Shown here: in pieces, positions 1 to 64,000 of the stretch
How positions within the stretch are numbered: the stretch's first letter is position 1
How the letters are laid out: every line of letters begins with the position of its first letter
Source of the DNA: a virus
Taxonomy: Duplodnaviria; Caudoviricetes
DNA: 64,000 nucleotides
Strand: one strand, 5' to 3'
IMG/VR virus record: IMGVR_UViG_3300020048_000083
Location: 19,785 to 83,784 of that record
The notes under the pieces: model-generated
The model's database searches: none
What the model was told of the DNA's origin: nothing
What the model saw: the letters and a program-made list of their open reading frames with translations, nothing else
Program-made: the position numbers and the translations under genes

Positions 1-858
1 TAATACAATTCTACTTTTGTTATAAATAAATTTAGGTATGTACACACTAAGTGCGCAGTCTATGTAACGCTTGCCGTCTTTAACTGACTCCCAATCCAAG
101 TAGTATGTTTGTTTTACGAACTCGGAAGAGTAATATTCATCCACAGTTGTATTGATTATGGTATGGGTAACTGGTAGTATATTTTGAAGACTAAACGCAT
201 CCAGAAACATATGCACGTTAGTTTTATTCAGGTAATAAAAATATTGTATCTCAGTAAATGATCGTCTACCATCGTTTACTGATACACCTGGAAATGGAAC
301 ATAATCAGTAGCACCTGTTGTAACAGCCCCGAGCGTTGGCTCCAAAGTATTTGTATAGTCTTGAGTTAAATGCGACGGTGGTAAATAGTAAAGAAAACCC
401 TCTGCGGTATTTCCGCTTGTGGTCATACCCGTATGCCACATATTGCGACCGCCCAATACTATTGGCTTCTCGAAATATTTGTCGCCGTCTGACTCTTTAT
501 ACGAAGTCAGTATCTCTTCAACTGGTTCCACTGTCGGGTACCGCCATACTGGACTACGTAAGGACATTAGATTGGTAGATAACGTTTTTCGTGGAATAAT
601 TTGATTACGATCAACCGTACCGCGAAGGTTTAGTATGTGTCCGAGCGTAGGTAAAGTTGGTGAATACGTACCACCGCTCAACATATCATAATTATACGTC
701 AAGCCGCTGTATACTAAATAATTGGCGCCAGAATCGCTAATTGAAAAGTATTTTGTACCATCAATTAATCCGCGATTGTAAAATTTTTCAACTCCAAGCG
801 GGGTTAAATAAACCAACATATCGTATTCCGTCATACCTGTTGTTTTCTCGAAACCCAT
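1..858 (-). CDS. Putative virion structural protein, partial (runs off window start)
   Basis: Not in ORF track. ATG at 858 next to the stop of the 883-aa gene; hand translation MGFEKTTGMTEYDMLVYLTPLGVEKFYNRG... stays open to base 1 (286 codons); 6 [ST]GxT motifs. Confidence 0.75.
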   Translation of the reverse strand, partial: MGFEKTTGMTEYDMLVYLTPLGVEKFYNRGLIDGTKYFSISDSGANYLVYSGLTYNYDMLSGGTYSPTLPTLGHILNLRGTVDRNQIIPRKTLSTNLMSLRSPVWRYPTVEPVEEILTSYKESDGDKYFEKPIVLGGRNMWHTGMTTSGNTAEGFLYYLPPSHLTQDYTNTLEPTLGAVTTGATDYVPFPGVSVNDGRRSFTEIQYFYYLNKTNVHMFLDAFSLQNILPVTHTIINTTVDEYYSSEFVKQTYYLDWESVKDGKRYIDCALSVYIPKFIYNKSRIVL

Positions 859-859
859 C

Positions 860-3511
860 TTAAAAGTCTATTACAGCATTGATTATCTGAACATCACTAT
901 TCAATTTTCGTTGTAACGGCTGGCTGAATTTACCTACCGCAACAACATTACCCTCGTCGTCGTAAACATCTACCTCGGTAAACGCTACCTTGTGAATGTT
1001 TTCGTTAAACGTTGGGTTATTCGATTTAATATACCTATTCGGAAGAACGGTCATATTCATAATCGATTTATAAGTTGTTGATTTTATTTTGGTATTAAGG
1101 TTGCCGAAAAAGAAAGTTTCATCACCAAATGTTATACCCGTGCTGCTTAACGTCGGTATACGAATAAAGTCCTGAAGCCTATATAGGTCGGTAGCCTGAA
1201 CAGCAAACGTCTGGTCATTAAGTGTAACCCTAAGGTCATTGACCTGAATAGGTTGATAGTCTGTTTGTACTACAACACTACCACCACCCGTATTATTCAA
1301 ATACAGTATGGTTATACGGGAGCCCGCTACAGGAATAAAATTATATATAACCCTATAAGGAAAACCAAGATTTACGCCAGCAACTACTGAATACATTGTA
1401 TCGTTCAATACAAGTCCATTATAGAACAGGTATACGTCGCCGTCAGGGACTTCATTTAGGTCAGAATAATAGTTACCACCACTCGTATAAATATCCCCAG
1501 TTGACGTGATGGTTGTAGGTACAAATATATCTTGTCTTATTGTGGTAGCTAAGATAACGGTGCCGATCAGGTAGCTAAACTGAAGTATATCACCAACAAC
1601 TAAATCGGTTGTTGTACCACCCGATAAACCGAAGAATATTTGGTCGCCAGACTGTACATAGTCACCGCAACTTGTACACCCAGTATTAGTATTTATGTCG
1701 CCGATAGTTGCAGCTTCTTTCAATACTAAACCGCCGAAGTTAGCAGCCTTTTTACGGGAAACAATAACATTGCCAATCGGCGTGTGCGTAAGGTTGTATG
1801 TAGTCTTGGATATATTGCTTACAACAACCGATTCAACAAATAATTCATAATTATTTGTTGTCGGCATAGCGATAGGTATACACCCGTTAGAGCCTATATA
1901 CGCATTAGCACTAAAGTAGTACCAGCTATCGGCATCGGGGCGGCTACCCTTATCAGTTTTTTGTACAATAAGTATGATATTATCGGCACTAAATCCCGTG
2001 CCGTCTGAACGCCTTTTAAGGTATGGAAACTCACTATACGTAGGGTCTGTAGAATCATTAGGGAACCTAAACAATACATCGGCGGTATCCTTATCGGTAC
2101 CTATACTTGCATAGTCTTCACAGTGTACACCAGTGAACCCGTTAACACTATCAATAAGTGCATATGTAACGTGTAATTCTTGGTCTTTGGTTATAACCCC
2201 AGCTGAACCAGAACCTGAGCACCTTCCAGCGTCCATATCCTGTAATATTGGTTTAGGTAATGTCCAGTTCCTGTTGGATTTCAACGACATAGCAGTAATA
2301 AGCTCTTCGTTTTCAATAACAACAATCTTCAGGTCTATGAATACTTTACCAACCGCTGTAGGTATTACCTCGGCATCTACCAGATCATAGTAACGTAAGT
2401 TGCCAGCCCAGTATTTCAATGTAGTATCGCATACAAATGTATACCCGATTGTATCGCCGAATCCAGCGCCGCCAAATTGCTTCTTATGCCACATTAATGT
2501 TGGTATATATAGCTCAAGAGTGGTTGAATAAAAGCCCTCTGCATAGTAGTTGTTAACGGTATTGTTGGTATAGTGTATTATACCCACTTTGTCCTGATGG
2601 TGGTTATCGGCGGCATATCGAAGGTATGGATATAAACCCATATAATTGGTGCCGATAATATGATCGTGACCCTTATACGTTACATGATCCAGCCCGACTA
2701 TATCCGATACATAGAATACATTCATATTCCACATAGGTACATCGTGTGAACCATTGCTGCAAGTATCAGTGAAATCAAGTAATCCCTGTGACCAGTAAGC
2801 GGATGGGTTAGACTCGTCAAACACATCTTCGATCATATTGTTCGCATAGAAATATGCATATCCCGTACTACCAGTAGTAGACCCCGTAAGGTTTAAGTCT
2901 GGTAATAACCTATCTACACCAACCGTAAAACCAGTGGCTGTGCTTCCCGTAATACTTGTAATTTGATACCATAGATACGGCACCGCATCATCGTCTATAA
3001 CCCAAGGCGAAAGTGTACCAGTATACCCAGTTTTAGGATACTTAACCAGCATAAGGTCGCCAATGGAAGGGGTAAGACCGCTTGGGTTTATCGGGGTTCC
3101 TGTAATTGTTGAACCAGCCTCATATACTATATCTATCGAAGTTCCGCCAGTAATATTTTCCTGCGGAACTGCGTAACCACCACAAAGTGTATAGCCAGAC
3201 ATTATAGTACTACCAGTAAAGAAACCTCGCTCCTTGGCATCAGCATACTGAACCATAGGGTATGATACAATAGACGTAATAGGTAAAATGTAATTGGTTC
3301 CCTCGCTGGGGATTAAATAGGTTGCAGCGGGTTGGTTATCGGCTGGGCGAAGTATATTCAAATACTCGGTATTGTCATTTGTGTACACCATTTCCCCATC
3401 ACTTAACGAAAAATTAGTGAACTTCAATTGCCCGATAGATAGTTGTTCCCTACCTTTGTCAGTTAACTTTACGTTAACCAATGGTTCTGTTTTTTTAATA
3501 ATATAACTCAT
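860..3511 (-). CDS. Virion structural protein (baseplate-region), 883 aa
   Basis: Long ORF in the baseplate block; Thr/Gly-rich beta-type sequence; C-terminus VAFTEVDVYDDEGNVVAVGKFSQPLQRK of a type common in large-phage structural proteins; TATTTATG box 14 nt upstream. Confidence 0.6.
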   Translation of the reverse strand: MSYIIKKTEPLVNVKLTDKGREQLSIGQLKFTNFSLSDGEMVYTNDNTEYLNILRPADNQPAATYLIPSEGTNYILPITSIVSYPMVQYADAKERGFFTGSTIMSGYTLCGGYAVPQENITGGTSIDIVYEAGSTITGTPINPSGLTPSIGDLMLVKYPKTGYTGTLSPWVIDDDAVPYLWYQITSITGSTATGFTVGVDRLLPDLNLTGSTTGSTGYAYFYANNMIEDVFDESNPSAYWSQGLLDFTDTCSNGSHDVPMWNMNVFYVSDIVGLDHVTYKGHDHIIGTNYMGLYPYLRYAADNHHQDKVGIIHYTNNTVNNYYAEGFYSTTLELYIPTLMWHKKQFGGAGFGDTIGYTFVCDTTLKYWAGNLRYYDLVDAEVIPTAVGKVFIDLKIVVIENEELITAMSLKSNRNWTLPKPILQDMDAGRCSGSGSAGVITKDQELHVTYALIDSVNGFTGVHCEDYASIGTDKDTADVLFRFPNDSTDPTYSEFPYLKRRSDGTGFSADNIILIVQKTDKGSRPDADSWYYFSANAYIGSNGCIPIAMPTTNNYELFVESVVVSNISKTTYNLTHTPIGNVIVSRKKAANFGGLVLKEAATIGDINTNTGCTSCGDYVQSGDQIFFGLSGGTTTDLVVGDILQFSYLIGTVILATTIRQDIFVPTTITSTGDIYTSGGNYYSDLNEVPDGDVYLFYNGLVLNDTMYSVVAGVNLGFPYRVIYNFIPVAGSRITILYLNNTGGGSVVVQTDYQPIQVNDLRVTLNDQTFAVQATDLYRLQDFIRIPTLSSTGITFGDETFFFGNLNTKIKSTTYKSIMNMTVLPNRYIKSNNPTFNENIHKVAFTEVDVYDDEGNVVAVGKFSQPLQRKLNSDVQIINAVIDF

Positions 3512-3537
3512 TCTACCTATTTTTCATAAATATTTTA

Positions 3538-6500
3538 TTATTCCGATTGCGTTGTAATTACTGCTTGGGCTTGCGAAGTACTTACTGTATTAAACTTAAT
3601 CACAGACGCGTTGCTTTTTACATTTGTACATAATAGCATGTAAATAGTAACAAAGTTGCCGCATGGGTCTTTAGCAGTTAACCTACCAATAAATTCTCCT
3701 GTAATCGGGTACCCAGCTAAATCCTTTGCGAAATCATAAACCAGATGTATTCCATCCGATTCATATTGAGCAGTCGCAGACCCATAGGCAAATACTTCTC
3801 TGGACGTTGCGTCCGACGCCGTATAAAACCTATTGATAGGGTCATCAAAAAAGTATTTGTTATACCCGTCCCTGAAATATAAATACCCATCTTTTTTATA
3901 AAACGCGACCAGTAACTGTTCCAACCTACTATCTATTCCAGTAACATCGCTTTCGTAAACTTTTACATAACTTTTACGCATAATACTATACGTTGTGCCA
4001 GTTAATGTGTTAGATTGATCTGGAACTGGTGTTCCGTTATCTGTATAACCAGTCCATGTGACGCCTGTAAATGGTGCTGGTAATTGATATACACCGTAAA
4101 GAAAAGCATTGCCATTATAAAACTGCGACCTATCAATGGCGTTCGACATTAATGTTATGGTTCTACCAGTATCACTAATAGTTTTACCAGAAACAAACGC
4201 CATATAATATTCGTGTTCAAAATCATAAACTTCTGTTGGCGCCGATGTATGACCAGATACACCACTCGGCGTAAATCTTATTGTGTCATATACATTATTA
4301 ATCATATATTGATATGTGTCGCCAGTAAACATAGTATAAACCCATTTACTTGTCATACCATCCCATAACTTATCGGCTTTAAAGTGAGAGTATGTGGAAG
4401 ATGTTGATCCACTCAGCATATACCCGCCAACACAGTCAATACGCTCTTCCTTTTTAAATGCACAATTAAAAGATTTTGGTTGTACTGTCAAATATATTTC
4501 ATCGTTAATATAGTAAAACCCTTCAAATACATAATCAAGAGTTCTACTTTGTACGGTTGAATACGAAGAGTTCGCAGAGCCGCCAACAATATACGATTTT
4601 TGATTGTAAACAAACCCATTAGCTCCCATTAATTTAATTATAACAGTCTGTTCAGTATCAATATCACTGTTATAAATTAAAGAAGCTTCTACTTTGATTA
4701 AATTATATCTGTTAACAATAAGGTAATTGTTATTGGTTCTATTAGCCAATGAAACAGTCGGTAACTCTGTATGGAAATCATCTGGTATATGATGATGTGT
4801 AGACGTATACCCACTATCTGCACGCAAATACTCCCAATTGGAGCCATAGCTATTGATAATCGGAAGTCGTGTATTTACATTTTTAGGACACGGTATATCG
4901 TCCGTTCCTACATTGGCATAAATACCATATACAGTTTTTGACGAGTAAAACGGGCCTAACCCTGCTAGCGTAGAGCCAGTGAGCGGGTAGAAACCTTCAA
5001 ACTGAAAATCCAAAGCCCCGCTCATAAATAATTGGTTTTCTATCGTCGACCCGCGCGGCGTAATACAAAGCGTCGGTAACGTAGTGCCAGTTAAATAAAA
5101 CTGGTACCCAAGACCACAAGTTTGAGTTAAATTAATATCAATTGTAGAATTGGTAGTATCAAGATCGAACTTATCTACATAAGTTGTATTCACATGCATT
5201 AACGGCGTAGTCATACCAGTAGTTAAACCAGACCTATTACCAACATACTGGTCATACATACCCGAAACATCACCAGTTTGACCCGTCATTCCAGTGGGAA
5301 TAAATGGAATAGCCCAAGCCCCAGCTGTACCCCCAACGGCATACTCTGGCGCCAAAGGGTTAGTGTTCATAGAGTAACCAAATGCATGCGGTTGTTTATA
5401 CCAAAATAATACACCGCTATCGCTAATGTAATACGCGTCTACCTTTGCAAGTACGAAATTAGAAAGGTTAACAGTATAATTAGCAGTAAGTGGTGTTTCA
5501 TTCTGAATAACAACAACCGTTTCGGTACTAGCTGATATTGACGTCGGGTAATAATAACACTCAAACTTAGTTTTTCCATGAGTTAAATCACCCTTAAATT
5601 TAAAAGGGTATGACGCTAATGTTTCGTTATTAATATCATTACAAAACGGGTGGACATAAATAGTTGGTTGGTCTTGGTAGTCTATAGCTGATCCAGTATA
5701 AATTATATCTAAATCATAACTGCAATAATACAAAGTATCTTTTTCTGGCGTGGTTGTATACGTGTTATTTCGCATACTGAATAGTTTAATACCATTGTTT
5801 ACAGATTCATCAAACAACGCTGTAGCTAAATCCTCGGTTACACTAAAGTCTATCTGGTTAGGGCTAAGCGGTAACATCCAGCTTGTTGTCGCAAAAAGAA
5901 ACTCTGGGTTTGTTATCATGCCAGTTAATAATGGGGCTCTGTATCCATCGTAATCATAATAACATACATGTGGCAGGGGCGGCGGAGTTATGAAATTAAT
6001 ATTTGTAGGTGATTTAGTAACCTTAAAGTCTTTTAGCCTTAACGTACATTCACCAGAATAAGAAACATCCTTAGCTAGAATACCTATGTGTACGTGTTGT
6101 TTGTTAGTCCTAAATTTAGTTTTTACGTGAATCCAATTGTACTTGTCATACAACTTTGCGCCAAAACTACCTTCCATTAAATCCCTATCCGTAACATAAC
6201 CATCTGGCGTTGTAGAACCAGTAAATAGCGGCATAATACCGACATACGAGTAAGCAGTGTTACCAGATACTTGCGTATCAAACATTATATCGCATTCAGC
6301 TTCATAATACTCATTGGCATTTATAGGAACATTCCGCAAACCGAAGACCATTAAATCTATTAATGGGTATAATGTATCGCCTGACGTAGGCAACGCTGCG
6401 AGTACTATTTTTATGCTACCAGTTGTACCCGTTGATACTAAACCAGCATAATACCCTACACCCAAATTTTCATCAAAGGTTACACCAGAAGTTGCCGTTA

Positions 6501-9297
6501 TAATATGTGCACCAGAAATATCTGTACTACCAGCTATAGATGCTATGGTAGGGAAATACATGTAATCTGTTGTTGTAGAAGACGTCATACCAGTAGTGGT
6601 ACCATAATTAGCATGCGCGGCTTCCAGCACGTTTTGCTGGCTCGCATAATGTCGGTAGAAGTCATAACTGTCTGCACTGAAATAGCCGCCTCTGGTTAAA
6701 TATGAATGAGCCTTATCAGATAGTTTAGCCTGTGTGAGAAAAATTATATTATTTCCATGCAGGTCTGGGCTTAATACACCGTCACAGTGAAATACGTCCA
6801 AATAACCGCTTGGGGACGGCTTCAGGGCTTCATCTTGGAATTCTGACCCATCTGTACCAGTCCAGCCCGTAGAGCTCCTTAAACCGTGCTTATACTGAAA
6901 TTTTGTGGTTGTTATATTTGCATTAGCATATTTTCTCCCAGCAAGAAAAATTGTTGTGGCTGGAATAAATTGTTGAAGTAACTTAACCCAATACGTATCA
7001 AACGTATTCATAAAACTTAAAGTCTTAACATAATCTATGGCTTTAAGGTTTAAAGTACCTGCATAATTCAGGTAATCCCAGTAAATTTTACTTAATACTG
7101 GGTATGTTTTTATAACCTTTCGGTTCTTAGGGTCGACCAGTTTACTGGTTATCTCCCTGATGTAATCATTGAACGTTAACTTAGAAGGTTCAACCGTCGC
7201 AGTAGACGTAGATATGTCATAATCATACTTGTTGTAGAATGAATACACATAATAATCTAACGTCATCTGGCTTGAAATAGCCGCGTCAGCCTCTTTCGAG
7301 TTTATGACCAATCGGCTATCCTTGATAATGTAATTGGTATCGCGAAGTAAAAAATCGTAGGACTGTTGAGTTTCGCCCGTAACTACTACCCAAGATTTTT
7401 TATTGTCTATGGTGCGATTAAGATCAAACGCTTTAATAGCACCAAACTTGCGGAACGTATCTAAATAGGTTTTACCGTTATCATAAGCTCCTATGTTTTG
7501 CGCGTTATTGAGCATACTACCACCATTAGCCTGAAAATATGTGTACGGCGGCGTTGTCGGATACCCGTCTGTATCAATAGGGTAATCGGTTATACTTTGA
7601 TTGAATATATTGTATAGATCATCGTATGGTAACTGGTGATCGGCAACATAAACATACTCGTTTATATCCATAATTTCCAACGGAATACCGACCAATTCTA
7701 ATGCAAATTCGATAGATTTTCTTGTACCCTTGGACTTGAATAAATAGAATGAGTTAATGATAATGCGGCGCCATAGCTCTATGTCTATTTCCGCTGGTGT
7801 ATCATCGCCCTGCCTATCAGCCGAAACGTCAAACAGCGACTCGATTAATGTGTCGTCCTGTTCAATCTCATACGTCTTCCAGCCAAGCATATGCGCAAAG
7901 TTTTTCAGTAAAACATCGGGCACGTTGTCAAGCTTATCGTAAGATACTTTTGTCATATACGATATACCATCGGCATACTTCTTTACATTGTCGAACATAG
8001 CCCCGTATGTCTGCCACGTAACATATGTTTTACGCTCAGGTGTATCAAACTCCTGCAAAGACTCGGCGGTTAAGAACCTCGAAATAAGGTCTGTTTTGAA
8101 CCTGTCAAACTCGTCGGCAATGAACTGAAGATCGGTTGTATATTTATCGAACGGGTCGTTAAAAATATCCAAATTGTAATCATCATACATCGGGAATCGC
8201 ATTGTCTGCGGTATAATTTGGAACGTACCATCTTCCAGTCGGTGCGGAACATCCAATACGGCGGTATATAGTGGGTTACTCTTAGGGTTTAGTAAGTATG
8301 CCGTTAAATCCGACGTTGTAGAATAAAAATCATCCCACACCTTCTTTATCGGCTTGATATAAAAATTAGTATTTGCGGTTCCATTGACAGAAACAACGGA
8401 AGCAAATGGATCACCCTGTACAATAAGAACCAGCCCGTTAGGGTCATTCCTACGCGTAGGTAAAACGACGCTTACAATCTGGTACGATGCCCCGTTGTAA
8501 TATACTTCATATTTTTTATAATTCTTAGCAAAATTACGCAACGGAGATATATATTCCTGCTGAGTTGCGGTTAAACCCGTCTTGTAGTAATCTATGGTAA
8601 ACGGGTTGTTTATGGTAGCTATGCGTACCTTGAACATAGCCGATCTACCCTCGTTCTGTGAAAAATAATCGAATACCGATGTTTCTGTAATAGAAAACGG
8701 TACAACGTGCATAGACGCTGGGAACGTTTCTGCGATTTCTTGTAAGGTAACACGAAATCTTTCCGATAATGACGCGTATGTAACATACTTTTCAAGATTA
8801 GATTTATCAAACCTAACCTTGGCTGTCACATTTTGTGTTACCTGAGCCTTTAGAGCCTCAATGCCGTCAAACGTAAAGTCTAAACCAACATAACCCTTTT
8901 TACTGTCAGCCAGAGTAAATATAGCGTCCTGTTTTTGGTTAATACTTGTTGTAATAGTAAAGTTACCAAGAGTAAAGATAGGATCACCAGCAACAGCGTC
9001 CGTCTGTGCAAATTGGTACCCGACTAACTTATCACCAAAAACCTCTTTACCCTGCGCCACAATCTCTCCCTGATGAATAGTGAGTTGCGTAGCCTGCTGG
9101 TAATCGGCGGCAGTAGCACAAGGTATGTACTTAATTGTACCATTTACCAAATATGCCCGATACCCGTCAAAGCCCCAGATTTTAGCTTGGTTAACGGCTT
9201 CTGCGGCTGTATCAAACATATACTCCAACAGTGGGTCTGTTGAGTATGTGGTTTGGTTTACCATACTAAAATCAATACTCCCTAAATCAGTATTCAT
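3538..9297 (-). CDS. Large baseplate wedge protein (gp7/P2 gpI-like core plus long C-terminal extension), 1919 aa
   Basis: Central motif LLKNFAHMLGW...ELWRRIIINSFYLFKSKGTRKSIEFALELVG resembles P2 gpI/T4 gp7 wedge domains; downstream of gp6- and gp25-like genes. Confidence 0.6.
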   Translation of the reverse strand: MNTDLGSIDFSMVNQTTYSTDPLLEYMFDTAAEAVNQAKIWGFDGYRAYLVNGTIKYIPCATAADYQQATQLTIHQGEIVAQGKEVFGDKLVGYQFAQTDAVAGDPIFTLGNFTITTSINQKQDAIFTLADSKKGYVGLDFTFDGIEALKAQVTQNVTAKVRFDKSNLEKYVTYASLSERFRVTLQEIAETFPASMHVVPFSITETSVFDYFSQNEGRSAMFKVRIATINNPFTIDYYKTGLTATQQEYISPLRNFAKNYKKYEVYYNGASYQIVSVVLPTRRNDPNGLVLIVQGDPFASVVSVNGTANTNFYIKPIKKVWDDFYSTTSDLTAYLLNPKSNPLYTAVLDVPHRLEDGTFQIIPQTMRFPMYDDYNLDIFNDPFDKYTTDLQFIADEFDRFKTDLISRFLTAESLQEFDTPERKTYVTWQTYGAMFDNVKKYADGISYMTKVSYDKLDNVPDVLLKNFAHMLGWKTYEIEQDDTLIESLFDVSADRQGDDTPAEIDIELWRRIIINSFYLFKSKGTRKSIEFALELVGIPLEIMDINEYVYVADHQLPYDDLYNIFNQSITDYPIDTDGYPTTPPYTYFQANGGSMLNNAQNIGAYDNGKTYLDTFRKFGAIKAFDLNRTIDNKKSWVVVTGETQQSYDFLLRDTNYIIKDSRLVINSKEADAAISSQMTLDYYVYSFYNKYDYDISTSTATVEPSKLTFNDYIREITSKLVDPKNRKVIKTYPVLSKIYWDYLNYAGTLNLKAIDYVKTLSFMNTFDTYWVKLLQQFIPATTIFLAGRKYANANITTTKFQYKHGLRSSTGWTGTDGSEFQDEALKPSPSGYLDVFHCDGVLSPDLHGNNIIFLTQAKLSDKAHSYLTRGGYFSADSYDFYRHYASQQNVLEAAHANYGTTTGMTSSTTTDYMYFPTIASIAGSTDISGAHIITATSGVTFDENLGVGYYAGLVSTGTTGSIKIVLAALPTSGDTLYPLIDLMVFGLRNVPINANEYYEAECDIMFDTQVSGNTAYSYVGIMPLFTGSTTPDGYVTDRDLMEGSFGAKLYDKYNWIHVKTKFRTNKQHVHIGILAKDVSYSGECTLRLKDFKVTKSPTNINFITPPPLPHVCYYDYDGYRAPLLTGMITNPEFLFATTSWMLPLSPNQIDFSVTEDLATALFDESVNNGIKLFSMRNNTYTTTPEKDTLYYCSYDLDIIYTGSAIDYQDQPTIYVHPFCNDINNETLASYPFKFKGDLTHGKTKFECYYYPTSISASTETVVVIQNETPLTANYTVNLSNFVLAKVDAYYISDSGVLFWYKQPHAFGYSMNTNPLAPEYAVGGTAGAWAIPFIPTGMTGQTGDVSGMYDQYVGNRSGLTTGMTTPLMHVNTTYVDKFDLDTTNSTIDINLTQTCGLGYQFYLTGTTLPTLCITPRGSTIENQLFMSGALDFQFEGFYPLTGSTLAGLGPFYSSKTVYGIYANVGTDDIPCPKNVNTRLPIINSYGSNWEYLRADSGYTSTHHHIPDDFHTELPTVSLANRTNNNYLIVNRYNLIKVEASLIYNSDIDTEQTVIIKLMGANGFVYNQKSYIVGGSANSSYSTVQSRTLDYVFEGFYYINDEIYLTVQPKSFNCAFKKEERIDCVGGYMLSGSTSSTYSHFKADKLWDGMTSKWVYTMFTGDTYQYMINNVYDTIRFTPSGVSGHTSAPTEVYDFEHEYYMAFVSGKTISDTGRTITLMSNAIDRSQFYNGNAFLYGVYQLPAPFTGVTWTGYTDNGTPVPDQSNTLTGTTYSIMRKSYVKVYESDVTGIDSRLEQLLVAFYKKDGYLYFRDGYNKYFFDDPINRFYTASDATSREVFAYGSATAQYESDGIHLVYDFAKDLAGYPITGEFIGRLTAKDPCGNFVTIYMLLCTNVKSNASVIKFNTVSTSQAQAVITTQSE

Positions 9298-10202
9298 TAT
9301 TTAATCACGTTAGCTCGGCTTTTATTGTAATCTATTTCTGTTCTGCGTTTTCGAACTTCAAAAAGTTTGGCACCAGTATTATCCCTGACCTCATACAGGT
9401 CATACTGCGCAAAGATGTTGTTTTCAAAATCGTACAATGTGTAAATACCATCGTCAATTGACTTGCTTTGTTCGCCATATAGTGCAATGTTCAAGGTTTC
9501 CATATCGTAGTCAACCATTTCAATTTCCATATACATTGGGTTGAAATTGGTGTTGGTGATAATTACGGTCTGACCCTTCTGACCAATGAACGGCGGCGAA
9601 GTTGGCTTATAGCTTGGGGCTATATTTGGCGTAACCGTCACAAACAACTTGGTACCCGAATTGGTGTACTTATACCTAATCGTTTTCTGATTGGCGTTTG
9701 AGCTTGTTTCGGTTACAGCCTCAGCTAAAAATGATGAAGTTACTATACGGAATAGGTTTGGTATTTTTGCCTTATTAGACGGCGATATGTACTCGATGCG
9801 ATACCCATCCAGACCGTTATTAATAAACTTTGTTACAAATTCTGTTGGAACAGCCTGTGTATCAAATACTAATCCAGCAATGTCTGGAAACGCAGCTAAG
9901 CTACCGCAATCCTCTATGGTCATACGTATTTGCGCTGGACGTATGTAAACCCCATAGATACCTTTTTTCGTGAATATACTATTAGGTAGCTCTAAGTTGT
10001 ACAAACCACCCATAATTTCGACCGTTGACACGGCGCCAGTGGAACTGACGTTGAATAGTGGTTTTATTACGTCCGTACCAGCAAACCGCTGGAACGTTTG
10101 TTGCTCACCTGCGTTGCGGCTTGCGCTATATGCCACTATTACCTCAATATCTACTGGGGCAACATCGGCTGGTCTTTTTGTACCGTAAACTCCTACTGAC
10201 AT
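9297..10202 (-). CDS. Conserved hypothetical structural protein, 301 aa
   Basis: Long ORF with 1-nt stop/start overlap in the baseplate operon. Confidence 0.55.
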   Translation of the reverse strand: MSVGVYGTKRPADVAPVDIEVIVAYSASRNAGEQQTFQRFAGTDVIKPLFNVSSTGAVSTVEIMGGLYNLELPNSIFTKKGIYGVYIRPAQIRMTIEDCGSLAAFPDIAGLVFDTQAVPTEFVTKFINNGLDGYRIEYISPSNKAKIPNLFRIVTSSFLAEAVTETSSNANQKTIRYKYTNSGTKLFVTVTPNIAPSYKPTSPPFIGQKGQTVIITNTNFNPMYMEIEMVDYDMETLNIALYGEQSKSIDDGIYTLYDFENNIFAQYDLYEVRDNTGAKLFEVRKRRTEIDYNKSRANVIK

Positions 10203-10216
10203 ACTATTAATATTTT

Positions 10217-10825
10217 TTAAATTATTCCGCCGCTATACAGTTTAAAGAATCCGAACCCAGTTTTCTCTAATTCCTGTATATTGGTAACTGTTTTTAACCG
10301 TTTAAACGATTCAAAGACGTTATTTACACCCCTATTGATAAATAGATTACTATCCAGAATTGGTTCATCAATTATACCCCAGTGCTGTAATATAAATGCT
10401 GTTCCACTCGGATACCCTGTCGCTTTAGGCACTTTGTACCTATAAGTGGTTACCCCGTTCTTCTCTTCGTACCAAATTGACGGGTACTCATATTCATCGG
10501 TTGTACTTTGTGGGTCATAGTCATCCACCAAATACATCCTGTATGCTTTATACTCTGGATCGTCAGCTGTTATAACCGCTTTAATATCAGTCCCACGAAT
10601 AGTTACTGTCTTTCCTACGGCATAATCTTTGGCTGCAAAAGACTTTAATATAAACGATAATTTGCTGGTTGTAGTACCAGTAATAAAATCAGTTAAATCT
10701 GTATAGTCTACCGACTCGGTTGTGCCAGATAACGGCTTCAACAAGCCCATAGCCTTGCCGTCGCATTCTAACGGTATGATAAACGATACCTTATCCGTTA
10801 GCTTATTTATGTTCATCTGTATCAT
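10217..10825 (-). CDS. Hypothetical structural protein, 202 aa
   Basis: ORF coupled to neighbours in the baseplate operon. Confidence 0.55.
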   Translation of the reverse strand: MIQMNINKLTDKVSFIIPLECDGKAMGLLKPLSGTTESVDYTDLTDFITGTTTSKLSFILKSFAAKDYAVGKTVTIRGTDIKAVITADDPEYKAYRMYLVDDYDPQSTTDEYEYPSIWYEEKNGVTTYRYKVPKATGYPSGTAFILQHWGIIDEPILDSNLFINRGVNNVFESFKRLKTVTNIQELEKTGFGFFKLYSGGII

Positions 10826-12741
10826 TATTCGCCCCCTTCATCTTCTGGCTTATTACTGCTACCGCCGTTTTTAATGTATTGAAATTGGAAGTATGGCTTA
10901 ACGGTAAATGTTAATTTATTCGCGTATTCTGGTAACGTGTTACGTAAATTATTAAAATATAGAGTAACCTCGTAATCCAAATTTACATTATAATCTTTAC
11001 TCGGGAACGTGTTTGAGTTACTGCACATCTGGTAAAACATAGGTTCAACATTCGCATACCCATATTTATTACCGAACAACCAGTTTATTGCTAAACTCAT
11101 TTCCCCATTTGCGGGTATCTCGGATAGGTCGTCGCCGATATACGAAATTCTTAACTGTTCACCAAGCTCCTGACCCCATATCGTAAAGTTATAATTATTG
11201 AGTGGATAAGACCACCCAACCCAAGCTGCACTTTCCCAAGGGTTCACTTTATCTTTATCCAGAACTTTTACTGCCACTGTCCTACCGTATAATGGGTTGT
11301 TACTTGGGTCGTATTCACCTTCATTTCTCTCTGGGTACCAAAAAGAATCAAAATTAAGCTGCCTACCGTTTTCCAAGTTATAATCTGGAACGCTGGATAA
11401 TATATATATAGACCTAACACCACCGTCAGTAGAAGTAATATTTTTAAATTGACCAGTTAATCTGTTATGCCTATCCGAGCCAGAGTCGTTTAATAGCTTT
11501 ATCTCAATATTTTTTAAGTAAACTGGTACGTCACCGTCATTAAATATTTTTATAGTGTCTTCGTATGTATTAACCACCCGAGCCGCGGCGCTGTTCCACT
11601 CCGACCTAAGGTCTTGAAAACTATTGTACCCAATAAACCCATTAAAGATATACGGCGCAACACCAGAATCAACGTTAAGGTCAAAATCTGTAGTAGTCGT
11701 AGATAATCTTAAATCAAAATTACTAACAGTGCCACCCGTTGTAATGGTTGTAGTTGTTGGGGTTGGTACTCCGTTAGAAACACTAATTAACGGATTTTTC
11801 TGTGCAAATGCATCATCAAATACCAGTTCATATAGCAAAATCCTATTAGGTTTTACCGCCCATTTTTTGCTTATAGGGTCAAATATTCGTATAATATACT
11901 TTTTACTGGAATAATTTATTTTATACTCAACATAAAGCATACGGGAATCAAAACCGTTATCCAGATTTGTATTCACACTTTGTACCCAGTGCTTATTTGG
12001 TTCATACGGGTGGCTCGGCAACAGATTTATCATCCTGCCGTTTAATGCGTCCCAGAACTGAAACGAGGCATAAAACGTATCGATATTATACTTATTCAAC
12101 CAATATAGATAATACCCATCCGTAGTTTCATCTAAATTAAATGTTGGTCTGTGCCAAGCACCATTTGCGTCGCCTTCTAACTGACACCACCTCGGGTTAA
12201 CATATACAACATTTTGAAACAACGACTCTTGCGTAGCGGTGTACGGCGACGTATAAAAATTCATTTTAATGAAAGAGTTATATAAGTACGGCTGGGTATC
12301 AAACCTCTTAGATAATAACTGACTTGACGGCGTACCGTCTGCATTAGGCTCAAACCAAGTTTCCTTTTGTGTGTAAAACGGATATCCGAAAGAATTCCAA
12401 AATGTTGGGTATTCAGATACTAACGTGTTTCCTGTTATACTGTAAAACTTGCTTTGCATTTTGTCGTAATACTCTACATATGGAGTACTTAACATAGTTC
12501 GAATGTCCTTATTCAACCTTATGTCAATACGTTTATGGAAAAATATATCAAATATCAGTTTCTGATACTGAGATTTGAATGCCGTCATTTCGTAATCGTT
12601 TATCTGCTGTATTTCGCCGTCCAATACGCTTTTGACAATATCAGCCTTACGAATCTCTTTCATAGAGTCGTCGTAGTCAGACGTTAGGTTGAACGGTAAA
12701 CGAACAAATCCAAGGCTTTTATTTATTTTATAATTTTCCAT
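10825..12741 (-). CDS. Hypothetical structural protein, ~638 aa
   Basis: ATG at 12741 overlaps the upstream stop (TAATG), preferred over the TTG at 12747. Confidence 0.55.
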   Translation of the reverse strand: MENYKINKSLGFVRLPFNLTSDYDDSMKEIRKADIVKSVLDGEIQQINDYEMTAFKSQYQKLIFDIFFHKRIDIRLNKDIRTMLSTPYVEYYDKMQSKFYSITGNTLVSEYPTFWNSFGYPFYTQKETWFEPNADGTPSSQLLSKRFDTQPYLYNSFIKMNFYTSPYTATQESLFQNVVYVNPRWCQLEGDANGAWHRPTFNLDETTDGYYLYWLNKYNIDTFYASFQFWDALNGRMINLLPSHPYEPNKHWVQSVNTNLDNGFDSRMLYVEYKINYSSKKYIIRIFDPISKKWAVKPNRILLYELVFDDAFAQKNPLISVSNGVPTPTTTTITTGGTVSNFDLRLSTTTTDFDLNVDSGVAPYIFNGFIGYNSFQDLRSEWNSAAARVVNTYEDTIKIFNDGDVPVYLKNIEIKLLNDSGSDRHNRLTGQFKNITSTDGGVRSIYILSSVPDYNLENGRQLNFDSFWYPERNEGEYDPSNNPLYGRTVAVKVLDKDKVNPWESAAWVGWSYPLNNYNFTIWGQELGEQLRISYIGDDLSEIPANGEMSLAINWLFGNKYGYANVEPMFYQMCSNSNTFPSKDYNVNLDYEVTLYFNNLRNTLPEYANKLTFTVKPYFQFQYIKNGGSSNKPEDEGGE

Positions 12742-14621
12742 TAGCAAACGATTCCACTAAATTCTTCGAACGGTTTATCGTTCTTATTACTACCCAATAA
12801 AGAATCATCTAACGCCGAATTTCCTGTTGTGGCGGTATTAGACTGACTCTGTGTAAGCGTATCAGTATATGAACTAATTAAATATCCGCCAGTTAGCAAA
12901 GAATTAACCTTCGGACTCGAATAATTTTTTATATTAAATAGCAAGTGTGAAAACACATAAAATGCGTCATTCATATACGGAAAGTCTATGCCGTTACCAC
13001 CTACTTCAAAGTACCCTATTTCCAAGATATGGCGCCAACGGTACGTTTGATACTTCTCGCTGTATACGGCGTAATTAGGTATACCAAAATATATATCCCA
13101 CTCTTCAACGTTGTTAGAAAATTTTCGAATCGGTATATGGTGAAACGGATTGTACCCGAACCGCATATGATTGTCCTGAATATCGGTAATATTACATATA
13201 AATGTATGTTCTATATGATTAATTTCAACTTCTGTAAGAGTTTCATTTGTATACTCTACCAAGCTGTGGTATAGAAAATTATTAGTGTCGTTATAGTCTA
13301 TATATATTCCGAATTCATCTGTGAAATGTTCACTAACAGTCTGAATACCTTTATTACTCGAACCGCCAGTTTTTGACACATAAACGGCACCAGATCGGCG
13401 TGACCAAGCGCCTATTCCATCCTTAGCAACGTCGCCGTCCAACAGTGTAAAGTTGCTGGAAAGTAATACAAATACATTCTCTTCCTGAGCTTCATAAATC
13501 ATTGATCCCTCTGGCATTAACAGAACTTCTGCCTTGGTATTACTAAAATAATAATCTTTAACCGCATTTTGATCAAACGTACTCTGTATAAAATTGGTAA
13601 AATTAGCCTGTACTGTCGTCATTTTAAGGTCTTCGCTTACCAATTTTACAAACGTCATATATAAATCAGTAACGGGTGCTTTATTATTTGATAATACGCC
13701 CTCAAAATAACTCTTACCCTCGTTGGTGAAGGAAAACGTTTTTTGGTTATAACTATTATTCGAATACCCGCAATTAGTAATGCTACCAATTTTTCCTACT
13801 GATTGCAATTTTTTCATATAATATTCGCAAGGTATTTTGTTGACCAACTTTTTCACAAATATGTGTGGGGAAATTACCGACAACCAGTTTACGTTTGTCC
13901 TACCAGTTAATGAAGCATAATATTCTGGTGTAATGCCAAGCTCAATTTCACCGTCGCCGATCTTTACATAGTTGGTAACGGTGCCTGACGTTGTAGCGCC
14001 GCTGGTAGAAGTAGAAACCGCTATTTCTTGAAGGTATACTTTATTACCTGTTACATAAGCTACGCGGTATGTTCCGTTTTTAGATGGGGAGTCGTTATCT
14101 ACGAGTGAAAGTAAATCACCCGCTTGATAGTTATGACCTAAATACAACAGTAAACCAGTTCTGGTTTTATTATTAATAACCTCGCTCTTAATAGAAAGAG
14201 CTGGTAGCCCAGCATTAAAATCTATGGTTTTAGTAACCCCGTCAAACGTGGTTTTAATGGTATAATCTCCCCTATCAGCTGAAGTGGGTGTTGATCCCGT
14301 ACTAAAGCTTAAAGGCGACATAAGAAACACATCCCAATTACCAACAGTACTAATATCAAAATATGTAAAGTCTGGTTTAACTATTGGCTGCGTGGCGAGA
14401 TCGAACTTTAAATTAACTACCTCATTAATATGACCATAAAACCTATAGTTTTTACAATTCAATTTATCTACATAAAACTGGTCAAGCTGATTTATACGTT
14501 TAAATACATTATACTCAGTATATGTTTGTTTTTCCGATTCAAGTAATACAGGCACAGTTAATCCCCTATCCTTGGCGTTAACCACTTTTTTAGACCTCAA
14601 TATTTGTTCCGTATTACTCAT
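12741..14621 (-). CDS. Hypothetical structural protein, 626 aa
   Basis: Long ORF overlapping both neighbours in the baseplate operon. Confidence 0.55.
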   Translation of the reverse strand: MSNTEQILRSKKVVNAKDRGLTVPVLLESEKQTYTEYNVFKRINQLDQFYVDKLNCKNYRFYGHINEVVNLKFDLATQPIVKPDFTYFDISTVGNWDVFLMSPLSFSTGSTPTSADRGDYTIKTTFDGVTKTIDFNAGLPALSIKSEVINNKTRTGLLLYLGHNYQAGDLLSLVDNDSPSKNGTYRVAYVTGNKVYLQEIAVSTSTSGATTSGTVTNYVKIGDGEIELGITPEYYASLTGRTNVNWLSVISPHIFVKKLVNKIPCEYYMKKLQSVGKIGSITNCGYSNNSYNQKTFSFTNEGKSYFEGVLSNNKAPVTDLYMTFVKLVSEDLKMTTVQANFTNFIQSTFDQNAVKDYYFSNTKAEVLLMPEGSMIYEAQEENVFVLLSSNFTLLDGDVAKDGIGAWSRRSGAVYVSKTGGSSNKGIQTVSEHFTDEFGIYIDYNDTNNFLYHSLVEYTNETLTEVEINHIEHTFICNITDIQDNHMRFGYNPFHHIPIRKFSNNVEEWDIYFGIPNYAVYSEKYQTYRWRHILEIGYFEVGGNGIDFPYMNDAFYVFSHLLFNIKNYSSPKVNSLLTGGYLISSYTDTLTQSQSNTATTGNSALDDSLLGSNKNDKPFEEFSGIVC

Positions 14622-16785
14622 TGAAATACCTTTCTTTTATAATGTTTAATGCGTTCTGCGTCTTATCGTTGCGACCAAACAAATAATACTTACCTTCATA
14701 TAAGTTATCGGTTCCAACCTTGTATGAAGAGTAAACACTATCTTTTACCAGATTCTGAACGGTGTCGGTAACATCGACAACTGAAGTTTCAAATAGAACT
14801 TTGCTTGACCCATAATTTATTGATGAAACAAATAATCCAGCTGTGAATTGATCACTTACGGCTAAATTGAATCTATTATGTATAGCATTAATATTTCTAT
14901 TGGTTGCCTCTGGCTTTTGTGATAATAACTGGGCATAATAATTAGCTGTGGGGACATTTTCGCCGTCCCAAGGATTATCACCAAAGAACCAAGTCTGAAC
15001 CGCTGCGTGCAATGATATATCATTGTCCGAACTACCGCTACCCTGAGGATATAACTCATTATAAGCGTCACCCCTATTAACACCTTCCATTCTTCTCACA
15101 CCAATACCGTATATCCAATCCCAAATTTTAGTTTGATAAAATGCTGTATCAGTTTTTGGATACCAAGGTATCCAAGTTACTTCATTAGAATAAATTAACG
15201 TCACTTGGTCTTGATAATCCTGCATCCAAAAACGTGGGGCTATTAGTGTTCCAAGTAAGTTTGGTTCCAGCGATGGATTTTTACCGTCGATAGGAATGTT
15301 ATATGCAAGATCGGAGTTTATCTTTGGTATATACGCTATTATACCATTCCCCGCTACATTATTTGGAGCGTACCTAACATCTATATCGCTAAATCCGTTC
15401 GCGTAAACCTTTCCTTGGTGCGGTCTAAAGTTAGTCTGCACAGTATAGAACCTTGGTGTACCAGTTAGTATATTATATTCAAATAACGTACTACCGTCAT
15501 ACCTGTTTGAAGTCCATCCGCCTAACATAAGGTGCCCGTTTCGGTCAGCAGGTACCCTAATACCTACCGATAGATTACCATCAGAGCCGCCAACTAATGT
15601 TCGTCTTCCGTTGCCGTAAACTCCTTCGTAGTCGTCAAAAAATTCAAATACATAATGCCCTTTGGTAGGTACACCCCTTTTTGTTTTTGACGGAACCAAC
15701 TGACCAAACTCGTCGGTAACATAATAGTCTTCATACATAGGAAGATTTAAGACAAAAACACCCGTAGGTTGTCCATTAATATCTGGTACCTGAGAATACA
15801 CGCCATACCTCTCTAATACCTGTGGCGCTAAGTGTTTATATGCTACAACCTTTAAATCCTTCGCAACTTCCTGCTTTGTAATATCCCAGCCCGCGTCACC
15901 GTTTCCAATATCCACACTGGAATCTGGTTTAATGGTTGACCAGTAACTCATATTCAAGAATGACCCAAATAAAATTGACGTTGGCACGTATTGATAGTTT
16001 AATTCAAAGTCGCACCGTGTAATACCTATTTCGTGAAGGGTCTTGTCGCCCCAAAATGGAACCACATTAACCAGTTTGTTATCACCAAATATGTTTGGCA
16101 TAGCATCCAGATCAGACTTCACCTTTACACTATAAGTCCCACCCGTGGTTAACTCGAAATTAGGGTTGATAGCCTGTGTAAGTTCTTCACTTAATTGAGC
16201 TGAAACGGTAGCACTTGTCTTGATTTCTGTTACCAGATCGTCAGCGGTAATATAGAACGATTTAGTGTCAAATAAATCGAAGTCCATATGCACATACTGG
16301 GCTCCAAGCGGAACGCCGAAGATCATATAGTCGCCAGAGTCATTTGTTGTTGTTGTAAACTTGTAGTATTTTTCGTATATTTCTAAATAGATCGGGTAAT
16401 ATGTAAGGTCACTAACATCTGGGAAGCAACCTATCGGCTGGTGGCTAAAATTAGGTTGCTTGATCCTTGGGAATAAATTATACCGTACACCATTGGGCAG
16501 TTTATCGGCTGGCGATTTGAACGGGTATAGCTGCGTAATTTCATTCCTCAGCTCGTCGTCACTTGTAATTGGTACGAATATACTAACCTTGGCGTTCTGT
16601 ACGCCGAAACCACCGTTAACGTTGACCCTTCCTACAACCACACCGAAGTCAGCGGTCATTTGAGCATACACATCGTATGCACTGACCTTTAGACTCAGTA
16701 CTTCTAACTGCTCAAAATCTTGTTCTAACTTAAACGTAACATTTTGAGCCGTATTAAGATCAATAGGAATGCGTATATTTTCCAT
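14614..16785 (-). CDS. Structural protein with N-terminal carboxypeptidase-regulatory-like beta-sandwich, 723 aa
   Basis: VVVGRVNVNGGFGVQNAKVSIF...TTTNDSGDYMIFGVPLGAQYV matches that fold pattern; directly follows the gp6-like gene. Confidence 0.55.
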   Translation of the reverse strand: MENIRIPIDLNTAQNVTFKLEQDFEQLEVLSLKVSAYDVYAQMTADFGVVVGRVNVNGGFGVQNAKVSIFVPITSDDELRNEITQLYPFKSPADKLPNGVRYNLFPRIKQPNFSHQPIGCFPDVSDLTYYPIYLEIYEKYYKFTTTTNDSGDYMIFGVPLGAQYVHMDFDLFDTKSFYITADDLVTEIKTSATVSAQLSEELTQAINPNFELTTGGTYSVKVKSDLDAMPNIFGDNKLVNVVPFWGDKTLHEIGITRCDFELNYQYVPTSILFGSFLNMSYWSTIKPDSSVDIGNGDAGWDITKQEVAKDLKVVAYKHLAPQVLERYGVYSQVPDINGQPTGVFVLNLPMYEDYYVTDEFGQLVPSKTKRGVPTKGHYVFEFFDDYEGVYGNGRRTLVGGSDGNLSVGIRVPADRNGHLMLGGWTSNRYDGSTLFEYNILTGTPRFYTVQTNFRPHQGKVYANGFSDIDVRYAPNNVAGNGIIAYIPKINSDLAYNIPIDGKNPSLEPNLLGTLIAPRFWMQDYQDQVTLIYSNEVTWIPWYPKTDTAFYQTKIWDWIYGIGVRRMEGVNRGDAYNELYPQGSGSSDNDISLHAAVQTWFFGDNPWDGENVPTANYYAQLLSQKPEATNRNINAIHNRFNLAVSDQFTAGLFVSSINYGSSKVLFETSVVDVTDTVQNLVKDSVYSSYKVGTDNLYEGKYYLFGRNDKTQNALNIIKERYFNE

Positions 16786-18611
16786 TAGGCTCTAATCGCC
16801 GTTGCGAATTTTGGTCTTATTGTAATATCTTTGTCTGGGAATCGCATTTGTAGTACCTGATTTTCCTCAGCGAATATGATTCCGTCAGTTGTATCTATTA
16901 CTCGGTTCTGAACGTCTGAATACGGCTGCGATGTTGTGTTGAATGAATAATTGTCGCCAACCTTGTTAATAACTTTCATATAGCCGATATTTAGTACACC
17001 GCTAACGCTGTTGATAGCTTTCATTATATCGCCAGTGTACATACTCTTACCCATAGCCATTTTCTGCGTGTTGAATATATCGCTCACGTTGGTAATAATA
17101 TTGGCTACCACGTTAAGGTAATTATCTTCGTTCATAAGCACCTCGGCTTCAATTGCAAGGTCTATAACCTGACCAGCTTGTACCAGCATAAAGTCGTTCA
17201 TCATCCTGTATTCTGACATATAAACGGCAATGTTTTCCATTAACGTAGAGTGTATTGTACTGTTTAATCTACCAGAGCTATCAAAAGATAATAGGTTAAC
17301 TACTACTTTGTTTTGCTCCTGTGTAACACCTACTCTGGCGGGCGACCCGAACTTGGACGGCATAAGCGCTATCATAGTCTTGTAGTCTTCCAAACTAACA
17401 GCCCTTTCCTGAGCAGCAAAGTTATACCCAATGTAATACCTTAATTCTTCGATACTTGGTGCATCGGCGCCGCCAACAGCTGGTGTGACGTTAATACATT
17501 TAAGCGACGCTTGCACGCCGCGAACGATCTGAGAATTCGGGCCTTTGTTGCTCATTATCGGGTTCGATATGTTGGTAATAACCCCGACACCAACGTTAGA
17601 CTCAATACCGCCGCCAGTTCTATATTTCACATACATTGTGGTGTTAGGTCTTGGAGCCAGACCAAGGCTTTTGTTGTTTAAGAAAGACTTCAGGTCAACC
17701 ACTCCGTTATACTGAATAAATTCGTCCAGTATATCGGTGCTATCATCCGTAGCCGATCCAAAAGTAAGCACGCAATAACCTGTAGGGGTGTACTCGTAAA
17801 TGAATCGTTTGTCAACACGCAGGTACTTTCCGTAGTATAAACCATTAGAAGACACAGGGCGCGACTTATCAACAACAAACACCTTATTTTCAGCTAACGA
17901 CTTAACTGGGTACCACCTCAAACTATCATTATTAAATTCATCATATGTGGGCTGATTGCTGTACCCGACGCCAGATTTTGATATAACACCGTCTACGCTC
18001 AATACATTTGTATCTGGAAGAATCAATTTGAAAAATGGATCAACCTGAGTTTCGCCAAACGTATAAGTATAAATCTTTGAGCTACCGTTAACAACCACGG
18101 CATTTTTCTTTATCGTATAGCTTGTTAGCTTGCCGTTGTTATAGTTAGGTATCTTAACCCTATCATAGGCTCCCGTGGCACCGATCGGCGAAGAAAAATC
18201 TACGTCGAATATAGTTTCAAATACCTGCCCGTTACCTGTAAATTGACTCCCAGCTTTTAATATCGGTAAGTACCTTTCGTCTTCCGCGTCGCCGAATACA
18301 GGCACGTCTACGGCAAACTCACAAATAGCCATACTTGCACTTCTGGTAGGAATTCGCAAACCGTAGGTCTTGGCTATATTATACAATGAACTACGCTGCT
18401 GAGCATAATCCAGTACTGTTTCCTGCAAACTTCGGTCAATATTTTGGTGAAGGTTGTCAGCAATAGCGGCGTTCAGGTCAATGTAGACCGACATTATAGA
18501 TGCGTCATTAAAGTTCTGAATTACTTCAGGATAATAACGCTTGATAAACGCCCGTTCCTCTTCTTGCAACGAAGCGAAATCTCTCTTAGAATATGAAATT
18601 TGTTTTGCCAT
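16785..18611 (-). CDS. Baseplate wedge subunit (T4 gp6/baseplate J-like), 608 aa
   Basis: YSKRDFASL, VKYRTGGGIESNV, AVGGADAPSIEELR, AQERAVSLEDYK motifs; follows gp25-like gene. Confidence 0.85.
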   Translation of the reverse strand: MAKQISYSKRDFASLQEEERAFIKRYYPEVIQNFNDASIMSVYIDLNAAIADNLHQNIDRSLQETVLDYAQQRSSLYNIAKTYGLRIPTRSASMAICEFAVDVPVFGDAEDERYLPILKAGSQFTGNGQVFETIFDVDFSSPIGATGAYDRVKIPNYNNGKLTSYTIKKNAVVVNGSSKIYTYTFGETQVDPFFKLILPDTNVLSVDGVISKSGVGYSNQPTYDEFNNDSLRWYPVKSLAENKVFVVDKSRPVSSNGLYYGKYLRVDKRFIYEYTPTGYCVLTFGSATDDSTDILDEFIQYNGVVDLKSFLNNKSLGLAPRPNTTMYVKYRTGGGIESNVGVGVITNISNPIMSNKGPNSQIVRGVQASLKCINVTPAVGGADAPSIEELRYYIGYNFAAQERAVSLEDYKTMIALMPSKFGSPARVGVTQEQNKVVVNLLSFDSSGRLNSTIHSTLMENIAVYMSEYRMMNDFMLVQAGQVIDLAIEAEVLMNEDNYLNVVANIITNVSDIFNTQKMAMGKSMYTGDIMKAINSVSGVLNIGYMKVINKVGDNYSFNTTSQPYSDVQNRVIDTTDGIIFAEENQVLQMRFPDKDITIRPKFATAIRA

Positions 18612-18612
18612 T

Positions 18613-19023
18613 TTACAAATTTAGTGTTACATTATCGGTAAAGTCAAAATTACCACTTACTACGCGGTAATCAATCGAAATAACTATTCGATACTTTTTA
18701 TTTTCTGGTAGCTCAATATCGTCGCCGTAATGGGTGATATTAATCGTTTTTATCTTAATATTGGGCATAAATTCGGTGGCAGCATCAGTAATCTCCTTCC
18801 TGATATCGTCGTCGTTCTCTGTGCTCTGCGGGTCAAACAAATATTGCCGCAAATTAGTGCCAAATTGTGGTAGAAAATATCGTTCACCCTTCATCGTCAT
18901 TAGCAGGTGCACGAAATTCGACTTTACCTCTTCGGACGCGGACTTGGTGAGCTTCAGGTAGTCACCCTCTGTGCTATCCTGAAACGGGAAGCTAACGCCT
19001 ATGGTTTTTTTTCGTATGGGCAT
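18613..19023 (-). CDS. Baseplate wedge subunit, gp25/GPW-like, 136 aa
   Basis: IGVSFPF...VKSNFVHLLMTMKGERYFLPQFGTNLRQYLFDP motif; start moved to ATG 19023, 14 nt after a TATTTATA box. Confidence 0.88.
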   Translation of the reverse strand: MPIRKKTIGVSFPFQDSTEGDYLKLTKSASEEVKSNFVHLLMTMKGERYFLPQFGTNLRQYLFDPQSTENDDDIRKEITDAATEFMPNIKIKTINITHYGDDIELPENKKYRIVISIDYRVVSGNFDFTDNVTLNL

Positions 19024-19037
19024 CTTAAAGTATTTCC

Positions 19038-19045
19038 TATAAATA
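19038..19045 (-). promoter_or_regulatory. Putative late promoter box TATTTATA
   Basis: Exact motif on coding strand 14 nt before gp25-like ATG, just after the nrdJ terminator. Confidence 0.6.
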
Positions 19046-19103
19046 GTTTTGCGATCGATTTTATTACATAAAAGTAGCCAGAATATCGTAAAAGTCAATG
19101 CAT

Positions 19104-19128
19104 AAAAAAAGGGAGCCGTAAAGCCCCC
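19104..19128 (-). terminator. Intrinsic terminator after nrdJ
   Basis: GGGGGC-TTTACG-GCTCCC stem-loop followed by T7 on minus strand. Confidence 0.7.
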
Positions 19129-19152
19129 TTCTTTTTTGATACGTGTTTAACG

Positions 19153-21678
19153 TTAACCGCACTTACTATATTCACCGCAGGTACACGTCAGGCAACCCTC
19201 TACGTACTGTAGCGTAGCGTCACAAACTGGACATTTACCTTCTTTTTTATCCTCGGTGCCATCCTTTATGTACCTTTTTAGTGTACGAACCACACCATTG
19301 AACCAAGTGTTAATAACGTCGTCTTCGTGATTCAACGACTGAATAGTATGGATAAGGCTTACCAGATGCATACGGTTGCGTAATAAACCCGATATGAGCT
19401 TAGCGTATGTCCAGTATGTAGGGTTAAATACTCGGTTCAAACCCCGTATTTCCTGTTCCATACCACCTTTATCGATGTATAGTACGTCATAACGTGATCC
19501 GTGTCCATTATCCTTTACGCGGCGAATCTTACCCTTTTCAACATAGCTCGGAATAGGGAACTCTTCGGCTAAGCCCGTGAATATTTCATAAGGATATCCG
19601 CCAACGAAGCCAAGAAATGCCACCCATTTCTCACTGTTATTCATAAATCTGATAACATCGCATTCCACAGTTTTTGGTCTGGGTAGTGCGTGAGTTTCAG
19701 CTACGTGAACGTGTTCCTTCGGTTTGTCGTTAGATATCAGCACACCGCTTCTACTGCCGTCACGGTACACCGTAACGCCTTTACAGCCACTTTCCCACGC
19801 AGTAAGGTAAACGTCGCTCACAAGCGCCTCAGTGACGTCTGCGGGCAAGTTTACAGTTACACTAATAGAATGGTCAACCCATTTTTGTATAGCACCCTGC
19901 ATTTTAACCTTGGCTACCCAGTCAATATCGTTGCTGGTAGCTTTGTAATATGGCGACTTTCTGATAATTTCGGTCAACATTTCATCCTTTAGGCTTGCCG
20001 CATTCTCAATGTCGTAACCGTTAATACGCATCCAGTCAATAAACTTCGGGTGGAACACATTAAACTCTTCCCAAGAATCGCCAACTTCGTCCACGAATAC
20101 AACCTTTACGTTTTTATCGTTCGGATTTACCTTGCGGCGGCGTTTGTAGCTTACCATAAACACGGGCTCAATACCTGATGCAGTCTGGGTACATATACTT
20201 ACACTACCTGTTGGGGCTATTGTAAGCATACTTATATTTCGGCGACCCTGCTTCTCAATTTTAGCGTATACTTCTGGCGCGGCTTCTTTGATACGGTTCA
20301 TTAACGGGTTGTTGCGTTCGCGCTCTATATCAAAGATCGGGAATGCTCCACGTTCTGCGGCAAGGTCTGACGATGCGTCATACACGTTGATAGCCAGCAT
20401 TTTGTGTACCATAACACTAAACGCGGTTGCTTCATCAGTACCGTAACGCAATCCTAACGCAGCCAACATATCACCCTCGGCGGTTATACCGATACCTGTA
20501 CGCCTGCCCTGAATAGACTTCTCGCGAATCTTTATCCACAAGTTCCTTTCAATAGCTTTGGTTTCGTCGTCCTCTGGGTCGGCGTCAATCTTAGCCAAAA
20601 TGCGGTCAACCTTTTCAATTTCCAAATCCACGATGTTATCCATAATGCGCAATGCGTAGTGTGCGTGTTTGGCGAATAATTCAAGGTCAAATACAGCGTG
20701 CGGGGTGAACGGGTTCTCAACATAGCTGTACAGGTTGATAGCGATCAATCGGCAACTATCATATGGGCATAAAGGTATCTCACCGCAAGGATTGGTTGAG
20801 AGTGTTTTAAAACCATAGTCGGTATAACAATCAGGGATGGACTCTCGGATTATCGTGTCCCAGAATAATACTCCAGGTTCGGCGGACTTCCAAGCATTAT
20901 GTATAATTTTATTCCATAACCCCAAAGCGGCGACTTCCTTGGTTGTCGTTGGGTTGTCCGAGTCAATAGGATACTGTTGGGTATACTGTCCGCCAGATTT
21001 AACAGCATGCATAAAATCATCGTCCAATTTAACAGAAACGTTGGCGCCAGTTACTTTACCCTGTTCCATTTTAGCATTAATGAAATTTTCACTATCAGGG
21101 TGTTTGATTGAAACAGACAACATTAAAGCCCCGCGTCGTCCATCCTGAGCAACTTCGCGTGTCGAATTACTGTACCTCTCCATAAATGGCACTATACCAG
21201 TCGACGTGAGAGCGCTATTAAGTACTCGGCTACCCGAAGGTCGTATGTGTGATAGATCGTGACCCACACCACCGCGACGTTTCATTAATTGAACCTGCTC
21301 CTGATCAACTTTCATTATACCGCCATAGGAATCGTGATTGCCGTCGCCACCTATAACAAAACAGTTGGATAATGAAGAAACCTGAAAATTATTACCGATA
21401 CCCGCCATAGGGCTACCTTGGGGGATAATGTATCGAAAATTACGAAATAGTTCGAAGAATTCATCCTCACTCATTGGATTGGGATAATTTGCGTCTATTC
21501 TCGCAACTTCCGAGGCTAAACGACGATGCATATCGTTTGGATTGAGTTCGTAAATATTTCCGTCACTATCTTTCAGCGCGTACTTGTTCATCCACACACT
21601 AGCGGCAAGTGCATCACCATCAAAATAGGTCGTGGCTGTAGCCAGCACCTCTTCGGGGGTGTATTTTTTTACTTCCAT
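19153..21678 (-). CDS. nrdJ: Adenosylcobalamin-dependent (class II) ribonucleotide reductase, 841 aa
   Basis: SLSNCFV, TNPCGEIPLCPYDSCRL, TIAPTGS, KGVTVYRDGSR motifs and C-terminal CPVC...CLTCTCGEYSKC zinc ribbon. Confidence 0.95.
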   Translation of the reverse strand: MEVKKYTPEEVLATATTYFDGDALAASVWMNKYALKDSDGNIYELNPNDMHRRLASEVARIDANYPNPMSEDEFFELFRNFRYIIPQGSPMAGIGNNFQVSSLSNCFVIGGDGNHDSYGGIMKVDQEQVQLMKRRGGVGHDLSHIRPSGSRVLNSALTSTGIVPFMERYSNSTREVAQDGRRGALMLSVSIKHPDSENFINAKMEQGKVTGANVSVKLDDDFMHAVKSGGQYTQQYPIDSDNPTTTKEVAALGLWNKIIHNAWKSAEPGVLFWDTIIRESIPDCYTDYGFKTLSTNPCGEIPLCPYDSCRLIAINLYSYVENPFTPHAVFDLELFAKHAHYALRIMDNIVDLEIEKVDRILAKIDADPEDDETKAIERNLWIKIREKSIQGRRTGIGITAEGDMLAALGLRYGTDEATAFSVMVHKMLAINVYDASSDLAAERGAFPIFDIERERNNPLMNRIKEAAPEVYAKIEKQGRRNISMLTIAPTGSVSICTQTASGIEPVFMVSYKRRRKVNPNDKNVKVVFVDEVGDSWEEFNVFHPKFIDWMRINGYDIENAASLKDEMLTEIIRKSPYYKATSNDIDWVAKVKMQGAIQKWVDHSISVTVNLPADVTEALVSDVYLTAWESGCKGVTVYRDGSRSGVLISNDKPKEHVHVAETHALPRPKTVECDVIRFMNNSEKWVAFLGFVGGYPYEIFTGLAEEFPIPSYVEKGKIRRVKDNGHGSRYDVLYIDKGGMEQEIRGLNRVFNPTYWTYAKLISGLLRNRMHLVSLIHTIQSLNHEDDVINTWFNGVVRTLKRYIKDGTEDKKEGKCPVCDATLQYVEGCLTCTCGEYSKCG

Positions 21679-21699
21679 TGTTGTATTTGTTTTATTGAG

Positions 21700-23151
21700 T
21701 TACACTTTATTAAATTCTTGGTTCACTGGTAGTGTATTGGCTGCATGTCGTGCGGCGTCTTCACGCCTCACTTGTGCAACTACTTCAAGTATACGCTCAG
21801 ATTGTCTATGCGTTTGATTTGCGGAAAATGTGTCAAACGATTCTTCTTCCGTGGTATCAATAAGCATTCTGGAATTATTGAATACACAATTTTCGAATAC
21901 CTTCCCGTCGTCACCAAACCTACTTTTTAATATAGCAATTGTAGCAAGCTTTTGATCACGTTGCTGAAGCGTCTTTGCGATTGACATAATAAAGTGAGCT
22001 ACCTGAGCTTTCTTAATATTTCCGCCAATCATATCAACTTCAACAACGGCGGCTGTTGTACTCTTACGTCCACCTTGTACCGCTGTCCACATTGCAACAT
22101 TAAATTCCTCAGCCATACCTTCAAGCTGGCGCATAGTTTTACCTTCACCTGTCCACTCTTCGGAATCTTTACCTTGCTCGCCAACAATACAATCGGCATA
22201 ATCAATGATAACCAAATCCAGTTTACCGCCTAGCTTATTCTTTTCTCGTTTTATAATGCGACGAAGTTTGGCTACATTTACGGTGTCGGCATGCAGTTTT
22301 TCAAATATAAGCCTACCGTTAGGTAGACTTTCTTTAATTTCCGTGGCTTTACGTAGAATGAAGTCTTTATTTTCGTTAAGTTTCTCAAGCTCTATATTAG
22401 ACCAATGGCACAGGTATTTACGACGGACTTCATCTAATTTATCTTCAAAAAAGATATGCAGCACGTTAAACCCAGCTTTGTATGCGTTTGAACCAATAAT
22501 CGATAAGTATGTAGTTTTACCGACACCAAGAGGGGCAATTACAACAGCAAGCTCCTGCCTGCCTAGCCCACCGTTGGTTATTTTATCGATACCAGCAATA
22601 CCTGTTGGAATCACCTCTCGGTAATTTTCGTCCAGAGCATGCTCTAACCCACTAAAAAAGTCAACACCTTCATCCGACTCTTTAAAGGTTATAGCCTTAC
22701 GAATAATATCCTCAATGTCGTCGTACTCTTTGTAGTAACCGTTATCCAGTTTTTTCTTAACAGCGTCTACAGTATTCCTAACCTTTTGAAATTTACAAAA
22801 AGTTAAGGCAATTTTCGGTATATCCAAACTAACCAATTCACAATTCTTTATACCAGCTAAGGTATCTGTCAGCGTTTTCTTGGTTTCTGGTACATCACCA
22901 TAATTATCATCAATAGATACTTGGATTCCAGCGTAGCTAGGTATTACTTCGTGTCTGCCATGGTAGTCTTTAATCAATTTGACGATATATCCAAAGTAAT
23001 TATTTTTGAAATAATCTTTGTCTATAAGGTCAATGATTTCAATACCAAATTTATGATTGGTGATGATTTCAGCAATCAAAGACTGCTGAAATTCAACACC
23101 AAAATCTGTAATACTTTTAGGCTTTTGCGGTAAGTCCTGTGTTTTCTGCAT
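21700..23151 (-). CDS. DnaB/gp41-like replicative helicase, 483 aa
   Basis: Walker A APLGVGKT, LVIIDYAD, ILKSRFG. Confidence 0.9.
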   Translation of the reverse strand: MQKTQDLPQKPKSITDFGVEFQQSLIAEIITNHKFGIEIIDLIDKDYFKNNYFGYIVKLIKDYHGRHEVIPSYAGIQVSIDDNYGDVPETKKTLTDTLAGIKNCELVSLDIPKIALTFCKFQKVRNTVDAVKKKLDNGYYKEYDDIEDIIRKAITFKESDEGVDFFSGLEHALDENYREVIPTGIAGIDKITNGGLGRQELAVVIAPLGVGKTTYLSIIGSNAYKAGFNVLHIFFEDKLDEVRRKYLCHWSNIELEKLNENKDFILRKATEIKESLPNGRLIFEKLHADTVNVAKLRRIIKREKNKLGGKLDLVIIDYADCIVGEQGKDSEEWTGEGKTMRQLEGMAEEFNVAMWTAVQGGRKSTTAAVVEVDMIGGNIKKAQVAHFIMSIAKTLQQRDQKLATIAILKSRFGDDGKVFENCVFNNSRMLIDTTEEESFDTFSANQTHRQSERILEVVAQVRREDAARHAANTLPVNQEFNKV

Positions 23152-23677
23152 CTGCTTGTAATATTAGGTTATAACGTGCAAACACAATGTTATCTTTCTT
23201 GCTTCTGGTTACAAACTCTGTAGTAAGCATTCTGCTTGGTAGTGACAGTGCGTTCTGTATTTGGCTAATAATACGGGCAATATACTTTTTAATATTGACG
23301 TCGTAACGAATTTTGGCTGGATAAATATTAGCCGACCAACCGCTTTCGATAACTACTTTACCATTCACTTTTACCTGAAAAGTGTATCGGTCATCGTTCG
23401 TGTTGCGGTCAAAATTTGGATCATCAGCAAAGTAGTACTTATACTCGTCCATAAAGTCGAGCGTCCTGCTTTTCATTTCACCTTGGATAATTTCTACGCA
23501 ATCATCCACCGCGTATTTAAGTTCCAAGCTTGAACAGGCTTCAGGGTTATATTTATTAACTGTGAAGAACCTCTGAACAATGATATTATCATTTATTTTG
23601 AACAGAAATTCATAAGGCTCTTTGAAGCTTCTTGAACGTTCAACGAGCGTTTGCGATAAATTAGGGTTTCCCATCAT
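23117..23677 (-). CDS. Hypothetical protein, 186 aa
   Basis: ORF between exonuclease and helicase, overlapping the helicase start. Confidence 0.6.
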   Translation of the reverse strand: MMGNPNLSQTLVERSRSFKEPYEFLFKINDNIIVQRFFTVNKYNPEACSSLELKYAVDDCVEIIQGEMKSRTLDFMDEYKYYFADDPNFDRNTNDDRYTFQVKVNGKVVIESGWSANIYPAKIRYDVNIKKYIARIISQIQNALSLPSRMLTTEFVTRSKKDNIVFARYNLILQADAENTGLTAKA

Positions 23678-23684
23678 CGTATAA

Positions 23685-24743
23685 TTATTTGGTTAGTAAG
23701 CATTGTTTATAATAATCCAACTCTTTTTTTATAATGGTGTTAAACGGTTGCCAATATTCAAAAAAAGCCTCGTCATTATTGCTATTATTGATTCTTATCC
23801 CATCTTCCAAAAACATATTAAGTACTTTCTTTACACCGCCCCTGCCTTCTGGGTCGATTGGCGAATCCTTAACATCTTCCAAGTCCTGAATGCCAACATC
23901 TGTTAGGTGCGGCGGATTAAGGCTGATGATAGTTTTCATCACAGCGAAGTAATCGGCGCCGTAGGTTCCCCACTTTGTTTGACCGTCTACGATCTTGGTT
24001 ACAGCATTGTTGTTTGGTTGTTCTGTTAGTAGTTGCTGGGCTCTTTCTTGAACCCATTCAATATCTTTGGCTTCTGTTTTTAGCTCAGGGAATATGTTAA
24101 GTACGGTCTTTTCCGCTATGCCCTCGATCCCAGATATATTATCCGCTGGATCGCCCCCAATCATCTTGATTAACGCCACATTCCTGTGATGGTAGGGGAA
24201 GTGTTGATGAAAGTTCTTTTGCGTTACTATAAACTTTCTGGTAAAGTCAGCCAAATATACCTCAGTATCTTCGGATAGTAACTGCAATAAGTCTTTATCG
24301 TTTGTGAAAACTATTTTGTGTTCGTTGGGTGAGTTTTGTACGTAGTATGCGATACAGTCGTCGGCTTCGGATTCGTTTTCCTGAATCTGCCGTATATGCA
24401 GTTCTTCTAGGTATTCTTTAATGCGTCTACGCTGAAATTGTAAATCGGAATATTCGTCGTCTGATAGGTTATACAGCGCGTCCCTATTCGCTTTGTAATA
24501 CGGATAAAAGCTTTGTCGATAAGCCCGCGAATTATCCCCTTCCCAAAACACCACAACCTTAGTTATAGCATATTCCATATAAAACTTCCGAATTGTGTTC
24601 AGAAAATTATATATTGTGTATACCCTACCCCTTTCGGTTATGGTGTTTTTCGTGCCGAAGAAGCTTATTTTTAGTAATACTTCCCCATCAATAAGAAGAG
24701 TTTTTGTTTTAACAACTCGCTTGTTAATCGTCCGATGAATCAT
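23685..24743 (-). CDS. 5'-3' exonuclease / flap endonuclease (T4 RNase H / PolA N-terminal-like), 352 aa
   Basis: LLIDG, YKANR, EADDCIAY, TNDKDLLQL, GGDPADNISGIEGIAEKT motifs. Confidence 0.9.
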   Translation of the reverse strand: MIHRTINKRVVKTKTLLIDGEVLLKISFFGTKNTITERGRVYTIYNFLNTIRKFYMEYAITKVVVFWEGDNSRAYRQSFYPYYKANRDALYNLSDDEYSDLQFQRRRIKEYLEELHIRQIQENESEADDCIAYYVQNSPNEHKIVFTNDKDLLQLLSEDTEVYLADFTRKFIVTQKNFHQHFPYHHRNVALIKMIGGDPADNISGIEGIAEKTVLNIFPELKTEAKDIEWVQERAQQLLTEQPNNNAVTKIVDGQTKWGTYGADYFAVMKTIISLNPPHLTDVGIQDLEDVKDSPIDPEGRGGVKKVLNMFLEDGIRINNSNNDEAFFEYWQPFNTIIKKELDYYKQCLLTK

Positions 24744-25797
24744 CTGCTTGATTCTTATAGGATGAAAGATCGGCTATTTGTTTCGATAGCTTGTTGGCTT
24801 CCGAAGCATTTTCGTCGATTAAGTCAAAATCGGTACCAGTGTCGATGCCAAGAAATTCTTTCCAGTATTCATTGTAATCTTCCTTGTACTTTTTAATAGC
24901 GGCGTCGCTATTTAGAATAAAGTCGTGCGGCGTGATGATAATATAACCATCCTCGTAGCCCAGACCGTTTATGTGGTTCTTTTTAACCGAAACTTTAGTT
25001 CGGGTTGCAAATTTGATTTTACGTCCCGCTTTGGTTGCGCTTACGGCTGATGTGCCAGCGTTTTCAATATTACCAAATTGGAACACCAGTGTTGCGTTAA
25101 GGTATACAGCGTTACCGCCTTTACCCTGCATTCTGGATTTAGACATAGGGTTGCTCATATCTTTCCATACCCACGGTTGTACAACCAGTGTTAATGTATT
25201 AGCATATGGCTTGCTTAGTTTTCTTGAAGACGTAATCCTACGGTTCAAACCCATACCGATTTTGTCAGCAAGTACACCAGCCGTATGCTGTTTACCGCCC
25301 TTACCTTCCCATGTTAATTTGCAAGGTACAGAGCCAATAGAATCCCAAAAGAAGTCTAAGCCCCAAGGCAAATCGCCTTTTTCCTGCTTATCAAGCATAG
25401 CGTTAATAAAGTCTGTAATTTTTTCAACATACTCGAAATCGTCACGGAAGACGAATTTACCTTTCCATTTGTCTGGCTCATATTCTTCGCAGTCAAAACC
25501 CATTAGTTTAGCGTGCGCAAAGCTCCACTTTTCTTCTGTGACAATGAGAATAGGTAATCGACCCATTTTCTGGGAAGCGATCATAGCTTTTATCAGAGCA
25601 GCGGTTTTCCCGCTATCGGAGTGACCAATGAACTCATTGATATGTCCGATAGCAGGGCCCGCCAGTCCTGTCACCTCAGCAAAAGCTTCACCACAGTTCA
25701 AATATTCCTGTGGTTTGTATTCGGTGCTTGAGCTAAGCTCTGCGAACAGCGCGTCAGCATCAAACTCTTTCTTTTTCAAAGCAGTTTTGTTAGGCAT
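24724..25797 (-). CDS. recA: RecA/UvsX-like recombinase, 357 aa
   Basis: Walker A GHSDSGKT, FFWDSIGS, GGNAVYLNATL, TKVSVKKNH. Confidence 0.88.
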   Translation of the reverse strand: MPNKTALKKKEFDADALFAELSSSTEYKPQEYLNCGEAFAEVTGLAGPAIGHINEFIGHSDSGKTAALIKAMIASQKMGRLPILIVTEEKWSFAHAKLMGFDCEEYEPDKWKGKFVFRDDFEYVEKITDFINAMLDKQEKGDLPWGLDFFWDSIGSVPCKLTWEGKGGKQHTAGVLADKIGMGLNRRITSSRKLSKPYANTLTLVVQPWVWKDMSNPMSKSRMQGKGGNAVYLNATLVFQFGNIENAGTSAVSATKAGRKIKFATRTKVSVKKNHINGLGYEDGYIIITPHDFILNSDAAIKKYKEDYNEYWKEFLGIDTGTDFDLIDENASEANKLSKQIADLSSYKNQADDSSDD

Positions 25798-25802
25798 AAG
25801 TT

Positions 25803-26333
25803 CTACTTTTCTTTGTTTTTTAATTTTGTTAACAATTCAATGTGTTTTTCTTTACTATCTAAAATACAACCGTCTAAATTTTGAAACAACATCGTTTTTT
25901 GGTCGTACTTAATATGTCGGTGTAGTAAATAATGGTCTTTTAGTGTTAATTCTAAAACATCCAACCAATCTTTTTGATTATACGACCAATGATGCGAATT
26001 AAACCCAGCAGTCTTTGTTAAGTATATTTCAACATATTTTGCTGCCAGAGCTTTTTCTGGATATTTTTGGTTATACTTTCTTATTTGTTCTCGTTTCTGT
26101 TCACGTGTAGGTTTATATTTTTTATAACCTAAACGATAGTACTTATCACGACCTCGCTTTCGTTCTCCCTCAACCCACGTTTCATCATTTCTTAATTCCC
26201 TTTGTCTTGTTGTTACGTCGTTCTTTGTACAAGAAATGCATTTATTCAAATGCCCATCTGACATTTTTTTATGTTCGTAGAACTCAGATAGCGGGTAATC
26301 TTTTCCACATTTAAAACATAATTTCATTTTCAT
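25803..26333 (-). CDS. Free-standing HNH-type homing endonuclease, 176 aa
   Basis: N-terminal CFKC...CISC zinc ribbon and C-terminal HHWSY...HYLLHRH; visibly AT-richer than flanks; between SSB and recA. Confidence 0.75.
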   Translation of the reverse strand: MKMKLCFKCGKDYPLSEFYEHKKMSDGHLNKCISCTKNDVTTRQRELRNDETWVEGERKRGRDKYYRLGYKKYKPTREQKREQIRKYNQKYPEKALAAKYVEIYLTKTAGFNSHHWSYNQKDWLDVLELTLKDHYLLHRHIKYDQKTMLFQNLDGCILDSKEKHIELLTKLKNKEK

Positions 26334-26335
26334 AT

Positions 26336-26388
26336 CTTTTTAACTTTTCGAAATATTATAGTTATAAATATCTCGAAAAGTTAAAAAG
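26336..26388 (-). promoter_or_regulatory. 16-bp perfect inverted repeat with a TATTTATA box in its loop, upstream of the HNH start
   Basis: CTTTTTAACTTTTCGA (26336-26351) and TCGAAAAGTTAAAAAG (26373-26388); TATTTATA at 26363-26370. Confidence 0.75.
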
Positions 26389-26412
26389 GTAGAAACTTTT
26401 TTTTTTACCGTT

Positions 26413-27315
26413 CTAAAACGGTAAATCAGAAGGATCGATATCATCACCTGCCACTGGGTCTGTGTCAACCGCAGGATGATCAGTCTGGGTTGCAGGTGGT
26501 GTAGATGTATTAGCTTCGCCAACGGCGCTGCCAATGTTATCCTGTGTACCAGAACCTTCGGTATCATCCGAATCGATTTTTGGAATCCATTTATTTTCCG
26601 ATTCTGACCAAGTTGGTGTTTTACCTTCGGCTACGATATACAGGTATTCTGTATCGTATTTCTTGTAAACATTTTCCCATGTCATTGTGTCGTCAACCCA
26701 CTGCTGTGAAAGCTGTTCGTTGGTTGACAATGCTGATGGGTCATTCGGAAGAATTGCGGAAATGGCGGTGTATTCACCGTTATTCTGTTTATTTTTCACC
26801 TTGGTAAGTGTGATACTCAGGTCGCGACCAGTTTTAGGGTCGGTAATATCCCCAAATTTCTTGAAGATAGGGCTGATCAAATCGAAAATTCCACCACCTT
26901 TGTCGTCATGAGGAAATCTCCAGAATTTTACTCCTTCGTTTTCCTTTTCACGTTCGATACCTTTGACCACGTAGAATAAACGCGGGCGGTAATTACGTGC
27001 CAGCGCTTTATCTGCTGGGTCATTGGACGCCTTTAGCAAATTGTAAACGTCGCTAAGCGGCGAAGATTTACCTTCGTTCTTACCTGGATCGTACAGTTTG
27101 CGATGGTTGTTACCAACCTTGATAGAGTGGAACCAAATTTCGGTGAAAACCAATTGGTCGGGTTTCGGGGGAAGCATACGGAATGTTTTTTCCCCACGTG
27201 ATACACCCTGTGGAAGGGCGATTGTGAAATACTTTGTCAAGTCTGTCGACTCGAACTGACTCTGTGATGCTCTTTTGGCTTGTTGTGCCAGCACCTGATC
27301 TACTACATTGCTCAT
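26413..27315 (-). CDS. Single-stranded DNA-binding protein, T4 gp32-like, 300 aa
   Basis: FRMLPP, EIWFH, RLFYVV, GVKFWRF, ITDPKTGRDLSIT motifs and acidic tail ending DLPF. Confidence 0.88.
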   Translation of the reverse strand: MSNVVDQVLAQQAKRASQSQFESTDLTKYFTIALPQGVSRGEKTFRMLPPKPDQLVFTEIWFHSIKVGNNHRKLYDPGKNEGKSSPLSDVYNLLKASNDPADKALARNYRPRLFYVVKGIEREKENEGVKFWRFPHDDKGGGIFDLISPIFKKFGDITDPKTGRDLSITLTKVKNKQNNGEYTAISAILPNDPSALSTNEQLSQQWVDDTMTWENVYKKYDTEYLYIVAEGKTPTWSESENKWIPKIDSDDTEGSGTQDNIGSAVGEANTSTPPATQTDHPAVDTDPVAGDDIDPSDLPF

Positions 27316-27468
27316 AGTTTGATTTGTGTTTGATTTATTTATTGATTTATTTATTGCTTAGTAACTGACTTTGAACGACCTACGAACTTCGTGCAATTTA
27401 AAGTTACTTAATTGAACCTTAAATATACACATTCACCTTGAAAAAGACAAGGTTTTGAAAAAATAATT

Positions 27469-27792
27469 TTACGTTAACCCTTCCGAAGAAGAACTAAATT
27501 GACCAAACATAGTCTTTTGTGATTTAACCCCGTGCAGATAAACCTGACCGTTATGGACTACACAAGACCATATAGGCATATCCACAACAATTGAGTCGGG
27601 AGCTGTAACAATACCGCCCCAAGTGCCTCTAACGCCATTTACAGTTACGTCTGTGGCTGTAGCCGCTGGGTTTCCTGAAACACTCATACGATAATACCTA
27701 TAATCGTGAGTAGCATCACCAAAATTGACTGTAACGCCAGATGTTACTTTGATCATAATATTCTCACCTGATAAATTTGTGATATCTGCCAT
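27469..27792 (-). CDS. Hypothetical protein, 107 aa
   Basis: ATG-started ORF in operon order. Confidence 0.6.
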   Translation of the reverse strand: MADITNLSGENIMIKVTSGVTVNFGDATHDYRYYRMSVSGNPAATATDVTVNGVRGTWGGIVTAPDSIVVDMPIWSCVVHNGQVYLHGVKSQKTMFGQFSSSSEGLT

Positions 27793-27814
27793 TTTAATTC
27801 ATTGTTATATATTA

Positions 27815-28633
27815 TTACATTCTGTATGCTGGCAGTGAGCGAGCAACTTTATCTTCGAATGGGTCTGGCGGATTAAACGAATTACGAATATCCCTTTCAT
27901 TGAAATCGCTCAGAAGGTTCGACAAAGATAATTTATTTTTCTTCATTTCCATTTCTGTTTGATTTTTCTCTACACCTTCTTTTCCGTAATCACTCAACGG
28001 AACATTAAACGGGTAGGAGTTTTGAGCCATAGCCTGCTTAACTTCCTCTGGGGAAGGTGGTTTCGATAGCTCGAAATCTTTGTATATGGCATCAATTTTG
28101 GCTAACGCTTGATCCATTTTTGTTACATTGCTCTCCATACCGTTGATTTTCATCATCAGCTGGTTTACCATTTCCAATGTTTTATCAGCCTTGCTGTTCA
28201 TTTCGTCAGCTTTTTGGTTGGCTGCTTTGGTGTCGTTAACAATGTCGGTTACGTCAACTTCCTGAGCCGCATCACCTGCTGGTGCCGCTGCGTCGGGTGC
28301 CGCCATAGGGTCTGCTGCTGCATCTGGTGCTCCACCTGCTGCAAAAGGGTCTTCGGCTGGTGCTGCTGCGTCTGGTGCACCACCTGCTGGTGGCATACCA
28401 CCTGCGTCAGGAGCGCCGCCTGCTGGGGGAGCGCCTGCTGGGGGTGCTCCGCCTGCGTCTGGTGCGCCACCTGCTGGGGGAGCCTGTGAAGAAAAGTCAT
28501 CCATAGTCAACTGATCAACTTTGTTGTCGTCTTCTTCAGATAATCCCTGATCGAAGTATGCATATTCGGCAATACGGTTCAATCGTTTTACTTCTTCATT
28601 TAGCAGCTGCGGGCTGACGTATTTATTTTTCAT
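27815..28633 (-). CDS. Acidic Pro/Ala/Gly-rich protein, possible prohead core/internal protein, 272 aa
   Basis: N-terminal LLNEEVKRLNRIAE, PAGGAP tract, then coiled-coil. Confidence 0.5.
   Translation of the reverse strand: MKNKYVSPQLLNEEVKRLNRIAEYAYFDQGLSEEDDNKVDQLTMDDFSSQAPPAGGAPDAGGAPPAGAPPAGGAPDAGGMPPAGGAPDAAAPAEDPFAAGGAPDAAADPMAAPDAAAPAGDAAQEVDVTDIVNDTKAANQKADEMNSKADKTLEMVNQLMMKINGMESNVTKMDQALAKIDAIYKDFELSKPPSPEEVKQAMAQNSYPFNVPLSDYGKEGVEKNQTEMEMKKNKLSLSNLLSDFNERDIRNSFNPPDPFEDKVARSLPAYRM
28290..28487 (-). repeat. Coding low-complexity repeat (P-A-G-G-A-P/D)n
   Basis: Degenerate CCTGCTGG(G/T)GG units encoding APPAGGAPDAGGAPPAGAPPAGGAPDAGGMPPAGGAPDA. Confidence 0.85.
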
Positions 28634-28635
28634 TG

Positions 28636-28839
28636 TTATACTATTGAGCTATGTGTTATAGGTCTTTCTTCGACTAAGAGCTGGCGTCCATCTTCAACGA
28701 TGAGCTTTTTCTCAATCAGGGTAGTTCTTTCGATCAAACCGTCGTTTTCAACGATTCGTTTCGCCGATTTTTCTGCCAATTGATCAGGTGTCTGAGTCTG
28801 GGCAAGAAATTGATCTAACGCTTCTGGGTTAAATTCCAT
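28636..28839 (-). CDS. Hypothetical protein, 67 aa
   Basis: AGGAG-like RBS; TATTTATA box at 28860-28867. Confidence 0.7.
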   Translation of the reverse strand: MEFNPEALDQFLAQTQTPDQLAEKSAKRIVENDGLIERTTLIEKKLIVEDGRQLLVEERPITHSSIV

Positions 28840-28900
28840 AGTGAATCTCCTTATTTTTATATAAATATACAGCTAATGTAGAAAAAACTGGTCGTTAGGT

Positions 28901-31900
28901 TTAAAACTTAATGTTATTCCACATACGTATAGCCGTGTTGTATATAGCGAGTTTTTGCGGAAACATCTTGTCGTATTTAGCCTTATCTTTTTGACTTAAA
29001 TTTTTAAACACCCAATTATTCAAATAACGCTCTGTCCACAATTGACCGTCACTCCCGTCAAACCCTTTTGCTTTAACTCTGTTAAATAGAAAAGTTAAAA
29101 AGGTTTCGTTGCTTGCAAATTGTGCGAATTCTCTTAATTTTACAGCATCTTTCCGTATAAACCTACCTATAAATAACTCCCCACCTGTCCACCTGCCAGC
29201 GTCAGTTTGAACACCAGCATAGTTGTATCCGCCAGCTGAAGAAAAAGACATATTTTTCTTCGAAGCCTCAGCAAATAATATAGCAAATACAGCTTTACCT
29301 ATACTTTCATTAGTGTTTTTTAATAGTATTCTTTTAGCTTCTTTATAAGGAAGAAGTGTCGGCGGTGGCGGCGGCGAAATTAACGGCAACTCTGGGTAAT
29401 ACGTTTTAATTACATTATTACCACTTCCAGCAGTTCCAGCGCCACTTTGCACTGATGTGCCAGTTCCAGTTGTACCAGCCGATTGGTTTATAGCCGCAAC
29501 ACCAAGCAAGCTGCTAATGTTGGAGTCTGAAAGTTGTAATAATACATCTTTCTGAGAAGGAAGTACTGCCATTGGTTGCCTTACACCTTTAAACGTTGTT
29601 TTTATATCGTTCGGGGTTATAGTATGTTTCACGTTTGTGATCCAGTACGTACCATAAAATAATGGAATATTAGTTAGTTCAAAGAACATTAACGGTTGAA
29701 TCATCATATTGCCAAGAGAATCAACCTGTGCAGTATACGACCTCTCAGTAAATAACGAAAATAAGTCGCCGCCCTGCGTTTGTGTTCTATTTTTTGCGTA
29801 TTGGGTGATACCTTTGTACCATTCTTCGGTATTTTGATATTCACTTTGATCAAGCTGTAGGTTACTAAATATTTGTTGGTGTTGTTCACCAAAATCTACC
29901 ACAAAAGCCATAGCCGTAGCACCATCTTGCATTAAGTCGCGCGGTATATTAACCCCATTCCCTATGTTCGAAGATATATTAGATTTAGTATTACCTCTGG
30001 ATGATAATAAAGAAAATGATTTAGACGCCGATCGTAGGGTTTTATTTTGCGGCGTGTTAAGTACGGTATTAGTATTTCCAATAAATTGAAACAGAAATTT
30101 AGGATTTGCCGCGGCTATATCAACATAGTCGAACGTACCAAACAAATCCCGAGCCGAATTATCACCTTCGCCAGTTTGATAAACACCAAAGTTAATAAAC
30201 GCTGGTAATGCGTGAATTAATGAAGCGTGCTGCTTAGCTAATTCACTTAAAAATGTATAAAGAGATATGTCGGTATTTACACCTTTATACCCGTAATTAT
30301 TTTCGAAATACGATTTTAACCAGTCTATATTAGCCAGCATATTATGCCCAACATCCCTATTGGCTCTATCGACAAATAAAAAGTGACTTATTAACGAATC
30401 GCTTGGCTCTGGTATAGAATTTGGTGATGTAAAATGTGTATACGAATATTGAAGCTGTAATCTCTTCTTATCTGAACTCACACTGATCCAATTATCAAAC
30501 AGCGCCTTAATATTGTAATAAGTTTTCTGTTTCATAAGGTTTATATCGTCTTTACTACCTTCTTTGAAATCTTTCAGCTGTTCTTCCACGATAGCTTTTT
30601 CACCGTCTGCTAAGTTTCTACTTACACTTTCTAAGCAAGCTGTAATATGCTTATCGGAATTAGTTAACCAACCCCTAACAATTGTAGCCATTTTACCAAA
30701 ACTCGGGTCTTTTTCTGTATCAGGTCTACCTAACACCGAAGTTTGCTTAAAATATAGCATCATAAAATCTTTAGCTATCTGAATTGTGGGTAGTGTTGGC
30801 GCCACGTCAATTTTCTGGAAGAAATAATTAGCCCAGTCAACCACGTCGTCCTCTGACATAGAGTACCTATAATAATATTTTAAATACCGATCACGAACAA
30901 GCGCGTCACTTGTTGATTCAGCCCACGTTTTCAAAGACTGCTTACCAAATAAAGCTAATTTTATGAATTTAGCGTCGTCAGTTTCACTTAACGCATTGTT
31001 AGCTAAAGCCCTATCAAACATATTAGTTACGGTTTCGAAAACAAAATTAGCTTCGCCAAAATCAAATACGCTACCAACATTGAAAAGGCTTCTTTGATTA
31101 AGTAATGTTTGTATAACATATTTAATCTTGTTTGTTTGAGCCTGAGTAAGACTGGCGTTCATTACCTTGCAGATATTTACCGCTTGTTTACCTGAGCCAG
31201 CCTTTATAAAACCGCTACCCCTAACGAAACCATCAGTAAGCCAAGCGTTATACGTTAACAAAAATTGTATTTGCTCATCAGTGCTATACTTATTTCCATC
31301 CACGGTTAGCTCCGAAAAATTGGATTTATCCACCACAAGCAATGATAATAATATATTTTTAGCCGCCGTAAGCCTATCTTTACTATCAACCGTTTCGTCA
31401 TATTTGCCTTGAAATACGTCGAGCGCACCAAGACCGATGTAGTCTATTACGTCGTTATACCGTAAAAGGCTATTAACCCTATCTTCAGTAAACCTATCTG
31501 GGTCTAAAATGTAGACTCTACCATCTTTTTTGGTATGAATGTTTTTATCGTATAAGAAATCCCTATCCAAAGTATTCAGTAGTAGTTTACTACCAATTAC
31601 GTCAAAATCTTCATTTTTTAATACCGAATCCATATTATATGGCGCATCACCGACGAACGGGCCTGAGCCCCATACGTACCTCGAAGAGTTCAATATTATG
31701 TTAATAATTGTCGCGGTAAATTCGTTGCTATAATCACGATTGTTACTAATATATTTATCAATATCAAACCCATCAGCGGTACCCTTTACTAACGATTTTG
31801 ATAAGCTACTTAACACGTACTGCAAGCCAGCTACGCCACCAGCAGACGGATACATTACACAAGTAAATGAATCATCCTTTACATAATAGTTAGTTAAATC

Positions 31901-33343
31901 AACTTGGTTATACGGGTCTGCAACAGATATAAATTCTAACACCTGTAACCCAATTAAATCAATAAACTTTATAAGCTCTTGAGCCCCAGCGAATAAATTA
32001 TTTTCAGAAACAATATCGTTGCTTGAATTATAGGTAACAATTGGCTGCGTGTTGGCTGGTAATACTGGGTTAACATTAAATAATTCCGCTTCGATAGCCC
32101 ATATTTGTTGGTCGGTAAACACGCCGTCATAATATTCAACCAAATTATCGCGAATTGTGTCATATAAAACCGACCCATCATTTTGGTTTAAATGGTAAAA
32201 AATATAATTCCATATTGACGAATATAGATCGAAAGACGATTTTACCGCATTTGCGTCCGACGTATCAAGAATTTTAACCAACGAAGACGTTTCACCAGCA
32301 AGGTCTGACAACCCAGTGTAGTTACATACACTATAAGTTGCGTATAGAGTCAACGCTTTCGTGTAAGATAAGTCATAGGAATATGTCGGGAACGTTCTTA
32401 ATTTATTTTCTATATTCCAATTTAAAATCGTTTGATTTGTGTTGGTAGGTAGTAACGTACCATATATAGCATTATGAACACTATTGAATAACGCTTCGTA
32501 GCTACCAATACCATTTAGGGAATCAATACCGTATACGTTATTTACATCAGAATATACGCCAGTTGTTATGGACACCGAATCTTGAGCAAATTTAGACTTA
32601 GATTTAATAAATTTACGTGTGTCTACCACTAACGTGGGTATGCCTGCTCGCCCTATTATTTTTGGAAAATCGAACGGTATAAAGTAATCGGTATATTGAG
32701 TATTATTACATATAGGAAAGCTTACACTCTTCCACCCGTTAGCTGGATCGCCTTCAAAATTCACATATGATAAATCTGGTAGGGTAGGTAGATTATAATT
32801 CCTGTATTTCCATACTCCGCCAAGCCACCATATATAAGGGTCTGGAAGACTGTACACGCCAGCATTATTTTTGAATAGTATTGCGGGGTTTGGCTCAAAT
32901 GTTTCACCGTTTTGTTGTGGTTTATCGGTATCCAAAATAGGTGTCGGCGGATTTAACGGTAATGAGTGCAGAAAATAGTAGAAACTGGTGTCAACTACAC
33001 TGCTTACCGATTTTAAGTCGTTAAAAAGCCGAATCGAAAATTCGGGCGTGTTTAGTAGAGAAGCAAAATTAACTCGTTCTTTACTAAGCTCATACCCCAT
33101 AAAATAACCTTCAAGCGGTAATATATTTTCTTTTTTACCGCCCCATACATTAGTATTAGACCGAGTAAGGTCTTTGTTTGCTGGTTTTGATTCAATAGCA
33201 GGATAAAAAAATAAATTAGTTTCATTAAACATTTTCCAGCTGCCATCTTTAATAACACCCAATATACCATCATTATTATCTTTAGCTTCCTGTAGGTTAG
33301 CTGGATAATTTATTATCTTGTCTATTCTGTCCTGAAATTTCAT
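28901..33343 (-). CDS. Baseplate hub-like protein with C-terminal lysozyme-fold (GH73-like) domain, 1480 aa
   Basis: Hub-type segment FVVDFGEQHQQIF...SLGNMMIQPLMFFELTNIPLFYGTYWITNVKHTITP...TTFKGVRQ, Gly/Thr linker, then AILFAEAS...YNYAGVQ...REFAQF. Confidence 0.6.
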   Translation of the reverse strand: MKFQDRIDKIINYPANLQEAKDNNDGILGVIKDGSWKMFNETNLFFYPAIESKPANKDLTRSNTNVWGGKKENILPLEGYFMGYELSKERVNFASLLNTPEFSIRLFNDLKSVSSVVDTSFYYFLHSLPLNPPTPILDTDKPQQNGETFEPNPAILFKNNAGVYSLPDPYIWWLGGVWKYRNYNLPTLPDLSYVNFEGDPANGWKSVSFPICNNTQYTDYFIPFDFPKIIGRAGIPTLVVDTRKFIKSKSKFAQDSVSITTGVYSDVNNVYGIDSLNGIGSYEALFNSVHNAIYGTLLPTNTNQTILNWNIENKLRTFPTYSYDLSYTKALTLYATYSVCNYTGLSDLAGETSSLVKILDTSDANAVKSSFDLYSSIWNYIFYHLNQNDGSVLYDTIRDNLVEYYDGVFTDQQIWAIEAELFNVNPVLPANTQPIVTYNSSNDIVSENNLFAGAQELIKFIDLIGLQVLEFISVADPYNQVDLTNYYVKDDSFTCVMYPSAGGVAGLQYVLSSLSKSLVKGTADGFDIDKYISNNRDYSNEFTATIINIILNSSRYVWGSGPFVGDAPYNMDSVLKNEDFDVIGSKLLLNTLDRDFLYDKNIHTKKDGRVYILDPDRFTEDRVNSLLRYNDVIDYIGLGALDVFQGKYDETVDSKDRLTAAKNILLSLLVVDKSNFSELTVDGNKYSTDEQIQFLLTYNAWLTDGFVRGSGFIKAGSGKQAVNICKVMNASLTQAQTNKIKYVIQTLLNQRSLFNVGSVFDFGEANFVFETVTNMFDRALANNALSETDDAKFIKLALFGKQSLKTWAESTSDALVRDRYLKYYYRYSMSEDDVVDWANYFFQKIDVAPTLPTIQIAKDFMMLYFKQTSVLGRPDTEKDPSFGKMATIVRGWLTNSDKHITACLESVSRNLADGEKAIVEEQLKDFKEGSKDDINLMKQKTYYNIKALFDNWISVSSDKKRLQLQYSYTHFTSPNSIPEPSDSLISHFLFVDRANRDVGHNMLANIDWLKSYFENNYGYKGVNTDISLYTFLSELAKQHASLIHALPAFINFGVYQTGEGDNSARDLFGTFDYVDIAAANPKFLFQFIGNTNTVLNTPQNKTLRSASKSFSLLSSRGNTKSNISSNIGNGVNIPRDLMQDGATAMAFVVDFGEQHQQIFSNLQLDQSEYQNTEEWYKGITQYAKNRTQTQGGDLFSLFTERSYTAQVDSLGNMMIQPLMFFELTNIPLFYGTYWITNVKHTITPNDIKTTFKGVRQPMAVLPSQKDVLLQLSDSNISSLLGVAAINQSAGTTGTGTSVQSGAGTAGSGNNVIKTYYPELPLISPPPPPTLLPYKEAKRILLKNTNESIGKAVFAILFAEASKKNMSFSSAGGYNYAGVQTDAGRWTGGELFIGRFIRKDAVKLREFAQFASNETFLTFLFNRVKAKGFDGSDGQLWTERYLNNWVFKNLSQKDKAKYDKMFPQKLAIYNTAIRMWNNIKF

Positions 33344-35673
33344 ACTATTGGTCGTGTTATAAAGATATCCCCAGCTGGTTCAAGATAATTATTTGTAAAA
33401 GTTAATGCGGCGGTTGGTTGACCAGCCACAAGTGTTGTTGTGTTAAAACTTGTTAAGTCCAATGTAGATTCCCACGCACCTAAATACGGTAATTCTTGTA
33501 CGCCGAACTTATTTTTATCACCATCACCTTTGTATATATCCTTGAAATGGTCAAAATCAGCATTTCCAGCACTAAAAGTTTGAGCAGAAACATATGAATG
33601 AGCCGTTGTGACGAATTTTAAGTGATTGGCTATAGACGAGCCTTTATTTATATACTCTTTATCAAATGCATCGGCATTTTTACTGATATAATCAGCCATT
33701 TGCTTTGAATTTGATATTGAGATTAACTGGTTTTTTAACAAATTAAGCGTATTCCACCCATTTTCATTGGATTTAAGCTCCGCGTTCATTAATGCTACCA
33801 CGTTTTTAACCATAATATCGTAAATACCGCTTTGAAATAGGTCGCTCTCTTTCATATTTTTATACAACAACCCATTATGGAAAACGGAATCCAGAATTTG
33901 TTGAAATAACCTGTTTAATACGGTAACTGGATCAGTTTTACTTATGCTTAAATTACCCAATAAATCTGGTACGGTCAATGGTGTCAGTAAAAATATATTT
34001 GTTGCCGATTCAGCGCTACTAACCCACGATTCAGCCAGCGAATTATGTAATAATTCTGAGGCTTTATACATTTCGTCTATGAACTCAACCTCGCCCCACG
34101 ACATTTGTTCAGAATTACCACTACCTGGGTATGCTTTTACTAATCCGCCGTCATTTTTTGCTGGTTCATAGAATTCAGGCCAAGGCATACGGCGGTAATC
34201 TCCCACAGCTTTTTCAATAACTTCATATGTCGGCGCTGGGTCTTTTTTAGCGTTAGCGTCAGCTATTTTATTCAGTACTAACTCCGATTTCTCTTTAAGT
34301 AACTCCATAAAAGCGTCCATATGGATAACAACTGCTTTTACGATGTTTTTAACGCTCGGGTAAAAATGAAATTGTGCGATAAATTTATCCTTAAATGTTT
34401 TGGAATCCTCTTCCTGACGCGCTCTCTCGAATACAATAATATCAGTTCTAAATTTATTATATTCTTCGTCGGTCATAGGTATTATTTTTCCATCTTCCAC
34501 ATTTATGTAGGTGTCAGTCATTAAAGTAATATTAAAAACATCAGTACTTAACGTTGAGCTGACTAACTTCGTTATTACGTCCTTTTGCGCTTTAAAAAAA
34601 TTATTTGTACTGTCAACAAGTTGTTCCAGTAGTGCTGTTTGCGGATTTTCTTCACTTTTAGCTAAAGATTCGACACCAAATTTGAAAGCCGATAACTGTT
34701 CTAAAAATGATTGCACCGCCGACCCACGTAATTTCGTGTTGGTTAATAAATCATCGTTATATAATTTTGTTCCCATATCGCTCGACAACAGGAACATACG
34801 GTAAAGGGATAGTACTTGGTCTAACGGTCTAACCGACTCCGTTCCATCAGAATTTACATTAACATTAGCATACCCGAGGTCTTTCATTTCATTAATGTCG
34901 GCAATTCCCTGCGGGCTTTTATAATATTCTTGGTATTTTTGATTAACAATTTCTTTTCCGCGAAATGTTTCACCCTTTGGGTACATTTTATCCACCAGAA
35001 GCGCGTACAGTAATACCACGTCATTAAGCATAGCAAAGGTAAACGACTTGAAGTCGGCGCTTATGATATAACTACCAGTGGAAGGGTCGAAGCGTGTAAT
35101 AGCCTTCTCCATAACCAGCGGTAATTGAATAGCTTTGCCGAAATACCCTTTGACAGTAAGCTGAAATAGTGGATACGGAAATACGTAGAATACGTTATAC
35201 GGATTCGATAAATCATCACCGCGTTCCAGTAAGTTTTTTCCCCGAACGTCAATAAATTCAATGTGTATTTTTGGTACCAGTGACGCATTTATTTCAATTT
35301 CAATGTTACTAATACCGAAACCTTCTATATCCGCTGGTCTATTTGCATCATACATTTCAGTCCACGCCGTGGTGAAGTGCGTCATATCCGTGTCGCTCAT
35401 AAAATCACTCTTTAACGCTTCGGCAATGTTCTTAGCCGTAGAGTTATAGAATTTGCCAGAAGCTACATTTATCACTTTGGTTCCTTCGGATTCGTTATAC
35501 ACCTGTGTCTTGGAATTCATCTGAGCCTGTACGCTCACGTAAATCATAAGGTCTTCTGGTTTAACATAACGATACTCCGCGACACCGTTTTTTACAACAC
35601 CGTTCGGATCAACAATAATAATACCTTCCGTGCCGTCAACTTTTTCGGCATATATGTGCTCGTTATTCACCAT
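33340..35673 (-). CDS. Baseplate hub-related protein (N-terminal gp27/late-control-like), 777 aa
   Basis: FGISNIEIEINASLVPKIHIEFIDVRGK...PYPLFQLTVKGYFGK; follows the gp53/LysM-like gene; ATGA overlap with next gene. Confidence 0.55.
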   Translation of the reverse strand: MVNNEHIYAEKVDGTEGIIIVDPNGVVKNGVAEYRYVKPEDLMIYVSVQAQMNSKTQVYNESEGTKVINVASGKFYNSTAKNIAEALKSDFMSDTDMTHFTTAWTEMYDANRPADIEGFGISNIEIEINASLVPKIHIEFIDVRGKNLLERGDDLSNPYNVFYVFPYPLFQLTVKGYFGKAIQLPLVMEKAITRFDPSTGSYIISADFKSFTFAMLNDVVLLYALLVDKMYPKGETFRGKEIVNQKYQEYYKSPQGIADINEMKDLGYANVNVNSDGTESVRPLDQVLSLYRMFLLSSDMGTKLYNDDLLTNTKLRGSAVQSFLEQLSAFKFGVESLAKSEENPQTALLEQLVDSTNNFFKAQKDVITKLVSSTLSTDVFNITLMTDTYINVEDGKIIPMTDEEYNKFRTDIIVFERARQEEDSKTFKDKFIAQFHFYPSVKNIVKAVVIHMDAFMELLKEKSELVLNKIADANAKKDPAPTYEVIEKAVGDYRRMPWPEFYEPAKNDGGLVKAYPGSGNSEQMSWGEVEFIDEMYKASELLHNSLAESWVSSAESATNIFLLTPLTVPDLLGNLSISKTDPVTVLNRLFQQILDSVFHNGLLYKNMKESDLFQSGIYDIMVKNVVALMNAELKSNENGWNTLNLLKNQLISISNSKQMADYISKNADAFDKEYINKGSSIANHLKFVTTAHSYVSAQTFSAGNADFDHFKDIYKGDGDKNKFGVQELPYLGAWESTLDLTSFNTTTLVAGQPTAALTFTNNYLEPAGDIFITRPIV

Positions 35674-35980
35674 AAAGTTTCTTGTGTGTATTCAATGCGT
35701 CGTTATAATCCTTTTTGCTCTGGCTCAGCGGATACGGCACACGAAGAATGGAATTATCAATTATTTCGTTTTCAATACGAAACTCTGGGTTTGCCAGAAG
35801 TATAATCCACCCGTGGTACGGATCGCCGTAAAACGATAGGCTCATTTTATCCAAACGGCTTTTACCTATCGTATACACTGGGTATTTGTCGGTAGGTTTA
35901 ATTGGTACCTCTACAAATGGTACCGTTCGCGGAACTTCATTTTCCACGAAATTAGCATATCTGTTTGTGTATGTCGCCAT
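35663..35980 (-). CDS. Baseplate protein, gp53/tail-X LysM-like, 105 aa
   Basis: SRLDKMSLSFYGDPYHGWIILLANP...ILRVP; TATTTATA box at 35989-35996. Confidence 0.8.
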   Translation of the reverse strand: MATYTNRYANFVENEVPRTVPFVEVPIKPTDKYPVYTIGKSRLDKMSLSFYGDPYHGWIILLANPEFRIENEIIDNSILRVPYPLSQSKKDYNDALNTHKKLYGE

Positions 35981-36030
35981 ATCCGTAATATAAATATTTT
36001 ACGCTGAAATTCAAGCGTTGTTTATTGATT

Positions 36031-39000
36031 TTATAGCAACGTGGTATCAACGTTGGGTTCTGGTTGCGTATTATTAATATCCTTAGGGTTCGCGCTTTTG
36101 AACTTCAAGTACTCTTTGAAGGCTTTTCGACCGTGAACATTAGCTCTACTTTCCGAAACTTCAAACATTTTCATCTTGTAGCTACCTTTGGATTTAATCG
36201 CAGACATAACTGGCGTAATTACGTCTGACGCAACATTCGATAGACTTTGTTTTAGATCAGACATTAAAGCATCTGTAATAGCCGTAATATTAGTGTCCGC
36301 CGTAGCAAACTTAACAGCCCTGAGGTGAGTAATAAATTTATCAATCTGACCCAGTTCCTGAAGCGCTTTAGTTGAATCTATCGCAGCCATCATAGTAGGC
36401 GTTAGTTCGTCAATCCACTCTTTACTTATGAATTTAGTAATGAAGCCATAGAAAATAATATCTTCCAGCTTAACCCTATAATTTTGTAATGTACGAACAG
36501 CACTGGTAACTTTGTCATTATTACCAGTGTATTTTATCGCATTATATTCATAGCTTCTTACCCCGCCAGTATTAGTTGTCGGAACACCTACAACAGCAAT
36601 CCAGTTTTTTATACTATCGGTATATACCCAGTTTATTAAGTCTTTTTTCTTAGTTTCAGAAGTAAACTTTTTCAGTTCCGCGCTCAATATATCGTCGTTT
36701 ATTAAAGCTTGGCTTATTTGACCGAAATATAAACGTTCAAAATTTAACTTTTCAAAAACCGTTTTACAGGATACGTTTGTAACAGCTACCCCGCCGACCT
36801 TCCAATCGCCAGTTGTAAAGTCATAGCAAAGTTTATTATGATCAAACCAGATAGTATTTTCAGCACAGGACATTTGGTTATACAGATAATTGAATAACCC
36901 TCTCTGAAAATCATCAGGAAGATTATATATATCTGTATATGATAATACGTTGATCGGTGTTTTAGGGTATTGGTTTAAGCAATCGCTAACCGTAAAATTA
37001 AAGAAATCAGTTAGATTAAACTCATTAGCCGTAGTTCCAGTGTAGTTAGGTACAACTTCCAGATAACGCAAATTAGCCCCGTCCTTTGTTGTTCCGCCGT
37101 CAATACCATTACATATACTATTTGTTGCCAAAACATTATAATACAGATCGGTAAATTGCTTGCGTAATTCACCAGACATACTAAGTTTAGATATTATTAA
37201 TTCGTTATAATAATCAACGAATTTATTTAGCGCAAAATTTCTGAATGCTTCCAGAATAGCTGGTGACATTTTGTATAGCTCATCACGAAGCGGTGAGTTT
37301 TCTTCAAATAAATACCATTCTTCACACTGTAAGTATTTAACAAACATACTATGGTATTGAGCCATAGATCGTTGAACATAATCCAAATCTACATACTTTG
37401 GAACTGAAATACCAGCAAAATCCTGTAAATTGTATTCAACTGGATCAACAATACGATCATCGAACTGCGGATAAAGATGTAGCTTCGGTGTTATAGCTGG
37501 TGAGTTTGATTTATTAAACGAATCATACCCAATTGTAAAATAGTTCATACTTTTAGTAGTATCACTTTTAAGGTTCGGGTATTCTGTATGGTCAAACTGG
37601 GTGCCGTCCTTTTTGTTACCAAAATCCATACGCGTAGTATCTTTAACCACTGGCGTTGAAAATGCCCCATATTCCAAAGCAAAGAAATCATACGGAGTAT
37701 CTAAAACATCAAATATAGAGTTAAAGTATGACCCAACATAAGTGTTAAACGAATGATATAACTCTTTGAATAAGTCCGTATAATCAACTTCGTAGTATTG
37801 AACAATATCCAACCCTTCCTGTATTTTATGAGCGGCATTGAAGTCTGGATTTGAAATTGATATCGAATCGTACTTCTTAGGGTCTTCAATTTTACCCAGC
37901 TGGTCAAAATTGGTGATTTCCTCAGGATTTATTTGCAGTAATGCCTCAAAATTAAGATCAGCAATATCAAGAATATCACTATCATACGCCAGCTCTAAGT
38001 TTTCCAGATACCTTTCGTCAATATCGGTCTGCCCGAACGACCTACTTTCGTAAATGTCGGCGTTTGCATAGTAGTTGTAAGAAAGTGCGTTCTGTAACTG
38101 GGCTACTGGTTCTCTTAAACCAGCTCCACCTACATATTTAACCGTCATATCTATTTGTGCGATCATTGGTTGAACACCTATTCCCTCAGGATTCAAGTCA
38201 TACGTTATTGAACCACCAACAACAGAATAATTAATACTTAAATTCTCAATAATCATTCTGGTATTGAAGAAATCACCTATTCTTAGGATACAAACAGGCG
38301 GCTTGCCGAATGCTGTATTAACAATATCATAGCTATCGGTTCCAACGGTCTTAATTGTATCTCCAGGTCGTACACACTGCTGCAAAAAGGTTAACCTACT
38401 GTTTAAACCTTCTGGCGTCATAGAGTGGAACGCTGGCGAGAAGTATTTAAGCTTTTCTTTCAACGTATCAAACACGACTGGCGAATTTTCCCGTAAAAAC
38501 TCGAAATATTCGTTTTCACCGATCAATTTGTTTAATATACGGGTTGCAACGTCACGCTTGTTTATTACATTATAGCGTTCAACCGTTTTACCTTGGTATT
38601 CGGCAGCTTGCGGGTCTTCCGTAGCTGTTACTTCGGTTTTTGTAGTAGTTTTTGTCTGGTCAAACAGTTCTGTGTCAACGTTAAGAGTTACCCGCCTTGC
38701 GTAGGAAGCAGGATAGCTCAAAATAGCGTAATACCTGTCGTCCCATTTATCACTTGTAAACTGGGCTTCTGTATAACCCAATTTCTCTTGTATCGCCGAA
38801 CCGTCGTTGTATATAATTGGCGTTGTTCCGAACGTAAATCCTACGTCGGAAAACATATCAGCAACACTTTTCTCACCAATTCTTTCCGTAAAGTTAGCTT
38901 TAAAGATAACCGCTGGTATTTGGCTTTCTCTTGTTAATGTAATAGTGAAATCCGTAGTATTATCTTCGGTGTCAATCTGAGTTACACCTAACTGGCTTGC

Positions 39001-42000
39001 ATACCAATTAGCCACAGATAAAGCTCTTCTCTTGGCAAGTTTCTTGTTATATTCTTTGTCGGCTATACTACTTGCAGAAGCATCAAAATTAATATTAACC
39101 GTGGCGTCTGGGTGATTTGTAATATAGTTCCTGATCAGAGTAGCGCTTTTGTCAATATTATCCCACTCTGTATTGATGTTCACACTTTCTTTGCCTTCTC
39201 CCTTCGGAGTTGTAACAAAGTATTGTGCAAACTCTTCATTACTAAACCCTATTGTATTAAAATAATCGTATTTATTTTCCTGAAGTGCGCCAAATGATAG
39301 CCAACTTGAATACTCAATAAATATAGCCTCATATGATCGTGTATCGTCTGCTCTCGGGACGTCATTAGGGAAGAAGAATCTAAGCTTTGATAAATCAGCT
39401 TTGAGCTGTTCATCGTCCTGACCCTTAGGAATTGTTTTAGTGTCCGTAGAAACCTTGTAATTATAAGACCTCTTTTTTTCGTTGGTCATATTAGCTGGGT
39501 AAGGGTATTGCCCATTAATAACATCCTTAAAGAATGAAATATCAGCGTTTGAGAACATACCCCAGATACGAGCTAATTCGAATATATCATACTCCACACA
39601 GCCAGCAAAGAATGCCGCCAGTATATCGTCAACCTCTTCGTCTGACATGCTAGCCAGTTCTTTCTGAACAAGCACGTTTAATACGGTAGGGTGATCCACA
39701 ATAACCTTCCAGCTGATCGTGCCAGATCGTTCTGTGTTGTTGTAGGTATAAATCGGCTCAGGACGACCCAAAAAGTCGTGCTTAGTCCAGTTAGCCGTGG
39801 ACGATTCATTGAAGGTTAATCCGTATGGCGGGAACCACATTACACGACCGCCGTTTGAGCCCTGCTCGTATGTAGGTAGGTCGTTGTATTTGTCCGAGTC
39901 TTTCCACGCAAGGTTCTCAATTGAAAACATATACTTGCGGGCTCTGGTCTTATCAAAATTTTTGTCGGCAAACCTATCGCGAATACCATCCTGCCCAAGC
40001 ATATTCTGGTCATAGATAGTACCAACGTTTAATTTTGTAGGGTAAATGTTATAGTTTGCGTTTCGGTCTATAACCGAGTTTCGCTCACGGCGAATAAGCT
40101 CACCATAGCGCACCAAGTGATTAACCTTTGCATAAGGTTTCAATTTTGTCCACGTGCGGCAAAAGCCGTTTTCCCACGGGTCTTGAACAACATACTTGTT
40201 TCTGTTGTTTACAAGCGATACATCAACCTTTTTGATCGCAGCTCCCTTTGAATATACCATTTTTCCATCACGGAATTTGGTTTTCAAACTACGTATAGGT
40301 GAATCAATACCACCAACATACAGTAATTTCTGTGTAATATCCATCAAAGAACCTGGTCGGAAATTAAACCCTGTTGAAAACTCTTCGTCGCGTGACGTAA
40401 AATCACCAAAATCACTACTCTCTATTCCTTCGGCATCCGATTCGTTATTAGCCCATACAAGGTCAACGGTATTTTTTTCATACCCGTCATAATCATCGTA
40501 GCCTTTGTTGAACGCTGAAGCTAGTGCGTTGTTGTTGATAATACTAATACCGTCCCGAGCCTGTAAAATATCGATCGGCGGTCTTTCTTCTGCGCCAAGG
40601 TAATAATTACCCTTAGGTTTCTTCTGGAAGCCAATAAGTTCGGCTGATGTGTCAAACTTAGGGCTGTATTTGTTCATTAATAAGTTTTCATACAAAGACC
40701 ACCTTTGACCACCACCAGTTTTTTTCAGTAGGGCATCATCATCCTTAGTGTTTTTGTTGGTAGCTTTCGCTGTGCCGTCTTTAGTATTTTGCGGAGAGTT
40801 GCTACCTGTTGGGTCTAACTCTTTCATTGCGTCCAAACCTTCATTTGAAGCTAAGAAATTAGGTGTTAAATCCTTACCGCCCAAATCAACACTTTCCCAT
40901 AGATCAAAAGGTGAAATAACCCCTTCCAACCCCAATAAAAACTGAGCTGCTTTGCCGACAAAGTTACGCGGGGTCGTAATGGTATAATTTTTCTCAATCA
41001 GATTGTTAAGCGGGTCTTTTGCTATCTTAATAAGTTCCAGTGGGTCTACCGACACAGGGAAATCACTATTATAGTTTTTATTGACCAGATTAAGCCTTCC
41101 TATGGTTTGCGAGTATAAATTTTGCTCAAATCGGGCTTGTAAGTTATAATTTAACATATACGCCCCGATATTCATCAGCGCCGTATCATTTTCCAGTAAG
41201 GTTGTATTCTTTTCCAACAAGTCGCTCATCGACGTCTTGTTATTCAGGTTGTAAAAGCTAAAATAACTGTAATCAATCGGTGTTTTACTTTTTAGGCTAT
41301 TTGTGTATTCGTCAACATATGTTGTCCTTTTGTATACTTCATTCAAAATATTCTCACGAATATTAGCTGGTTGGTATTCATCTGGTATGTATCTGTTTAT
41401 TTTTAAGTCTAAAGCACGGGCAGCCTGATTAACTTTGTTTGTTGTGGAGCTAATCGACTGAACGTTGGGAACAATAAAGTTATTAATCTGGGCTGGGCTA
41501 CCCAAAGTTTGTAATAACGAAGTATAGTTATACGCTTCGCCGATTACCTCATTATTTGATTCGGATGGGTCGGTAAGATCGCGTGGCTTGTTTCGGCTCA
41601 AATTAGCCTCTCTGGTGACCATAGCGGCATTATCTATGGTTCCAGCGTCTACTACTACCGATCGCCAGTTAATGTTTGCATCGGTGCCTATAGAGCCCAT
41701 ATTACGCATTGTTTCGGATTGGTTAGCCGAAAGGTCAATAATAGCCGCTTCGATATCGGAAGGTGTCTGAAGATTTCTCTTAAACAGGAATTTACGAATA
41801 TCTGTCGCAATATCTAATACGTTGCCAGCGTCTGTCACTGGTGAACTATGAATTGTTGCGTCTGTTCCGCGGGAATCTTTGTACGCAGAATACGACAGCG
41901 ACCCGCCTAAATCGGTTAATCCAACTACAACGTCAGGCGGAGTCTGTAGATTAATCCGCAGTAAGTCTTCCCTGAATTGTTCCGAAAATGTTTTTAATCC

Positions 42001-42003
42001 CAT
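36031..42003 (-). CDS. Giant tail-tube initiator (gp48/gp54-like) with inserted OmpA-like domain, 1990 aa
   Basis: FLGRPEPIYTYNNTERSGTISWKV and FGKPPVCILRIGDFFNTRMIIENLSINY tube-fold segments flank FFFPND...ASASSIADKEYNKKLAKRRALSVANW; directly after tape measure. Confidence 0.6.
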   Translation of the reverse strand: MGLKTFSEQFREDLLRINLQTPPDVVVGLTDLGGSLSYSAYKDSRGTDATIHSSPVTDAGNVLDIATDIRKFLFKRNLQTPSDIEAAIIDLSANQSETMRNMGSIGTDANINWRSVVVDAGTIDNAAMVTREANLSRNKPRDLTDPSESNNEVIGEAYNYTSLLQTLGSPAQINNFIVPNVQSISSTTNKVNQAARALDLKINRYIPDEYQPANIRENILNEVYKRTTYVDEYTNSLKSKTPIDYSYFSFYNLNNKTSMSDLLEKNTTLLENDTALMNIGAYMLNYNLQARFEQNLYSQTIGRLNLVNKNYNSDFPVSVDPLELIKIAKDPLNNLIEKNYTITTPRNFVGKAAQFLLGLEGVISPFDLWESVDLGGKDLTPNFLASNEGLDAMKELDPTGSNSPQNTKDGTAKATNKNTKDDDALLKKTGGGQRWSLYENLLMNKYSPKFDTSAELIGFQKKPKGNYYLGAEERPPIDILQARDGISIINNNALASAFNKGYDDYDGYEKNTVDLVWANNESDAEGIESSDFGDFTSRDEEFSTGFNFRPGSLMDITQKLLYVGGIDSPIRSLKTKFRDGKMVYSKGAAIKKVDVSLVNNRNKYVVQDPWENGFCRTWTKLKPYAKVNHLVRYGELIRRERNSVIDRNANYNIYPTKLNVGTIYDQNMLGQDGIRDRFADKNFDKTRARKYMFSIENLAWKDSDKYNDLPTYEQGSNGGRVMWFPPYGLTFNESSTANWTKHDFLGRPEPIYTYNNTERSGTISWKVIVDHPTVLNVLVQKELASMSDEEVDDILAAFFAGCVEYDIFELARIWGMFSNADISFFKDVINGQYPYPANMTNEKKRSYNYKVSTDTKTIPKGQDDEQLKADLSKLRFFFPNDVPRADDTRSYEAIFIEYSSWLSFGALQENKYDYFNTIGFSNEEFAQYFVTTPKGEGKESVNINTEWDNIDKSATLIRNYITNHPDATVNINFDASASSIADKEYNKKLAKRRALSVANWYASQLGVTQIDTEDNTTDFTITLTRESQIPAVIFKANFTERIGEKSVADMFSDVGFTFGTTPIIYNDGSAIQEKLGYTEAQFTSDKWDDRYYAILSYPASYARRVTLNVDTELFDQTKTTTKTEVTATEDPQAAEYQGKTVERYNVINKRDVATRILNKLIGENEYFEFLRENSPVVFDTLKEKLKYFSPAFHSMTPEGLNSRLTFLQQCVRPGDTIKTVGTDSYDIVNTAFGKPPVCILRIGDFFNTRMIIENLSINYSVVGGSITYDLNPEGIGVQPMIAQIDMTVKYVGGAGLREPVAQLQNALSYNYYANADIYESRSFGQTDIDERYLENLELAYDSDILDIADLNFEALLQINPEEITNFDQLGKIEDPKKYDSISISNPDFNAAHKIQEGLDIVQYYEVDYTDLFKELYHSFNTYVGSYFNSIFDVLDTPYDFFALEYGAFSTPVVKDTTRMDFGNKKDGTQFDHTEYPNLKSDTTKSMNYFTIGYDSFNKSNSPAITPKLHLYPQFDDRIVDPVEYNLQDFAGISVPKYVDLDYVQRSMAQYHSMFVKYLQCEEWYLFEENSPLRDELYKMSPAILEAFRNFALNKFVDYYNELIISKLSMSGELRKQFTDLYYNVLATNSICNGIDGGTTKDGANLRYLEVVPNYTGTTANEFNLTDFFNFTVSDCLNQYPKTPINVLSYTDIYNLPDDFQRGLFNYLYNQMSCAENTIWFDHNKLCYDFTTGDWKVGGVAVTNVSCKTVFEKLNFERLYFGQISQALINDDILSAELKKFTSETKKKDLINWVYTDSIKNWIAVVGVPTTNTGGVRSYEYNAIKYTGNNDKVTSAVRTLQNYRVKLEDIIFYGFITKFISKEWIDELTPTMMAAIDSTKALQELGQIDKFITHLRAVKFATADTNITAITDALMSDLKQSLSNVASDVITPVMSAIKSKGSYKMKMFEVSESRANVHGRKAFKEYLKFKSANPKDINNTQPEPNVDTTLL

Positions 42004-42004
42004 T

Positions 42005-44626
42005 TTATGTCGATCGAATTGGTGTTATTATTTCGTTTGGTAATTTTTTACCACTTTGGTGATTTCTATACCTATCTGATTCGTTAAGTATTAATCCTGT
42101 TAATTGTTGCAGACCAATATTCTTTAAGTCTGTACTGGTTAGATATGCAGTATTTCCATCGCCCTTGACTTCTAACACGCCTGTAATGTTTAGCGTTATG
42201 TTCTGTGGCGTGTTATTGCCACCGCCACCACCGTAAGCGTTAAGCGGAGCATATTTCTCTTTTGGATACATAGGCACCTGAGTCATAATATCCTTGCTCG
42301 GCGTCATATTTCCCTTATTGTTTTGACCGTCTAAATTGGTTCCACCGATTACTACGTCATTCTTGTTGAATTTTTGAATTCCACCATTAGACCTCATAAT
42401 AAAATCATCCGCGGTTCCACCCATACTTTTTTCAGCAAGATTATGCCCAAGCCAAGCAGCTAACGGAATAGCTAATAAACTTAAACCAGCAGATGGTATT
42501 GCCGCCGATATAGCCGCTGGCGCGACAGCTAATGCACCAGCTACTGCACCAGCTGTTCCAGCCCCACTTTTAACCTTTTCCTTAATAGGGTTAAATAATT
42601 CTTTAAGCCTTGGTTCTATGGCATCCCACATTTTACTAACTAAATATACCGCCATTTTTGCTATTGCGTCAAATATACCATTACTTCCCTTTAGCACGCC
42701 AGCAACACCTTCAATAATAGTTTTAAGCTCTGCACCCAATTTATACATCCATTCATAAACGCCACTCCCTGAGCTGAATAGCGGCACAAGTTTGCTGGCT
42801 ATGAATTGACCAAGATCAGCCATAGTGCGTTGCAGTGCAGCCATAAACCCACTGTCCCTGAATAATGCTTCCAGTGGTCTGAAAAGTGGCTGTAGTGAGA
42901 ACAGGAACATATTGTACATATTCCTAAGTTGTTCTATAAGGTTCATTCTGTTTGAAGCAACCTTCTGCTCGTCACGAACCACTCCGCGGGCTTTATCAAT
43001 TAAACCTTGGTTAAGCTCGCCGATAGCCTTCTGCGTTCCCAGCATATCAACCTTAACCATATACTTGCCAGTAATTTCATCGCGTTCGGCTAAATTAGCT
43101 ATAGCGGTTAAGTCTTCTTTGTTGAAAACGCCCTGCGAACGAAGCTCGTTCATAATATCGTTCTGTTTTGCCGACTGAAGAGTAGCTTTTACCAAGTTAT
43201 CTACACTTTCACCCGTTGCAGCGGCAAATTCACGTAATAACCCCTGCTGGGCTGGCGGAATACTGAATATACCATCTTTTCCCTTGACAGCTAACCCAGA
43301 AACCGCTCCAACAACGTCGTCAATTAAACCTGCCGCGTCGGTTTGAGCCTTCAACATTAAGCTGAACGGGTCAGCCATTTTAGCGAAATTGCCACCTAAA
43401 ACCCTTAATTTAGCTGATAATTCGATAGCGCCTTCTGGATTGAAAATTTGTACCGCAAGATTACGCATATTATCCAATTCAAAACGTAAGCCCTGAGTTT
43501 TGATAACCAACGCGGTTAAACCCTTGATACCATCCTTAAAGTTCAATGCGTTATACGCTGGCAGGAGTTTGTTTACCGTAGTAAGAACCTTGGTGATGTT
43601 TATACCAAGCTCAGCCGACGTTTTACGGGTACCTTCAACGTACTTATGGAACATACTGGTTGAATAACCAATAAGCTCCAAGTTTGCGTACATTTCGCCA
43701 GTTGTCTGTACACCTAAGCCAGTAGCTTTCGCTATAGCGGATAGGTCACTGATCTGCTGTACAAGCAAAATATGATTTAATCCCGTAATTTGCGAAAATT
43801 GCGTGATAAAAGATAGGGCTTCTTCGATATTTACACCCCATTGTGCGGCGGCAATACCAATTTGACCAATATTATTGTTGAGTTGCTGCGTTTGAATCTC
43901 GGTTTGACCCATATCAGCGGCAATATTACCTGTAATTGTCTGTATTTTCATCCAAAGGTTCCACGAATCTCGCAAAACGCTTGTAATAGTATTAAATATA
44001 CCTTTTCCAATCGACACTAATCCATTGAATATATTACTAAATATTTTAGCAAGCGTACCAGCCATACCAATCATACTCTGCACCATAGCGCTTGACATAA
44101 TTTTACCCATTCTGGCGCCTAACGGGTAAGCGTTTTCCATTCCAGCGGCGGTAAGCTTATTTATGCCAAGTGCCTGCTGTTTATCTCTGATAGTCTTGGC
44201 TAATTGTTTTTCAACCTCTAAATTACGATTATCACCCTTTTCTTGCATTTTTCTATACGTTTCTTCCAACACCTGTATGTCTTTCTTCTGGATTTTAATA
44301 CCCTTTTGAAATTCAAACGTTTCTTTGCTAAGTTCAAGCGTATTTTTAGCTATTTTAAGTATACCACCATTTATACCTTTACCCTTTTCGTCAACCTCTA
44401 ATATTCGTCGTTTAAGCTTTTCAGTATCCAATAAAGTATCCACCCCAGACTTTAAAAGCTGGTTGCTTTTTTTCTTCATTTCAACACTTAACTGCTCAGC
44501 ATCCGTACCCTCAGCGTATTTTTCAACCATTCGGTCGAGCATTTCTTTAATCTTCTGCCCGCGGAATAGAGCATCTTCACTAAACATCGAAAAATCAAAT
44601 GCGTTCGGTGTCCCTGTATCAGCCAT
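42005..44626 (-). CDS. Tail tape measure protein, 873 aa
   Basis: Helical Ala/Gly/Leu/Gln-rich sequence at the canonical position after tube and chaperone genes. Confidence 0.75.
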   Translation of the reverse strand: MADTGTPNAFDFSMFSEDALFRGQKIKEMLDRMVEKYAEGTDAEQLSVEMKKKSNQLLKSGVDTLLDTEKLKRRILEVDEKGKGINGGILKIAKNTLELSKETFEFQKGIKIQKKDIQVLEETYRKMQEKGDNRNLEVEKQLAKTIRDKQQALGINKLTAAGMENAYPLGARMGKIMSSAMVQSMIGMAGTLAKIFSNIFNGLVSIGKGIFNTITSVLRDSWNLWMKIQTITGNIAADMGQTEIQTQQLNNNIGQIGIAAAQWGVNIEEALSFITQFSQITGLNHILLVQQISDLSAIAKATGLGVQTTGEMYANLELIGYSTSMFHKYVEGTRKTSAELGINITKVLTTVNKLLPAYNALNFKDGIKGLTALVIKTQGLRFELDNMRNLAVQIFNPEGAIELSAKLRVLGGNFAKMADPFSLMLKAQTDAAGLIDDVVGAVSGLAVKGKDGIFSIPPAQQGLLREFAAATGESVDNLVKATLQSAKQNDIMNELRSQGVFNKEDLTAIANLAERDEITGKYMVKVDMLGTQKAIGELNQGLIDKARGVVRDEQKVASNRMNLIEQLRNMYNMFLFSLQPLFRPLEALFRDSGFMAALQRTMADLGQFIASKLVPLFSSGSGVYEWMYKLGAELKTIIEGVAGVLKGSNGIFDAIAKMAVYLVSKMWDAIEPRLKELFNPIKEKVKSGAGTAGAVAGALAVAPAAISAAIPSAGLSLLAIPLAAWLGHNLAEKSMGGTADDFIMRSNGGIQKFNKNDVVIGGTNLDGQNNKGNMTPSKDIMTQVPMYPKEKYAPLNAYGGGGGNNTPQNITLNITGVLEVKGDGNTAYLTSTDLKNIGLQQLTGLILNESDRYRNHQSGKKLPNEIITPIRST

Positions 44627-44634
44627 AGTTTATA

Positions 44635-46074
44635 TTATCTAAGAAAGTTATTACGAACAAGAACCTGCTTGCTCTGATCTTCTGCATTAATTTTTCTGGC
44701 ACGGCAGAACTCTATTAAGGCTGGAACATCAATATTTTTAACGTCCATACTTGTAATAGTCGAAGCGTCATACCCGCGAGTACCCGAACTGAATCGAACC
44801 GTTAAATACTTGTTTGTAAACATACCAGAAACAAGCTTTCCGCCAGAAACGTTTAAGTTGCCGTCTTCTATAGTAATACCCGAATCGGGTTTATTTTCCA
44901 TAAGCCATTTTATTACGATAATCGCTGGTGTGTTTTCAACCCCGCCTTTAAGTGGAGTGTACCATTCACCTTCCTGTTCATCGTCTGCATTAGGCATCGG
45001 ACTTAATCCATATTTGTGTCTGATATTATTAAGTTTATCTTGTTGATATTCAAAACTACCAACGGCGCCAGCAATTTTACGTCTTACTTTTTCATCCTTT
45101 GGAATGCTACCGCTTACAGGTTGAAAAAATATATTAGGGAGTTTAAGTAATCCTTTAACCTCTTCTGTTGCCTGAGGTATAAATTCAGCCATTTTACCGA
45201 CTAAGTTAATATCTGGAATGGTTGATTTTTTTACCACGTAAACTTTACCACCCGTATAAACCCATACAGTATGTGGCATTTGTTTTATTTCTTCAAGAGT
45301 TTCCACTATCCAAGGCGGGTTTTTACCGTTATTAATTCCATCAATAATTTCCTGAGAAAGAAGCGGGCTATCCGAGTCTAATAAAACCCGACCCGTAACC
45401 ATTGTTCCGTTCTGGAAAAAGGTTAAATCTTGATTGGATAAATCCTGCCCGTCGTATGCGCTCGGTTCGTGCTTGTTTAATTGAGCCTTGGCAATACGCT
45501 GCAACTCTGGTACTATTTCTTTCATAGCCTGAACCAGTTCGGTTAAACCCTGCTGCGCTTCCAATTCGTCCACGGATTGTGCTGCCCTACCTGCTGTAGC
45601 CACCAAATTTTGTTTGATATCGTAAAGGTCGGTTGATATAGTATCCAATACACTATGTGACCCGCTGGCGTGCTGTTCTATTTTTTCCATAACACCCAAT
45701 AATTGGGTCAATGCCTGAACAACCTGTGGGTTATCATTTTGGTTTGCAGTATCATCAATCTTTTGTGCTAATTGTGGCGCGTTTACGCCAAGCGCTTTTT
45801 CAACGGTAGATAGAAACCTTTTAGGGTTTTTAAAAATACTTTTACCTATCTGAGCCATTTGTGGATTATTTGCGGACTCAGCACCAAATACATCAACAAT
45901 GAACTTGATTACTTTATCTGAAACGGTAACGCCTTGTTCCGCATAAAATCGCTTAACTTCGTCATAGAAGTCTTCCATTGATTGAAACCCCTGCTCTTCA
46001 GCTTCAAATAACAATCTGGCGTAGTTAGAATTGAATCTTCTAACGTTTTGTAGTGTGGTATCTAAGTTTATCAT
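44635..46074 (-). CDS. Hypothetical protein, possible head-internal protein, 479 aa
   Basis: Long ORF; N-terminal RLLFEA fits an L-x-E prohead-protease site pattern; ATATTTATT upstream at 46092-46100. Confidence 0.55.
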   Translation of the reverse strand: MINLDTTLQNVRRFNSNYARLLFEAEEQGFQSMEDFYDEVKRFYAEQGVTVSDKVIKFIVDVFGAESANNPQMAQIGKSIFKNPKRFLSTVEKALGVNAPQLAQKIDDTANQNDNPQVVQALTQLLGVMEKIEQHASGSHSVLDTISTDLYDIKQNLVATAGRAAQSVDELEAQQGLTELVQAMKEIVPELQRIAKAQLNKHEPSAYDGQDLSNQDLTFFQNGTMVTGRVLLDSDSPLLSQEIIDGINNGKNPPWIVETLEEIKQMPHTVWVYTGGKVYVVKKSTIPDINLVGKMAEFIPQATEEVKGLLKLPNIFFQPVSGSIPKDEKVRRKIAGAVGSFEYQQDKLNNIRHKYGLSPMPNADDEQEGEWYTPLKGGVENTPAIIVIKWLMENKPDSGITIEDGNLNVSGGKLVSGMFTNKYLTVRFSSGTRGYDASTITSMDVKNIDVPALIEFCRARKINAEDQSKQVLVRNNFLR

Positions 46075-46108
46075 ACGTGATGTATTATATCAATAAATAT
46101 CAGCAAAT

Positions 46109-46139
46109 AAAAAAATCACCGCCTTATTAAGACGATGAT
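46109..46139 (-). terminator. Intrinsic terminator closing the gp26/gp51-like unit
   Basis: ATCATCGTC-TTAATAA-GGCGGTGAT stem followed by a T run; loop holds the gp51-like stop. Confidence 0.7.
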
Positions 46140-46363
46140 CTTCCTATTGCCTGATTTTGTTTCTCCTGAATTGCTTCAGCCTCTTCAAATAGCGTTTCTA
46201 AGAATATCTTTCGCTGGTGTATAGGCATATGCTGGCAGTCGTTGTACGAAAAACCACCGTGTTTTACCAGTATATAAATCTCGTCAGAAACGTATTTATA
46301 GTACTCATAAGTAAGGCCAAAAAAATTCGGATGTAATCGTAACTCCTGCGTGAAATCGGGCAC
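46127..46363 (-). CDS. gp51-like baseplate hub assembly catalyst, probably expressed as a frameshift extension of the upstream gene
   Basis: EIYILVKHGGFSYNDCQHMPIHQRKIFL resembles the gp51 pattern; only a GTG start inside the upstream ORF; T7 tract at the overlap. Confidence 0.65.
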   Translation of the reverse strand: MPDFTQELRLHPNFFGLTYEYYKYVSDEIYILVKHGGFSYNDCQHMPIHQRKIFLETLFEEAEAIQEKQNQAIGRSSS

Positions 46364-47069
46364 CGCTTGGCGCGGTTACCTCAACTTTTAAATCCAGTCC
46401 AGGTTCGTGATCTGTAATATATTTCCTCAACGCCGAAGAATCTTTAACCGACATTGCGTTAACGAACTGGGCTATTTTACCCTTATCTCTGATCCCGTCA
46501 ATTTCCTGAATCTGGGCTGAAAGCCTTGAGGTAATCAACGAAGAAAATGAATTTTGACCCATCCTTGCCATACGATCTTCGTCGTCTTTGATAAGCTGGT
46601 TATTTTCACCACCGCTTAGGAATCTGAATTTACATTTCTTATTCGTGCTCGGGAGTAAAAACTCCATTTCGCCGTTTTCGTCTGGTGTCAATAAGTCTTC
46701 TTTGAGCGGAATCTTTGTCAGGTCGACCGTCCATTCGAACGTCTTTTTGGTTGCAGGGTCAACCAGTTTGATTGGAAACTCGGCACCATAGCCTGTAGCC
46801 CGTAGGAAAAATAATACAGCAACCCTGTCACCGTCTAACATTTGAGCGGCACGTAAGTCCCTTTCCAGTACTTTCCTGTCCAATAGGATATTGAACATTT
46901 CGCCGTTTTCCATCAAATTCATTGATGTTAATACGTTTTCGTCGGAAGCGTTAAGGTATGCAACCTTTACTTGGGACTTCTTATTTGGGTAATACAAGCC
47001 CTTGGAAGGTAGTTGTAGCACATCGTGCGGTACGTCCATTTGGGCTAATTCGGCAGTTTGTTCGTTCAT
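46305..47069 (-). CDS. gp26-like baseplate hub assembly chaperone, 254 aa
   Basis: VLQLPSKGLYYP, YLNASDENVL, MLDGDRVAVLFFLRATGYG, DSSALRKYITDHEPGLDL...FFWP. Confidence 0.8.
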   Translation of the reverse strand: MNEQTAELAQMDVPHDVLQLPSKGLYYPNKKSQVKVAYLNASDENVLTSMNLMENGEMFNILLDRKVLERDLRAAQMLDGDRVAVLFFLRATGYGAEFPIKLVDPATKKTFEWTVDLTKIPLKEDLLTPDENGEMEFLLPSTNKKCKFRFLSGGENNQLIKDDEDRMARMGQNSFSSLITSRLSAQIQEIDGIRDKGKIAQFVNAMSVKDSSALRKYITDHEPGLDLKVEVTAPSGARFHAGVTITSEFFWPYL

Positions 47070-47114
47070 AACTAAATTGTTTGAATTTTATTTGTTTCCT
47101 TAAATATCTCGAAA

Positions 47115-47450
47115 TCAATTTTTTTCAGATTTCTCGATAAAATAATTTTTATTCTCTATCAGGTATTCGTAATTTTTTTCCGCAGTTTCACATATTTTTA
47201 GAAACTCCGCGGTATCTTTCTCGTCCAGCTTGAACCATTCGCCACGTTGATGTTTATGGTGAAAAGCCCTATGCAAATATTTTTCTATTTTTCTGTAGTG
47301 TTTGCACTTGAAATAATTTACAATTACAAGTTCCTGAGAGGACGCGGTTGAGAGTTGTTTTAACCGATCCGCTACTACACCTTCGGTAAAACCTATTTTG
47401 TAACACCAATCGTGGGTGTTCTGAATCAAATACACGTAACCTTCGGGCAT
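47115..47450 (-). CDS. GIY-YIG / T5orf172-family nuclease, ~111 aa
   Basis: GYVYLI...YKIGFT...RLKQLST...IEKYLHRAF...RGEWF; start placed at ATG 47450 (MPEGYVY). Confidence 0.82.
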   Translation of the reverse strand: MPEGYVYLIQNTHDWCYKIGFTEGVVADRLKQLSTASSQELVIVNYFKCKHYRKIEKYLHRAFHHKHQRGEWFKLDEKDTAEFLKICETAEKNYEYLIENKNYFIEKSEKN

Positions 47451-47496
47451 AAAAAAAGAAAAACATTGCGCACCGTAATAGTACACAATGTTTTTC
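47451..47496 (-). terminator. Hairpin plus T7 tract abutting the GIY-YIG start codon
   Basis: GAAAAACATTG...CAATGTTTTTC (11 perfect bp, extendable with G-U pairs) then TTTTTTT ATG. Confidence 0.65.
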
Positions 47497-47648
47497 AAAA
47501 GCAAATAATTTACAATATTTCTTTAAGCCTACTTATCACTAAATCTGGGTTCTTCTTTATATCGGACTCCCAGAAGCGAAGCAACCACCAAAAGCATACT
47601 CTGATAGAGCATTTTTAGTAAAAAAAACGTAAGTAACTGATTTTCAGA

Positions 47649-48140
47649 TTAATATACAAGTATCGCACGGTCAAAACGTAGCGACGCTGTGATTTTTACA
47701 AGATCACCATTTCCGTCGTATTTCAACTCGCCGAATTTAGCTTGTGTGCACATAGTTCCTTGTAGAATCCACTTTTCAATTACAACACCCGTGGGGTCTA
47801 ACATTTCCAGTTCAACGTCTTTCTTGTAACCTGCCGCGTATCCCATACGACCAGTTACCGACTCAGCGTGGAGCCTAACCCATTCCATCATTGCCTGCGC
47901 AGCCGAAGGCCCGATTGGGTCACGTAATACCACGTCCATAGGTTCCCATAAGAACCTGCCAGCTACCCAAGTTGATGTATTCAAAAATGGTATTTCAACT
48001 TCATCAATTTTTATAGTTGGTCGGGATGCAGATAAAAAGTACCATTCGTTCAAACCTAATGCGCTCGGAAAGCGGATAATCCATCTATTTTCCTTTTTAG
48101 GTTCGTAAGGTACGGGCATTTTCATTAAAAAGTTTGCCAT
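47649..48140 (-). CDS. Tail tube protein (T4 gp19-like), 163 aa
   Basis: YEPKKENRWIIRF, YVAG-like WVAGRFLWEP, GYKKDVELEMLDPTGVVIEKWILQG, SLRFDRA. Confidence 0.9.
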   Translation of the reverse strand: MANFLMKMPVPYEPKKENRWIIRFPSALGLNEWYFLSASRPTIKIDEVEIPFLNTSTWVAGRFLWEPMDVVLRDPIGPSAAQAMMEWVRLHAESVTGRMGYAAGYKKDVELEMLDPTGVVIEKWILQGTMCTQAKFGELKYDGNGDLVKITASLRFDRAILVY

Positions 48141-48177
48141 AGCAATTTCGTTTTGTTCAAATTATTCGTTTGTTATT

Positions 48178-48185
48178 TATAAATA
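48178..48185 (-). promoter_or_regulatory. Putative late promoter box for tail tube
   Basis: TATTTATA on coding strand 37 nt upstream of ATG, within the 12-bp palindrome TATTTATAAATA (48174-48185). Confidence 0.55.
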
Positions 48186-48237
48186 TATCGTTATCAGAAA
48201 AAATATACCCCAAAATCGTAAAACTTTTTTAAGATAT

Positions 48238-48268
48238 TTTGCTTTTTGAAAAACATTGACTATATTTG
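48238..48268 (+). promoter_or_regulatory. Bacteroidota primary-sigma-type promoter (TTTG-N19-TAnnTTTG) with no downstream plus-strand ORF
   Basis: TTTG 48238-48241, 19-nt spacer, TATATTTG 48261-48268. Confidence 0.55.
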
Positions 48269-48374
48269 CACCAAGATTTAGCTCTAAACTATAATTTATC
48301 TTGATATAATTGTGTAAACACGTTAATAAATTTTAGCATAAATGTTTATTTTTTAATAAATTAAATAAGTAATT

Positions 48375-48410
48375 TCATTTATGCTTTCATTCATGCTATC
48401 ATTTATGATA
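48375..48410. repeat. Three tandem 12-bp units in an AT-rich intergenic region
   Basis: TCATTTATGCTT / TCATTCATGCTA / TCATTTATGATA; includes palindrome TATCAT-TT-ATGATA. Confidence 0.7.
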
Positions 48411-48432
48411 ATTAATATAGATTAGAACGCGC

Positions 48433-48672
48433 TTACATTTGGTTGTCGCTATTATCTTCGGTATACCAAGTATTTTCCAAATCAACCTCTTCCAATCCAG
48501 CTCTCTCCCTTTCGTAGGGTCTGAACCTTTCAGGATTATTCAAAATAGCCGATTTAGGAAATATCGATCCTACACCAGCTTTTCTTAAAGAGAGTAAACT
48601 TCTATTACTAGAAGATTCTGCAATTTTCTGGATAATCCGTTTAAACTGTTGTTCTTCAATTATGAGTTTCAT
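48433..48672 (-). CDS. Small hypothetical protein, 79 aa
   Basis: MKLIIEEQQFKRIIQKIAES N-terminus of the type seen in head-internal proteins; between sheath and tube. Confidence 0.6.
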   Translation of the reverse strand: MKLIIEEQQFKRIIQKIAESSSNRSLLSLRKAGVGSIFPKSAILNNPERFRPYERERAGLEEVDLENTWYTEDNSDNQM

Positions 48673-48695
48673 AGTAATAAATACTAAGATAAAAT

Positions 48696-48724
48696 AAAAA
48701 AAGCGGGCTGTAACACCCGCTTTT
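48696..48724 (-). terminator. Intrinsic terminator after tail sheath
   Basis: AAAAGCGGG-TGTTACAG-CCCGCTTTT plus further Ts. Confidence 0.75.
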
Positions 48725-48745
48725 CATATAAACATAAAATTAATA

Positions 48746-51700
48746 TTAAAAACTATCGAAAGATACGTTTGTTGGCGTAACTGTGAATTCCAAATCGATA
48801 ACCTCAAGTGCTGGTGTAGGCTTCAGGTAAATTTTACCACGAAGTGTATTTCTATCGTCACCGTCAGCCTGCGGTTCCAGTTTTACCCTGAAGTCGATAA
48901 GACCACGCTCTTTGCGGATATTATCAAGTATTGGGTTAACTGCTGCAAGGAAATCTGTTCTGATTGTATCATCGTTCGGGTCGAACAGTAATCTGTTACC
49001 AACCTGACCAATGAGTTTTTTGGTCTGCAACAGGAGCCTACGGATATTAAGCCTATTTAGAGCGCTGTTAGCGACCTGAAGGTTCCTATTACCCCAGATA
49101 GCCACACCAATATCACTAAAGGTCGCCAGCGGGTTAATTCTGCCCTTATACAGGATATCTCTGTAGTCCTGAGTCAATTTAATACGGGTTCTCTTAGCAT
49201 TAACCAAACCACGTTTGTAACCAGCGGAAGCATACCATGGGTGAGCCACGTTATCAGTTAAGGCAAGGTTACGAACAACGTCAACCGTAGGTGAAATAAA
49301 CAAGTTGGTTGAGTTGTCGGCGTCGTATATCTGGTACCAAGGGTAGAATACAGCTGCGTAGTTACTATCAATATCAGTTCCTTCCAGTTCCGATACTATA
49401 TCACGCGGGTAGTACCAATCGTCGGTATTTGCAGGCGAGTTGTTGTTCAACAGCTTGATATCAGGTAACGTCGGCAAATAAATTGCGTCTTGACGTTTTT
49501 CTTCGATAATTTCAAGTGCGTCACGAACCAAGTCGGTGTTATTCAACAGGTCAATACCTGGCGTAGCCAAGATATTAATGTTAACGTCTTCAGGGTTTTC
49601 CTGACTTTGTGCACCAATTTGGTAAGCGTAGTAGTCGGATGTTCCGTAGTCGTCGTCTTTACCCTGAATGTTGAAGGTAACGAATCCACCAGCAACGTAT
49701 CCAGCGCGACCAATTTTGTAAGGGTCGGTATTGGTACGTGAGTTACGGAATATATCCCAGCCGTCGAATCCACCAGCCAAGAGGCAAGTAAATTTACGTG
49801 TACGGATATCCGAGTATGGTTCGGTAGTATCTGTGGTTAGAGCAACATTGTCAGTAAACTGTCCAACACCAACTGCGAATACAGAGTCACCGTTTGAATC
49901 CAAGATGCTTGCGGCATTCATATCCATATGGAAACCTTTTGTACGTCCGCCCCACTCTGAGCCTTGACCCCAAGTAGGTGTTCCGCTCATACCTTTGAAT
50001 TGTAAAAAATCTGGATCAAGACCTACGGTATCAGAGAAACCTAAGTAATTTTTCCTTACTTTATCACCACTCGAAATAACTGGGTCGCCGAACGGCGGCG
50101 TGTAGATAGTTTCGCCAGCGGCGTAGTATTTCAATTTGTATCCTAATTCAGGAACCCCGATTGAAGTGGCAGTCCTGTAAGAGAATCCTTCGAAACCAGC
50201 TGGTACAGCGGTTGTAGGTGCGAATTCGTCGAGCTCAACCATTACGTATGCACTCTTCAAGTCGAACATATTGTCGATTGTACCAATTTTCTTACCAACG
50301 AAATCGTCGGAAGATGGGTTCATATTGCAACCAAGGAATCTTTCAACTAAAACAACGTTTCTGTCAACGTCGCTGTATCGGCGTATGTAGATATCGAACG
50401 TTTTAGTATCCAAGCTAACGTTGGCTATAGAAACCTTAATTTCAGTGTTCGCGGTATTACCATCAGAAATGCTAACCAAACGGAATAGCCTCTGCGGTAA
50501 TCCACCTCGGAGCTCAGAAACAAAGTACGGAGTCATAGGCGTCTGGTACTGGAATTTGTAGTGTGAATACGTGCCAGTAACTTTAATTGTAGGGTGTACA
50601 CCTTTAATCTTTCTGTTATTATAACCTTCTTGCAGTACGGTCGGGTAGAAACTTTCAACGTAAAGATATGAGTCTTTATCAGTTGGCGTAACCCCAAGCA
50701 CCTTTTTAATGTAGTTTGTGCTTGTTGAATCCAAGTTAACCGTGTAATCATAAGTAACACCAGATGTAATTGTGGTACCAGTGATATTAAAAGACGCGTA
50801 TGGGTCAACAATAACGTCAGTAGTATTAGTAAGCGCTATAGTAGGTGACGGAACATCAGCATACCTGTAAAGTACGTCGCTTGAATAGAAACCTCTACTA
50901 CGTAAAGTTGCAACTTCTTTATTGTGGTACTCTAACAATGGCGTACCAGTATAATTTACCACAGTAAGTGTTGTTGTACCAGTAGTAAATCCACTTCCGC
51001 TAACGCCGATGGTATTAGGGTCTACGTAGAAGTTAAAAGCCTTTCCAGTATATGTATCGCCCGTAAGGTTAGTAACCAGTATAAATGTATTAACTAGCCA
51101 ATGTTCATTTTCAAATGACGGGTCAATATCACTTGGCAGTTCGTAGGCGTCAGCCTGAGTTCCACCTGTGGTCGCTAGATCAAACGCGGCTTGAACATCT
51201 GTTGGTAAAGTTCCCCAGTATACGCCGTTTCCATCCGTAGCTCCTGTACCGTTACCATACCAAGGGTAAGGCGAACTGGTCATCCTGAAGTACGTGTTAA
51301 ACGCGTCGTCAAATTGGGTTTTATCGATACCGATTAAGGTTTCGAACTCGTCAATTAAATCAGTAGATGAGTCCAACACTTTGAATGTTCCGCTGCAATT
51401 AGCGCAAAAATCGATGTCATAGGTTATAGGCGTCGGATAAGTTAATGTCGATTGATCAACGTTACCAATTGTACGTAGCACATACGCCATACCAGCATTA
51501 AATCCAGATAGTCCAAGAACTCTGGTTACATACAGCTGATTGGTTTGCGATAAATACGATTTGGCAATATAAGCCAGCTCATATTTAGGGATTTGTGTAC
51601 CTTTGTATTTTGTCGGATCGGTGCCCCCGAACATAACCTTGAAGTCGTCCCAATTTTTAATAAAAATGGGCTGCATTGCAGGGCCCTTCAGTGCTTCACC

Positions 51701-51799
51701 AACTAACCCTAATGTTGTTACGCCTATTACCTCGGTTGAAAAAGTGAGGTCTTTTTCGGTCATATAGACGCCTGGAGAGTCATAAACTTTATTTGCCAT
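48746..51799 (-). CDS. Tail sheath protein (T4 gp18-like) with large insertion, 1017 aa
   Basis: SPGVYMTEKD, YVTRVLG, NILATPG, PWYASAG, LYKGRINPL, IWGNRNLQ...LNRLNIRRLL, IYLKPT...IDLEF. Confidence 0.95.
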   Translation of the reverse strand: MANKVYDSPGVYMTEKDLTFSTEVIGVTTLGLVGEALKGPAMQPIFIKNWDDFKVMFGGTDPTKYKGTQIPKYELAYIAKSYLSQTNQLYVTRVLGLSGFNAGMAYVLRTIGNVDQSTLTYPTPITYDIDFCANCSGTFKVLDSSTDLIDEFETLIGIDKTQFDDAFNTYFRMTSSPYPWYGNGTGATDGNGVYWGTLPTDVQAAFDLATTGGTQADAYELPSDIDPSFENEHWLVNTFILVTNLTGDTYTGKAFNFYVDPNTIGVSGSGFTTGTTTLTVVNYTGTPLLEYHNKEVATLRSRGFYSSDVLYRYADVPSPTIALTNTTDVIVDPYASFNITGTTITSGVTYDYTVNLDSTSTNYIKKVLGVTPTDKDSYLYVESFYPTVLQEGYNNRKIKGVHPTIKVTGTYSHYKFQYQTPMTPYFVSELRGGLPQRLFRLVSISDGNTANTEIKVSIANVSLDTKTFDIYIRRYSDVDRNVVLVERFLGCNMNPSSDDFVGKKIGTIDNMFDLKSAYVMVELDEFAPTTAVPAGFEGFSYRTATSIGVPELGYKLKYYAAGETIYTPPFGDPVISSGDKVRKNYLGFSDTVGLDPDFLQFKGMSGTPTWGQGSEWGGRTKGFHMDMNAASILDSNGDSVFAVGVGQFTDNVALTTDTTEPYSDIRTRKFTCLLAGGFDGWDIFRNSRTNTDPYKIGRAGYVAGGFVTFNIQGKDDDYGTSDYYAYQIGAQSQENPEDVNINILATPGIDLLNNTDLVRDALEIIEEKRQDAIYLPTLPDIKLLNNNSPANTDDWYYPRDIVSELEGTDIDSNYAAVFYPWYQIYDADNSTNLFISPTVDVVRNLALTDNVAHPWYASAGYKRGLVNAKRTRIKLTQDYRDILYKGRINPLATFSDIGVAIWGNRNLQVANSALNRLNIRRLLLQTKKLIGQVGNRLLFDPNDDTIRTDFLAAVNPILDNIRKERGLIDFRVKLEPQADGDDRNTLRGKIYLKPTPALEVIDLEFTVTPTNVSFDSF

Positions 51800-51853
51800 A
51801 ATTCGTTTTCCTTTAAATTATTATTGTGTTTGGTAGCTAATACCTTAATTTCT

Positions 51854-51861
51854 TATAAATA
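51854..51861 (-). promoter_or_regulatory. Putative late promoter box for tail sheath
   Basis: TATTTATA on coding strand 54 nt upstream of ATG. Confidence 0.55.
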
Positions 51862-51906
51862 TACCAGTAAAGTCGAAAAATCTTCTGGTAATCAATTTTT
51901 TTACGC

Positions 51907-52680
51907 TTAATTAGTAACTTCAGTTATAGTCAAAACCCTACTAATCATAGGGACGACTTCAAAATCTCTCGGGTCTATTATAAAACCTTGCGTTTTGAAC
52001 TTATATAGTTGAATGTAAAATCGTTTTCCTTTTAGGTCTGTAACCTCGCTTTCATCGTCTGTTGACTCCAAAGTAATAGGAATAAAGTGACCATTTACTT
52101 GGCTATATGCCTGCAACGATTGAAACTTTTTCATCACGATATTATTAAATTCGTTAAGCTCACGCTGTCGGTAAGAAAATATCCTTACGTCATATGAAAT
52201 ATCGATCGGAACTGGCTGCGGAATTTTATATAAATCCACACCCTTTCTGTTGCCGTCCCACGTCGGAACCTCGGCATAAACATACTTGCGACCTTGCGGG
52301 ATGTTGTAAATCAAACTTGGATGTGTACCGACCTGAGTATCAGGCTGTCTTATGATTGTAATGAATGGAATTTTGATATTTTTGTACTTATCGCTGAACT
52401 CCCAAGTTTTACTGTATTCATTCCACCCTTGGATACCCATCATAATAACGGGAAGCTTTCGCTTAATAACAGTATTATCATTTTCAACGTAATCGCAAAC
52501 TATTTCCAGATCAGTATTAACGAATTCTTTAAACCCAGCGTCCAAATCTTCGTGGAGCACACCTTTTGGTAGAAATACGTCCTTATCCGTGATCATTTCT
52601 TTGATCTGTTCACGGCGCTGGATACCATCGGGTCTACCAAGGATATTTAATTTCTTTTTGTATGTTTGCGGTGTTGCCAT
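51907..52680 (-). CDS. Tail completion/terminator protein (gp15-like), ~257 aa
   Basis: IPFITIIRQ...PVPIDISYDVRIF; precedes sheath; start moved to ATG 52680, 1 nt after the upstream stop. Confidence 0.6.
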   Translation of the reverse strand: MATPQTYKKKLNILGRPDGIQRREQIKEMITDKDVFLPKGVLHEDLDAGFKEFVNTDLEIVCDYVENDNTVIKRKLPVIMMGIQGWNEYSKTWEFSDKYKNIKIPFITIIRQPDTQVGTHPSLIYNIPQGRKYVYAEVPTWDGNRKGVDLYKIPQPVPIDISYDVRIFSYRQRELNEFNNIVMKKFQSLQAYSQVNGHFIPITLESTDDESEVTDLKGKRFYIQLYKFKTQGFIIDPRDFEVVPMISRVLTITEVTN

Positions 52681-52681
52681 A

Positions 52682-53206
52682 TTAAACGCCTGTGAATAAG
52701 TTTGGATCGAGTGTAACGCACATAATGCTTCGGTAATAACCTTTAAGACCGAACCTTGTGTGTTTATTATCGGCGGTAATCTTGCCGTCGTCCTGAACCG
52801 ACCAATATTTAAAGTTATGCTCTTTATCTGAGTATCCAACAACGTCGCCATAGGAAACATCGACATTTTTATCTTGAAGCTCTTGTATAAATACTTGGAA
52901 TGTTAGATTTCCGTACTGCTGATAACGCATTGTCTGATTTTGTTTGTTGTATGCCTTGTTTTCAGCTTCTTCTATCTTCAGATTAGCCACCTTTAAAACA
53001 ACTGGCTCTAAATAACGCACATCGCGTGCATTACTCTCGCCGTAAATGTCGTCAGTGTCTGTTTTAGCGCGATCTATACGGAAAAGTGTTACCGATAGGT
53101 TCATATCGTTTTTAACGAATTCGTCTGCCATTTCCATATCCAACTTGAAATCGTCTTCGTCATATAGGAAGTTAAGTCTGGTGTTTGGATTACTTTCGTT
53201 ACTCAT
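52682..53206 (-). CDS. Neck/head-closure protein (gp14-like), ~174 aa
   Basis: DDIYGE...EPVVL...GNLTFQVFIQELQ...GDVVGY; start MSNESN at 53206 after a TATTTATG box (53219-53226). Confidence 0.55.
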   Translation of the reverse strand: MSNESNPNTRLNFLYDEDDFKLDMEMADEFVKNDMNLSVTLFRIDRAKTDTDDIYGESNARDVRYLEPVVLKVANLKIEEAENKAYNKQNQTMRYQQYGNLTFQVFIQELQDKNVDVSYGDVVGYSDKEHNFKYWSVQDDGKITADNKHTRFGLKGYYRSIMCVTLDPNLFTGV

Positions 53207-53293
53207 ACTGCATTTTATCATAAATACTTTGATTTTTGGGATAAATTGTCTATATTTAAGTAAAGAAGAATAAAAAAATTAAGAAAGTCGGTA

Positions 53294-55093
53294 ATGACTA
53301 AAATACCAATAGAAAGCGAAGCAACTAAGATCATTAGAAGTTATACTGGAACCAACGATTATATACTATATTATAAAAAAATGTTACGGATTAACCCGTA
53401 TTATCTTATTTCTCGCGAATTAGCGAAATATGTCATAAAAAATCAAAATCTCAACCCAACGGTAATGAATAAATGGGTTGATATACACCCATATAGTGCC
53501 GACGAGCTTCAAAAATTCTTCAAAAAGGATAAAGCACCAGAGAAGATATTCGTAAACAAGGTTTTAGCTGTAAAACCTAACGAATCTATACACGTATGGG
53601 GAAAGATGTTAGAAGAGGAAAATTATTACTATTCGATGTTTATTACAACGTCGGCTTTTACAAAAGTCCGCCATTTGTCACCAATCGATTGGTCTAAATA
53701 TAAAAATCGACCGCCAAAGAAACATCAAATTCCTGCAATAGAAAAACTGGTTGCTAATCCGCGATTTATCTTAGCTGATGATATGGGTCTTGGGAAAACT
53801 TTAAGCGCTATTGTTGCCGCTAAAGAGATTGGGGCTAAACGAATACTTATTGTTTGCCCAGCAACTCTGAAACTCAATTGGAAAAAGGAAATTGAGTATT
53901 TTGAAGATAAAAAAGACGTCGTTATAGTGGATGGTAACGACTGGAAAAAAGCTAAATGGGTTATTGTTAATTATGATATCCTACGAAACTTCCACCACAT
54001 GCCGCAGGCTGGTGTAAAAGCGTCTGATCTACCATTGACGGCAATACAGATCGCTCAGTTTGATCTGGTAATCGCGGACGAAGCCCATAGACTTAAAGAC
54101 GCCTCTAGCAATAGATCAAAAATATTCAACAATTTTGTGTACGACATACCAAACCGATGGCTTTTGACTGGAACGCCCATAACAAACAAGCCAATTGACT
54201 ACTTTAATCTATTACAGATATGTGGAAGCCCGCTGGCTGATAATTGGCAGAGATATGTTAAAACATACTGTGACGGCAAGCGATTTACCAATAGGTCTAC
54301 TGGTAAAAAATACTGGGTAGCGGGTGGTCACTCCAACTTGGACGAGCTGCGTAAATATACTCAGAATTTAATTCTACGACGGATGAAAACTGAGGTCGAA
54401 GACCTTCCAGATAAAATAATTAGACCAGTGTATCTGCCATTGACGTCAACAGTGATGTATGATAGATATATGAACGAATATGAAGACTGGTTAAACGATA
54501 TGGACGAAAAGGGTGAAGCGGTTCCGCCTTGGGAACATCTTACACGGCTTATTAAAATACGTCAAATGTTATCGCTAGACAAAATAGATACAACAGTTGA
54601 GCTGGCGATGGACTTTATAGAAGAGGGTAAAAAGGTGGTGATATTCAGCTGTTTCACCGAAACCCTTGATTACCTTATGGAAAAATTAGGTAATATTGCC
54701 GTTAGACTTGACGGCGGAATGTCTTTAATTAACCGACAGAAATCAGTAGACGCATTTCAAAATAGTCCTAAAATTAAAGCTTTCTGTAGCAATATTATTG
54801 CTGGCGGGGTAGGTATTACCTTGACCGCTGGAGAGGTTGTTATATTCAATGATTTGGATTGGGTACCAACAAACCATGTTCAAGCCGAGGATAGGGTGCT
54901 GCGTATTGGTCAAAAAAATAATGTAAATATATTCTATCCGTTATTTGACGAAACACTGGATATTGTTATGTTTGACGCATTAACAAATAAAAAAGCGGTT
55001 ATCAATGAAGTTATGGGGGATACCGAAGCGGCGTTTAGTGAAACTATGCTGAAATACGTTGTTGAAAGGTTAAAACATCAAGAGGTTAATTAA
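53294..55093 (+). CDS. SNF2-family helicase (SMARCAL1/HARP-like), 599 aa
   Basis: LADDMGLGKT, VIADEAHRLK, LLTGTPITN, GGVGITLTAG, QAEDRVLRIGQ. Confidence 0.92.
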   Translation: MTKIPIESEATKIIRSYTGTNDYILYYKKMLRINPYYLISRELAKYVIKNQNLNPTVMNKWVDIHPYSADELQKFFKKDKAPEKIFVNKVLAVKPNESIHVWGKMLEEENYYYSMFITTSAFTKVRHLSPIDWSKYKNRPPKKHQIPAIEKLVANPRFILADDMGLGKTLSAIVAAKEIGAKRILIVCPATLKLNWKKEIEYFEDKKDVVIVDGNDWKKAKWVIVNYDILRNFHHMPQAGVKASDLPLTAIQIAQFDLVIADEAHRLKDASSNRSKIFNNFVYDIPNRWLLTGTPITNKPIDYFNLLQICGSPLADNWQRYVKTYCDGKRFTNRSTGKKYWVAGGHSNLDELRKYTQNLILRRMKTEVEDLPDKIIRPVYLPLTSTVMYDRYMNEYEDWLNDMDEKGEAVPPWEHLTRLIKIRQMLSLDKIDTTVELAMDFIEEGKKVVIFSCFTETLDYLMEKLGNIAVRLDGGMSLINRQKSVDAFQNSPKIKAFCSNIIAGGVGITLTAGEVVIFNDLDWVPTNHVQAEDRVLRIGQKNNVNIFYPLFDETLDIVMFDALTNKKAVINEVMGDTEAAFSETMLKYVVERLKHQEVN

Positions 55094-55102
55094 AATACAT
55101 TT

Positions 55103-55696
55103 TTACAAAACCTCTTTAACCATAATATTATCGATTTCAAGCCATACAAGGTTTCCAGTATCTCCGCCACCAGTTAAAAGGAAAAATACACCTAAAAAGT
55201 TATTTTGTGAACTCTCCCACTCATATTCTACTGAAGTGGCATTACTTGTGTTTGACGCTAAGCTCGTTATAGATACCGAATTACTCGTATACGTTGTAAT
55301 CTGATTTACCGCAATACTATGTGAAGACCTATACTGAATCCATATTCTATATGTTTTACCGTTAGCGTTTGTTACGCCGAAATTGTTTGTATAAACAAAC
55401 GCCGATCCCACGGCAATCTTACATTCAACCCGCTGTGCCCGATCAGAGAAGCCGTTTACGCCATTAATAATACTGAGATTATAATTATTAGGGTTAGATA
55501 TTTGCCAAGAATCGCCAAACTGCGTTGCCCCGCTAACATTCCAGTCTGTTGTATTATCGCCATCCGCGTTTATAACCATATTACTACCATATCCTGATGT
55601 ATTACCAGTAAAGTATAGTTTAAACCAGTTTCCTGATACTGGCGTCGTTTCAAATGTTAACCTATTATCGGCGGTTTGTCTAATTGGTAAAGCCAT
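55103..55696 (-). CDS. Putative virion decoration/adhesion protein with shared N-terminal peptide, 197 aa
   Basis: N-terminus MALPIRQTADNRLTFETTPVSGNWFKLYF is paralogous to the next gene; remainder is a beta-rich unknown domain. Confidence 0.6.
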   Translation of the reverse strand: MALPIRQTADNRLTFETTPVSGNWFKLYFTGNTSGYGSNMVINADGDNTTDWNVSGATQFGDSWQISNPNNYNLSIINGVNGFSDRAQRVECKIAVGSAFVYTNNFGVTNANGKTYRIWIQYRSSHSIAVNQITTYTSNSVSITSLASNTSNATSVEYEWESSQNNFLGVFFLLTGGGDTGNLVWLEIDNIMVKEVL

Positions 55697-55698
55697 AA

Positions 55699-56886
55699 TT
55701 ATGCATTGTTAATATCATTATTGTAATAACACATTGCCGCAGATGTATAATTAATTGTACCCAATAAATCCAATACATCTGATACAATCCATGACCCATT
55801 TGCGAAATATGCTAATTTCCCAGTGGTATATTGATCTGTATTATTAGTAGCAAAATTCATGTTATGTGCGTCATCAAATACAATAATATCTTCATACGAA
55901 GTAACCAAAGAGTAATCACCTGAAGCGAGAAACACGTTGTCAAACAAGAAAATATTATCTACCTCAATATTTGCTGAAATGGTGTTAGTAGATTCAAATA
56001 ATTTTGTTACTGGTAAATTGTCTACGGAACTGTAAATGTTTAATCTTATCTTGTAATCAGTTCCTGGATTCGCTGCATCACCATTTAAAAGTATACTTTT
56101 AATATTACAGTTAGGTAATGTTACTTTTTGAGAAAGAATAACAGGCGCGGATGGATAGCCGCCATATGTTACTATACTACTTGTTCTTGTAGTTGCGATC
56201 GAATGAATACCATCCAAAGTAGACCAAGCCGAGTTATCGGTTACAATAGGTATTAAAGAGCCATCACGAAATTTGGTTTCGCTCAAGTTATCTGCAAGCC
56301 ATTCCTGAGTACCAATACATATAGTACGATAAACTTTTCCATCATTACCTATATAAGTACCACTTTGCCCATTAGTTAAAGTAGTAGTAATTTTTAAAGG
56401 TCTAACCGTAAATCCATAAGTTTTATATGTCCAACTTATACCACCAAATGTAGTATCATTTATCCATAAATTATAAGGATAAATAGTATTTTGATCAGTA
56501 CACACTATCCAACATAATCCTTTTATACCGTTAAATATACCACTATTATTTCTATTACCAGAGCCTCTTGCGTTAAACTTACTTAAATTATTACCATTTC
56601 CAGTAATCCAATATGTTGTACCTATTTCTTTAAGTTTATTTTGTGCTACAAGTCCCTCTCCAAGATAAGTAAGTAATGCTTCAAAATCAGCTTTAGCAGG
56701 AATTTTAAAACCTACAGGTGTTAAATTTCGTGCATCAGTAGCAGCATACCAATTATACAAAGCTCCATATTTTATTGTATCAACTATTTCTAATTCATTA
56801 AAATATAGTTTATGGTTATCACCAAAAAACGGACTAATTTCAAACGTTAATCTATTGTTTGATATCAGATAAATGGGTAGTGCCAT
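55699..56886 (-). CDS. FISUMP-domain protein (circularly permuted, with insertion), 395 aa
   Basis: YGALYNWYAA...GFTVRPLK precedes GNDGKVYRTICIGTQEWLADNL...AWSTL; ends AMCYYNND. Confidence 0.8.
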   Translation of the reverse strand: MALPIYLISNNRLTFEISPFFGDNHKLYFNELEIVDTIKYGALYNWYAATDARNLTPVGFKIPAKADFEALLTYLGEGLVAQNKLKEIGTTYWITGNGNNLSKFNARGSGNRNNSGIFNGIKGLCWIVCTDQNTIYPYNLWINDTTFGGISWTYKTYGFTVRPLKITTTLTNGQSGTYIGNDGKVYRTICIGTQEWLADNLSETKFRDGSLIPIVTDNSAWSTLDGIHSIATTRTSSIVTYGGYPSAPVILSQKVTLPNCNIKSILLNGDAANPGTDYKIRLNIYSSVDNLPVTKLFESTNTISANIEVDNIFLFDNVFLASGDYSLVTSYEDIIVFDDAHNMNFATNNTDQYTTGKLAYFANGSWIVSDVLDLLGTINYTSAAMCYYNNDINNA

Positions 56887-56899
56887 GTTGCTATTTTAT

Positions 56900-56949
56900 T
56901 ATAAATATTAGTTAATAGTTAATGTTTTACGAGTAACAGAATATTTATA
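56900..56949. promoter_or_regulatory. Back-to-back TATTTATA boxes in a divergent intergenic region
   Basis: Minus-strand TATTTATA at 56900-56907 (13 nt from ATG 56886) and plus-strand TATTTATA at 56942-56949 (15 nt from ATG 56965). Confidence 0.6.
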
Positions 56950-56964
56950 AAAAAAAGCTTCAGT

Positions 56965-58059
56965 ATGTTACAGATCGAGCCCCAAGAAAAAGACAAAATA
57001 TTCCGCCAAGCGCGAAACAGGCTTGGTGCCCCGTTGCGTAAAATCCAATTGGAAGACGAGCAGATGCTTACCCTCTTGGAAACGGCTACGGAAGATTACG
57101 TTGAGTATATTCAGAACTTTTTGATTGAACACCAATGGATCAATCTTATTGGGCTGGACGTTAATGAAGACGACGTTGCCCGCGCATTGATTACAAGGAA
57201 CTATGATCTACTTACCCAATATACATACGCCTACTCAAAAATTGTTGGCTTAGGAGCTGGTGAAGGTGGCTACGAGCTTAAAAAAGACTACATAATTCTT
57301 CGAAAGGGTGTCCAAATGTATCAGATTCCCGCCAGAAGGGAGATCAACGAAGTTCTTTGGTATACCCCAGCCACAATGGATAAGAGTGTTATCGACCCAT
57401 TTTTGGGTGTTTGGAATAACCAGTTCGGAGGTGAGTACATCGGATTAGGTAGTTATTACATTATGCCAGCCTTCGATATATTACTTAGGGCGGCAGATAG
57501 AAGTTTGAAAAATAGGATTATACGTTCAGAATTAGTGTACAAGGTGACGAACGGGCCTGACGGAACAAAGTTTGTTCACCTAATGTCAGTACCTGGTGGT
57601 CGCTTTGACTTCCGTAGCTCACTAATAGACCAAGCCCGAGTTTGGTACTGGTATTACGATTTACCAGCTAAAGGTGAAAAGTGTGATCTTTACAAATACA
57701 AAGATATTATCAAAACCCCAGCAGATGTTCCGTTGGCTGACATGAGCTTTGAAGAGCTGAACGCGCCGTCTAAAGTTTGGATTCGTCGATACTTTGTTTC
57801 CTTATGTAAGGAAACGCTGGGTCGTGTCCGCGGTACATTCGGCGGCAAAGTACCAATCCCAGACGCAGAAATGACTATGGATTACCAAACTTTACTATCA
57901 GAAGCAACCAATGAAATGGCTATTTTGAAGAAGGAGTTAGAAGAAAGATTAACTCGTCTGTCGCCGTTAGCCACGTCGGATCGATTAGCAAAGGAAGCCG
58001 AGAATATTAACCTCGGGCTAAGGTATCGTCCATTCCAGAAACCAATACGCTACATATAA
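56965..58059 (+). CDS. Neck protein / head-tail adaptor (T4 gp13-like), 364 aa
   Basis: RNRLGAPLRKIQLEDEQ, WIRRYFVSLCKETLGRVRGTFGG...P...MDYQTLLSEA. Confidence 0.8.
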   Translation: MLQIEPQEKDKIFRQARNRLGAPLRKIQLEDEQMLTLLETATEDYVEYIQNFLIEHQWINLIGLDVNEDDVARALITRNYDLLTQYTYAYSKIVGLGAGEGGYELKKDYIILRKGVQMYQIPARREINEVLWYTPATMDKSVIDPFLGVWNNQFGGEYIGLGSYYIMPAFDILLRAADRSLKNRIIRSELVYKVTNGPDGTKFVHLMSVPGGRFDFRSSLIDQARVWYWYYDLPAKGEKCDLYKYKDIIKTPADVPLADMSFEELNAPSKVWIRRYFVSLCKETLGRVRGTFGGKVPIPDAEMTMDYQTLLSEATNEMAILKKELEERLTRLSPLATSDRLAKEAENINLGLRYRPFQKPIRYI

Positions 58060-58081
58060 TAAATTAAACAAAATTGAAACA

Positions 58082-60070
58082 ATGTTGATATTACGAAATG
58101 CCTTAGATCGTCCTTTAAGTTGGGATGAAATGGATCACAACTTTGAAGTATTAGAGATTAATGCGTGGGTTAAACAAGGGTACGAAAAAAACCAAAAATG
58201 TTTCGTGGTAGACGGTAGCTATACAACGATCTACAACTGCGTATGCACGCATATACAAGAAGCTTACGAGCCAGCTGACGTGTTTATCACCACGTATGGC
58301 GCAACAACTATATGGGAGCCTATTTCAAGCACGTATAATGGTCAGCCGTCAAACACTGATATTTATGTTACTGGTATGACGTATAACTCGGCTATGAGTG
58401 GAAATACGCTTACCGTACACCAAACGCTTGGGTATCCAGATGTATCTGTTTTTGTACCTTCTTACGCTCTTTACGACCATTATGTTAGCAACTTTACGTT
58501 AACGGGCACAACTTTATACATATATAGAACGGGCGGGCAGCCTACCTTAACGGTAGATTTACAACCGATTATTGATATTTCAACTGGTATAACTTCAACA
58601 AATACGTACGTAACTGGCGGAACACTAAATAATTCTAATTATCATTTATACCTCAGCCGTAACGATGGAGTAATTGTTGATATTAATTTATATGCGCTCC
58701 ACGACCCAGATATTTACACAACTGGAGCAACGTTAAATGGTAGTATAGCGACGTTCAGAAAGAATGCGGGCTCGCCGTACACATTGGATTTATCATCTTT
58801 AGTTGTGACGGGTTCCACTGGTTCTGGATATAGTGGGTTTTCGGGTTATTCTGGTATAGATGGGGCGTCTTTAGGGTCTGGATATTCTGGCATATCTGGC
58901 TATTCTGGCTATTCTGGCGAAAGTAACGTTTCTGGGTATTCGGGTATTTCTGGTTGGTCTGGTTATTCTGGTTGGTCTGGTTATTCTGGGGCGGCTGGTA
59001 GCTCTGGATGGGCGACAGACCCCGAATTGATTTATGATCCATTAGCAAATATATTATCCGTTCCTAATATTGAAGTTGGTTCTGGATACTTTAAATATTT
59101 GGATGGTAATCAGGCTTCAGGGTACGTATTAACCTCAAATGCCAGCGGTGTAGCATATTGGTCGGCTGGCGGAGCTGGCGCGTCAGGATATTCTGGTATT
59201 TCTGGGTATTCTGGTACTGGCGCGTCAGGATATTCTGGTATTTCTGGGTATTCTGGTACTGGTGCAAGTGGGTATTCTGGTTTAGGTTCAGCTTTAACCA
59301 TAAACAATAATGCGGACAATAGAATGTTGACAGCTAACGGCGGAACGACCTCTATTGATGCTGAAACTGGTATGACGTACAATAATGGGTACATTACAAA
59401 TACAGCCAATGCTCCAGTCACTTTAGAATTAGATAGCTATCATTCAACCACGGCGGTGCCTAACTTTGTTATTGTTCGCGGTCGCGGAACGCCATCGGCA
59501 AAAACAGCCGCAATGACCAACGATATAATTTATGAAGAAATAGCTTATGCTATGTATGGGGTCGGTACGACTAACACATCTATTACCATGTATAAAGCCA
59601 CGCTTCAACTAAAGAGTGACCTAAATACAGCAAACCCTACCATATCTACAGAATATATTCTACAAACCCGAAACTCTACCCCAGCGGTGGATCAGATGGA
59701 TAATAGGTTAAAAATAGATACGGCGGGTGATCTAACAGTTTACGGTGGTCTTTATGTGGGTCGTCAAGTAAGTTTACCCACAGAAGTTTTTAGCAGTAAT
59801 ACAACAGGTAGTACTGGATTTTCTTATCTTGGTGAACCACCAGCATCTACAACCATAACATTCACTTTACCATTAGCCAGTAGTTTTCGAGGTAGGGTTT
59901 ACTATATAGTAAAAAATATTACAAGTAGTGGCACTTTAAGTATTGCATCAACTGGCGGAGATACTATTGCTTATCTATCCAGCCCGCAAACGCTAGCAAC
60001 GAAAGGTAAGTTTGCTATGCTACAAAGTGATGGTATAAGTAACTGGATTCCGTTAAGCATTAGTTTATAA
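58082..60070 (+). CDS. Fibre/whisker-like virion protein with Ser-Gly-aromatic triplet arrays, 662 aa
   Basis: N-terminal LRNALDRPLSWDEMDHNF fibre-type start, two SGYSG arrays, C-terminal FTLPLASSFRGRVYYIVKN fibre-type domain. Confidence 0.65.
   Translation: MLILRNALDRPLSWDEMDHNFEVLEINAWVKQGYEKNQKCFVVDGSYTTIYNCVCTHIQEAYEPADVFITTYGATTIWEPISSTYNGQPSNTDIYVTGMTYNSAMSGNTLTVHQTLGYPDVSVFVPSYALYDHYVSNFTLTGTTLYIYRTGGQPTLTVDLQPIIDISTGITSTNTYVTGGTLNNSNYHLYLSRNDGVIVDINLYALHDPDIYTTGATLNGSIATFRKNAGSPYTLDLSSLVVTGSTGSGYSGFSGYSGIDGASLGSGYSGISGYSGYSGESNVSGYSGISGWSGYSGWSGYSGAAGSSGWATDPELIYDPLANILSVPNIEVGSGYFKYLDGNQASGYVLTSNASGVAYWSAGGAGASGYSGISGYSGTGASGYSGISGYSGTGASGYSGLGSALTINNNADNRMLTANGGTTSIDAETGMTYNNGYITNTANAPVTLELDSYHSTTAVPNFVIVRGRGTPSAKTAAMTNDIIYEEIAYAMYGVGTTNTSITMYKATLQLKSDLNTANPTISTEYILQTRNSTPAVDQMDNRLKIDTAGDLTVYGGLYVGRQVSLPTEVFSSNTTGSTGFSYLGEPPASTTITFTLPLASSFRGRVYYIVKNITSSGTLSIASTGGDTIAYLSSPQTLATKGKFAMLQSDGISNWIPLSISL
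58820..59282 (+). repeat. Coding (S-G-Y/F/W/I)n arrays including a perfect 42-bp tandem duplication
   Basis: Arrays at ~58820-59007 and 59177-59282; GGCGCGTCAGGATATTCTGGTATTTCTGGGTATTCTGGTACT at 59177-59218 and 59219-59260. Confidence 0.88.
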
Positions 60071-60079
60071 AAATATATT

Positions 60080-61750
60080 ATGAGGTGGACACAGAAATAC
60101 ATTAATTTTTTACTGGATGGCTCAGAGTATTACGACTTTGAATTAGCCACCGAAGGTACGGCTATGTATGGTATTTCACTATACGACGATGACGCGGTGA
60201 TTGATATCAACGTGTGCTCTGGTTTTACGTCCACTATTCGATGGTCTGGTGCCACTATGGAAGCGTTCACCTTGGACTTTATTACCACAACAGGATTGGA
60301 CAACTACTTTGTTGATATACCAAATGCGTACAGTGGTGGAACCATAGATACGAGGATCGCTGCCAATTATACCGACGACGAATACTTTGAATTTCACCCC
60401 GTATCTGGGTGGTCAACCAATATAAGTTATGAAATACTTCCGATATCAAACTGTGCCGTCAAATTAAACGGCGGATTCTACCAAGGATTCTTTAAATTAT
60501 ATGAGTACCCATATGAAATGATGCCTTCCCGTATGCGAAAAGGTTGGACAGTTGACATGATTGTGGGGTATCCTGACGGAAAGTCAGGAACAGGAACAAC
60601 ACTGAATGACTTATTTGCTAACAATGGCGGATTTATATTTTATTTGGGTACTCGCGGCGAAGATAAATACTGGAATGGTTTTACCACTGGAGCCACTGGC
60701 GAAGAAACTATTCTGTTCAATTGGTCTGGCTTAACGGTCACCGATCCGCGGTATTTACAGTATTACCAATTCGCCCCAACAAGCGCTGGTAAAACACCTT
60801 CGCTCGACCCACTGAACCCGTCATTTAACGACGGCAATGTGTACGGTGGATATACACTCGGATATTCTTATGGTCTTGGGACAACTTCCGAAGGTGAACC
60901 ATTAAACTATAGTCCATTATTCACTCAGGGTGATGAATTTGTTACCGTCCGCATAATCAATGGCGGAGTTAGTGGTGGTACAAGCGGTAAAACTACCTAT
61001 GAATCATACGATTACAAAGGTTATTATCATTACACGAACCATTTACCGTATGCTGAAAGATATTTCGACGATAATACTATTCCTTTATATGTAAAATACC
61101 CATGGAAAAGTATTACGGATAATGCGTTCGGGATTAGAATTCGCCCAGACGGTCATATTGGTTATAGGGTATTAAGAATCGGGAATGTATGCCAAACTGG
61201 TACTACGACAAATATTGACGGGTCAATAACAGGAACTACTACGCCGATTTATCAACTGGAAGAGTCGTATTCCGCCAGCCCGATATACACGGCTGGTGAC
61301 AATGGCAGCATTAACATCACAATAGTCTTTGAGCGCTACATAGAATTGAACGATTGCGAGCTTATCTATAATGATTATCGAAAGGGAACGCTTACAATTT
61401 ACGTTAACGCTAGACCAGTATTTCGCGAAGAAAATTTCGAAGAAATTATACCGCACGCTTTAGATAGACAAAAGGAGTTACAAAACGGAGTGCCGTTTAA
61501 TATTTCGTGGGGCGGCGGAACTCAGGGACTTTTGGAATCTGTTACCTTTGGCGGAATAGACGCACCAGACAGAAATTTACTTTTACAAAACTTTTTTGCT
61601 GGATCGTTTACTGGATCGCTGCAAACATTCAAAATGTACATACGCCCGCTACACGTGCCTCAAATAATTCACAACTTTGAGTTACGAAAAGCCCAGTATA
61701 ATATGCTTGGCGATTTTGGTGGCAGGTATATATTTATAACAAGAGCTTAA
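60080..61750 (+). CDS. Virion structural protein, possibly LamG-like, 556 aa
   Basis: Beta-rich; C-terminal GTLTIYVNARPVF...FNISWGGGTQGL...FTGSLQTFKMYIRPL resembles a LamG-type ending; 10 [ST]GxT motifs. Confidence 0.55.
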   Translation: MRWTQKYINFLLDGSEYYDFELATEGTAMYGISLYDDDAVIDINVCSGFTSTIRWSGATMEAFTLDFITTTGLDNYFVDIPNAYSGGTIDTRIAANYTDDEYFEFHPVSGWSTNISYEILPISNCAVKLNGGFYQGFFKLYEYPYEMMPSRMRKGWTVDMIVGYPDGKSGTGTTLNDLFANNGGFIFYLGTRGEDKYWNGFTTGATGEETILFNWSGLTVTDPRYLQYYQFAPTSAGKTPSLDPLNPSFNDGNVYGGYTLGYSYGLGTTSEGEPLNYSPLFTQGDEFVTVRIINGGVSGGTSGKTTYESYDYKGYYHYTNHLPYAERYFDDNTIPLYVKYPWKSITDNAFGIRIRPDGHIGYRVLRIGNVCQTGTTTNIDGSITGTTTPIYQLEESYSASPIYTAGDNGSINITIVFERYIELNDCELIYNDYRKGTLTIYVNARPVFREENFEEIIPHALDRQKELQNGVPFNISWGGGTQGLLESVTFGGIDAPDRNLLLQNFFAGSFTGSLQTFKMYIRPLHVPQIIHNFELRKAQYNMLGDFGGRYIFITRA

Positions 61751-61760
61751 ACGTAATACA

Positions 61761-62264
61761 ATGGGACGATATTCAACACTAAACGAGGATATTCAGCGGC
61801 TAAATAGCCTTGCTGGTATTAACACGACAACCGCTCCGTGCGGGTGCCAACAGCCCGAGGATGGCAAAGAAATAATCAAGTCCGCCAATATGGGGGAATC
61901 TACAGATCAGGATAAATACGAAGACGTAGTTTTCTTACAAGGTCAGGAAGCCGACGAACCGTTACAGATTTTACGCAACGAAGGTCAGGACGCAGCTTTG
62001 GAATATCTTAAATCGTGGCATATGCTTGGAAGTCATATGGGTAGCTCAAACTTAGGACATGGAAGCGACGACAAAACCTATGAAAAAGATGGTTATCATA
62101 TGGCTTGGAATAGCCGTATAGGGTACATAGGGTTGCAATATGATCTTAACTATGACCCAGATGTAAACAAAACAATAGGTCTAATGCAGCAGAGCGAAGA
62201 AAGGCACCAAGAACCGCCGCGTACCAAGTGGCAGGATTTTTACCAATCAAATAAACTAAGATAA
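61761..62264 (+). CDS. Hypothetical protein, possible head-internal protein, 167 aa
   Basis: N-terminal TLNEDIQRLNSLAGI; TATTTATA at 61731-61738. Confidence 0.6.
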   Translation: MGRYSTLNEDIQRLNSLAGINTTTAPCGCQQPEDGKEIIKSANMGESTDQDKYEDVVFLQGQEADEPLQILRNEGQDAALEYLKSWHMLGSHMGSSNLGHGSDDKTYEKDGYHMAWNSRIGYIGLQYDLNYDPDVNKTIGLMQQSEERHQEPPRTKWQDFYQSNKLR

Positions 62265-62269
62265 TTGAT

Positions 62270-62671
62270 ATGAACTTTTTCATTCGCAAAAATAGCCAAC
62301 TACCTATTCTGAAGATGAAGCTGGTAAAGGACGGCAGAAATGACTTCCGAAATATCTGGAATATGTTGGAAAATTCCGCGATCACCTTCTCTATGAAGAA
62401 TACTAAGAACGGCGTGTACAAAGTAGCGAACGCGTCGGGCAAACTCATATTAAAGCCAAATACTCTTGATATCGCTAATCACGAATATTACATTGGGTAC
62501 GAATTTCAGTTGTCAGACACAAACGAAGTTGGGGTATTCACAGGTGAGTTCAACATCAAATTCTTCGATATGGAAACAAATAACTCCGAAATTGGGGATT
62601 TAAAAGTCCCAATTAGCGAAGATTTATATATACACGTGATAGATAGTTTTACGCTTGCCACAGCCGTTTAA
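62270..62671 (+). CDS. BppU-N-like baseplate/adaptor domain protein, 133 aa
   Basis: FFIRKNSQLPILKMKL...AITFSM...IGYEFQLSDTNEVGVFTGEFNIKF...LKVP pattern. Confidence 0.6.
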   Translation: MNFFIRKNSQLPILKMKLVKDGRNDFRNIWNMLENSAITFSMKNTKNGVYKVANASGKLILKPNTLDIANHEYYIGYEFQLSDTNEVGVFTGEFNIKFFDMETNNSEIGDLKVPISEDLYIHVIDSFTLATAV

Positions 62672-62722
62672 GCTGATAACTTATCTATTGTTAGTTGTAT
62701 TTATAATAAATGTTCATACAGT

Positions 62723-64000
62723 ATGTCTAACGCTAATTTAATGTTCGCGCCTTCCAGTAGAATAAATTTACACCCGACGGCTGTATCGGGTGATATATAT
62801 AAATTATATTTGTTTGCGTCGTCTATCATTTTGGTGCTACCTAATTTACTATCTTTACGTGGATACATTAAAACTGATGGGTCGGCTTGGGGGTGGGGGT
62901 ATAATAATCATGGGCAGTTAGGGGATAATTCCATAGTTAACAAGTCAACCCCAGTTGCCGTGTACGGATCAAAAACATTCTGTCAAATATCGGCAGGGTA
63001 TGCCCACTCTTTAGCTGTCGATAAGAACGGTCAAGCTTGGGGATGGGGGTATAATCAATATGGGCAGTTAGGGGATAATTCGCTGCTAATAAGCCAACTA
63101 ACCCCCGTTGCAGTATATGGATCAAAAACATTCTGCCAAATATCTGGCGGTCAATCTCATTCCTTAGCTCTGGATTATAATGGAAAGGTTTGGGGGTGGG
63201 GATATAATAACGTTGGGCAGTTAGGGGATAATTCGGTAACAAATAGATCAACCCCAGTTGCAGTTTGCGGAAATCACACATTCTGTCAAATATCGGATGG
63301 GTATTTTTACGCCCTAGCCCTAGATTATAATGGAAAAGCTTGGAGCTGGGGATATAATTATTATGGTCAGTTAGGGGATAATTCGTTAATAAACCAATCA
63401 ACCCCAGTTGCAGTGTGCGGCACACACACATTCTGTAAAATAACAGCAGGTAATTATCATTCCTTAGCCCTAGATAAAAATGGAAAGGCTTGGGGCTGGG
63501 GGTATAATTATTTTGGTCAGTTAGGGGATAATACTAATATAGGTCAATCAACCCCAGTTGCCGTTCAAGGTGCAACAAAAACGTTTTGCCAAATATCTCG
63601 TGGCGATGCCCATTCCTTAGCCCTCGATTATAACGGAAAGGCTTGGGGTTGGGGATATAATAATTATGGTCAGCTAGGAGATAATTCTCAAATAGCTCAA
63701 TCAACCCCAGTTGCCGTGTGCGGCACACACACATTCTGTCAAATATCTGGCAGAACTCCAGTTGCCGTTCAAGGTGCAACAAAAACATTCTGCCAAATAT
63801 CGGGCAATTATTACCAATCCTTAGCCCTAGATTATAACGGAAAAGCTTGGGGGTGGGGGTATAATTATTTTGGTCAGTTAGGGGATAATTCGGTAACAAG
63901 CCGCAGAACCCCAGTTGCCGTGTGCGGCACACACACATTCTGTCAAATATCTGGGGGTACATTTCATTCTTTAGCCATTGATAAAAATGGTCAGGCTTGG
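62723..64000 (+). CDS. RCC1-repeat beta-propeller protein, partial (runs off window end)
   Basis: Not in ORF track. ATG 62723, 17 nt after TATTTATA (62698-62705); open for 426 codons: MSNANLMFAPSSRINLHPTAVSGDIYKLYL...GSAWGWGYNNHGQLGDNSIVNKSTPVAV... Confidence 0.92.
   Translation, partial: MSNANLMFAPSSRINLHPTAVSGDIYKLYLFASSIILVLPNLLSLRGYIKTDGSAWGWGYNNHGQLGDNSIVNKSTPVAVYGSKTFCQISAGYAHSLAVDKNGQAWGWGYNQYGQLGDNSLLISQLTPVAVYGSKTFCQISGGQSHSLALDYNGKVWGWGYNNVGQLGDNSVTNRSTPVAVCGNHTFCQISDGYFYALALDYNGKAWSWGYNYYGQLGDNSLINQSTPVAVCGTHTFCKITAGNYHSLALDKNGKAWGWGYNYFGQLGDNTNIGQSTPVAVQGATKTFCQISRGDAHSLALDYNGKAWGWGYNNYGQLGDNSQIAQSTPVAVCGTHTFCQISGRTPVAVQGATKTFCQISGNYYQSLALDYNGKAWGWGYNYFGQLGDNSVTSRRTPVAVCGTHTFCQISGGTFHSLAIDKNGQAW
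62879..64000 (+). repeat. Tandem ~150-153 bp coding repeats (RCC1 blades)
   Basis: Seven G-x-AWGWGYNxxGQLGDN units, the start of an eighth and one 54-bp partial unit. Confidence 0.92.

What the first reader, a model, noticed from the sequence alone, without database searches (positions are those of the whole stretch)
1..61750. [S/T]-G-x-T tetrapeptide marks a subset of virion proteins: candidate sequon for a phage-directed virion modification (e.g. O-glycan shield)
Hand counts of [ST]GxT: 6 in the 286-aa ORF at 1-858, ~12 in the 883-aa protein, ~24 in the 1919-aa wedge protein (mostly its C-terminal half), 7 in the sheath (all in the insertion), 9 in the 662-aa fibre, 10 in the 556-aa protein. 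In contrast: 1 (the RecA Walker A) in ~2,900 aa of NrdJ, helicase, exonuclease, RecA, gp32 and SNF2, and ~1 in ~5,700 aa of tape measure, tube initiator, two hub proteins and gp6. Even with Thr/Gly-rich composition the first group shows several-fold more than chance (rough estimate ~8 expected, ~60 seen). The x position is free (M,S,T,N,D,G,A,L,V,Y,K,H,R), the motif is dispersed rather than tandem, and it recurs in non-homologous proteins, as expected for an enzyme recognition site and not for duplication. Virion glycosylation is known for some actinobacteriophages; the motif differs from the Bacteroidota D-[ST]-[AILVMT] O-glycosylation sequon. The modification role is inference; no glycosyltransferase lies in this window.
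Basis: partly seen in the sequence, partly recalled or inferred. Interest (0 to 1): 0.82.

Follow-up and report, generated by a model that had tools for sequence, protein, structure and literature searches.

The report
Ser/Thr-Gly-x-Thr tag on phage surface proteins
The outward-facing capsid, sheath, baseplate and fibre proteins of this uncultured giant phage and its large clade carry the ordered tetrapeptide Ser/Thr-Gly-x-Thr about seven times more often than chance, which most likely marks attachment sites for a phage-made sugar coat, although no chemistry has shown this.

Summary
All hand counts reproduce exactly (6, 12, 24, 7, 9, 10): 68 [ST]GxT against 9.1 expected, and 13 expected after shuffling within 10-residue blocks (z about 16). 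Permuted motifs are at chance. The excess is frame-specific (68 against 1-3 in the other five frames) and uses all synonymous codons, so it is selected at protein level.

It is clade-wide. 70 related IMG/VR loci and four near-complete relatives (217-321 kb) show it. In the complete relative G001, 8 of about 314-351 ORFs are enriched, including the gp23 capsid protein and the sheath; the other ORFs sit at chance. T4, Microcystis phage Mel-JY01 and Flavobacterium phage immuto lack it.

Sites lie in variable insertions and extensions. Position 1 takes only Ser/Thr (not Asp/Asn). Position 2 takes Gly. x is free but not Pro. Position 4 takes Thr (not Val/Ile). Site positions turn over, and motif density co-varies among non-homologous proteins.

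Relatives carry clade-core soluble glycosyltransferases and sugar-nucleotide genes. No such gene lies on this 26%-complete contig. Glycosylation is the best-supported reading (about 0.5) but is unproven; a clade-specific structural loop motif remains the main rival.

The scan noted the same motif earlier on another genome (e1-5392395).

The parts
1..858 (-). First 286 codons of a 392-aa protein that runs past the window edge, encoded next to the gp10-like gene; 6 [ST]GxT sites against 0.7 expected
860..3511 (-). 883-aa gp10-like peripheral baseplate protein; 12 sites against 1.4 expected, 9 of them at residues 99-216
   Evidence: Counts. AlphaFold2 mean pLDDT 85.8. Foldseek to T4 baseplate chain 5iv5_AC prob 0.93 and phage KP1 9f4b_FA prob 0.97. 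Family of more than 1,297 uncultured homologues; the 120 listed average 7.6 sites against 1.2 expected.
3538..9297 (-). 1919-aa baseplate wedge protein (role inferred from gene order and weak similarity); 24 sites against 2.4 expected
   Evidence: The N-terminal ~950 aa is collinear with the G001, G003 and G004 homologues.
3990..6594 (-). Motif-rich C-terminal extension of the wedge protein (residues 902-1769) holding 20 of its 24 sites; poorly conserved between lineages
48746..51799 (-). 1017-aa tail sheath; 7 sites against 1.5 expected
   Evidence: phrog_23 E 1e-51 and PF17482; counts
50753..51247 (-). Sheath residues 185-349, part of the 160-352 insertion that does not align to the G004 and Mel-JY01 sheaths; holds all 7 sheath sites
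58082..60070 (+). 662-aa tail fibre with a collagen-like G-x-S stretch; 9 sites against 2.3 expected
   Evidence: The homologue in L145 has 15 sites.
60080..61750 (+). 556-aa probable receptor-binding protein with concanavalin-A-like lectin/LamG jelly-roll folds; 10 sites against 0.9 expected
   Evidence: AlphaFold2 mean pLDDT 71.4. Foldseek to CBM40, pentraxin, heparin lyase I and neurotoxin Hc domains, prob 0.96-1.0. The 120 listed homologues average 9.1 sites against 0.84 expected.
28901..46074 (-). Internal controls: five large inner tail/baseplate proteins (1480, 777, 1990, 873 and 479 aa) with 2 sites in 5,599 aa. The 105-aa ORF in this span (window 35663-35980) is not counted here.
16785..18611 (-). 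gp6-like baseplate wedge subunit, 0 sites (inner control)
   Evidence: phrog_6 E 1e-19
47649..48140 (-). Tail tube protein, 0 sites (inner control)
   Evidence: phrog_4542 E 2e-20

Best explanation
[ST]-G-{not P}-T is the recognition site (sequon) of a clade-specific, phage-encoded enzyme that modifies a Ser/Thr hydroxyl on exposed loops of virion proteins. The enzyme is most likely a soluble glycosyltransferase acting in the host cytoplasm before or during assembly. Further transferases then extend and decorate the glycan. The capsid insertion domain, the sheath outer domain, the baseplate periphery, the fibres and the lectin-like receptor-binding protein would thus carry a sugar coat. Shown here: the motif statistics, its chemical specificity, its restriction to outward-facing variable regions, its conservation and turnover across the clade, and the presence of clade-core glycosyltransferases and sugar-nucleotide genes in relatives. 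Inferred: that an enzyme reads the motif, that the modification is a glycan, which residue is the acceptor, and the biological role (shielding, stability or adhesion).
For: (1) 68 sites against 9.1 expected; z is still 16 after local shuffling; permuted controls are at chance. In-frame count is 68 against 1-3 in the other five frames, with all Gly and Thr codons and both Ser codon families in use.
(2) Specificity in 125 enriched proteins (131,887 aa). Position 1: S and T 6.8x, D 1.5x, N 0.9x. Position 2: G 6.8x, A 2.4x. x: Pro 0.6 against 3-14 for the other residues. Position 4: T 6.8x, S 1.3x, V and I 0.7x. In 1,127 site contexts, charged residues are depleted at positions -1, -2 and two residues after the motif's Thr. 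Generic turns or strand starts would accept D/N or V/I.
(3) Clade-wide: 68 of 70 loci show a 3-7.5x excess (L004 2.6x, L092 1.3x). In complete relative G001, 8 enriched ORFs carry the excess and the remaining ORFs are at chance (49-50 observed against 46-47 expected, by two ORF calls). The enriched set includes gp23, the sheath, the wedge, the gp10-like protein and fibres. The excess persists from 27% to 40% GC.
(4) Controls are at or near chance: T4 18 against 12.2; the Mel-JY01 whole proteome 41 against 44.8; the immuto structural block 35 against 21.8 overall, with its capsid protein at 0 and its sheath at 2 against 1.3.
(5) Sites sit in the hypervariable middle of gp23, the sheath insertion and the wedge extension. 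16 of 22 modelled sites are in coil or at strand edges, and 4 are in low-confidence segments.
(6) Evolution: 819 sites fall in 122 alignment columns, and only 8% lie in columns where at least half the sequences carry the motif. In close homologues, x has about twice the entropy of positions 1, 2 and 4 in the gp10-like family. S and T interchange at position 1. Lost sites become unrelated residues, including Pro.
(7) Density co-varies among three non-homologous proteins (Spearman 0.51-0.69). One nested lineage (L140) is poor in all three.
(8) Relatives carry a 408-aa GT-B, found in all 17 records searched that are at least 38% complete. They also carry an adjacent GT-B-like 358-aa and GT2 273-aa pair, found in all 18 records searched that are at least 31% complete. 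G001 further has more GT2/GT4 genes, a carbamoyltransferase, an FkbM methyltransferase, a HAD plus nucleotidyltransferase fusion and a UDP-GlcNAc 2-epimerase. HMMs of the conserved transferases find nothing in motif-negative Mel-JY01.
Against: No chemical evidence of any modification exists. No transferase gene lies on this contig, which is 26% complete. Glycosyltransferase clusters also occur in motif-negative Mel-JY01, so having transferases is not diagnostic. The 408-aa GT-B sits beside a dUTPase-like gene and could modify DNA. The enzyme content of the motif-poor lineage could not be read. The motif loops in the gp10-like protein are confidently modelled and ordered, and Thr4 is often the first strand residue, which a structural motif would also give. 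The density correlation is not corrected for phylogeny. Apparent positional turnover in gappy regions is partly alignment uncertainty.
Confidence: 0.5

Rival explanations
1. It is a clade-specific structural micro-motif. S/T-G-x-T would be a preferred way of building loop-to-strand junctions or tight hairpins in the beta-rich decoration domains of these phages, with no enzyme involved.
For: Most modelled sites lie at coil/strand boundaries, with Thr4 often the first strand residue. One site (S85-G-G-T88 of the 556-aa protein) forms a two-residue hairpin. The loops in the gp10-like model have pLDDT of 80-94. Gly-containing turns are common in beta-sandwich proteins (established knowledge). Several sites are conserved among close homologues.
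Against: Asp/Asn at position 1 and Val/Ile at position 4 are normal substitutes in turns and strand starts, yet they are not enriched. No excess appears in beta-rich virion proteins of T4, Mel-JY01 or immuto, including homologous sheath, capsid and wedge proteins. Secondary-structure contexts are heterogeneous. Lost sites are replaced by unrelated residues, including Pro, in otherwise alignable sequence. A whole lineage is poor in the motif in three proteins at once. This reading does not explain why unrelated folds in one clade share the motif.
Confidence: 0.25
2. It is a recognition site for a hydroxyl-directed modification other than glycosylation (phosphorylation, acylation or nucleotidylation), or for a non-catalytic trans-acting factor such as an assembly chaperone.
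For: The same evidence that points to a trans-acting reader of two hydroxyls applies here. No enzyme has been tied to the motif.
Against: No kinase, acyltransferase or Fic-type gene emerged among the 31 G001 proteins that have homologues in G003 plus G004 or G005 but not in Mel-JY01 by BLASTP. Three of those 31 are (or look like) glycosyltransferases, two on weak evidence, and sugar-nucleotide genes lie nearby in G001. That gene-content comparison was shallow.
Confidence: 0.1
3. The motif is itself a ligand-binding or adhesion element, for example a polysaccharide or ion contact, that is selected on surface proteins and not modified.
For: It is restricted to outward-facing regions. It occurs in lectin-like and fibre proteins.
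Against: It is equally enriched on the capsid and sheath, which are not expected to bind receptors. Four residues with a free x and no fixed context make a poor binding site. Site positions are not conserved.
Confidence: 0.08
4. It is a composition or repeat artefact of Thr/Gly/Ser-rich low-complexity sequence, or of a DNA-level word.
For: The proteins are rich in Thr and Gly. The fibre has a collagen-like G-x-S tract. One G003 protein of 2,370 aa is low-complexity (86 sites against 52 expected).
Against: Local shuffles in 10-residue blocks still give z of 16. Permuted motifs are at chance. Codons are diverse and the other frames are empty. BLASTP finds no similarity among the six proteins.
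Confidence: 0.02

Closest known systems
Virion glycosylation of mycobacteriophages by phage-encoded glycosyltransferases (Freeman et al. 2023, Cell Host Microbe; known to me only as summarised in PMC12619734, since the paper itself was not held)
   Same: Phage-encoded transferases near structural genes, and glycans on capsid and tail proteins proposed to act as a shield. The relatives studied here also carry transferases within the block of structural genes.
   Different: There the glycans sit at the C-termini of the capsid and tail-tube subunits, and no short sequon is described. Here the candidate sites are dispersed in internal loops and insertions, the tube has none, and a defined four-residue motif is implied. 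The hosts and phage types are unrelated: siphoviruses of actinobacteria against T4-like giant myoviruses, probably of aquatic bacteria.
Eukaryotic/bacterial N-glycosylation sequon N-x-S/T (x not Pro)
   Same: A short ordered motif with a free, Pro-excluding middle position and a required downstream hydroxyl. Site positions turn over while density is maintained on viral surface proteins.
   Different: The candidate acceptor here would be a hydroxyl, not an Asn. Gly is required at +1. The enzyme would be soluble and cytoplasmic, not an oligosaccharyltransferase.
Bacteroidota general O-glycosylation motif D-[ST]-[AILVMT]
   Same: A three-residue O-glycosylation sequon in a plausible host phylum. 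That host assignment is suggested only by the Fib_succ_major domain found here, and by host predictions that PMC12619734 makes for a different (not shown to be related) lineage of large aquatic phages.
   Different: That motif is not enriched here (21 observed against 25 expected). That system acts in the periplasm, which phage virion proteins do not enter.
Thr-glycosylated G-x-T collagen-like repeats of Bacillus exosporium BclA (recalled from memory; a lead only)
   Same: Thr following G-x acts as an O-glycan acceptor on a surface filament.
   Different: BclA sites are in long tandem triplets. Here the sites are dispersed, require S/T before the Gly, and lie mostly outside collagen-like tracts.

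Membership tests
Phage virion glycosylation (mycobacteriophage type) | Phage-encoded glycosyltransferases among or beside the structural genes | tested here: inconclusive
   Met in relatives: 408-aa GT-B, 358-aa GT-B-like and 273-aa GT2, located between the sheath and gp23 genes of G001 and conserved in G003-G005. None on the window's own 26%-complete contig. Synteny in L145 suggests the GT-B lies a few kb past the contig end.
Phage virion glycosylation (mycobacteriophage type) | Glycan chemically detected on virion proteins | not testable with these tools
   The phage is uncultured and no proteomic data were available.
Phage virion glycosylation (mycobacteriophage type) | Sites at the C-terminal tails of the capsid and tail-tube subunits | tested here: not met
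   The tube has 0 sites. The gp23 sites of G001 lie at residues 135-283 of 551. Sites elsewhere are internal.
Sequon-directed protein glycosylation (general) | Short ordered motif with a strict acceptor-type residue and a free position that excludes Pro | tested here: met
   Only S/T at position 1, T at position 4, G at position 2. Pro is 0.1-0.6x at x.
Sequon-directed protein glycosylation (general) | Sites solvent-exposed on the mature protein or particle | tested here: inconclusive
   Domain level: sheath insertion, gp23 variable middle region, wedge extension, fibres. Residue level: 16 of 22 sites in coil or strand edges and 4 in low-confidence segments. No coordinates were returned, so accessibility was not computed.
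Sequon-directed protein glycosylation (general) | Motif presence co-varies with presence of the cognate enzyme | tested here: inconclusive
   All motif-rich records searched that are at least 38% complete carry the 408-aa GT-B, and all at least 31% complete carry the 358-aa GT-B-like gene. Mel-JY01 lacks both the motif and these families. The only close motif-poor lineage (L140) could not be searched.
Bacteroidota O-glycosylation sequon D-[ST]-[AILVMT] | Enrichment of that motif on the target proteins | tested here: not met
   21 observed against about 25 expected.
Generic beta-turn / ST-turn structural motif | Asp/Asn interchangeable with Ser/Thr before Gly, and beta-branched Val/Ile interchangeable with Thr at the strand start | tested here: not met
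   DGxT 0.6-1.5x, NGxT 0.9-1.3x, [ST]GxV 0.4-0.7x, [ST]GxI 0.5-0.7x.
Generic beta-turn / ST-turn structural motif | Occurs in comparable beta-rich virion proteins of other phages | tested here: not met
   T4, Mel-JY01 and immuto are at or near chance, with no homologous sheath, capsid or wedge protein enriched.
T4 gp10-like baseplate protein (for the 883-aa part) | Fold similarity to gp10 of the T4 baseplate | tested here: met
   Foldseek to 5iv5_AC prob 0.93, 9f4b_FA prob 0.97 and CBA120 TSP4 N-terminus prob 0.60. The matches are local, about 300 aligned columns.

The most novel reading that the evidence does not exclude
A widespread clade of uncultured aquatic giant T4-like phages runs its own cytoplasmic, sequon-directed O-glycosylation system. 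Soluble phage glycosyltransferases would read [ST]-G-{P}-T on exposed loops and coat the capsid, sheath, baseplate rim, fibres and receptor-binding lectins with a phage-built, methylated or carbamoylated glycan. This would be the first defined protein O-glycosylation sequon for bacteriophage virions. Together with different short motifs noted by this scan in other phage clades (unchecked AI notes), it hints at a general, lineage-coded virion glycosylation in environmental phages.
Probability: 0.45. Interest if true: 0.85.

Novelty: new variant of a known kind. Interest (0 to 1): 0.72.

Why it matters
If the motif is a sequon, virion glycosylation would not be a curiosity of a few actinobacteriophages. 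It would be a designed surface feature of abundant environmental giant phages, with sites predictable from sequence. That would make several questions directly testable: what a phage glycan coat is for (protection from proteases, grazers or aggregation; masking; adhesion), which soluble transferases start protein O-glycosylation, and how sequon density evolves on viral surfaces outside eukaryotic viruses. A short portable O-glycosylation tag read by a soluble enzyme would also be a useful glyco-engineering tool. If the motif proves structural instead, it is still an unusual case of one four-residue motif spreading convergently over unrelated folds within a single viral clade.

Tried and rejected
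- **Composition artefact:** rejected by local shuffles and permuted motifs.
- **DNA-level word, restriction or recombination site:** rejected by codon diversity and frame specificity.
- **Shared domain or duplication:** BLASTP among 12 proteins finds no similarity except a 29-aa N-terminal peptide shared by two other ORFs. Pfam, PHROGs and PDB sequence searches gave no common domain.
- **General property of T4-like surface proteins:** rejected with T4, Mel-JY01 and immuto.
- **Bacteroidota sequon and N-x-S/T:** neither is significantly enriched (D-[ST]-[AILVMT] below expectation; N-x-[ST] z about 1.6-2.0).
- **Tying the motif to one enzyme:** a gene-content comparison (present in G001 and G003 plus G004 or G005, absent from Mel-JY01 by BLASTP) gave 31 proteins, three of them glycosyltransferases or transferase-like, two on weak evidence. 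Mel-JY01 shares only 12 proteins with all four, so the contrast is weak.
- **A longer copy of this phage:** the one metagenome scan returned only short contigs. The best, L145, ends about 2 kb before the expected GT-B position.
- **Relatives of the motif-negative L092 record:** only the record itself was found.
- **Literature:** searches for the motif or for a phage virion sequon found nothing relevant. Freeman et al. 2023 was not held.
- **Solvent accessibility:** could not be computed, because the structure tool returns no coordinates.
Full report
**What the window is.** The 64-kb window is the right-hand end of an 83,784-bp virus contig, G000:C1:19785-83784, rated 26% complete. It encodes a T4-type contractile tail and baseplate:
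- a sheath (phrog_23, PF17482), a tube, a gp6-like wedge subunit and a hub;
- replication genes: ribonucleotide reductase, DnaB-like helicase, exonuclease, UvsX-like recombinase, ssDNA-binding protein and an SNF2-type helicase.

No close relative exists among GenBank phages. The best sheath match is Microcystis phage Mel-JY01 at 28% identity.

**Checking the observation.** The counts of [ST]GxT are exactly those reported:

| Protein | Sites |
|---|---|
| ORF at 1-858 | 6 |
| 883-aa protein | 12 |
| 1919-aa protein | 24 |
| Sheath | 7 |
| 662-aa fibre | 9 |
| 556-aa protein | 10 |

- That is 68 sites against 9.1 expected from whole-protein shuffles.
- Shuffling within blocks of 10, 20 or 40 residues raises the expectation only to 13.0, 10.6 and 10.0 (z of 16-19). 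This controls for local Thr/Gly/Ser richness.
- Eight permuted or re-spaced motifs built from the same residues stay at or near chance.
- The ORF at 1-858 is cut by the window edge. It is 392 aa in the contig and has no further sites.
- The six replication proteins hold one site, SGKT in the recombinase Walker A.
- The six inner tail and baseplate proteins hold two sites in about 6,200 aa.
- The sites use all four Gly codons, all four Thr codons and both Ser codon families.
- The same DNA read in the other five frames gives 1-3 sites against 68 in frame.

The signal is therefore selected at protein level.

**What the motif really is.**
- *In the six window proteins:* only Ser (6.0x) and Thr (8.5x) are enriched at position 1. 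Only Gly works at position 2; [ST]AxT, [ST]NxT and [ST]DxT are all at 1.0x. Thr (7.4x) and, less so, Ser are enriched at position 4.
- *In 125 enriched proteins of the clade, 131,887 aa:* position 1 takes S/T at 6.8x, with D at 1.5x and N at 0.9x. Position 2 takes G at 6.8x and A at 2.4x. Position 3 takes anything except Pro (0.6 against 3-14 for the others). Position 4 takes T at 6.8x, with S at 1.3x and V and I at 0.7x.
- *In 1,127 partly de-replicated site contexts:* position -1 favours V, T, M, W and F. Charged residues are depleted at -1, -2 and two residues after the motif's Thr.
- *Unbiased scan:* a scan of all three-residue patterns in six shapes puts TG.T first in the window set. SG.T and TG.T come first and second in three of the four relatives, although those protein sets were chosen by the motif.

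The working consensus is (hydrophobic)-[ST]-G-{P}-T.

**Where it sits.**
- *883-aa protein:* it is gp10-like. Its AlphaFold2 model has mean pLDDT 85.8, with local Foldseek matches to T4 baseplate chain 5iv5_AC (prob 0.93) and phage KP1 9f4b_FA (prob 0.97). Nine of its 12 sites lie in a variable N-terminal region.
- *Wedge protein:* 20 of 24 sites lie at residue 902 or later, in a C-terminal extension that the shorter G003/G004 homologues lack and that aligns poorly even with G001.
- *Sheath:* all seven sites lie at residues 185-346, inside a 160-352 stretch that does not align to the G004 and Mel-JY01 sheaths. T4 gp18 aligns only to residues 738-1017.
- *Capsid protein:* in relatives, the gp23 sites lie only in the hypervariable middle region, never in the conserved HK97-fold core. 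From established knowledge of T4 gp18 and gp23, such insertions face outward. That step is inference.
- *556-aa protein:* it folds as concanavalin-A-like lectin/LamG jelly rolls, with Foldseek matches to CBM40, pentraxin, heparin lyase I and neurotoxin Hc domains. It is probably a receptor-binding protein.
- *Residue level:* of the 22 sites in the two models, 16 are in coil or at coil/strand boundaries, one forms a two-residue hairpin, one lies inside a strand, and four lie in segments with pLDDT below 50.

No coordinates were returned, so burial could not be measured.

**It is a property of a whole clade, not of this phage.**
- The gp10-like family has more than 1,297 uncultured members. The 120 listed average 7.6 sites against 1.2 expected.
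- The unrelated 556-aa family has 1,105 members. The 120 listed average 9.1 against 0.84.
- 68 of 70 IMG/VR loci with a gp10-like gene, down to 26% identity, show a 3-7.5x excess. The exceptions are L004 (2.6x) and L092 (1.3x).
- I fetched four large relatives: G001 (320,934 bp, rated complete), G003 (287,855 bp, terminal repeats), G004 and G005, spanning 27-35% GC.
- In G001, 8 ORFs are enriched and the remaining ORFs sit at chance, 49-50 observed against 46-47 expected by two ORF calls.
- The enriched set includes the gp23 capsid protein, the sheath, the wedge, the gp10-like protein, collagen-like fibres, the homologue of the 556-aa protein and a conserved 469-aa protein.
- Controls are at or near chance. 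T4 virion proteins give 18 against 12.2. The whole Mel-JY01 proteome gives 41 against 44.8 with no enriched ORF. The structural block of Flavobacterium phage immuto gives 35 against 21.8, with its capsid protein at 0 and its sheath at 2.

Homologous sheath, capsid and wedge proteins therefore carry the motif inside the clade and lack it outside.

**How it evolves.**
- Across 109 gp10-like sequences, 819 sites fall in 122 alignment columns. Only 8% lie in columns where at least half the sequences have the motif. Part of this scatter is alignment uncertainty in gappy regions.
- Among close homologues (58-95% identity), where alignment is safe, many sites are kept. At those sites S and T interchange at position 1, G and T stay fixed, and x varies freely. 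Entropy at x is about twice that of the other positions in the gp10-like family.
- Other sites are gained or lost by single substitutions, such as SGWS to SGWT, DGKT to SGKT, and NGSI to TGST.
- Lost sites become unrelated residues, including Pro, such as TGCT to PTEP and TGIT to APIT. The local fold therefore does not need the motif.
- Site density co-varies among three non-homologous neighbours, the wedge, the gp10-like protein and a roughly 620-aa protein (Spearman 0.51-0.69, n = 18-20, not corrected for phylogeny).
- One lineage nested among motif-rich relatives (L140, protein P0057, 60% identical to a motif-rich homologue) is poor in all three: 5, 1 and 3 sites, against for example 28, 17 and 14 in G001.

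This points to a factor acting in trans on many proteins.

**Candidate enzymes.** None lies on this contig.
- In G001, between the sheath and gp23 genes, lie a 408-aa GT-B (RfaG-like by Atlas features and structure; Pfam support is weak), a GT2_5/GT4 fusion, two further GT2 genes, a carbamoyltransferase, an FkbM methyltransferase, a HAD plus nucleotidyltransferase fusion, a UDP-GlcNAc 2-epimerase and a WavE-like gene.
- About 15 kb further on lies a syntenic trio: a 225-aa unknown, a 358-aa GT-B-like protein and a 273-aa GT2.
- The 408-aa GT-B is present in all 17 records searched that are at least 38% complete, at 39-68% identity.
- The 358-aa protein is present in all 18 records searched that are at least 31% complete.
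- HMMs of these families find nothing in Mel-JY01.
- Synteny in a 58%-identical relative (L145) suggests the GT-B would lie a few kb beyond the end of this contig.

Caveats. Mel-JY01 has its own, unrelated transferase cluster without the motif. The 408-aa GT-B sits beside a dUTPase-like gene and could act on DNA. I could not link loss of the motif to loss of an enzyme.

**Verdict on mechanism.**
- *Best reading (about 0.5):* [ST]-G-{P}-T is the recognition site of a clade-specific soluble enzyme acting on a hydroxyl of exposed virion loops, most likely a glycosyltransferase that starts a phage-built glycan.
- *Main rival (about 0.25):* a clade-specific structural loop or strand-start motif. 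It fits the secondary-structure contexts.
- *Less likely:* another hydroxyl modification, or a binding role.
- *Excluded:* composition and DNA-word artefacts.

**Relation to what is known.** Virion glycosylation by phage transferases is known for mycobacteriophages, at C-terminal tails of the capsid and tube subunits (as summarised in PMC12619734). The present case differs in site architecture, in implying a defined sequon, and in phage type. I found no paper describing this motif. The scan itself noted the same motif before on another genome (e1-5392395), and noted other short Gly-containing motifs in other phage clades. These are unchecked AI notes and are not independent evidence. I file the finding as a new variant of a known kind, unproven chemically.

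Noticed in passing
window 55103-55696 (-) and 55699-56886 (-): The 197-aa and 395-aa proteins share a 29-residue N-terminal peptide (59% identity, E 1e-6) and are otherwise unrelated. The 395-aa protein has a Fib_succ_major domain.
   Followed up: partly
window 62723-64000 (+): An RCC1-repeat beta-propeller protein (PF25390, E 8e-93) runs off the contig end. It takes the place of the 1057-aa (L145) or 773-aa (G001) gene found in syntenic relatives.
   Followed up: no
window 60080-61750 (+): The 556-aa protein folds as concanavalin-A-like lectin/LamG jelly rolls (CBM40, pentraxin, heparin lyase I, neurotoxin Hc-like). It is probably the receptor-binding protein. The identical protein is recorded on a 200,472-bp contig that I could not fetch.
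   Followed up: partly
L022:376-3414 (G001 160376-163414): The PhoH gene of the relative G001 is 1,012 aa. It carries LAGLIDADG and Hom_end homing-endonuclease domains, so it appears to be interrupted by one or two inteins.
   Followed up: no
proteins P0045, P0049, P0053, P0075: Some gp10-like homologues are 1,220-1,270 aa long, with a C-terminal delta-60 repeat/WD40 beta-propeller (PF17164, PF00400) fused on. This suggests swappable distal binding modules.
   Followed up: no
G005 77457-84485 (-), G003 204879-211991 (-): Two giant proteins have other strong repeats. The G005 2,342-aa protein has an I-x-N-G / N-G-x-x-N periodic motif (66-74 copies). The G003 2,370-aa protein is Thr/Gly/Ser low-complexity (86 [ST]GxT against 52 expected).
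   Followed up: no
G037:C1:46238-47365; G015:C1:35889-36944; G031:C1:14881-15708; G006:C1:101279-101935: Several relatives have transferase homologues that are split in two or contain in-frame stops (TAA or TGA). These could be decaying genes, sequencing errors or recoding, and are worth checking against motif density.
   Followed up: no
L098:4750-8430 and L137:33441-39690 (Mel-JY01): The motif-negative cultured relative Mel-JY01 has a 1,226-aa FkbM-methyltransferase protein beside its structural genes and a separate cluster of four annotated glycosyltransferases. Transferase clusters alone therefore do not predict the motif.
   Followed up: partly

Follow-up and report, generated by a model that had tools for sequence, protein, structure and literature searches.

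In a window of 64,000 nucleotides from a jumbo phage, whose 84-kb record CheckV rates as 26% complete, three genes, encoding proteins of 197 aa and 395 aa and an RCC1 protein, open with one homologous N-terminal peptide of about 30 residues. Judged by sequence comparison, this peptide is a self-contained module, which recombination has fused, at one constant junction, to non-fibrous binding domains that are unrelated to one another. As to its function, the reading that we slightly favor is that of a putative docking plug for interchangeable lectin-type heads on the virion. All heads would attach through the peptide to one shared acceptor site, located on the tail, neck or baseplate of a jumbo myovirus, which would give the particle a repertoire of glycan or surface binders that can change.

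The shared peptide and its passengers

The three genes and the sequence boxes preceding two of them are as follows:

55103..55696, minus strand: 197-aa protein; peptide at residues 1-29 (55610-55696), then a CBM4_9/galactose-binding-like jelly roll from about residue 33; homologues P0001-P0004
55699..56886, minus strand: 395-aa protein; peptide at residues 1-29 (56800-56886), then FISUMP at about residues 36-224 and 381-394 with an insert of about 156 residues
56900..56907, minus strand: TATTTATA box, 13 nt upstream of the 395-aa gene
62698..62705, plus strand: TATTTATA box, 17 nt upstream of the RCC1 gene
62723..64000, plus strand: RCC1-repeat propeller protein; peptide at residues 1-30 (62723-62812); Pfam RCC1 and WD40_RLD; P0014, L086

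The motif R-x9-G-x3-K-L-Y-[FL] begins at residue 12-13 of all three proteins, and the reading frames and the motif position were found as an earlier note on this DNA had described them. An alignment of nine N-termini gave a consensus of M-A, about eight variable residues and [ND]-[RK]-x-T-[FML]-x-x-[TSD]-P-x-[SA]-G-[ND]-x-x-K-[LI]-Y-[FL], with one tyrosine invariant. Across the six reading frames of the 83.8-kb record (ORFs of at least 40 aa), G-x3-K-L-Y occurred besides the three proteins only in one 56-aa ORF, at residue 33 and not N-terminally. With a profile of only two sequences, the N-termini of the 197-aa and 395-aa proteins, the RCC1 N-terminus ranked first of 1278 N-termini with 10.9 bits (E 0.021), followed by a runner-up with 3.9 bits. 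None of 20,000 shuffles of the RCC1 N-terminus attained the real score (15,816 gave a score, the best being 10.7 bits). Furthermore, the RCC1 orthologue of contig L084 has an intermediate N-terminus bridging the RCC1-type and the 197-aa/395-aa-type peptides. On these comparisons the match of the RCC1 gene is homology and not chance, a possibility for which the earlier note had allowed. A further match of a three-sequence profile (E 2e-4), at about 25865-25906 of the plus strand, which would have been a fourth copy, was discarded as chance, since it lies antisense within a minus-strand gene and was lost with the nine-sequence profile.

According to structure prediction, the peptide probably forms a beta-hairpin. 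Conserved residues are arranged as L/F/F/L/F along one face of the predicted hairpin and R/T/K/Y along the other, and the conservation of both faces fits a buried interface. The hairpin, a strand-turn-strand at residues 15-29, is a weak prediction, since the AF2 model of the 197-aa protein (5-sequence alignment) is poor, with a pLDDT of 51.5, and too poor for a fold search. A HMMER search with the peptide profile against 1.84 billion representatives returned family members and repeat proteins with hairpin-like FN3-like units and nothing else. Since the peptides are unmatched in Pfam even at E 10, the likeness to FN3 is taken as a lead only. By direct reading, the 197-aa and 395-aa proteins contain no Sec/Tat signal peptide with a hydrophobic core of about 10-20 residues. 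In the RCC1 protein, the hydrophobic stretch following the peptide aligns with a degenerate RCC1 blade and not with a signal peptide.

Behind the peptide, the three proteins carry binding-type folds, as had been supposed. The RCC1 propeller (PF00415 / PF25390) was recognized with a Pfam E of 8e-93 and 312 bits for WD40_RLD; it comprises seven RCC1 stretches, with repeated blades above the curated cut-off, in agreement with the earlier assignment. Its ORF spans 426 aa in the window, where it is open at the contig end, and 282 aa in the near-identical contig L086. The 395-aa protein belongs to Fib_succ_major (FISUMP, PF09603; E 5e-19, 69.7 bits compared to a curated cut-off of 33.9). It had been described as a permuted FISUMP with an insert; FISUMP and insert stand, while the permutation does not, since the domain is colinear with a 243-aa FISUMP relative (P0012) and the insertion of about 156 residues (about 225-380) precedes the last strand. 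The passenger of the 197-aa protein, formerly an unknown beta-domain, is probably CBM4_9/galactose-binding-like, based on Atlas features of 0.94 to CBM_4_9 clusters and a structure TM of 0.66-0.75 over residues 33-197; Pfam (CBM_4_9, PF02018) gave no match even at E 10. The passenger folds set in at residue 33 (CBM) and at about residue 36 (FISUMP), and in the RCC1 protein the first degenerate blade opens near residue 30. Since every passenger begins directly after the peptide, within about six residues of its end, the peptide lies outside the passenger folds. The passengers themselves are globular and probably monomeric domains.

Exchange and distribution of the module

A comparison of the 197-aa with the 395-aa protein showed an identity of 59% over the first 29 residues and of 15% over the remainder. 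Compared to the 468-aa protein of L087, the 395-aa protein showed 93% in the peptide and 31% in the remainder, and compared to the 405-aa protein of L084, 37% in the peptide and 55% in the remainder. Peptide and passenger identities thus diverge independently, which indicates module shuffling at a fixed junction; at the level of sequence, the independent histories of peptide and passenger are shown. Across genomes, the peptide was kept at 60-70% identity, while passengers were swapped at one junction. The similarity of the peptide regions on the DNA level is modest and limited to the codons of conserved residues, so that selection appears to act on the protein sequence.

The peptide recurs in 5-7 related metagenomic contigs (L081-L084, L086, L087, L088), in which about five passenger types were observed, namely a CBM4_9-like jelly roll, three FISUMP architectures, RCC1 propellers and an LRR-like protein. 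The carriers include P0012, P0013 (405 aa), P0006 (468-aa tandem FISUMP), P0015 (413-aa LRR-like), P0014 and the RCC1 protein of L084. The profile search proposed in the earlier note found further N-terminal peptides on new passengers (the 413-aa LRR-like protein, the 243-aa and 468-aa FISUMP proteins and the RCC1 orthologue), and together with the identities given above this bears out its idea of a separate, exchangeable module on unrelated binding-type domains. Each genome examined contained exactly three peptide-bearing genes, most contigs being incomplete. In L081, the RCC1 gene is missing and an LRR-like gene is present in the cassette. One homologue of the CBM domain, P0004, is located among glycosyltransferase genes on an unrelated contig.

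The peptide was not found in any of 80 relatives at greater distance, one of them a complete genome of 321 kb, and it is shown to be confined to one sub-clade of uncultured giant tailed phages. A scan of IMG/VR with the peptide pattern revealed no relative. The same kind of scan of JGI metagenomes added one family member, L088; two other matches, located in lipoprotein signal peptidase genes, were attributed to chance. A megablast search of the region against cultured phages gave no match. The best phage match was Microcystis phage Mel-JY01 with 23% identity, so there is no cultured relative.

Gene neighborhood and a candidate acceptor

Of 18 exact TATTTATA boxes, eight are located on the coding strand no more than 60 nt ahead of a start (binomial P 5e-10). 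The box also precedes the sheath and gp13-like genes. As noted before, the box precedes the 395-aa and RCC1 genes, and the 197-aa gene is coupled behind the 395-aa gene, starting 2 nt past its stop. The RCC1 gene, the third carrier, is found 6 kb away from this pair on the opposite strand. All three are part of a neck/fiber module, between or beside the gp13-like neck gene, a collagen-like fiber and the sheath:

56965..58059, plus strand: T4 gp13-like neck protein, divergent from the 395-aa/197-aa pair; PF26809 on orthologues; 404 relatives in IMG/VR
58082..60070, plus strand: 662-aa collagen-like fiber protein with its own 86-residue N-terminal anchor module; collagen and tail-fiber PHROG matches
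60080..61750, plus strand: 556-aa conserved protein, after gp13 in relatives; tblastn to 37 loci
61761..62264, plus strand: 167-aa acidic protein, present in L081, L084 and L086
62270..62671, plus strand: 133-aa Ig-like protein, its predicted fold resembling BppU-N / the T5 p132 collar; immediately precedes the RCC1 gene

Residues 2-86 of the 662-aa fiber recur on other fiber-size ORFs in distant relatives; since these relatives are devoid of the peptide, a co-occurrence of fiber and peptide was rejected. For the C-terminal part of the 556-aa protein a LamG/ConA-like fold is possible (Atlas lead to Laminin_G_3, 0.94-0.95). The 167-aa protein was found neither in 80 loci nor in 5 whole relatives and is the sole neighbor limited to the sub-clade of the peptide. 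In L086, the RCC1 gene is followed by a sulfotransferase gene.

By its modeled fold and its position, the 133-aa protein is the leading candidate for the acceptor. Its AF2 model (pLDDT 85.5) matched residues 18-126 of TP901-1 BppU with a VIA Z of 7.8 and T5 p132 with a Z of 7.5. Phage baseplate or collar chains occupy the first five places among the VIA matches (Z 7.5-7.8); they are poorly separated from generic Ig domains, with antibody chains next at a Z of about 7.3. Matches in BFVD are named "BppU domain" and "neck passage structure". The earlier designation as BppU-N-like appears to hold at the fold level; Pfam gave no match, and a search of PDB sequences with a profile of the protein found nothing. 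In relatives without the peptide the protein is kept at about 45-50% identity, which argues neither way on a partnership.

Proposed docking and its alternatives

The principle of docking peptides is already known from other phages. In K1-5/SP6, KP32 and KP34 phages, short conserved N-terminal peptides dock secondary receptor-binding proteins (PMC6872550, Latka et al. 2019), and such anchor-branch peptides are described for K1-5/K1E/SP6, for the Klebsiella KP32, KP34, Menlow and PhiK64-1 groups and for G7C gp63.1/gp66 (PMC6872550; PMC13352976). As in these systems, where the conserved sequence comprises 7 to some tens of residues, the nine N-termini and the peptide and passenger identities reveal a short N-terminus conserved within one phage group on otherwise unrelated proteins, with several carriers per genome and distal receptor-binding parts exchanged by recombination. 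In contrast to the trimeric tailspikes or depolymerases mounted there, the passengers observed here are small globular lectin-type domains (CBM4_9-like, FISUMP, RCC1, LRR-like) fused straight to the peptide, a difference that counts against the docking reading. The peptide sequence is unrelated to those of the anchor-branch systems, and the docking proposed here is putative. Moreover, the anchor-branch acceptor is a T4gp10-like branching domain, whereas Pfam and PHROGs detected none in the baseplate-module proteins, yielding gp25, a gp6-like wedge and sheath only. Since most of those proteins match nothing, this is weak evidence against docking. Presence in the virion and binding to an acceptor, like the identity of that acceptor, are inferred here.

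A second parallel concerns the 133-aa protein. In T5, the fiber protein pb1 is interwoven with the Ig-like collar protein p132 through a stretch of about 50 residues at its N-terminus (PMC10038345, Linares et al. 2023). Similar to T5 pb1/p132 and to BppU/BppL of TP901-1, a small BppU-N-type Ig-fold protein is encoded here beside fiber or adhesin genes; T5 and TP901-1 are siphoviruses, however, unlike this myovirus, and the 133-aa protein has no sequence similarity to theirs. In its most specific form, which is quite unlikely, the docking proposal would have the peptide as an incomplete Ig/FN3-type B-C hairpin that completes or intercalates into a BppU-N/p132-like ring of the 133-aa protein at the neck or baseplate, with three different monomeric lectin heads (CBM, FISUMP, propeller or LRR) per particle. 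If true, this would be a strand-complementation "socket" for non-fibrous adhesins, unlike the T4gp10-type branching of known multi-RBP phages.

Accessory carbohydrate-binding modules are also present on the particles of lactococcal phages (BppA of Tuc2009, neck passage structure proteins). These are likewise variable and lectin-type, dispensable, and located on the baseplate or neck, in line with the neck-passage-structure names found for the 133-aa protein. They are, however, built into larger structural proteins as domains, whereas here each module is a small protein of its own that starts with the shared 30-residue putative plug.

Short beta-hairpins can build intertwined trimeric necks in fiber proteins, and the peptide might accordingly be an oligomerization or assembly element, forming a homotrimer of each passenger or a heterotrimer of one genome's three passengers with no separate acceptor. 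The constant number of three carriers, with the LRR-like gene standing in L081 where the RCC1 gene is missing, would agree with this, but could be chance because most contigs are incomplete. Within the window, one peptide subtype is found on both the 197-aa and the 395-aa protein (59% identity between the two, 62% to the 197-aa orthologue of L084), which looks like interchangeable copies rather than three complementary chains. Since CBM, propeller and LRR domains are also usually monomeric, oligomerization appears unlikely.

In T4, internal proteins that are otherwise unrelated have N-terminal targeting peptides in common, and jumbo phages contain many head-internal proteins. A tag for sorting or packaging, either for capsid targeting of head-internal proteins or for ejection or modification, could moreover be linked to the invariant tyrosine and the sulfotransferase gene of L086. 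Nonetheless, L081 lacks the sulfotransferase gene and yet contains three genes with the peptide, and lectin-type passengers inside the capsid make little sense. A T4-type capsid-targeting sequence was rejected, since the glutamate of the protease-type cleavage motif is replaced by H, K or V in three of the nine peptides. A packaging tag is thus very unlikely.

Similarly improbable is a role outside the virion, in which the proteins would work inside the infected cell or at its surface (binding envelope glycans, for instance, to bring about exclusion or to time lysis) and the shared start would be a leftover of tandem duplication or a translation or expression element: the adjacency of the 197-aa and 395-aa genes and the position of P0004 among glycosyltransferase genes would fit, but the third carrier lies on the other strand, the peptide persisted through passenger swaps with DNA similarity only at conserved codons, and the 197-aa and 395-aa proteins have no signal-peptide-like hydrophobic segment.

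If the peptide is a docking plug, a principle known from the trimeric tailspikes of coliphage and Klebsiella podoviruses would also apply to lectin domains of monomer type in a myovirus lineage unrelated to them. It would represent a minimal 30-residue handle mounting small exchangeable glycan-binding heads in uncultured freshwater-type jumbo myoviruses and might be used as a compact, natural display scaffold on phage particles. Furthermore, the host-surface specificity of these phages would become readable from metagenomes via the heads behind the handle.

A shared N-terminal peptide in three carriers and their relatives

The three open reading frames that the earlier note had described as sharing an N-terminal peptide of about 30 residues were found where it had placed them:

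55103-55696, minus strand: 197-aa protein
55699-56886, minus strand: 395-aa protein with a FISUMP domain
62723-64000, plus strand: RCC1 protein

Outside these three carriers, the motif G-x3-K-L-Y occurred in one ORF only (six frames of the whole record, ORFs of at least 40 aa), which comprises 56 aa and contains the motif at residue 33, not near its N-terminus. The first 29 residues of the 197-aa and 395-aa proteins are 59% identical, compared to 15% for the remainder. For the RCC1 protein, a profile was built solely from the N-termini of the other two carriers and searched against 1278 N-termini (ORFs of at least 100 aa from this genome and 80 related loci). The RCC1 N-terminus was the top non-member with 10.9 bits (E 0.021; runner-up 3.9 bits), and none of 20,000 shuffled versions of its first 45 residues reached the real score. 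Since the DNA similarity between the 5' ends of the three genes is modest and confined to the codons of conserved residues, a recent copy can be dismissed.

Searches with the 197-aa protein and with a profile of nine N-termini (word-indexed) recovered the family, and further carriers were indeed found in related phages.

Carriers in related metagenomic contigs
L086 (200 kb, near-identical to the window): same 197-aa and 395-aa proteins; 282-aa RCC1 protein
L084: 197-aa protein; 405-aa FISUMP protein; RCC1 gene
L081 (226 kb): 243-aa FISUMP protein; 198-aa protein; 413-aa LRR-like protein; no RCC1 gene
L087: 468-aa tandem-FISUMP protein; 197-aa protein
L088: beginning of a 197-aa-type gene, adjoining the gp13-like gene

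All of these carriers start with the peptide, for which the alignment of the nine N-termini gave the consensus M-A, about eight variable residues and [ND]-[RK]-x-T-[FML]-x-x-[TSD]-P-x-[SA]-G-[ND]-x-x-K-[LI]-Y-[FL]. The RCC1 N-terminus of L084 is intermediate between the RCC1 type of the window and the type of the 197-aa and 395-aa proteins. Altogether, the common peptide is confirmed and strengthened at the sequence level, and its homology is settled by the relatives.

Passengers and their separate histories

Firm Pfam calls were obtained for the RCC1 and FISUMP passengers. The FISUMP domain is not permuted, as had been thought, but colinear with the 243-aa relative, with an insertion of about 156 residues before the last strand. 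The passenger of the 197-aa protein gave no Pfam match; in the Atlas it grouped with CBM_4_9 clusters on features (0.94) as well as on structure (TM 0.66-0.75 for residues 33-197), and by reading, its start and end motifs appear typical of CBM_4_9-type jelly rolls. By its sequence, the 413-aa carrier of L081 looks like a leucine-rich repeat protein, for which Pfam gave only a weak FNIP repeat match (E 0.026). Judged by these assignments, all passengers have ligand-binding folds of a kind that normally functions as a single domain. The RCC1 gene encodes 282 aa in L086 (10001-10849) and at least 426 aa in the window, where it has near-identical blades and is open at the contig end. The difference in length reflects either a varying repeat number or an assembly effect. 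The window contig terminates inside the repeats.

The junction between peptide and passenger is fixed directly after K-[LI]-Y-[FL], with the FISUMP domain beginning at about residue 36, the CBM-like fold at residue 33 and a degenerate RCC1 blade at about residue 30. While the 395-aa protein of the window and the 468-aa protein of L087 share 93% identity in the peptide and 31% in the rest, the comparison with the 405-aa orthologue of L084 showed 37% in the peptide and 55% in the rest. The peptide of the 395-aa protein is 59-62% identical to the 197-aa type, but only 33-37% to other FISUMP-linked peptides. As far as sequences can tell, peptide and passenger thus have separate histories, and module shuffling is demonstrated. 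A homologue of the CBM-like domain (P0004, L085:2-900; 42% identity) carries a different or very divergent N-terminus; its gene lies between a collagen-like gene, which immediately precedes it, and large glycosyltransferase genes, on an unrelated contig of 10 kb.

Source phage, gene setting and distribution

The window forms the final 64 kb of an IMG/VR record of 83.8 kb with a completeness of 26% (CheckV), which indicates a jumbo phage with a genome of about 200-320 kb. The sheath (phrog_23, E 1e-51), gp25, a gp6-like wedge protein and a T4 gp13-like neck protein (PF26809, matched on orthologues) identify the phage as a myovirus. No cultured relative was found by megablast, and the sole cultured match of the gp13-like protein was Microcystis phage Mel-JY01 (23% identity). 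In IMG/VR, the gp13-like gene has 404 more distant relatives, of which 80 loci were used in the comparisons.

Distant relatives keep a backbone of p179, SNF2 helicase, gp13-like protein, p556 (a 556-aa conserved protein), p133 (a 133-aa Ig-like protein) and DNA polymerase, and the carrier genes occupy its variable slots. The peptide was found neither in the 80 more distant loci nor in five whole relatives, among them a complete 321-kb genome, and the matches of an exhaustive HMMER profile search against 1.84 billion representatives were confined to members of the family and FN3-like repeat proteins. This indicates that the peptide is a young, lineage-restricted module. The only neighbour as narrowly distributed is an acidic 167-aa protein (61761-62264, plus strand) with its own TATTTATA box, which was present in L081, L084 and L086 and not found in the 80 loci or the five whole relatives.

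Overall, exact TATTTATA shows no over-representation (18 matches, 12.3 expected), but 8 of these matches fall on the coding strand no more than 60 nt upstream of a start (P 5e-10). The genes concerned are those of the sheath, a 163-aa protein downstream of the sheath gene (start 48140), the gp13-like protein, the 167-aa protein, the 395-aa protein and the RCC1 protein. The box is a putative late promoter. As suggested earlier, the RCC1 gene and the 395-aa gene, to which the 197-aa gene is coupled, lie behind such boxes.

Several further observations were made in neighbouring genes. Residues 2-86 of the 662-aa fibre (58082-58340, plus strand) form a second, conventional anchor module. Further fibre-size ORFs in other places of distant relatives (528, 530, 740, 792 and 2048 aa) begin with this module at 36-43% identity, and two of them are tandem copies in the complete genome of 321 kb. 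Where the baseplate module ends (window 1-858, minus strand, and the preceding 700 bases; genome 19085-20642), tandem 109-aa and 392-aa proteins have a common N-terminus of about 50 residues (blastp E 9e-6), which may be another N-terminal handle; to the eye, the adjoining 883-aa protein is similar. The longest ORF at 51907-52866 (minus strand) comprises 319 aa and overlaps the upstream 179-aa gene, while gene calls in relatives give a 257-aa form, equivalent to a start at about 52680 in the window. In L086, a Sulfotransfer_1 gene (10913-11638) follows the RCC1 gene, and an IS605 OrfB/TnpB (Cas12f1-like) gene (18139-19299) lies about 3 kb beyond the point where the DNA polymerase gene ends.

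Proposed docking and its alternatives

Since the peptide is self-contained, N-terminal, exchangeable between heads and encoded in the neck/fibre module, and since both faces of its predicted strand-turn-strand are conserved, it would most likely act as a docking element for exchangeable heads. Of the earlier interpretation, the shuffling of modules stands, while docking on a common virion site is something that we infer.

A candidate acceptor is p133 (62270-62671, plus strand), whose gene immediately precedes the RCC1 gene and which occurs also in relatives without the peptide. The top structural matches of its AF2 model (pLDDT 85.5) were the BppU N-domain of TP901-1 (Z 7.8), the baseplate of phage NF5, DT57C and T5 p132 (Z 7.5) and the 80alpha baseplate; in BFVD, it matched proteins annotated as "BppU domain", "tail protein" and "neck passage structure". 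The label "BppU-N-like" therefore holds at the level of the fold, with a small margin over generic Ig domains. The peptides themselves gave no match against Pfam. The FN3-like repeats of unrelated bacterial proteins (P0007 and P0009) were matched by the peptide profile in the region of strands B and C, so that the peptide may resemble an Ig/FN3 hairpin standing alone.

Exactly three peptide-bearing genes were present in each of L081, L084, L086 and the window, which suggests a fixed stoichiometry or a heterotrimer, as does the LRR-like protein taking the place of RCC1 in L081, where the 413-aa carrier lies in the cassette and the RCC1 gene is missing. However, the window contains two peptides of the same subtype, which points to interchangeable copies. 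A role of the carriers outside the virion is a less likely alternative. A packaging tag is unlikely, since it would be ill-suited to lectin heads and the cleavage motif is not conserved among the nine aligned N-termini.

Docking peptides have precedents. In K1-5 and SP6, secondary receptor-binding proteins are attached to a T4gp10-like domain through peptides of 7-11 residues, and in Klebsiella phages through longer "conserved peptides" (PMC6872550). In T5, the Ig-like p132 collar, the fold of which resembles BppU-N, is intertwined with about 50 residues from the N-terminus of pb1 (PMC10038345). The principle itself is accordingly not new; by analogy, the peptide system described here would fit as its extension to an uncultured jumbo myovirus.
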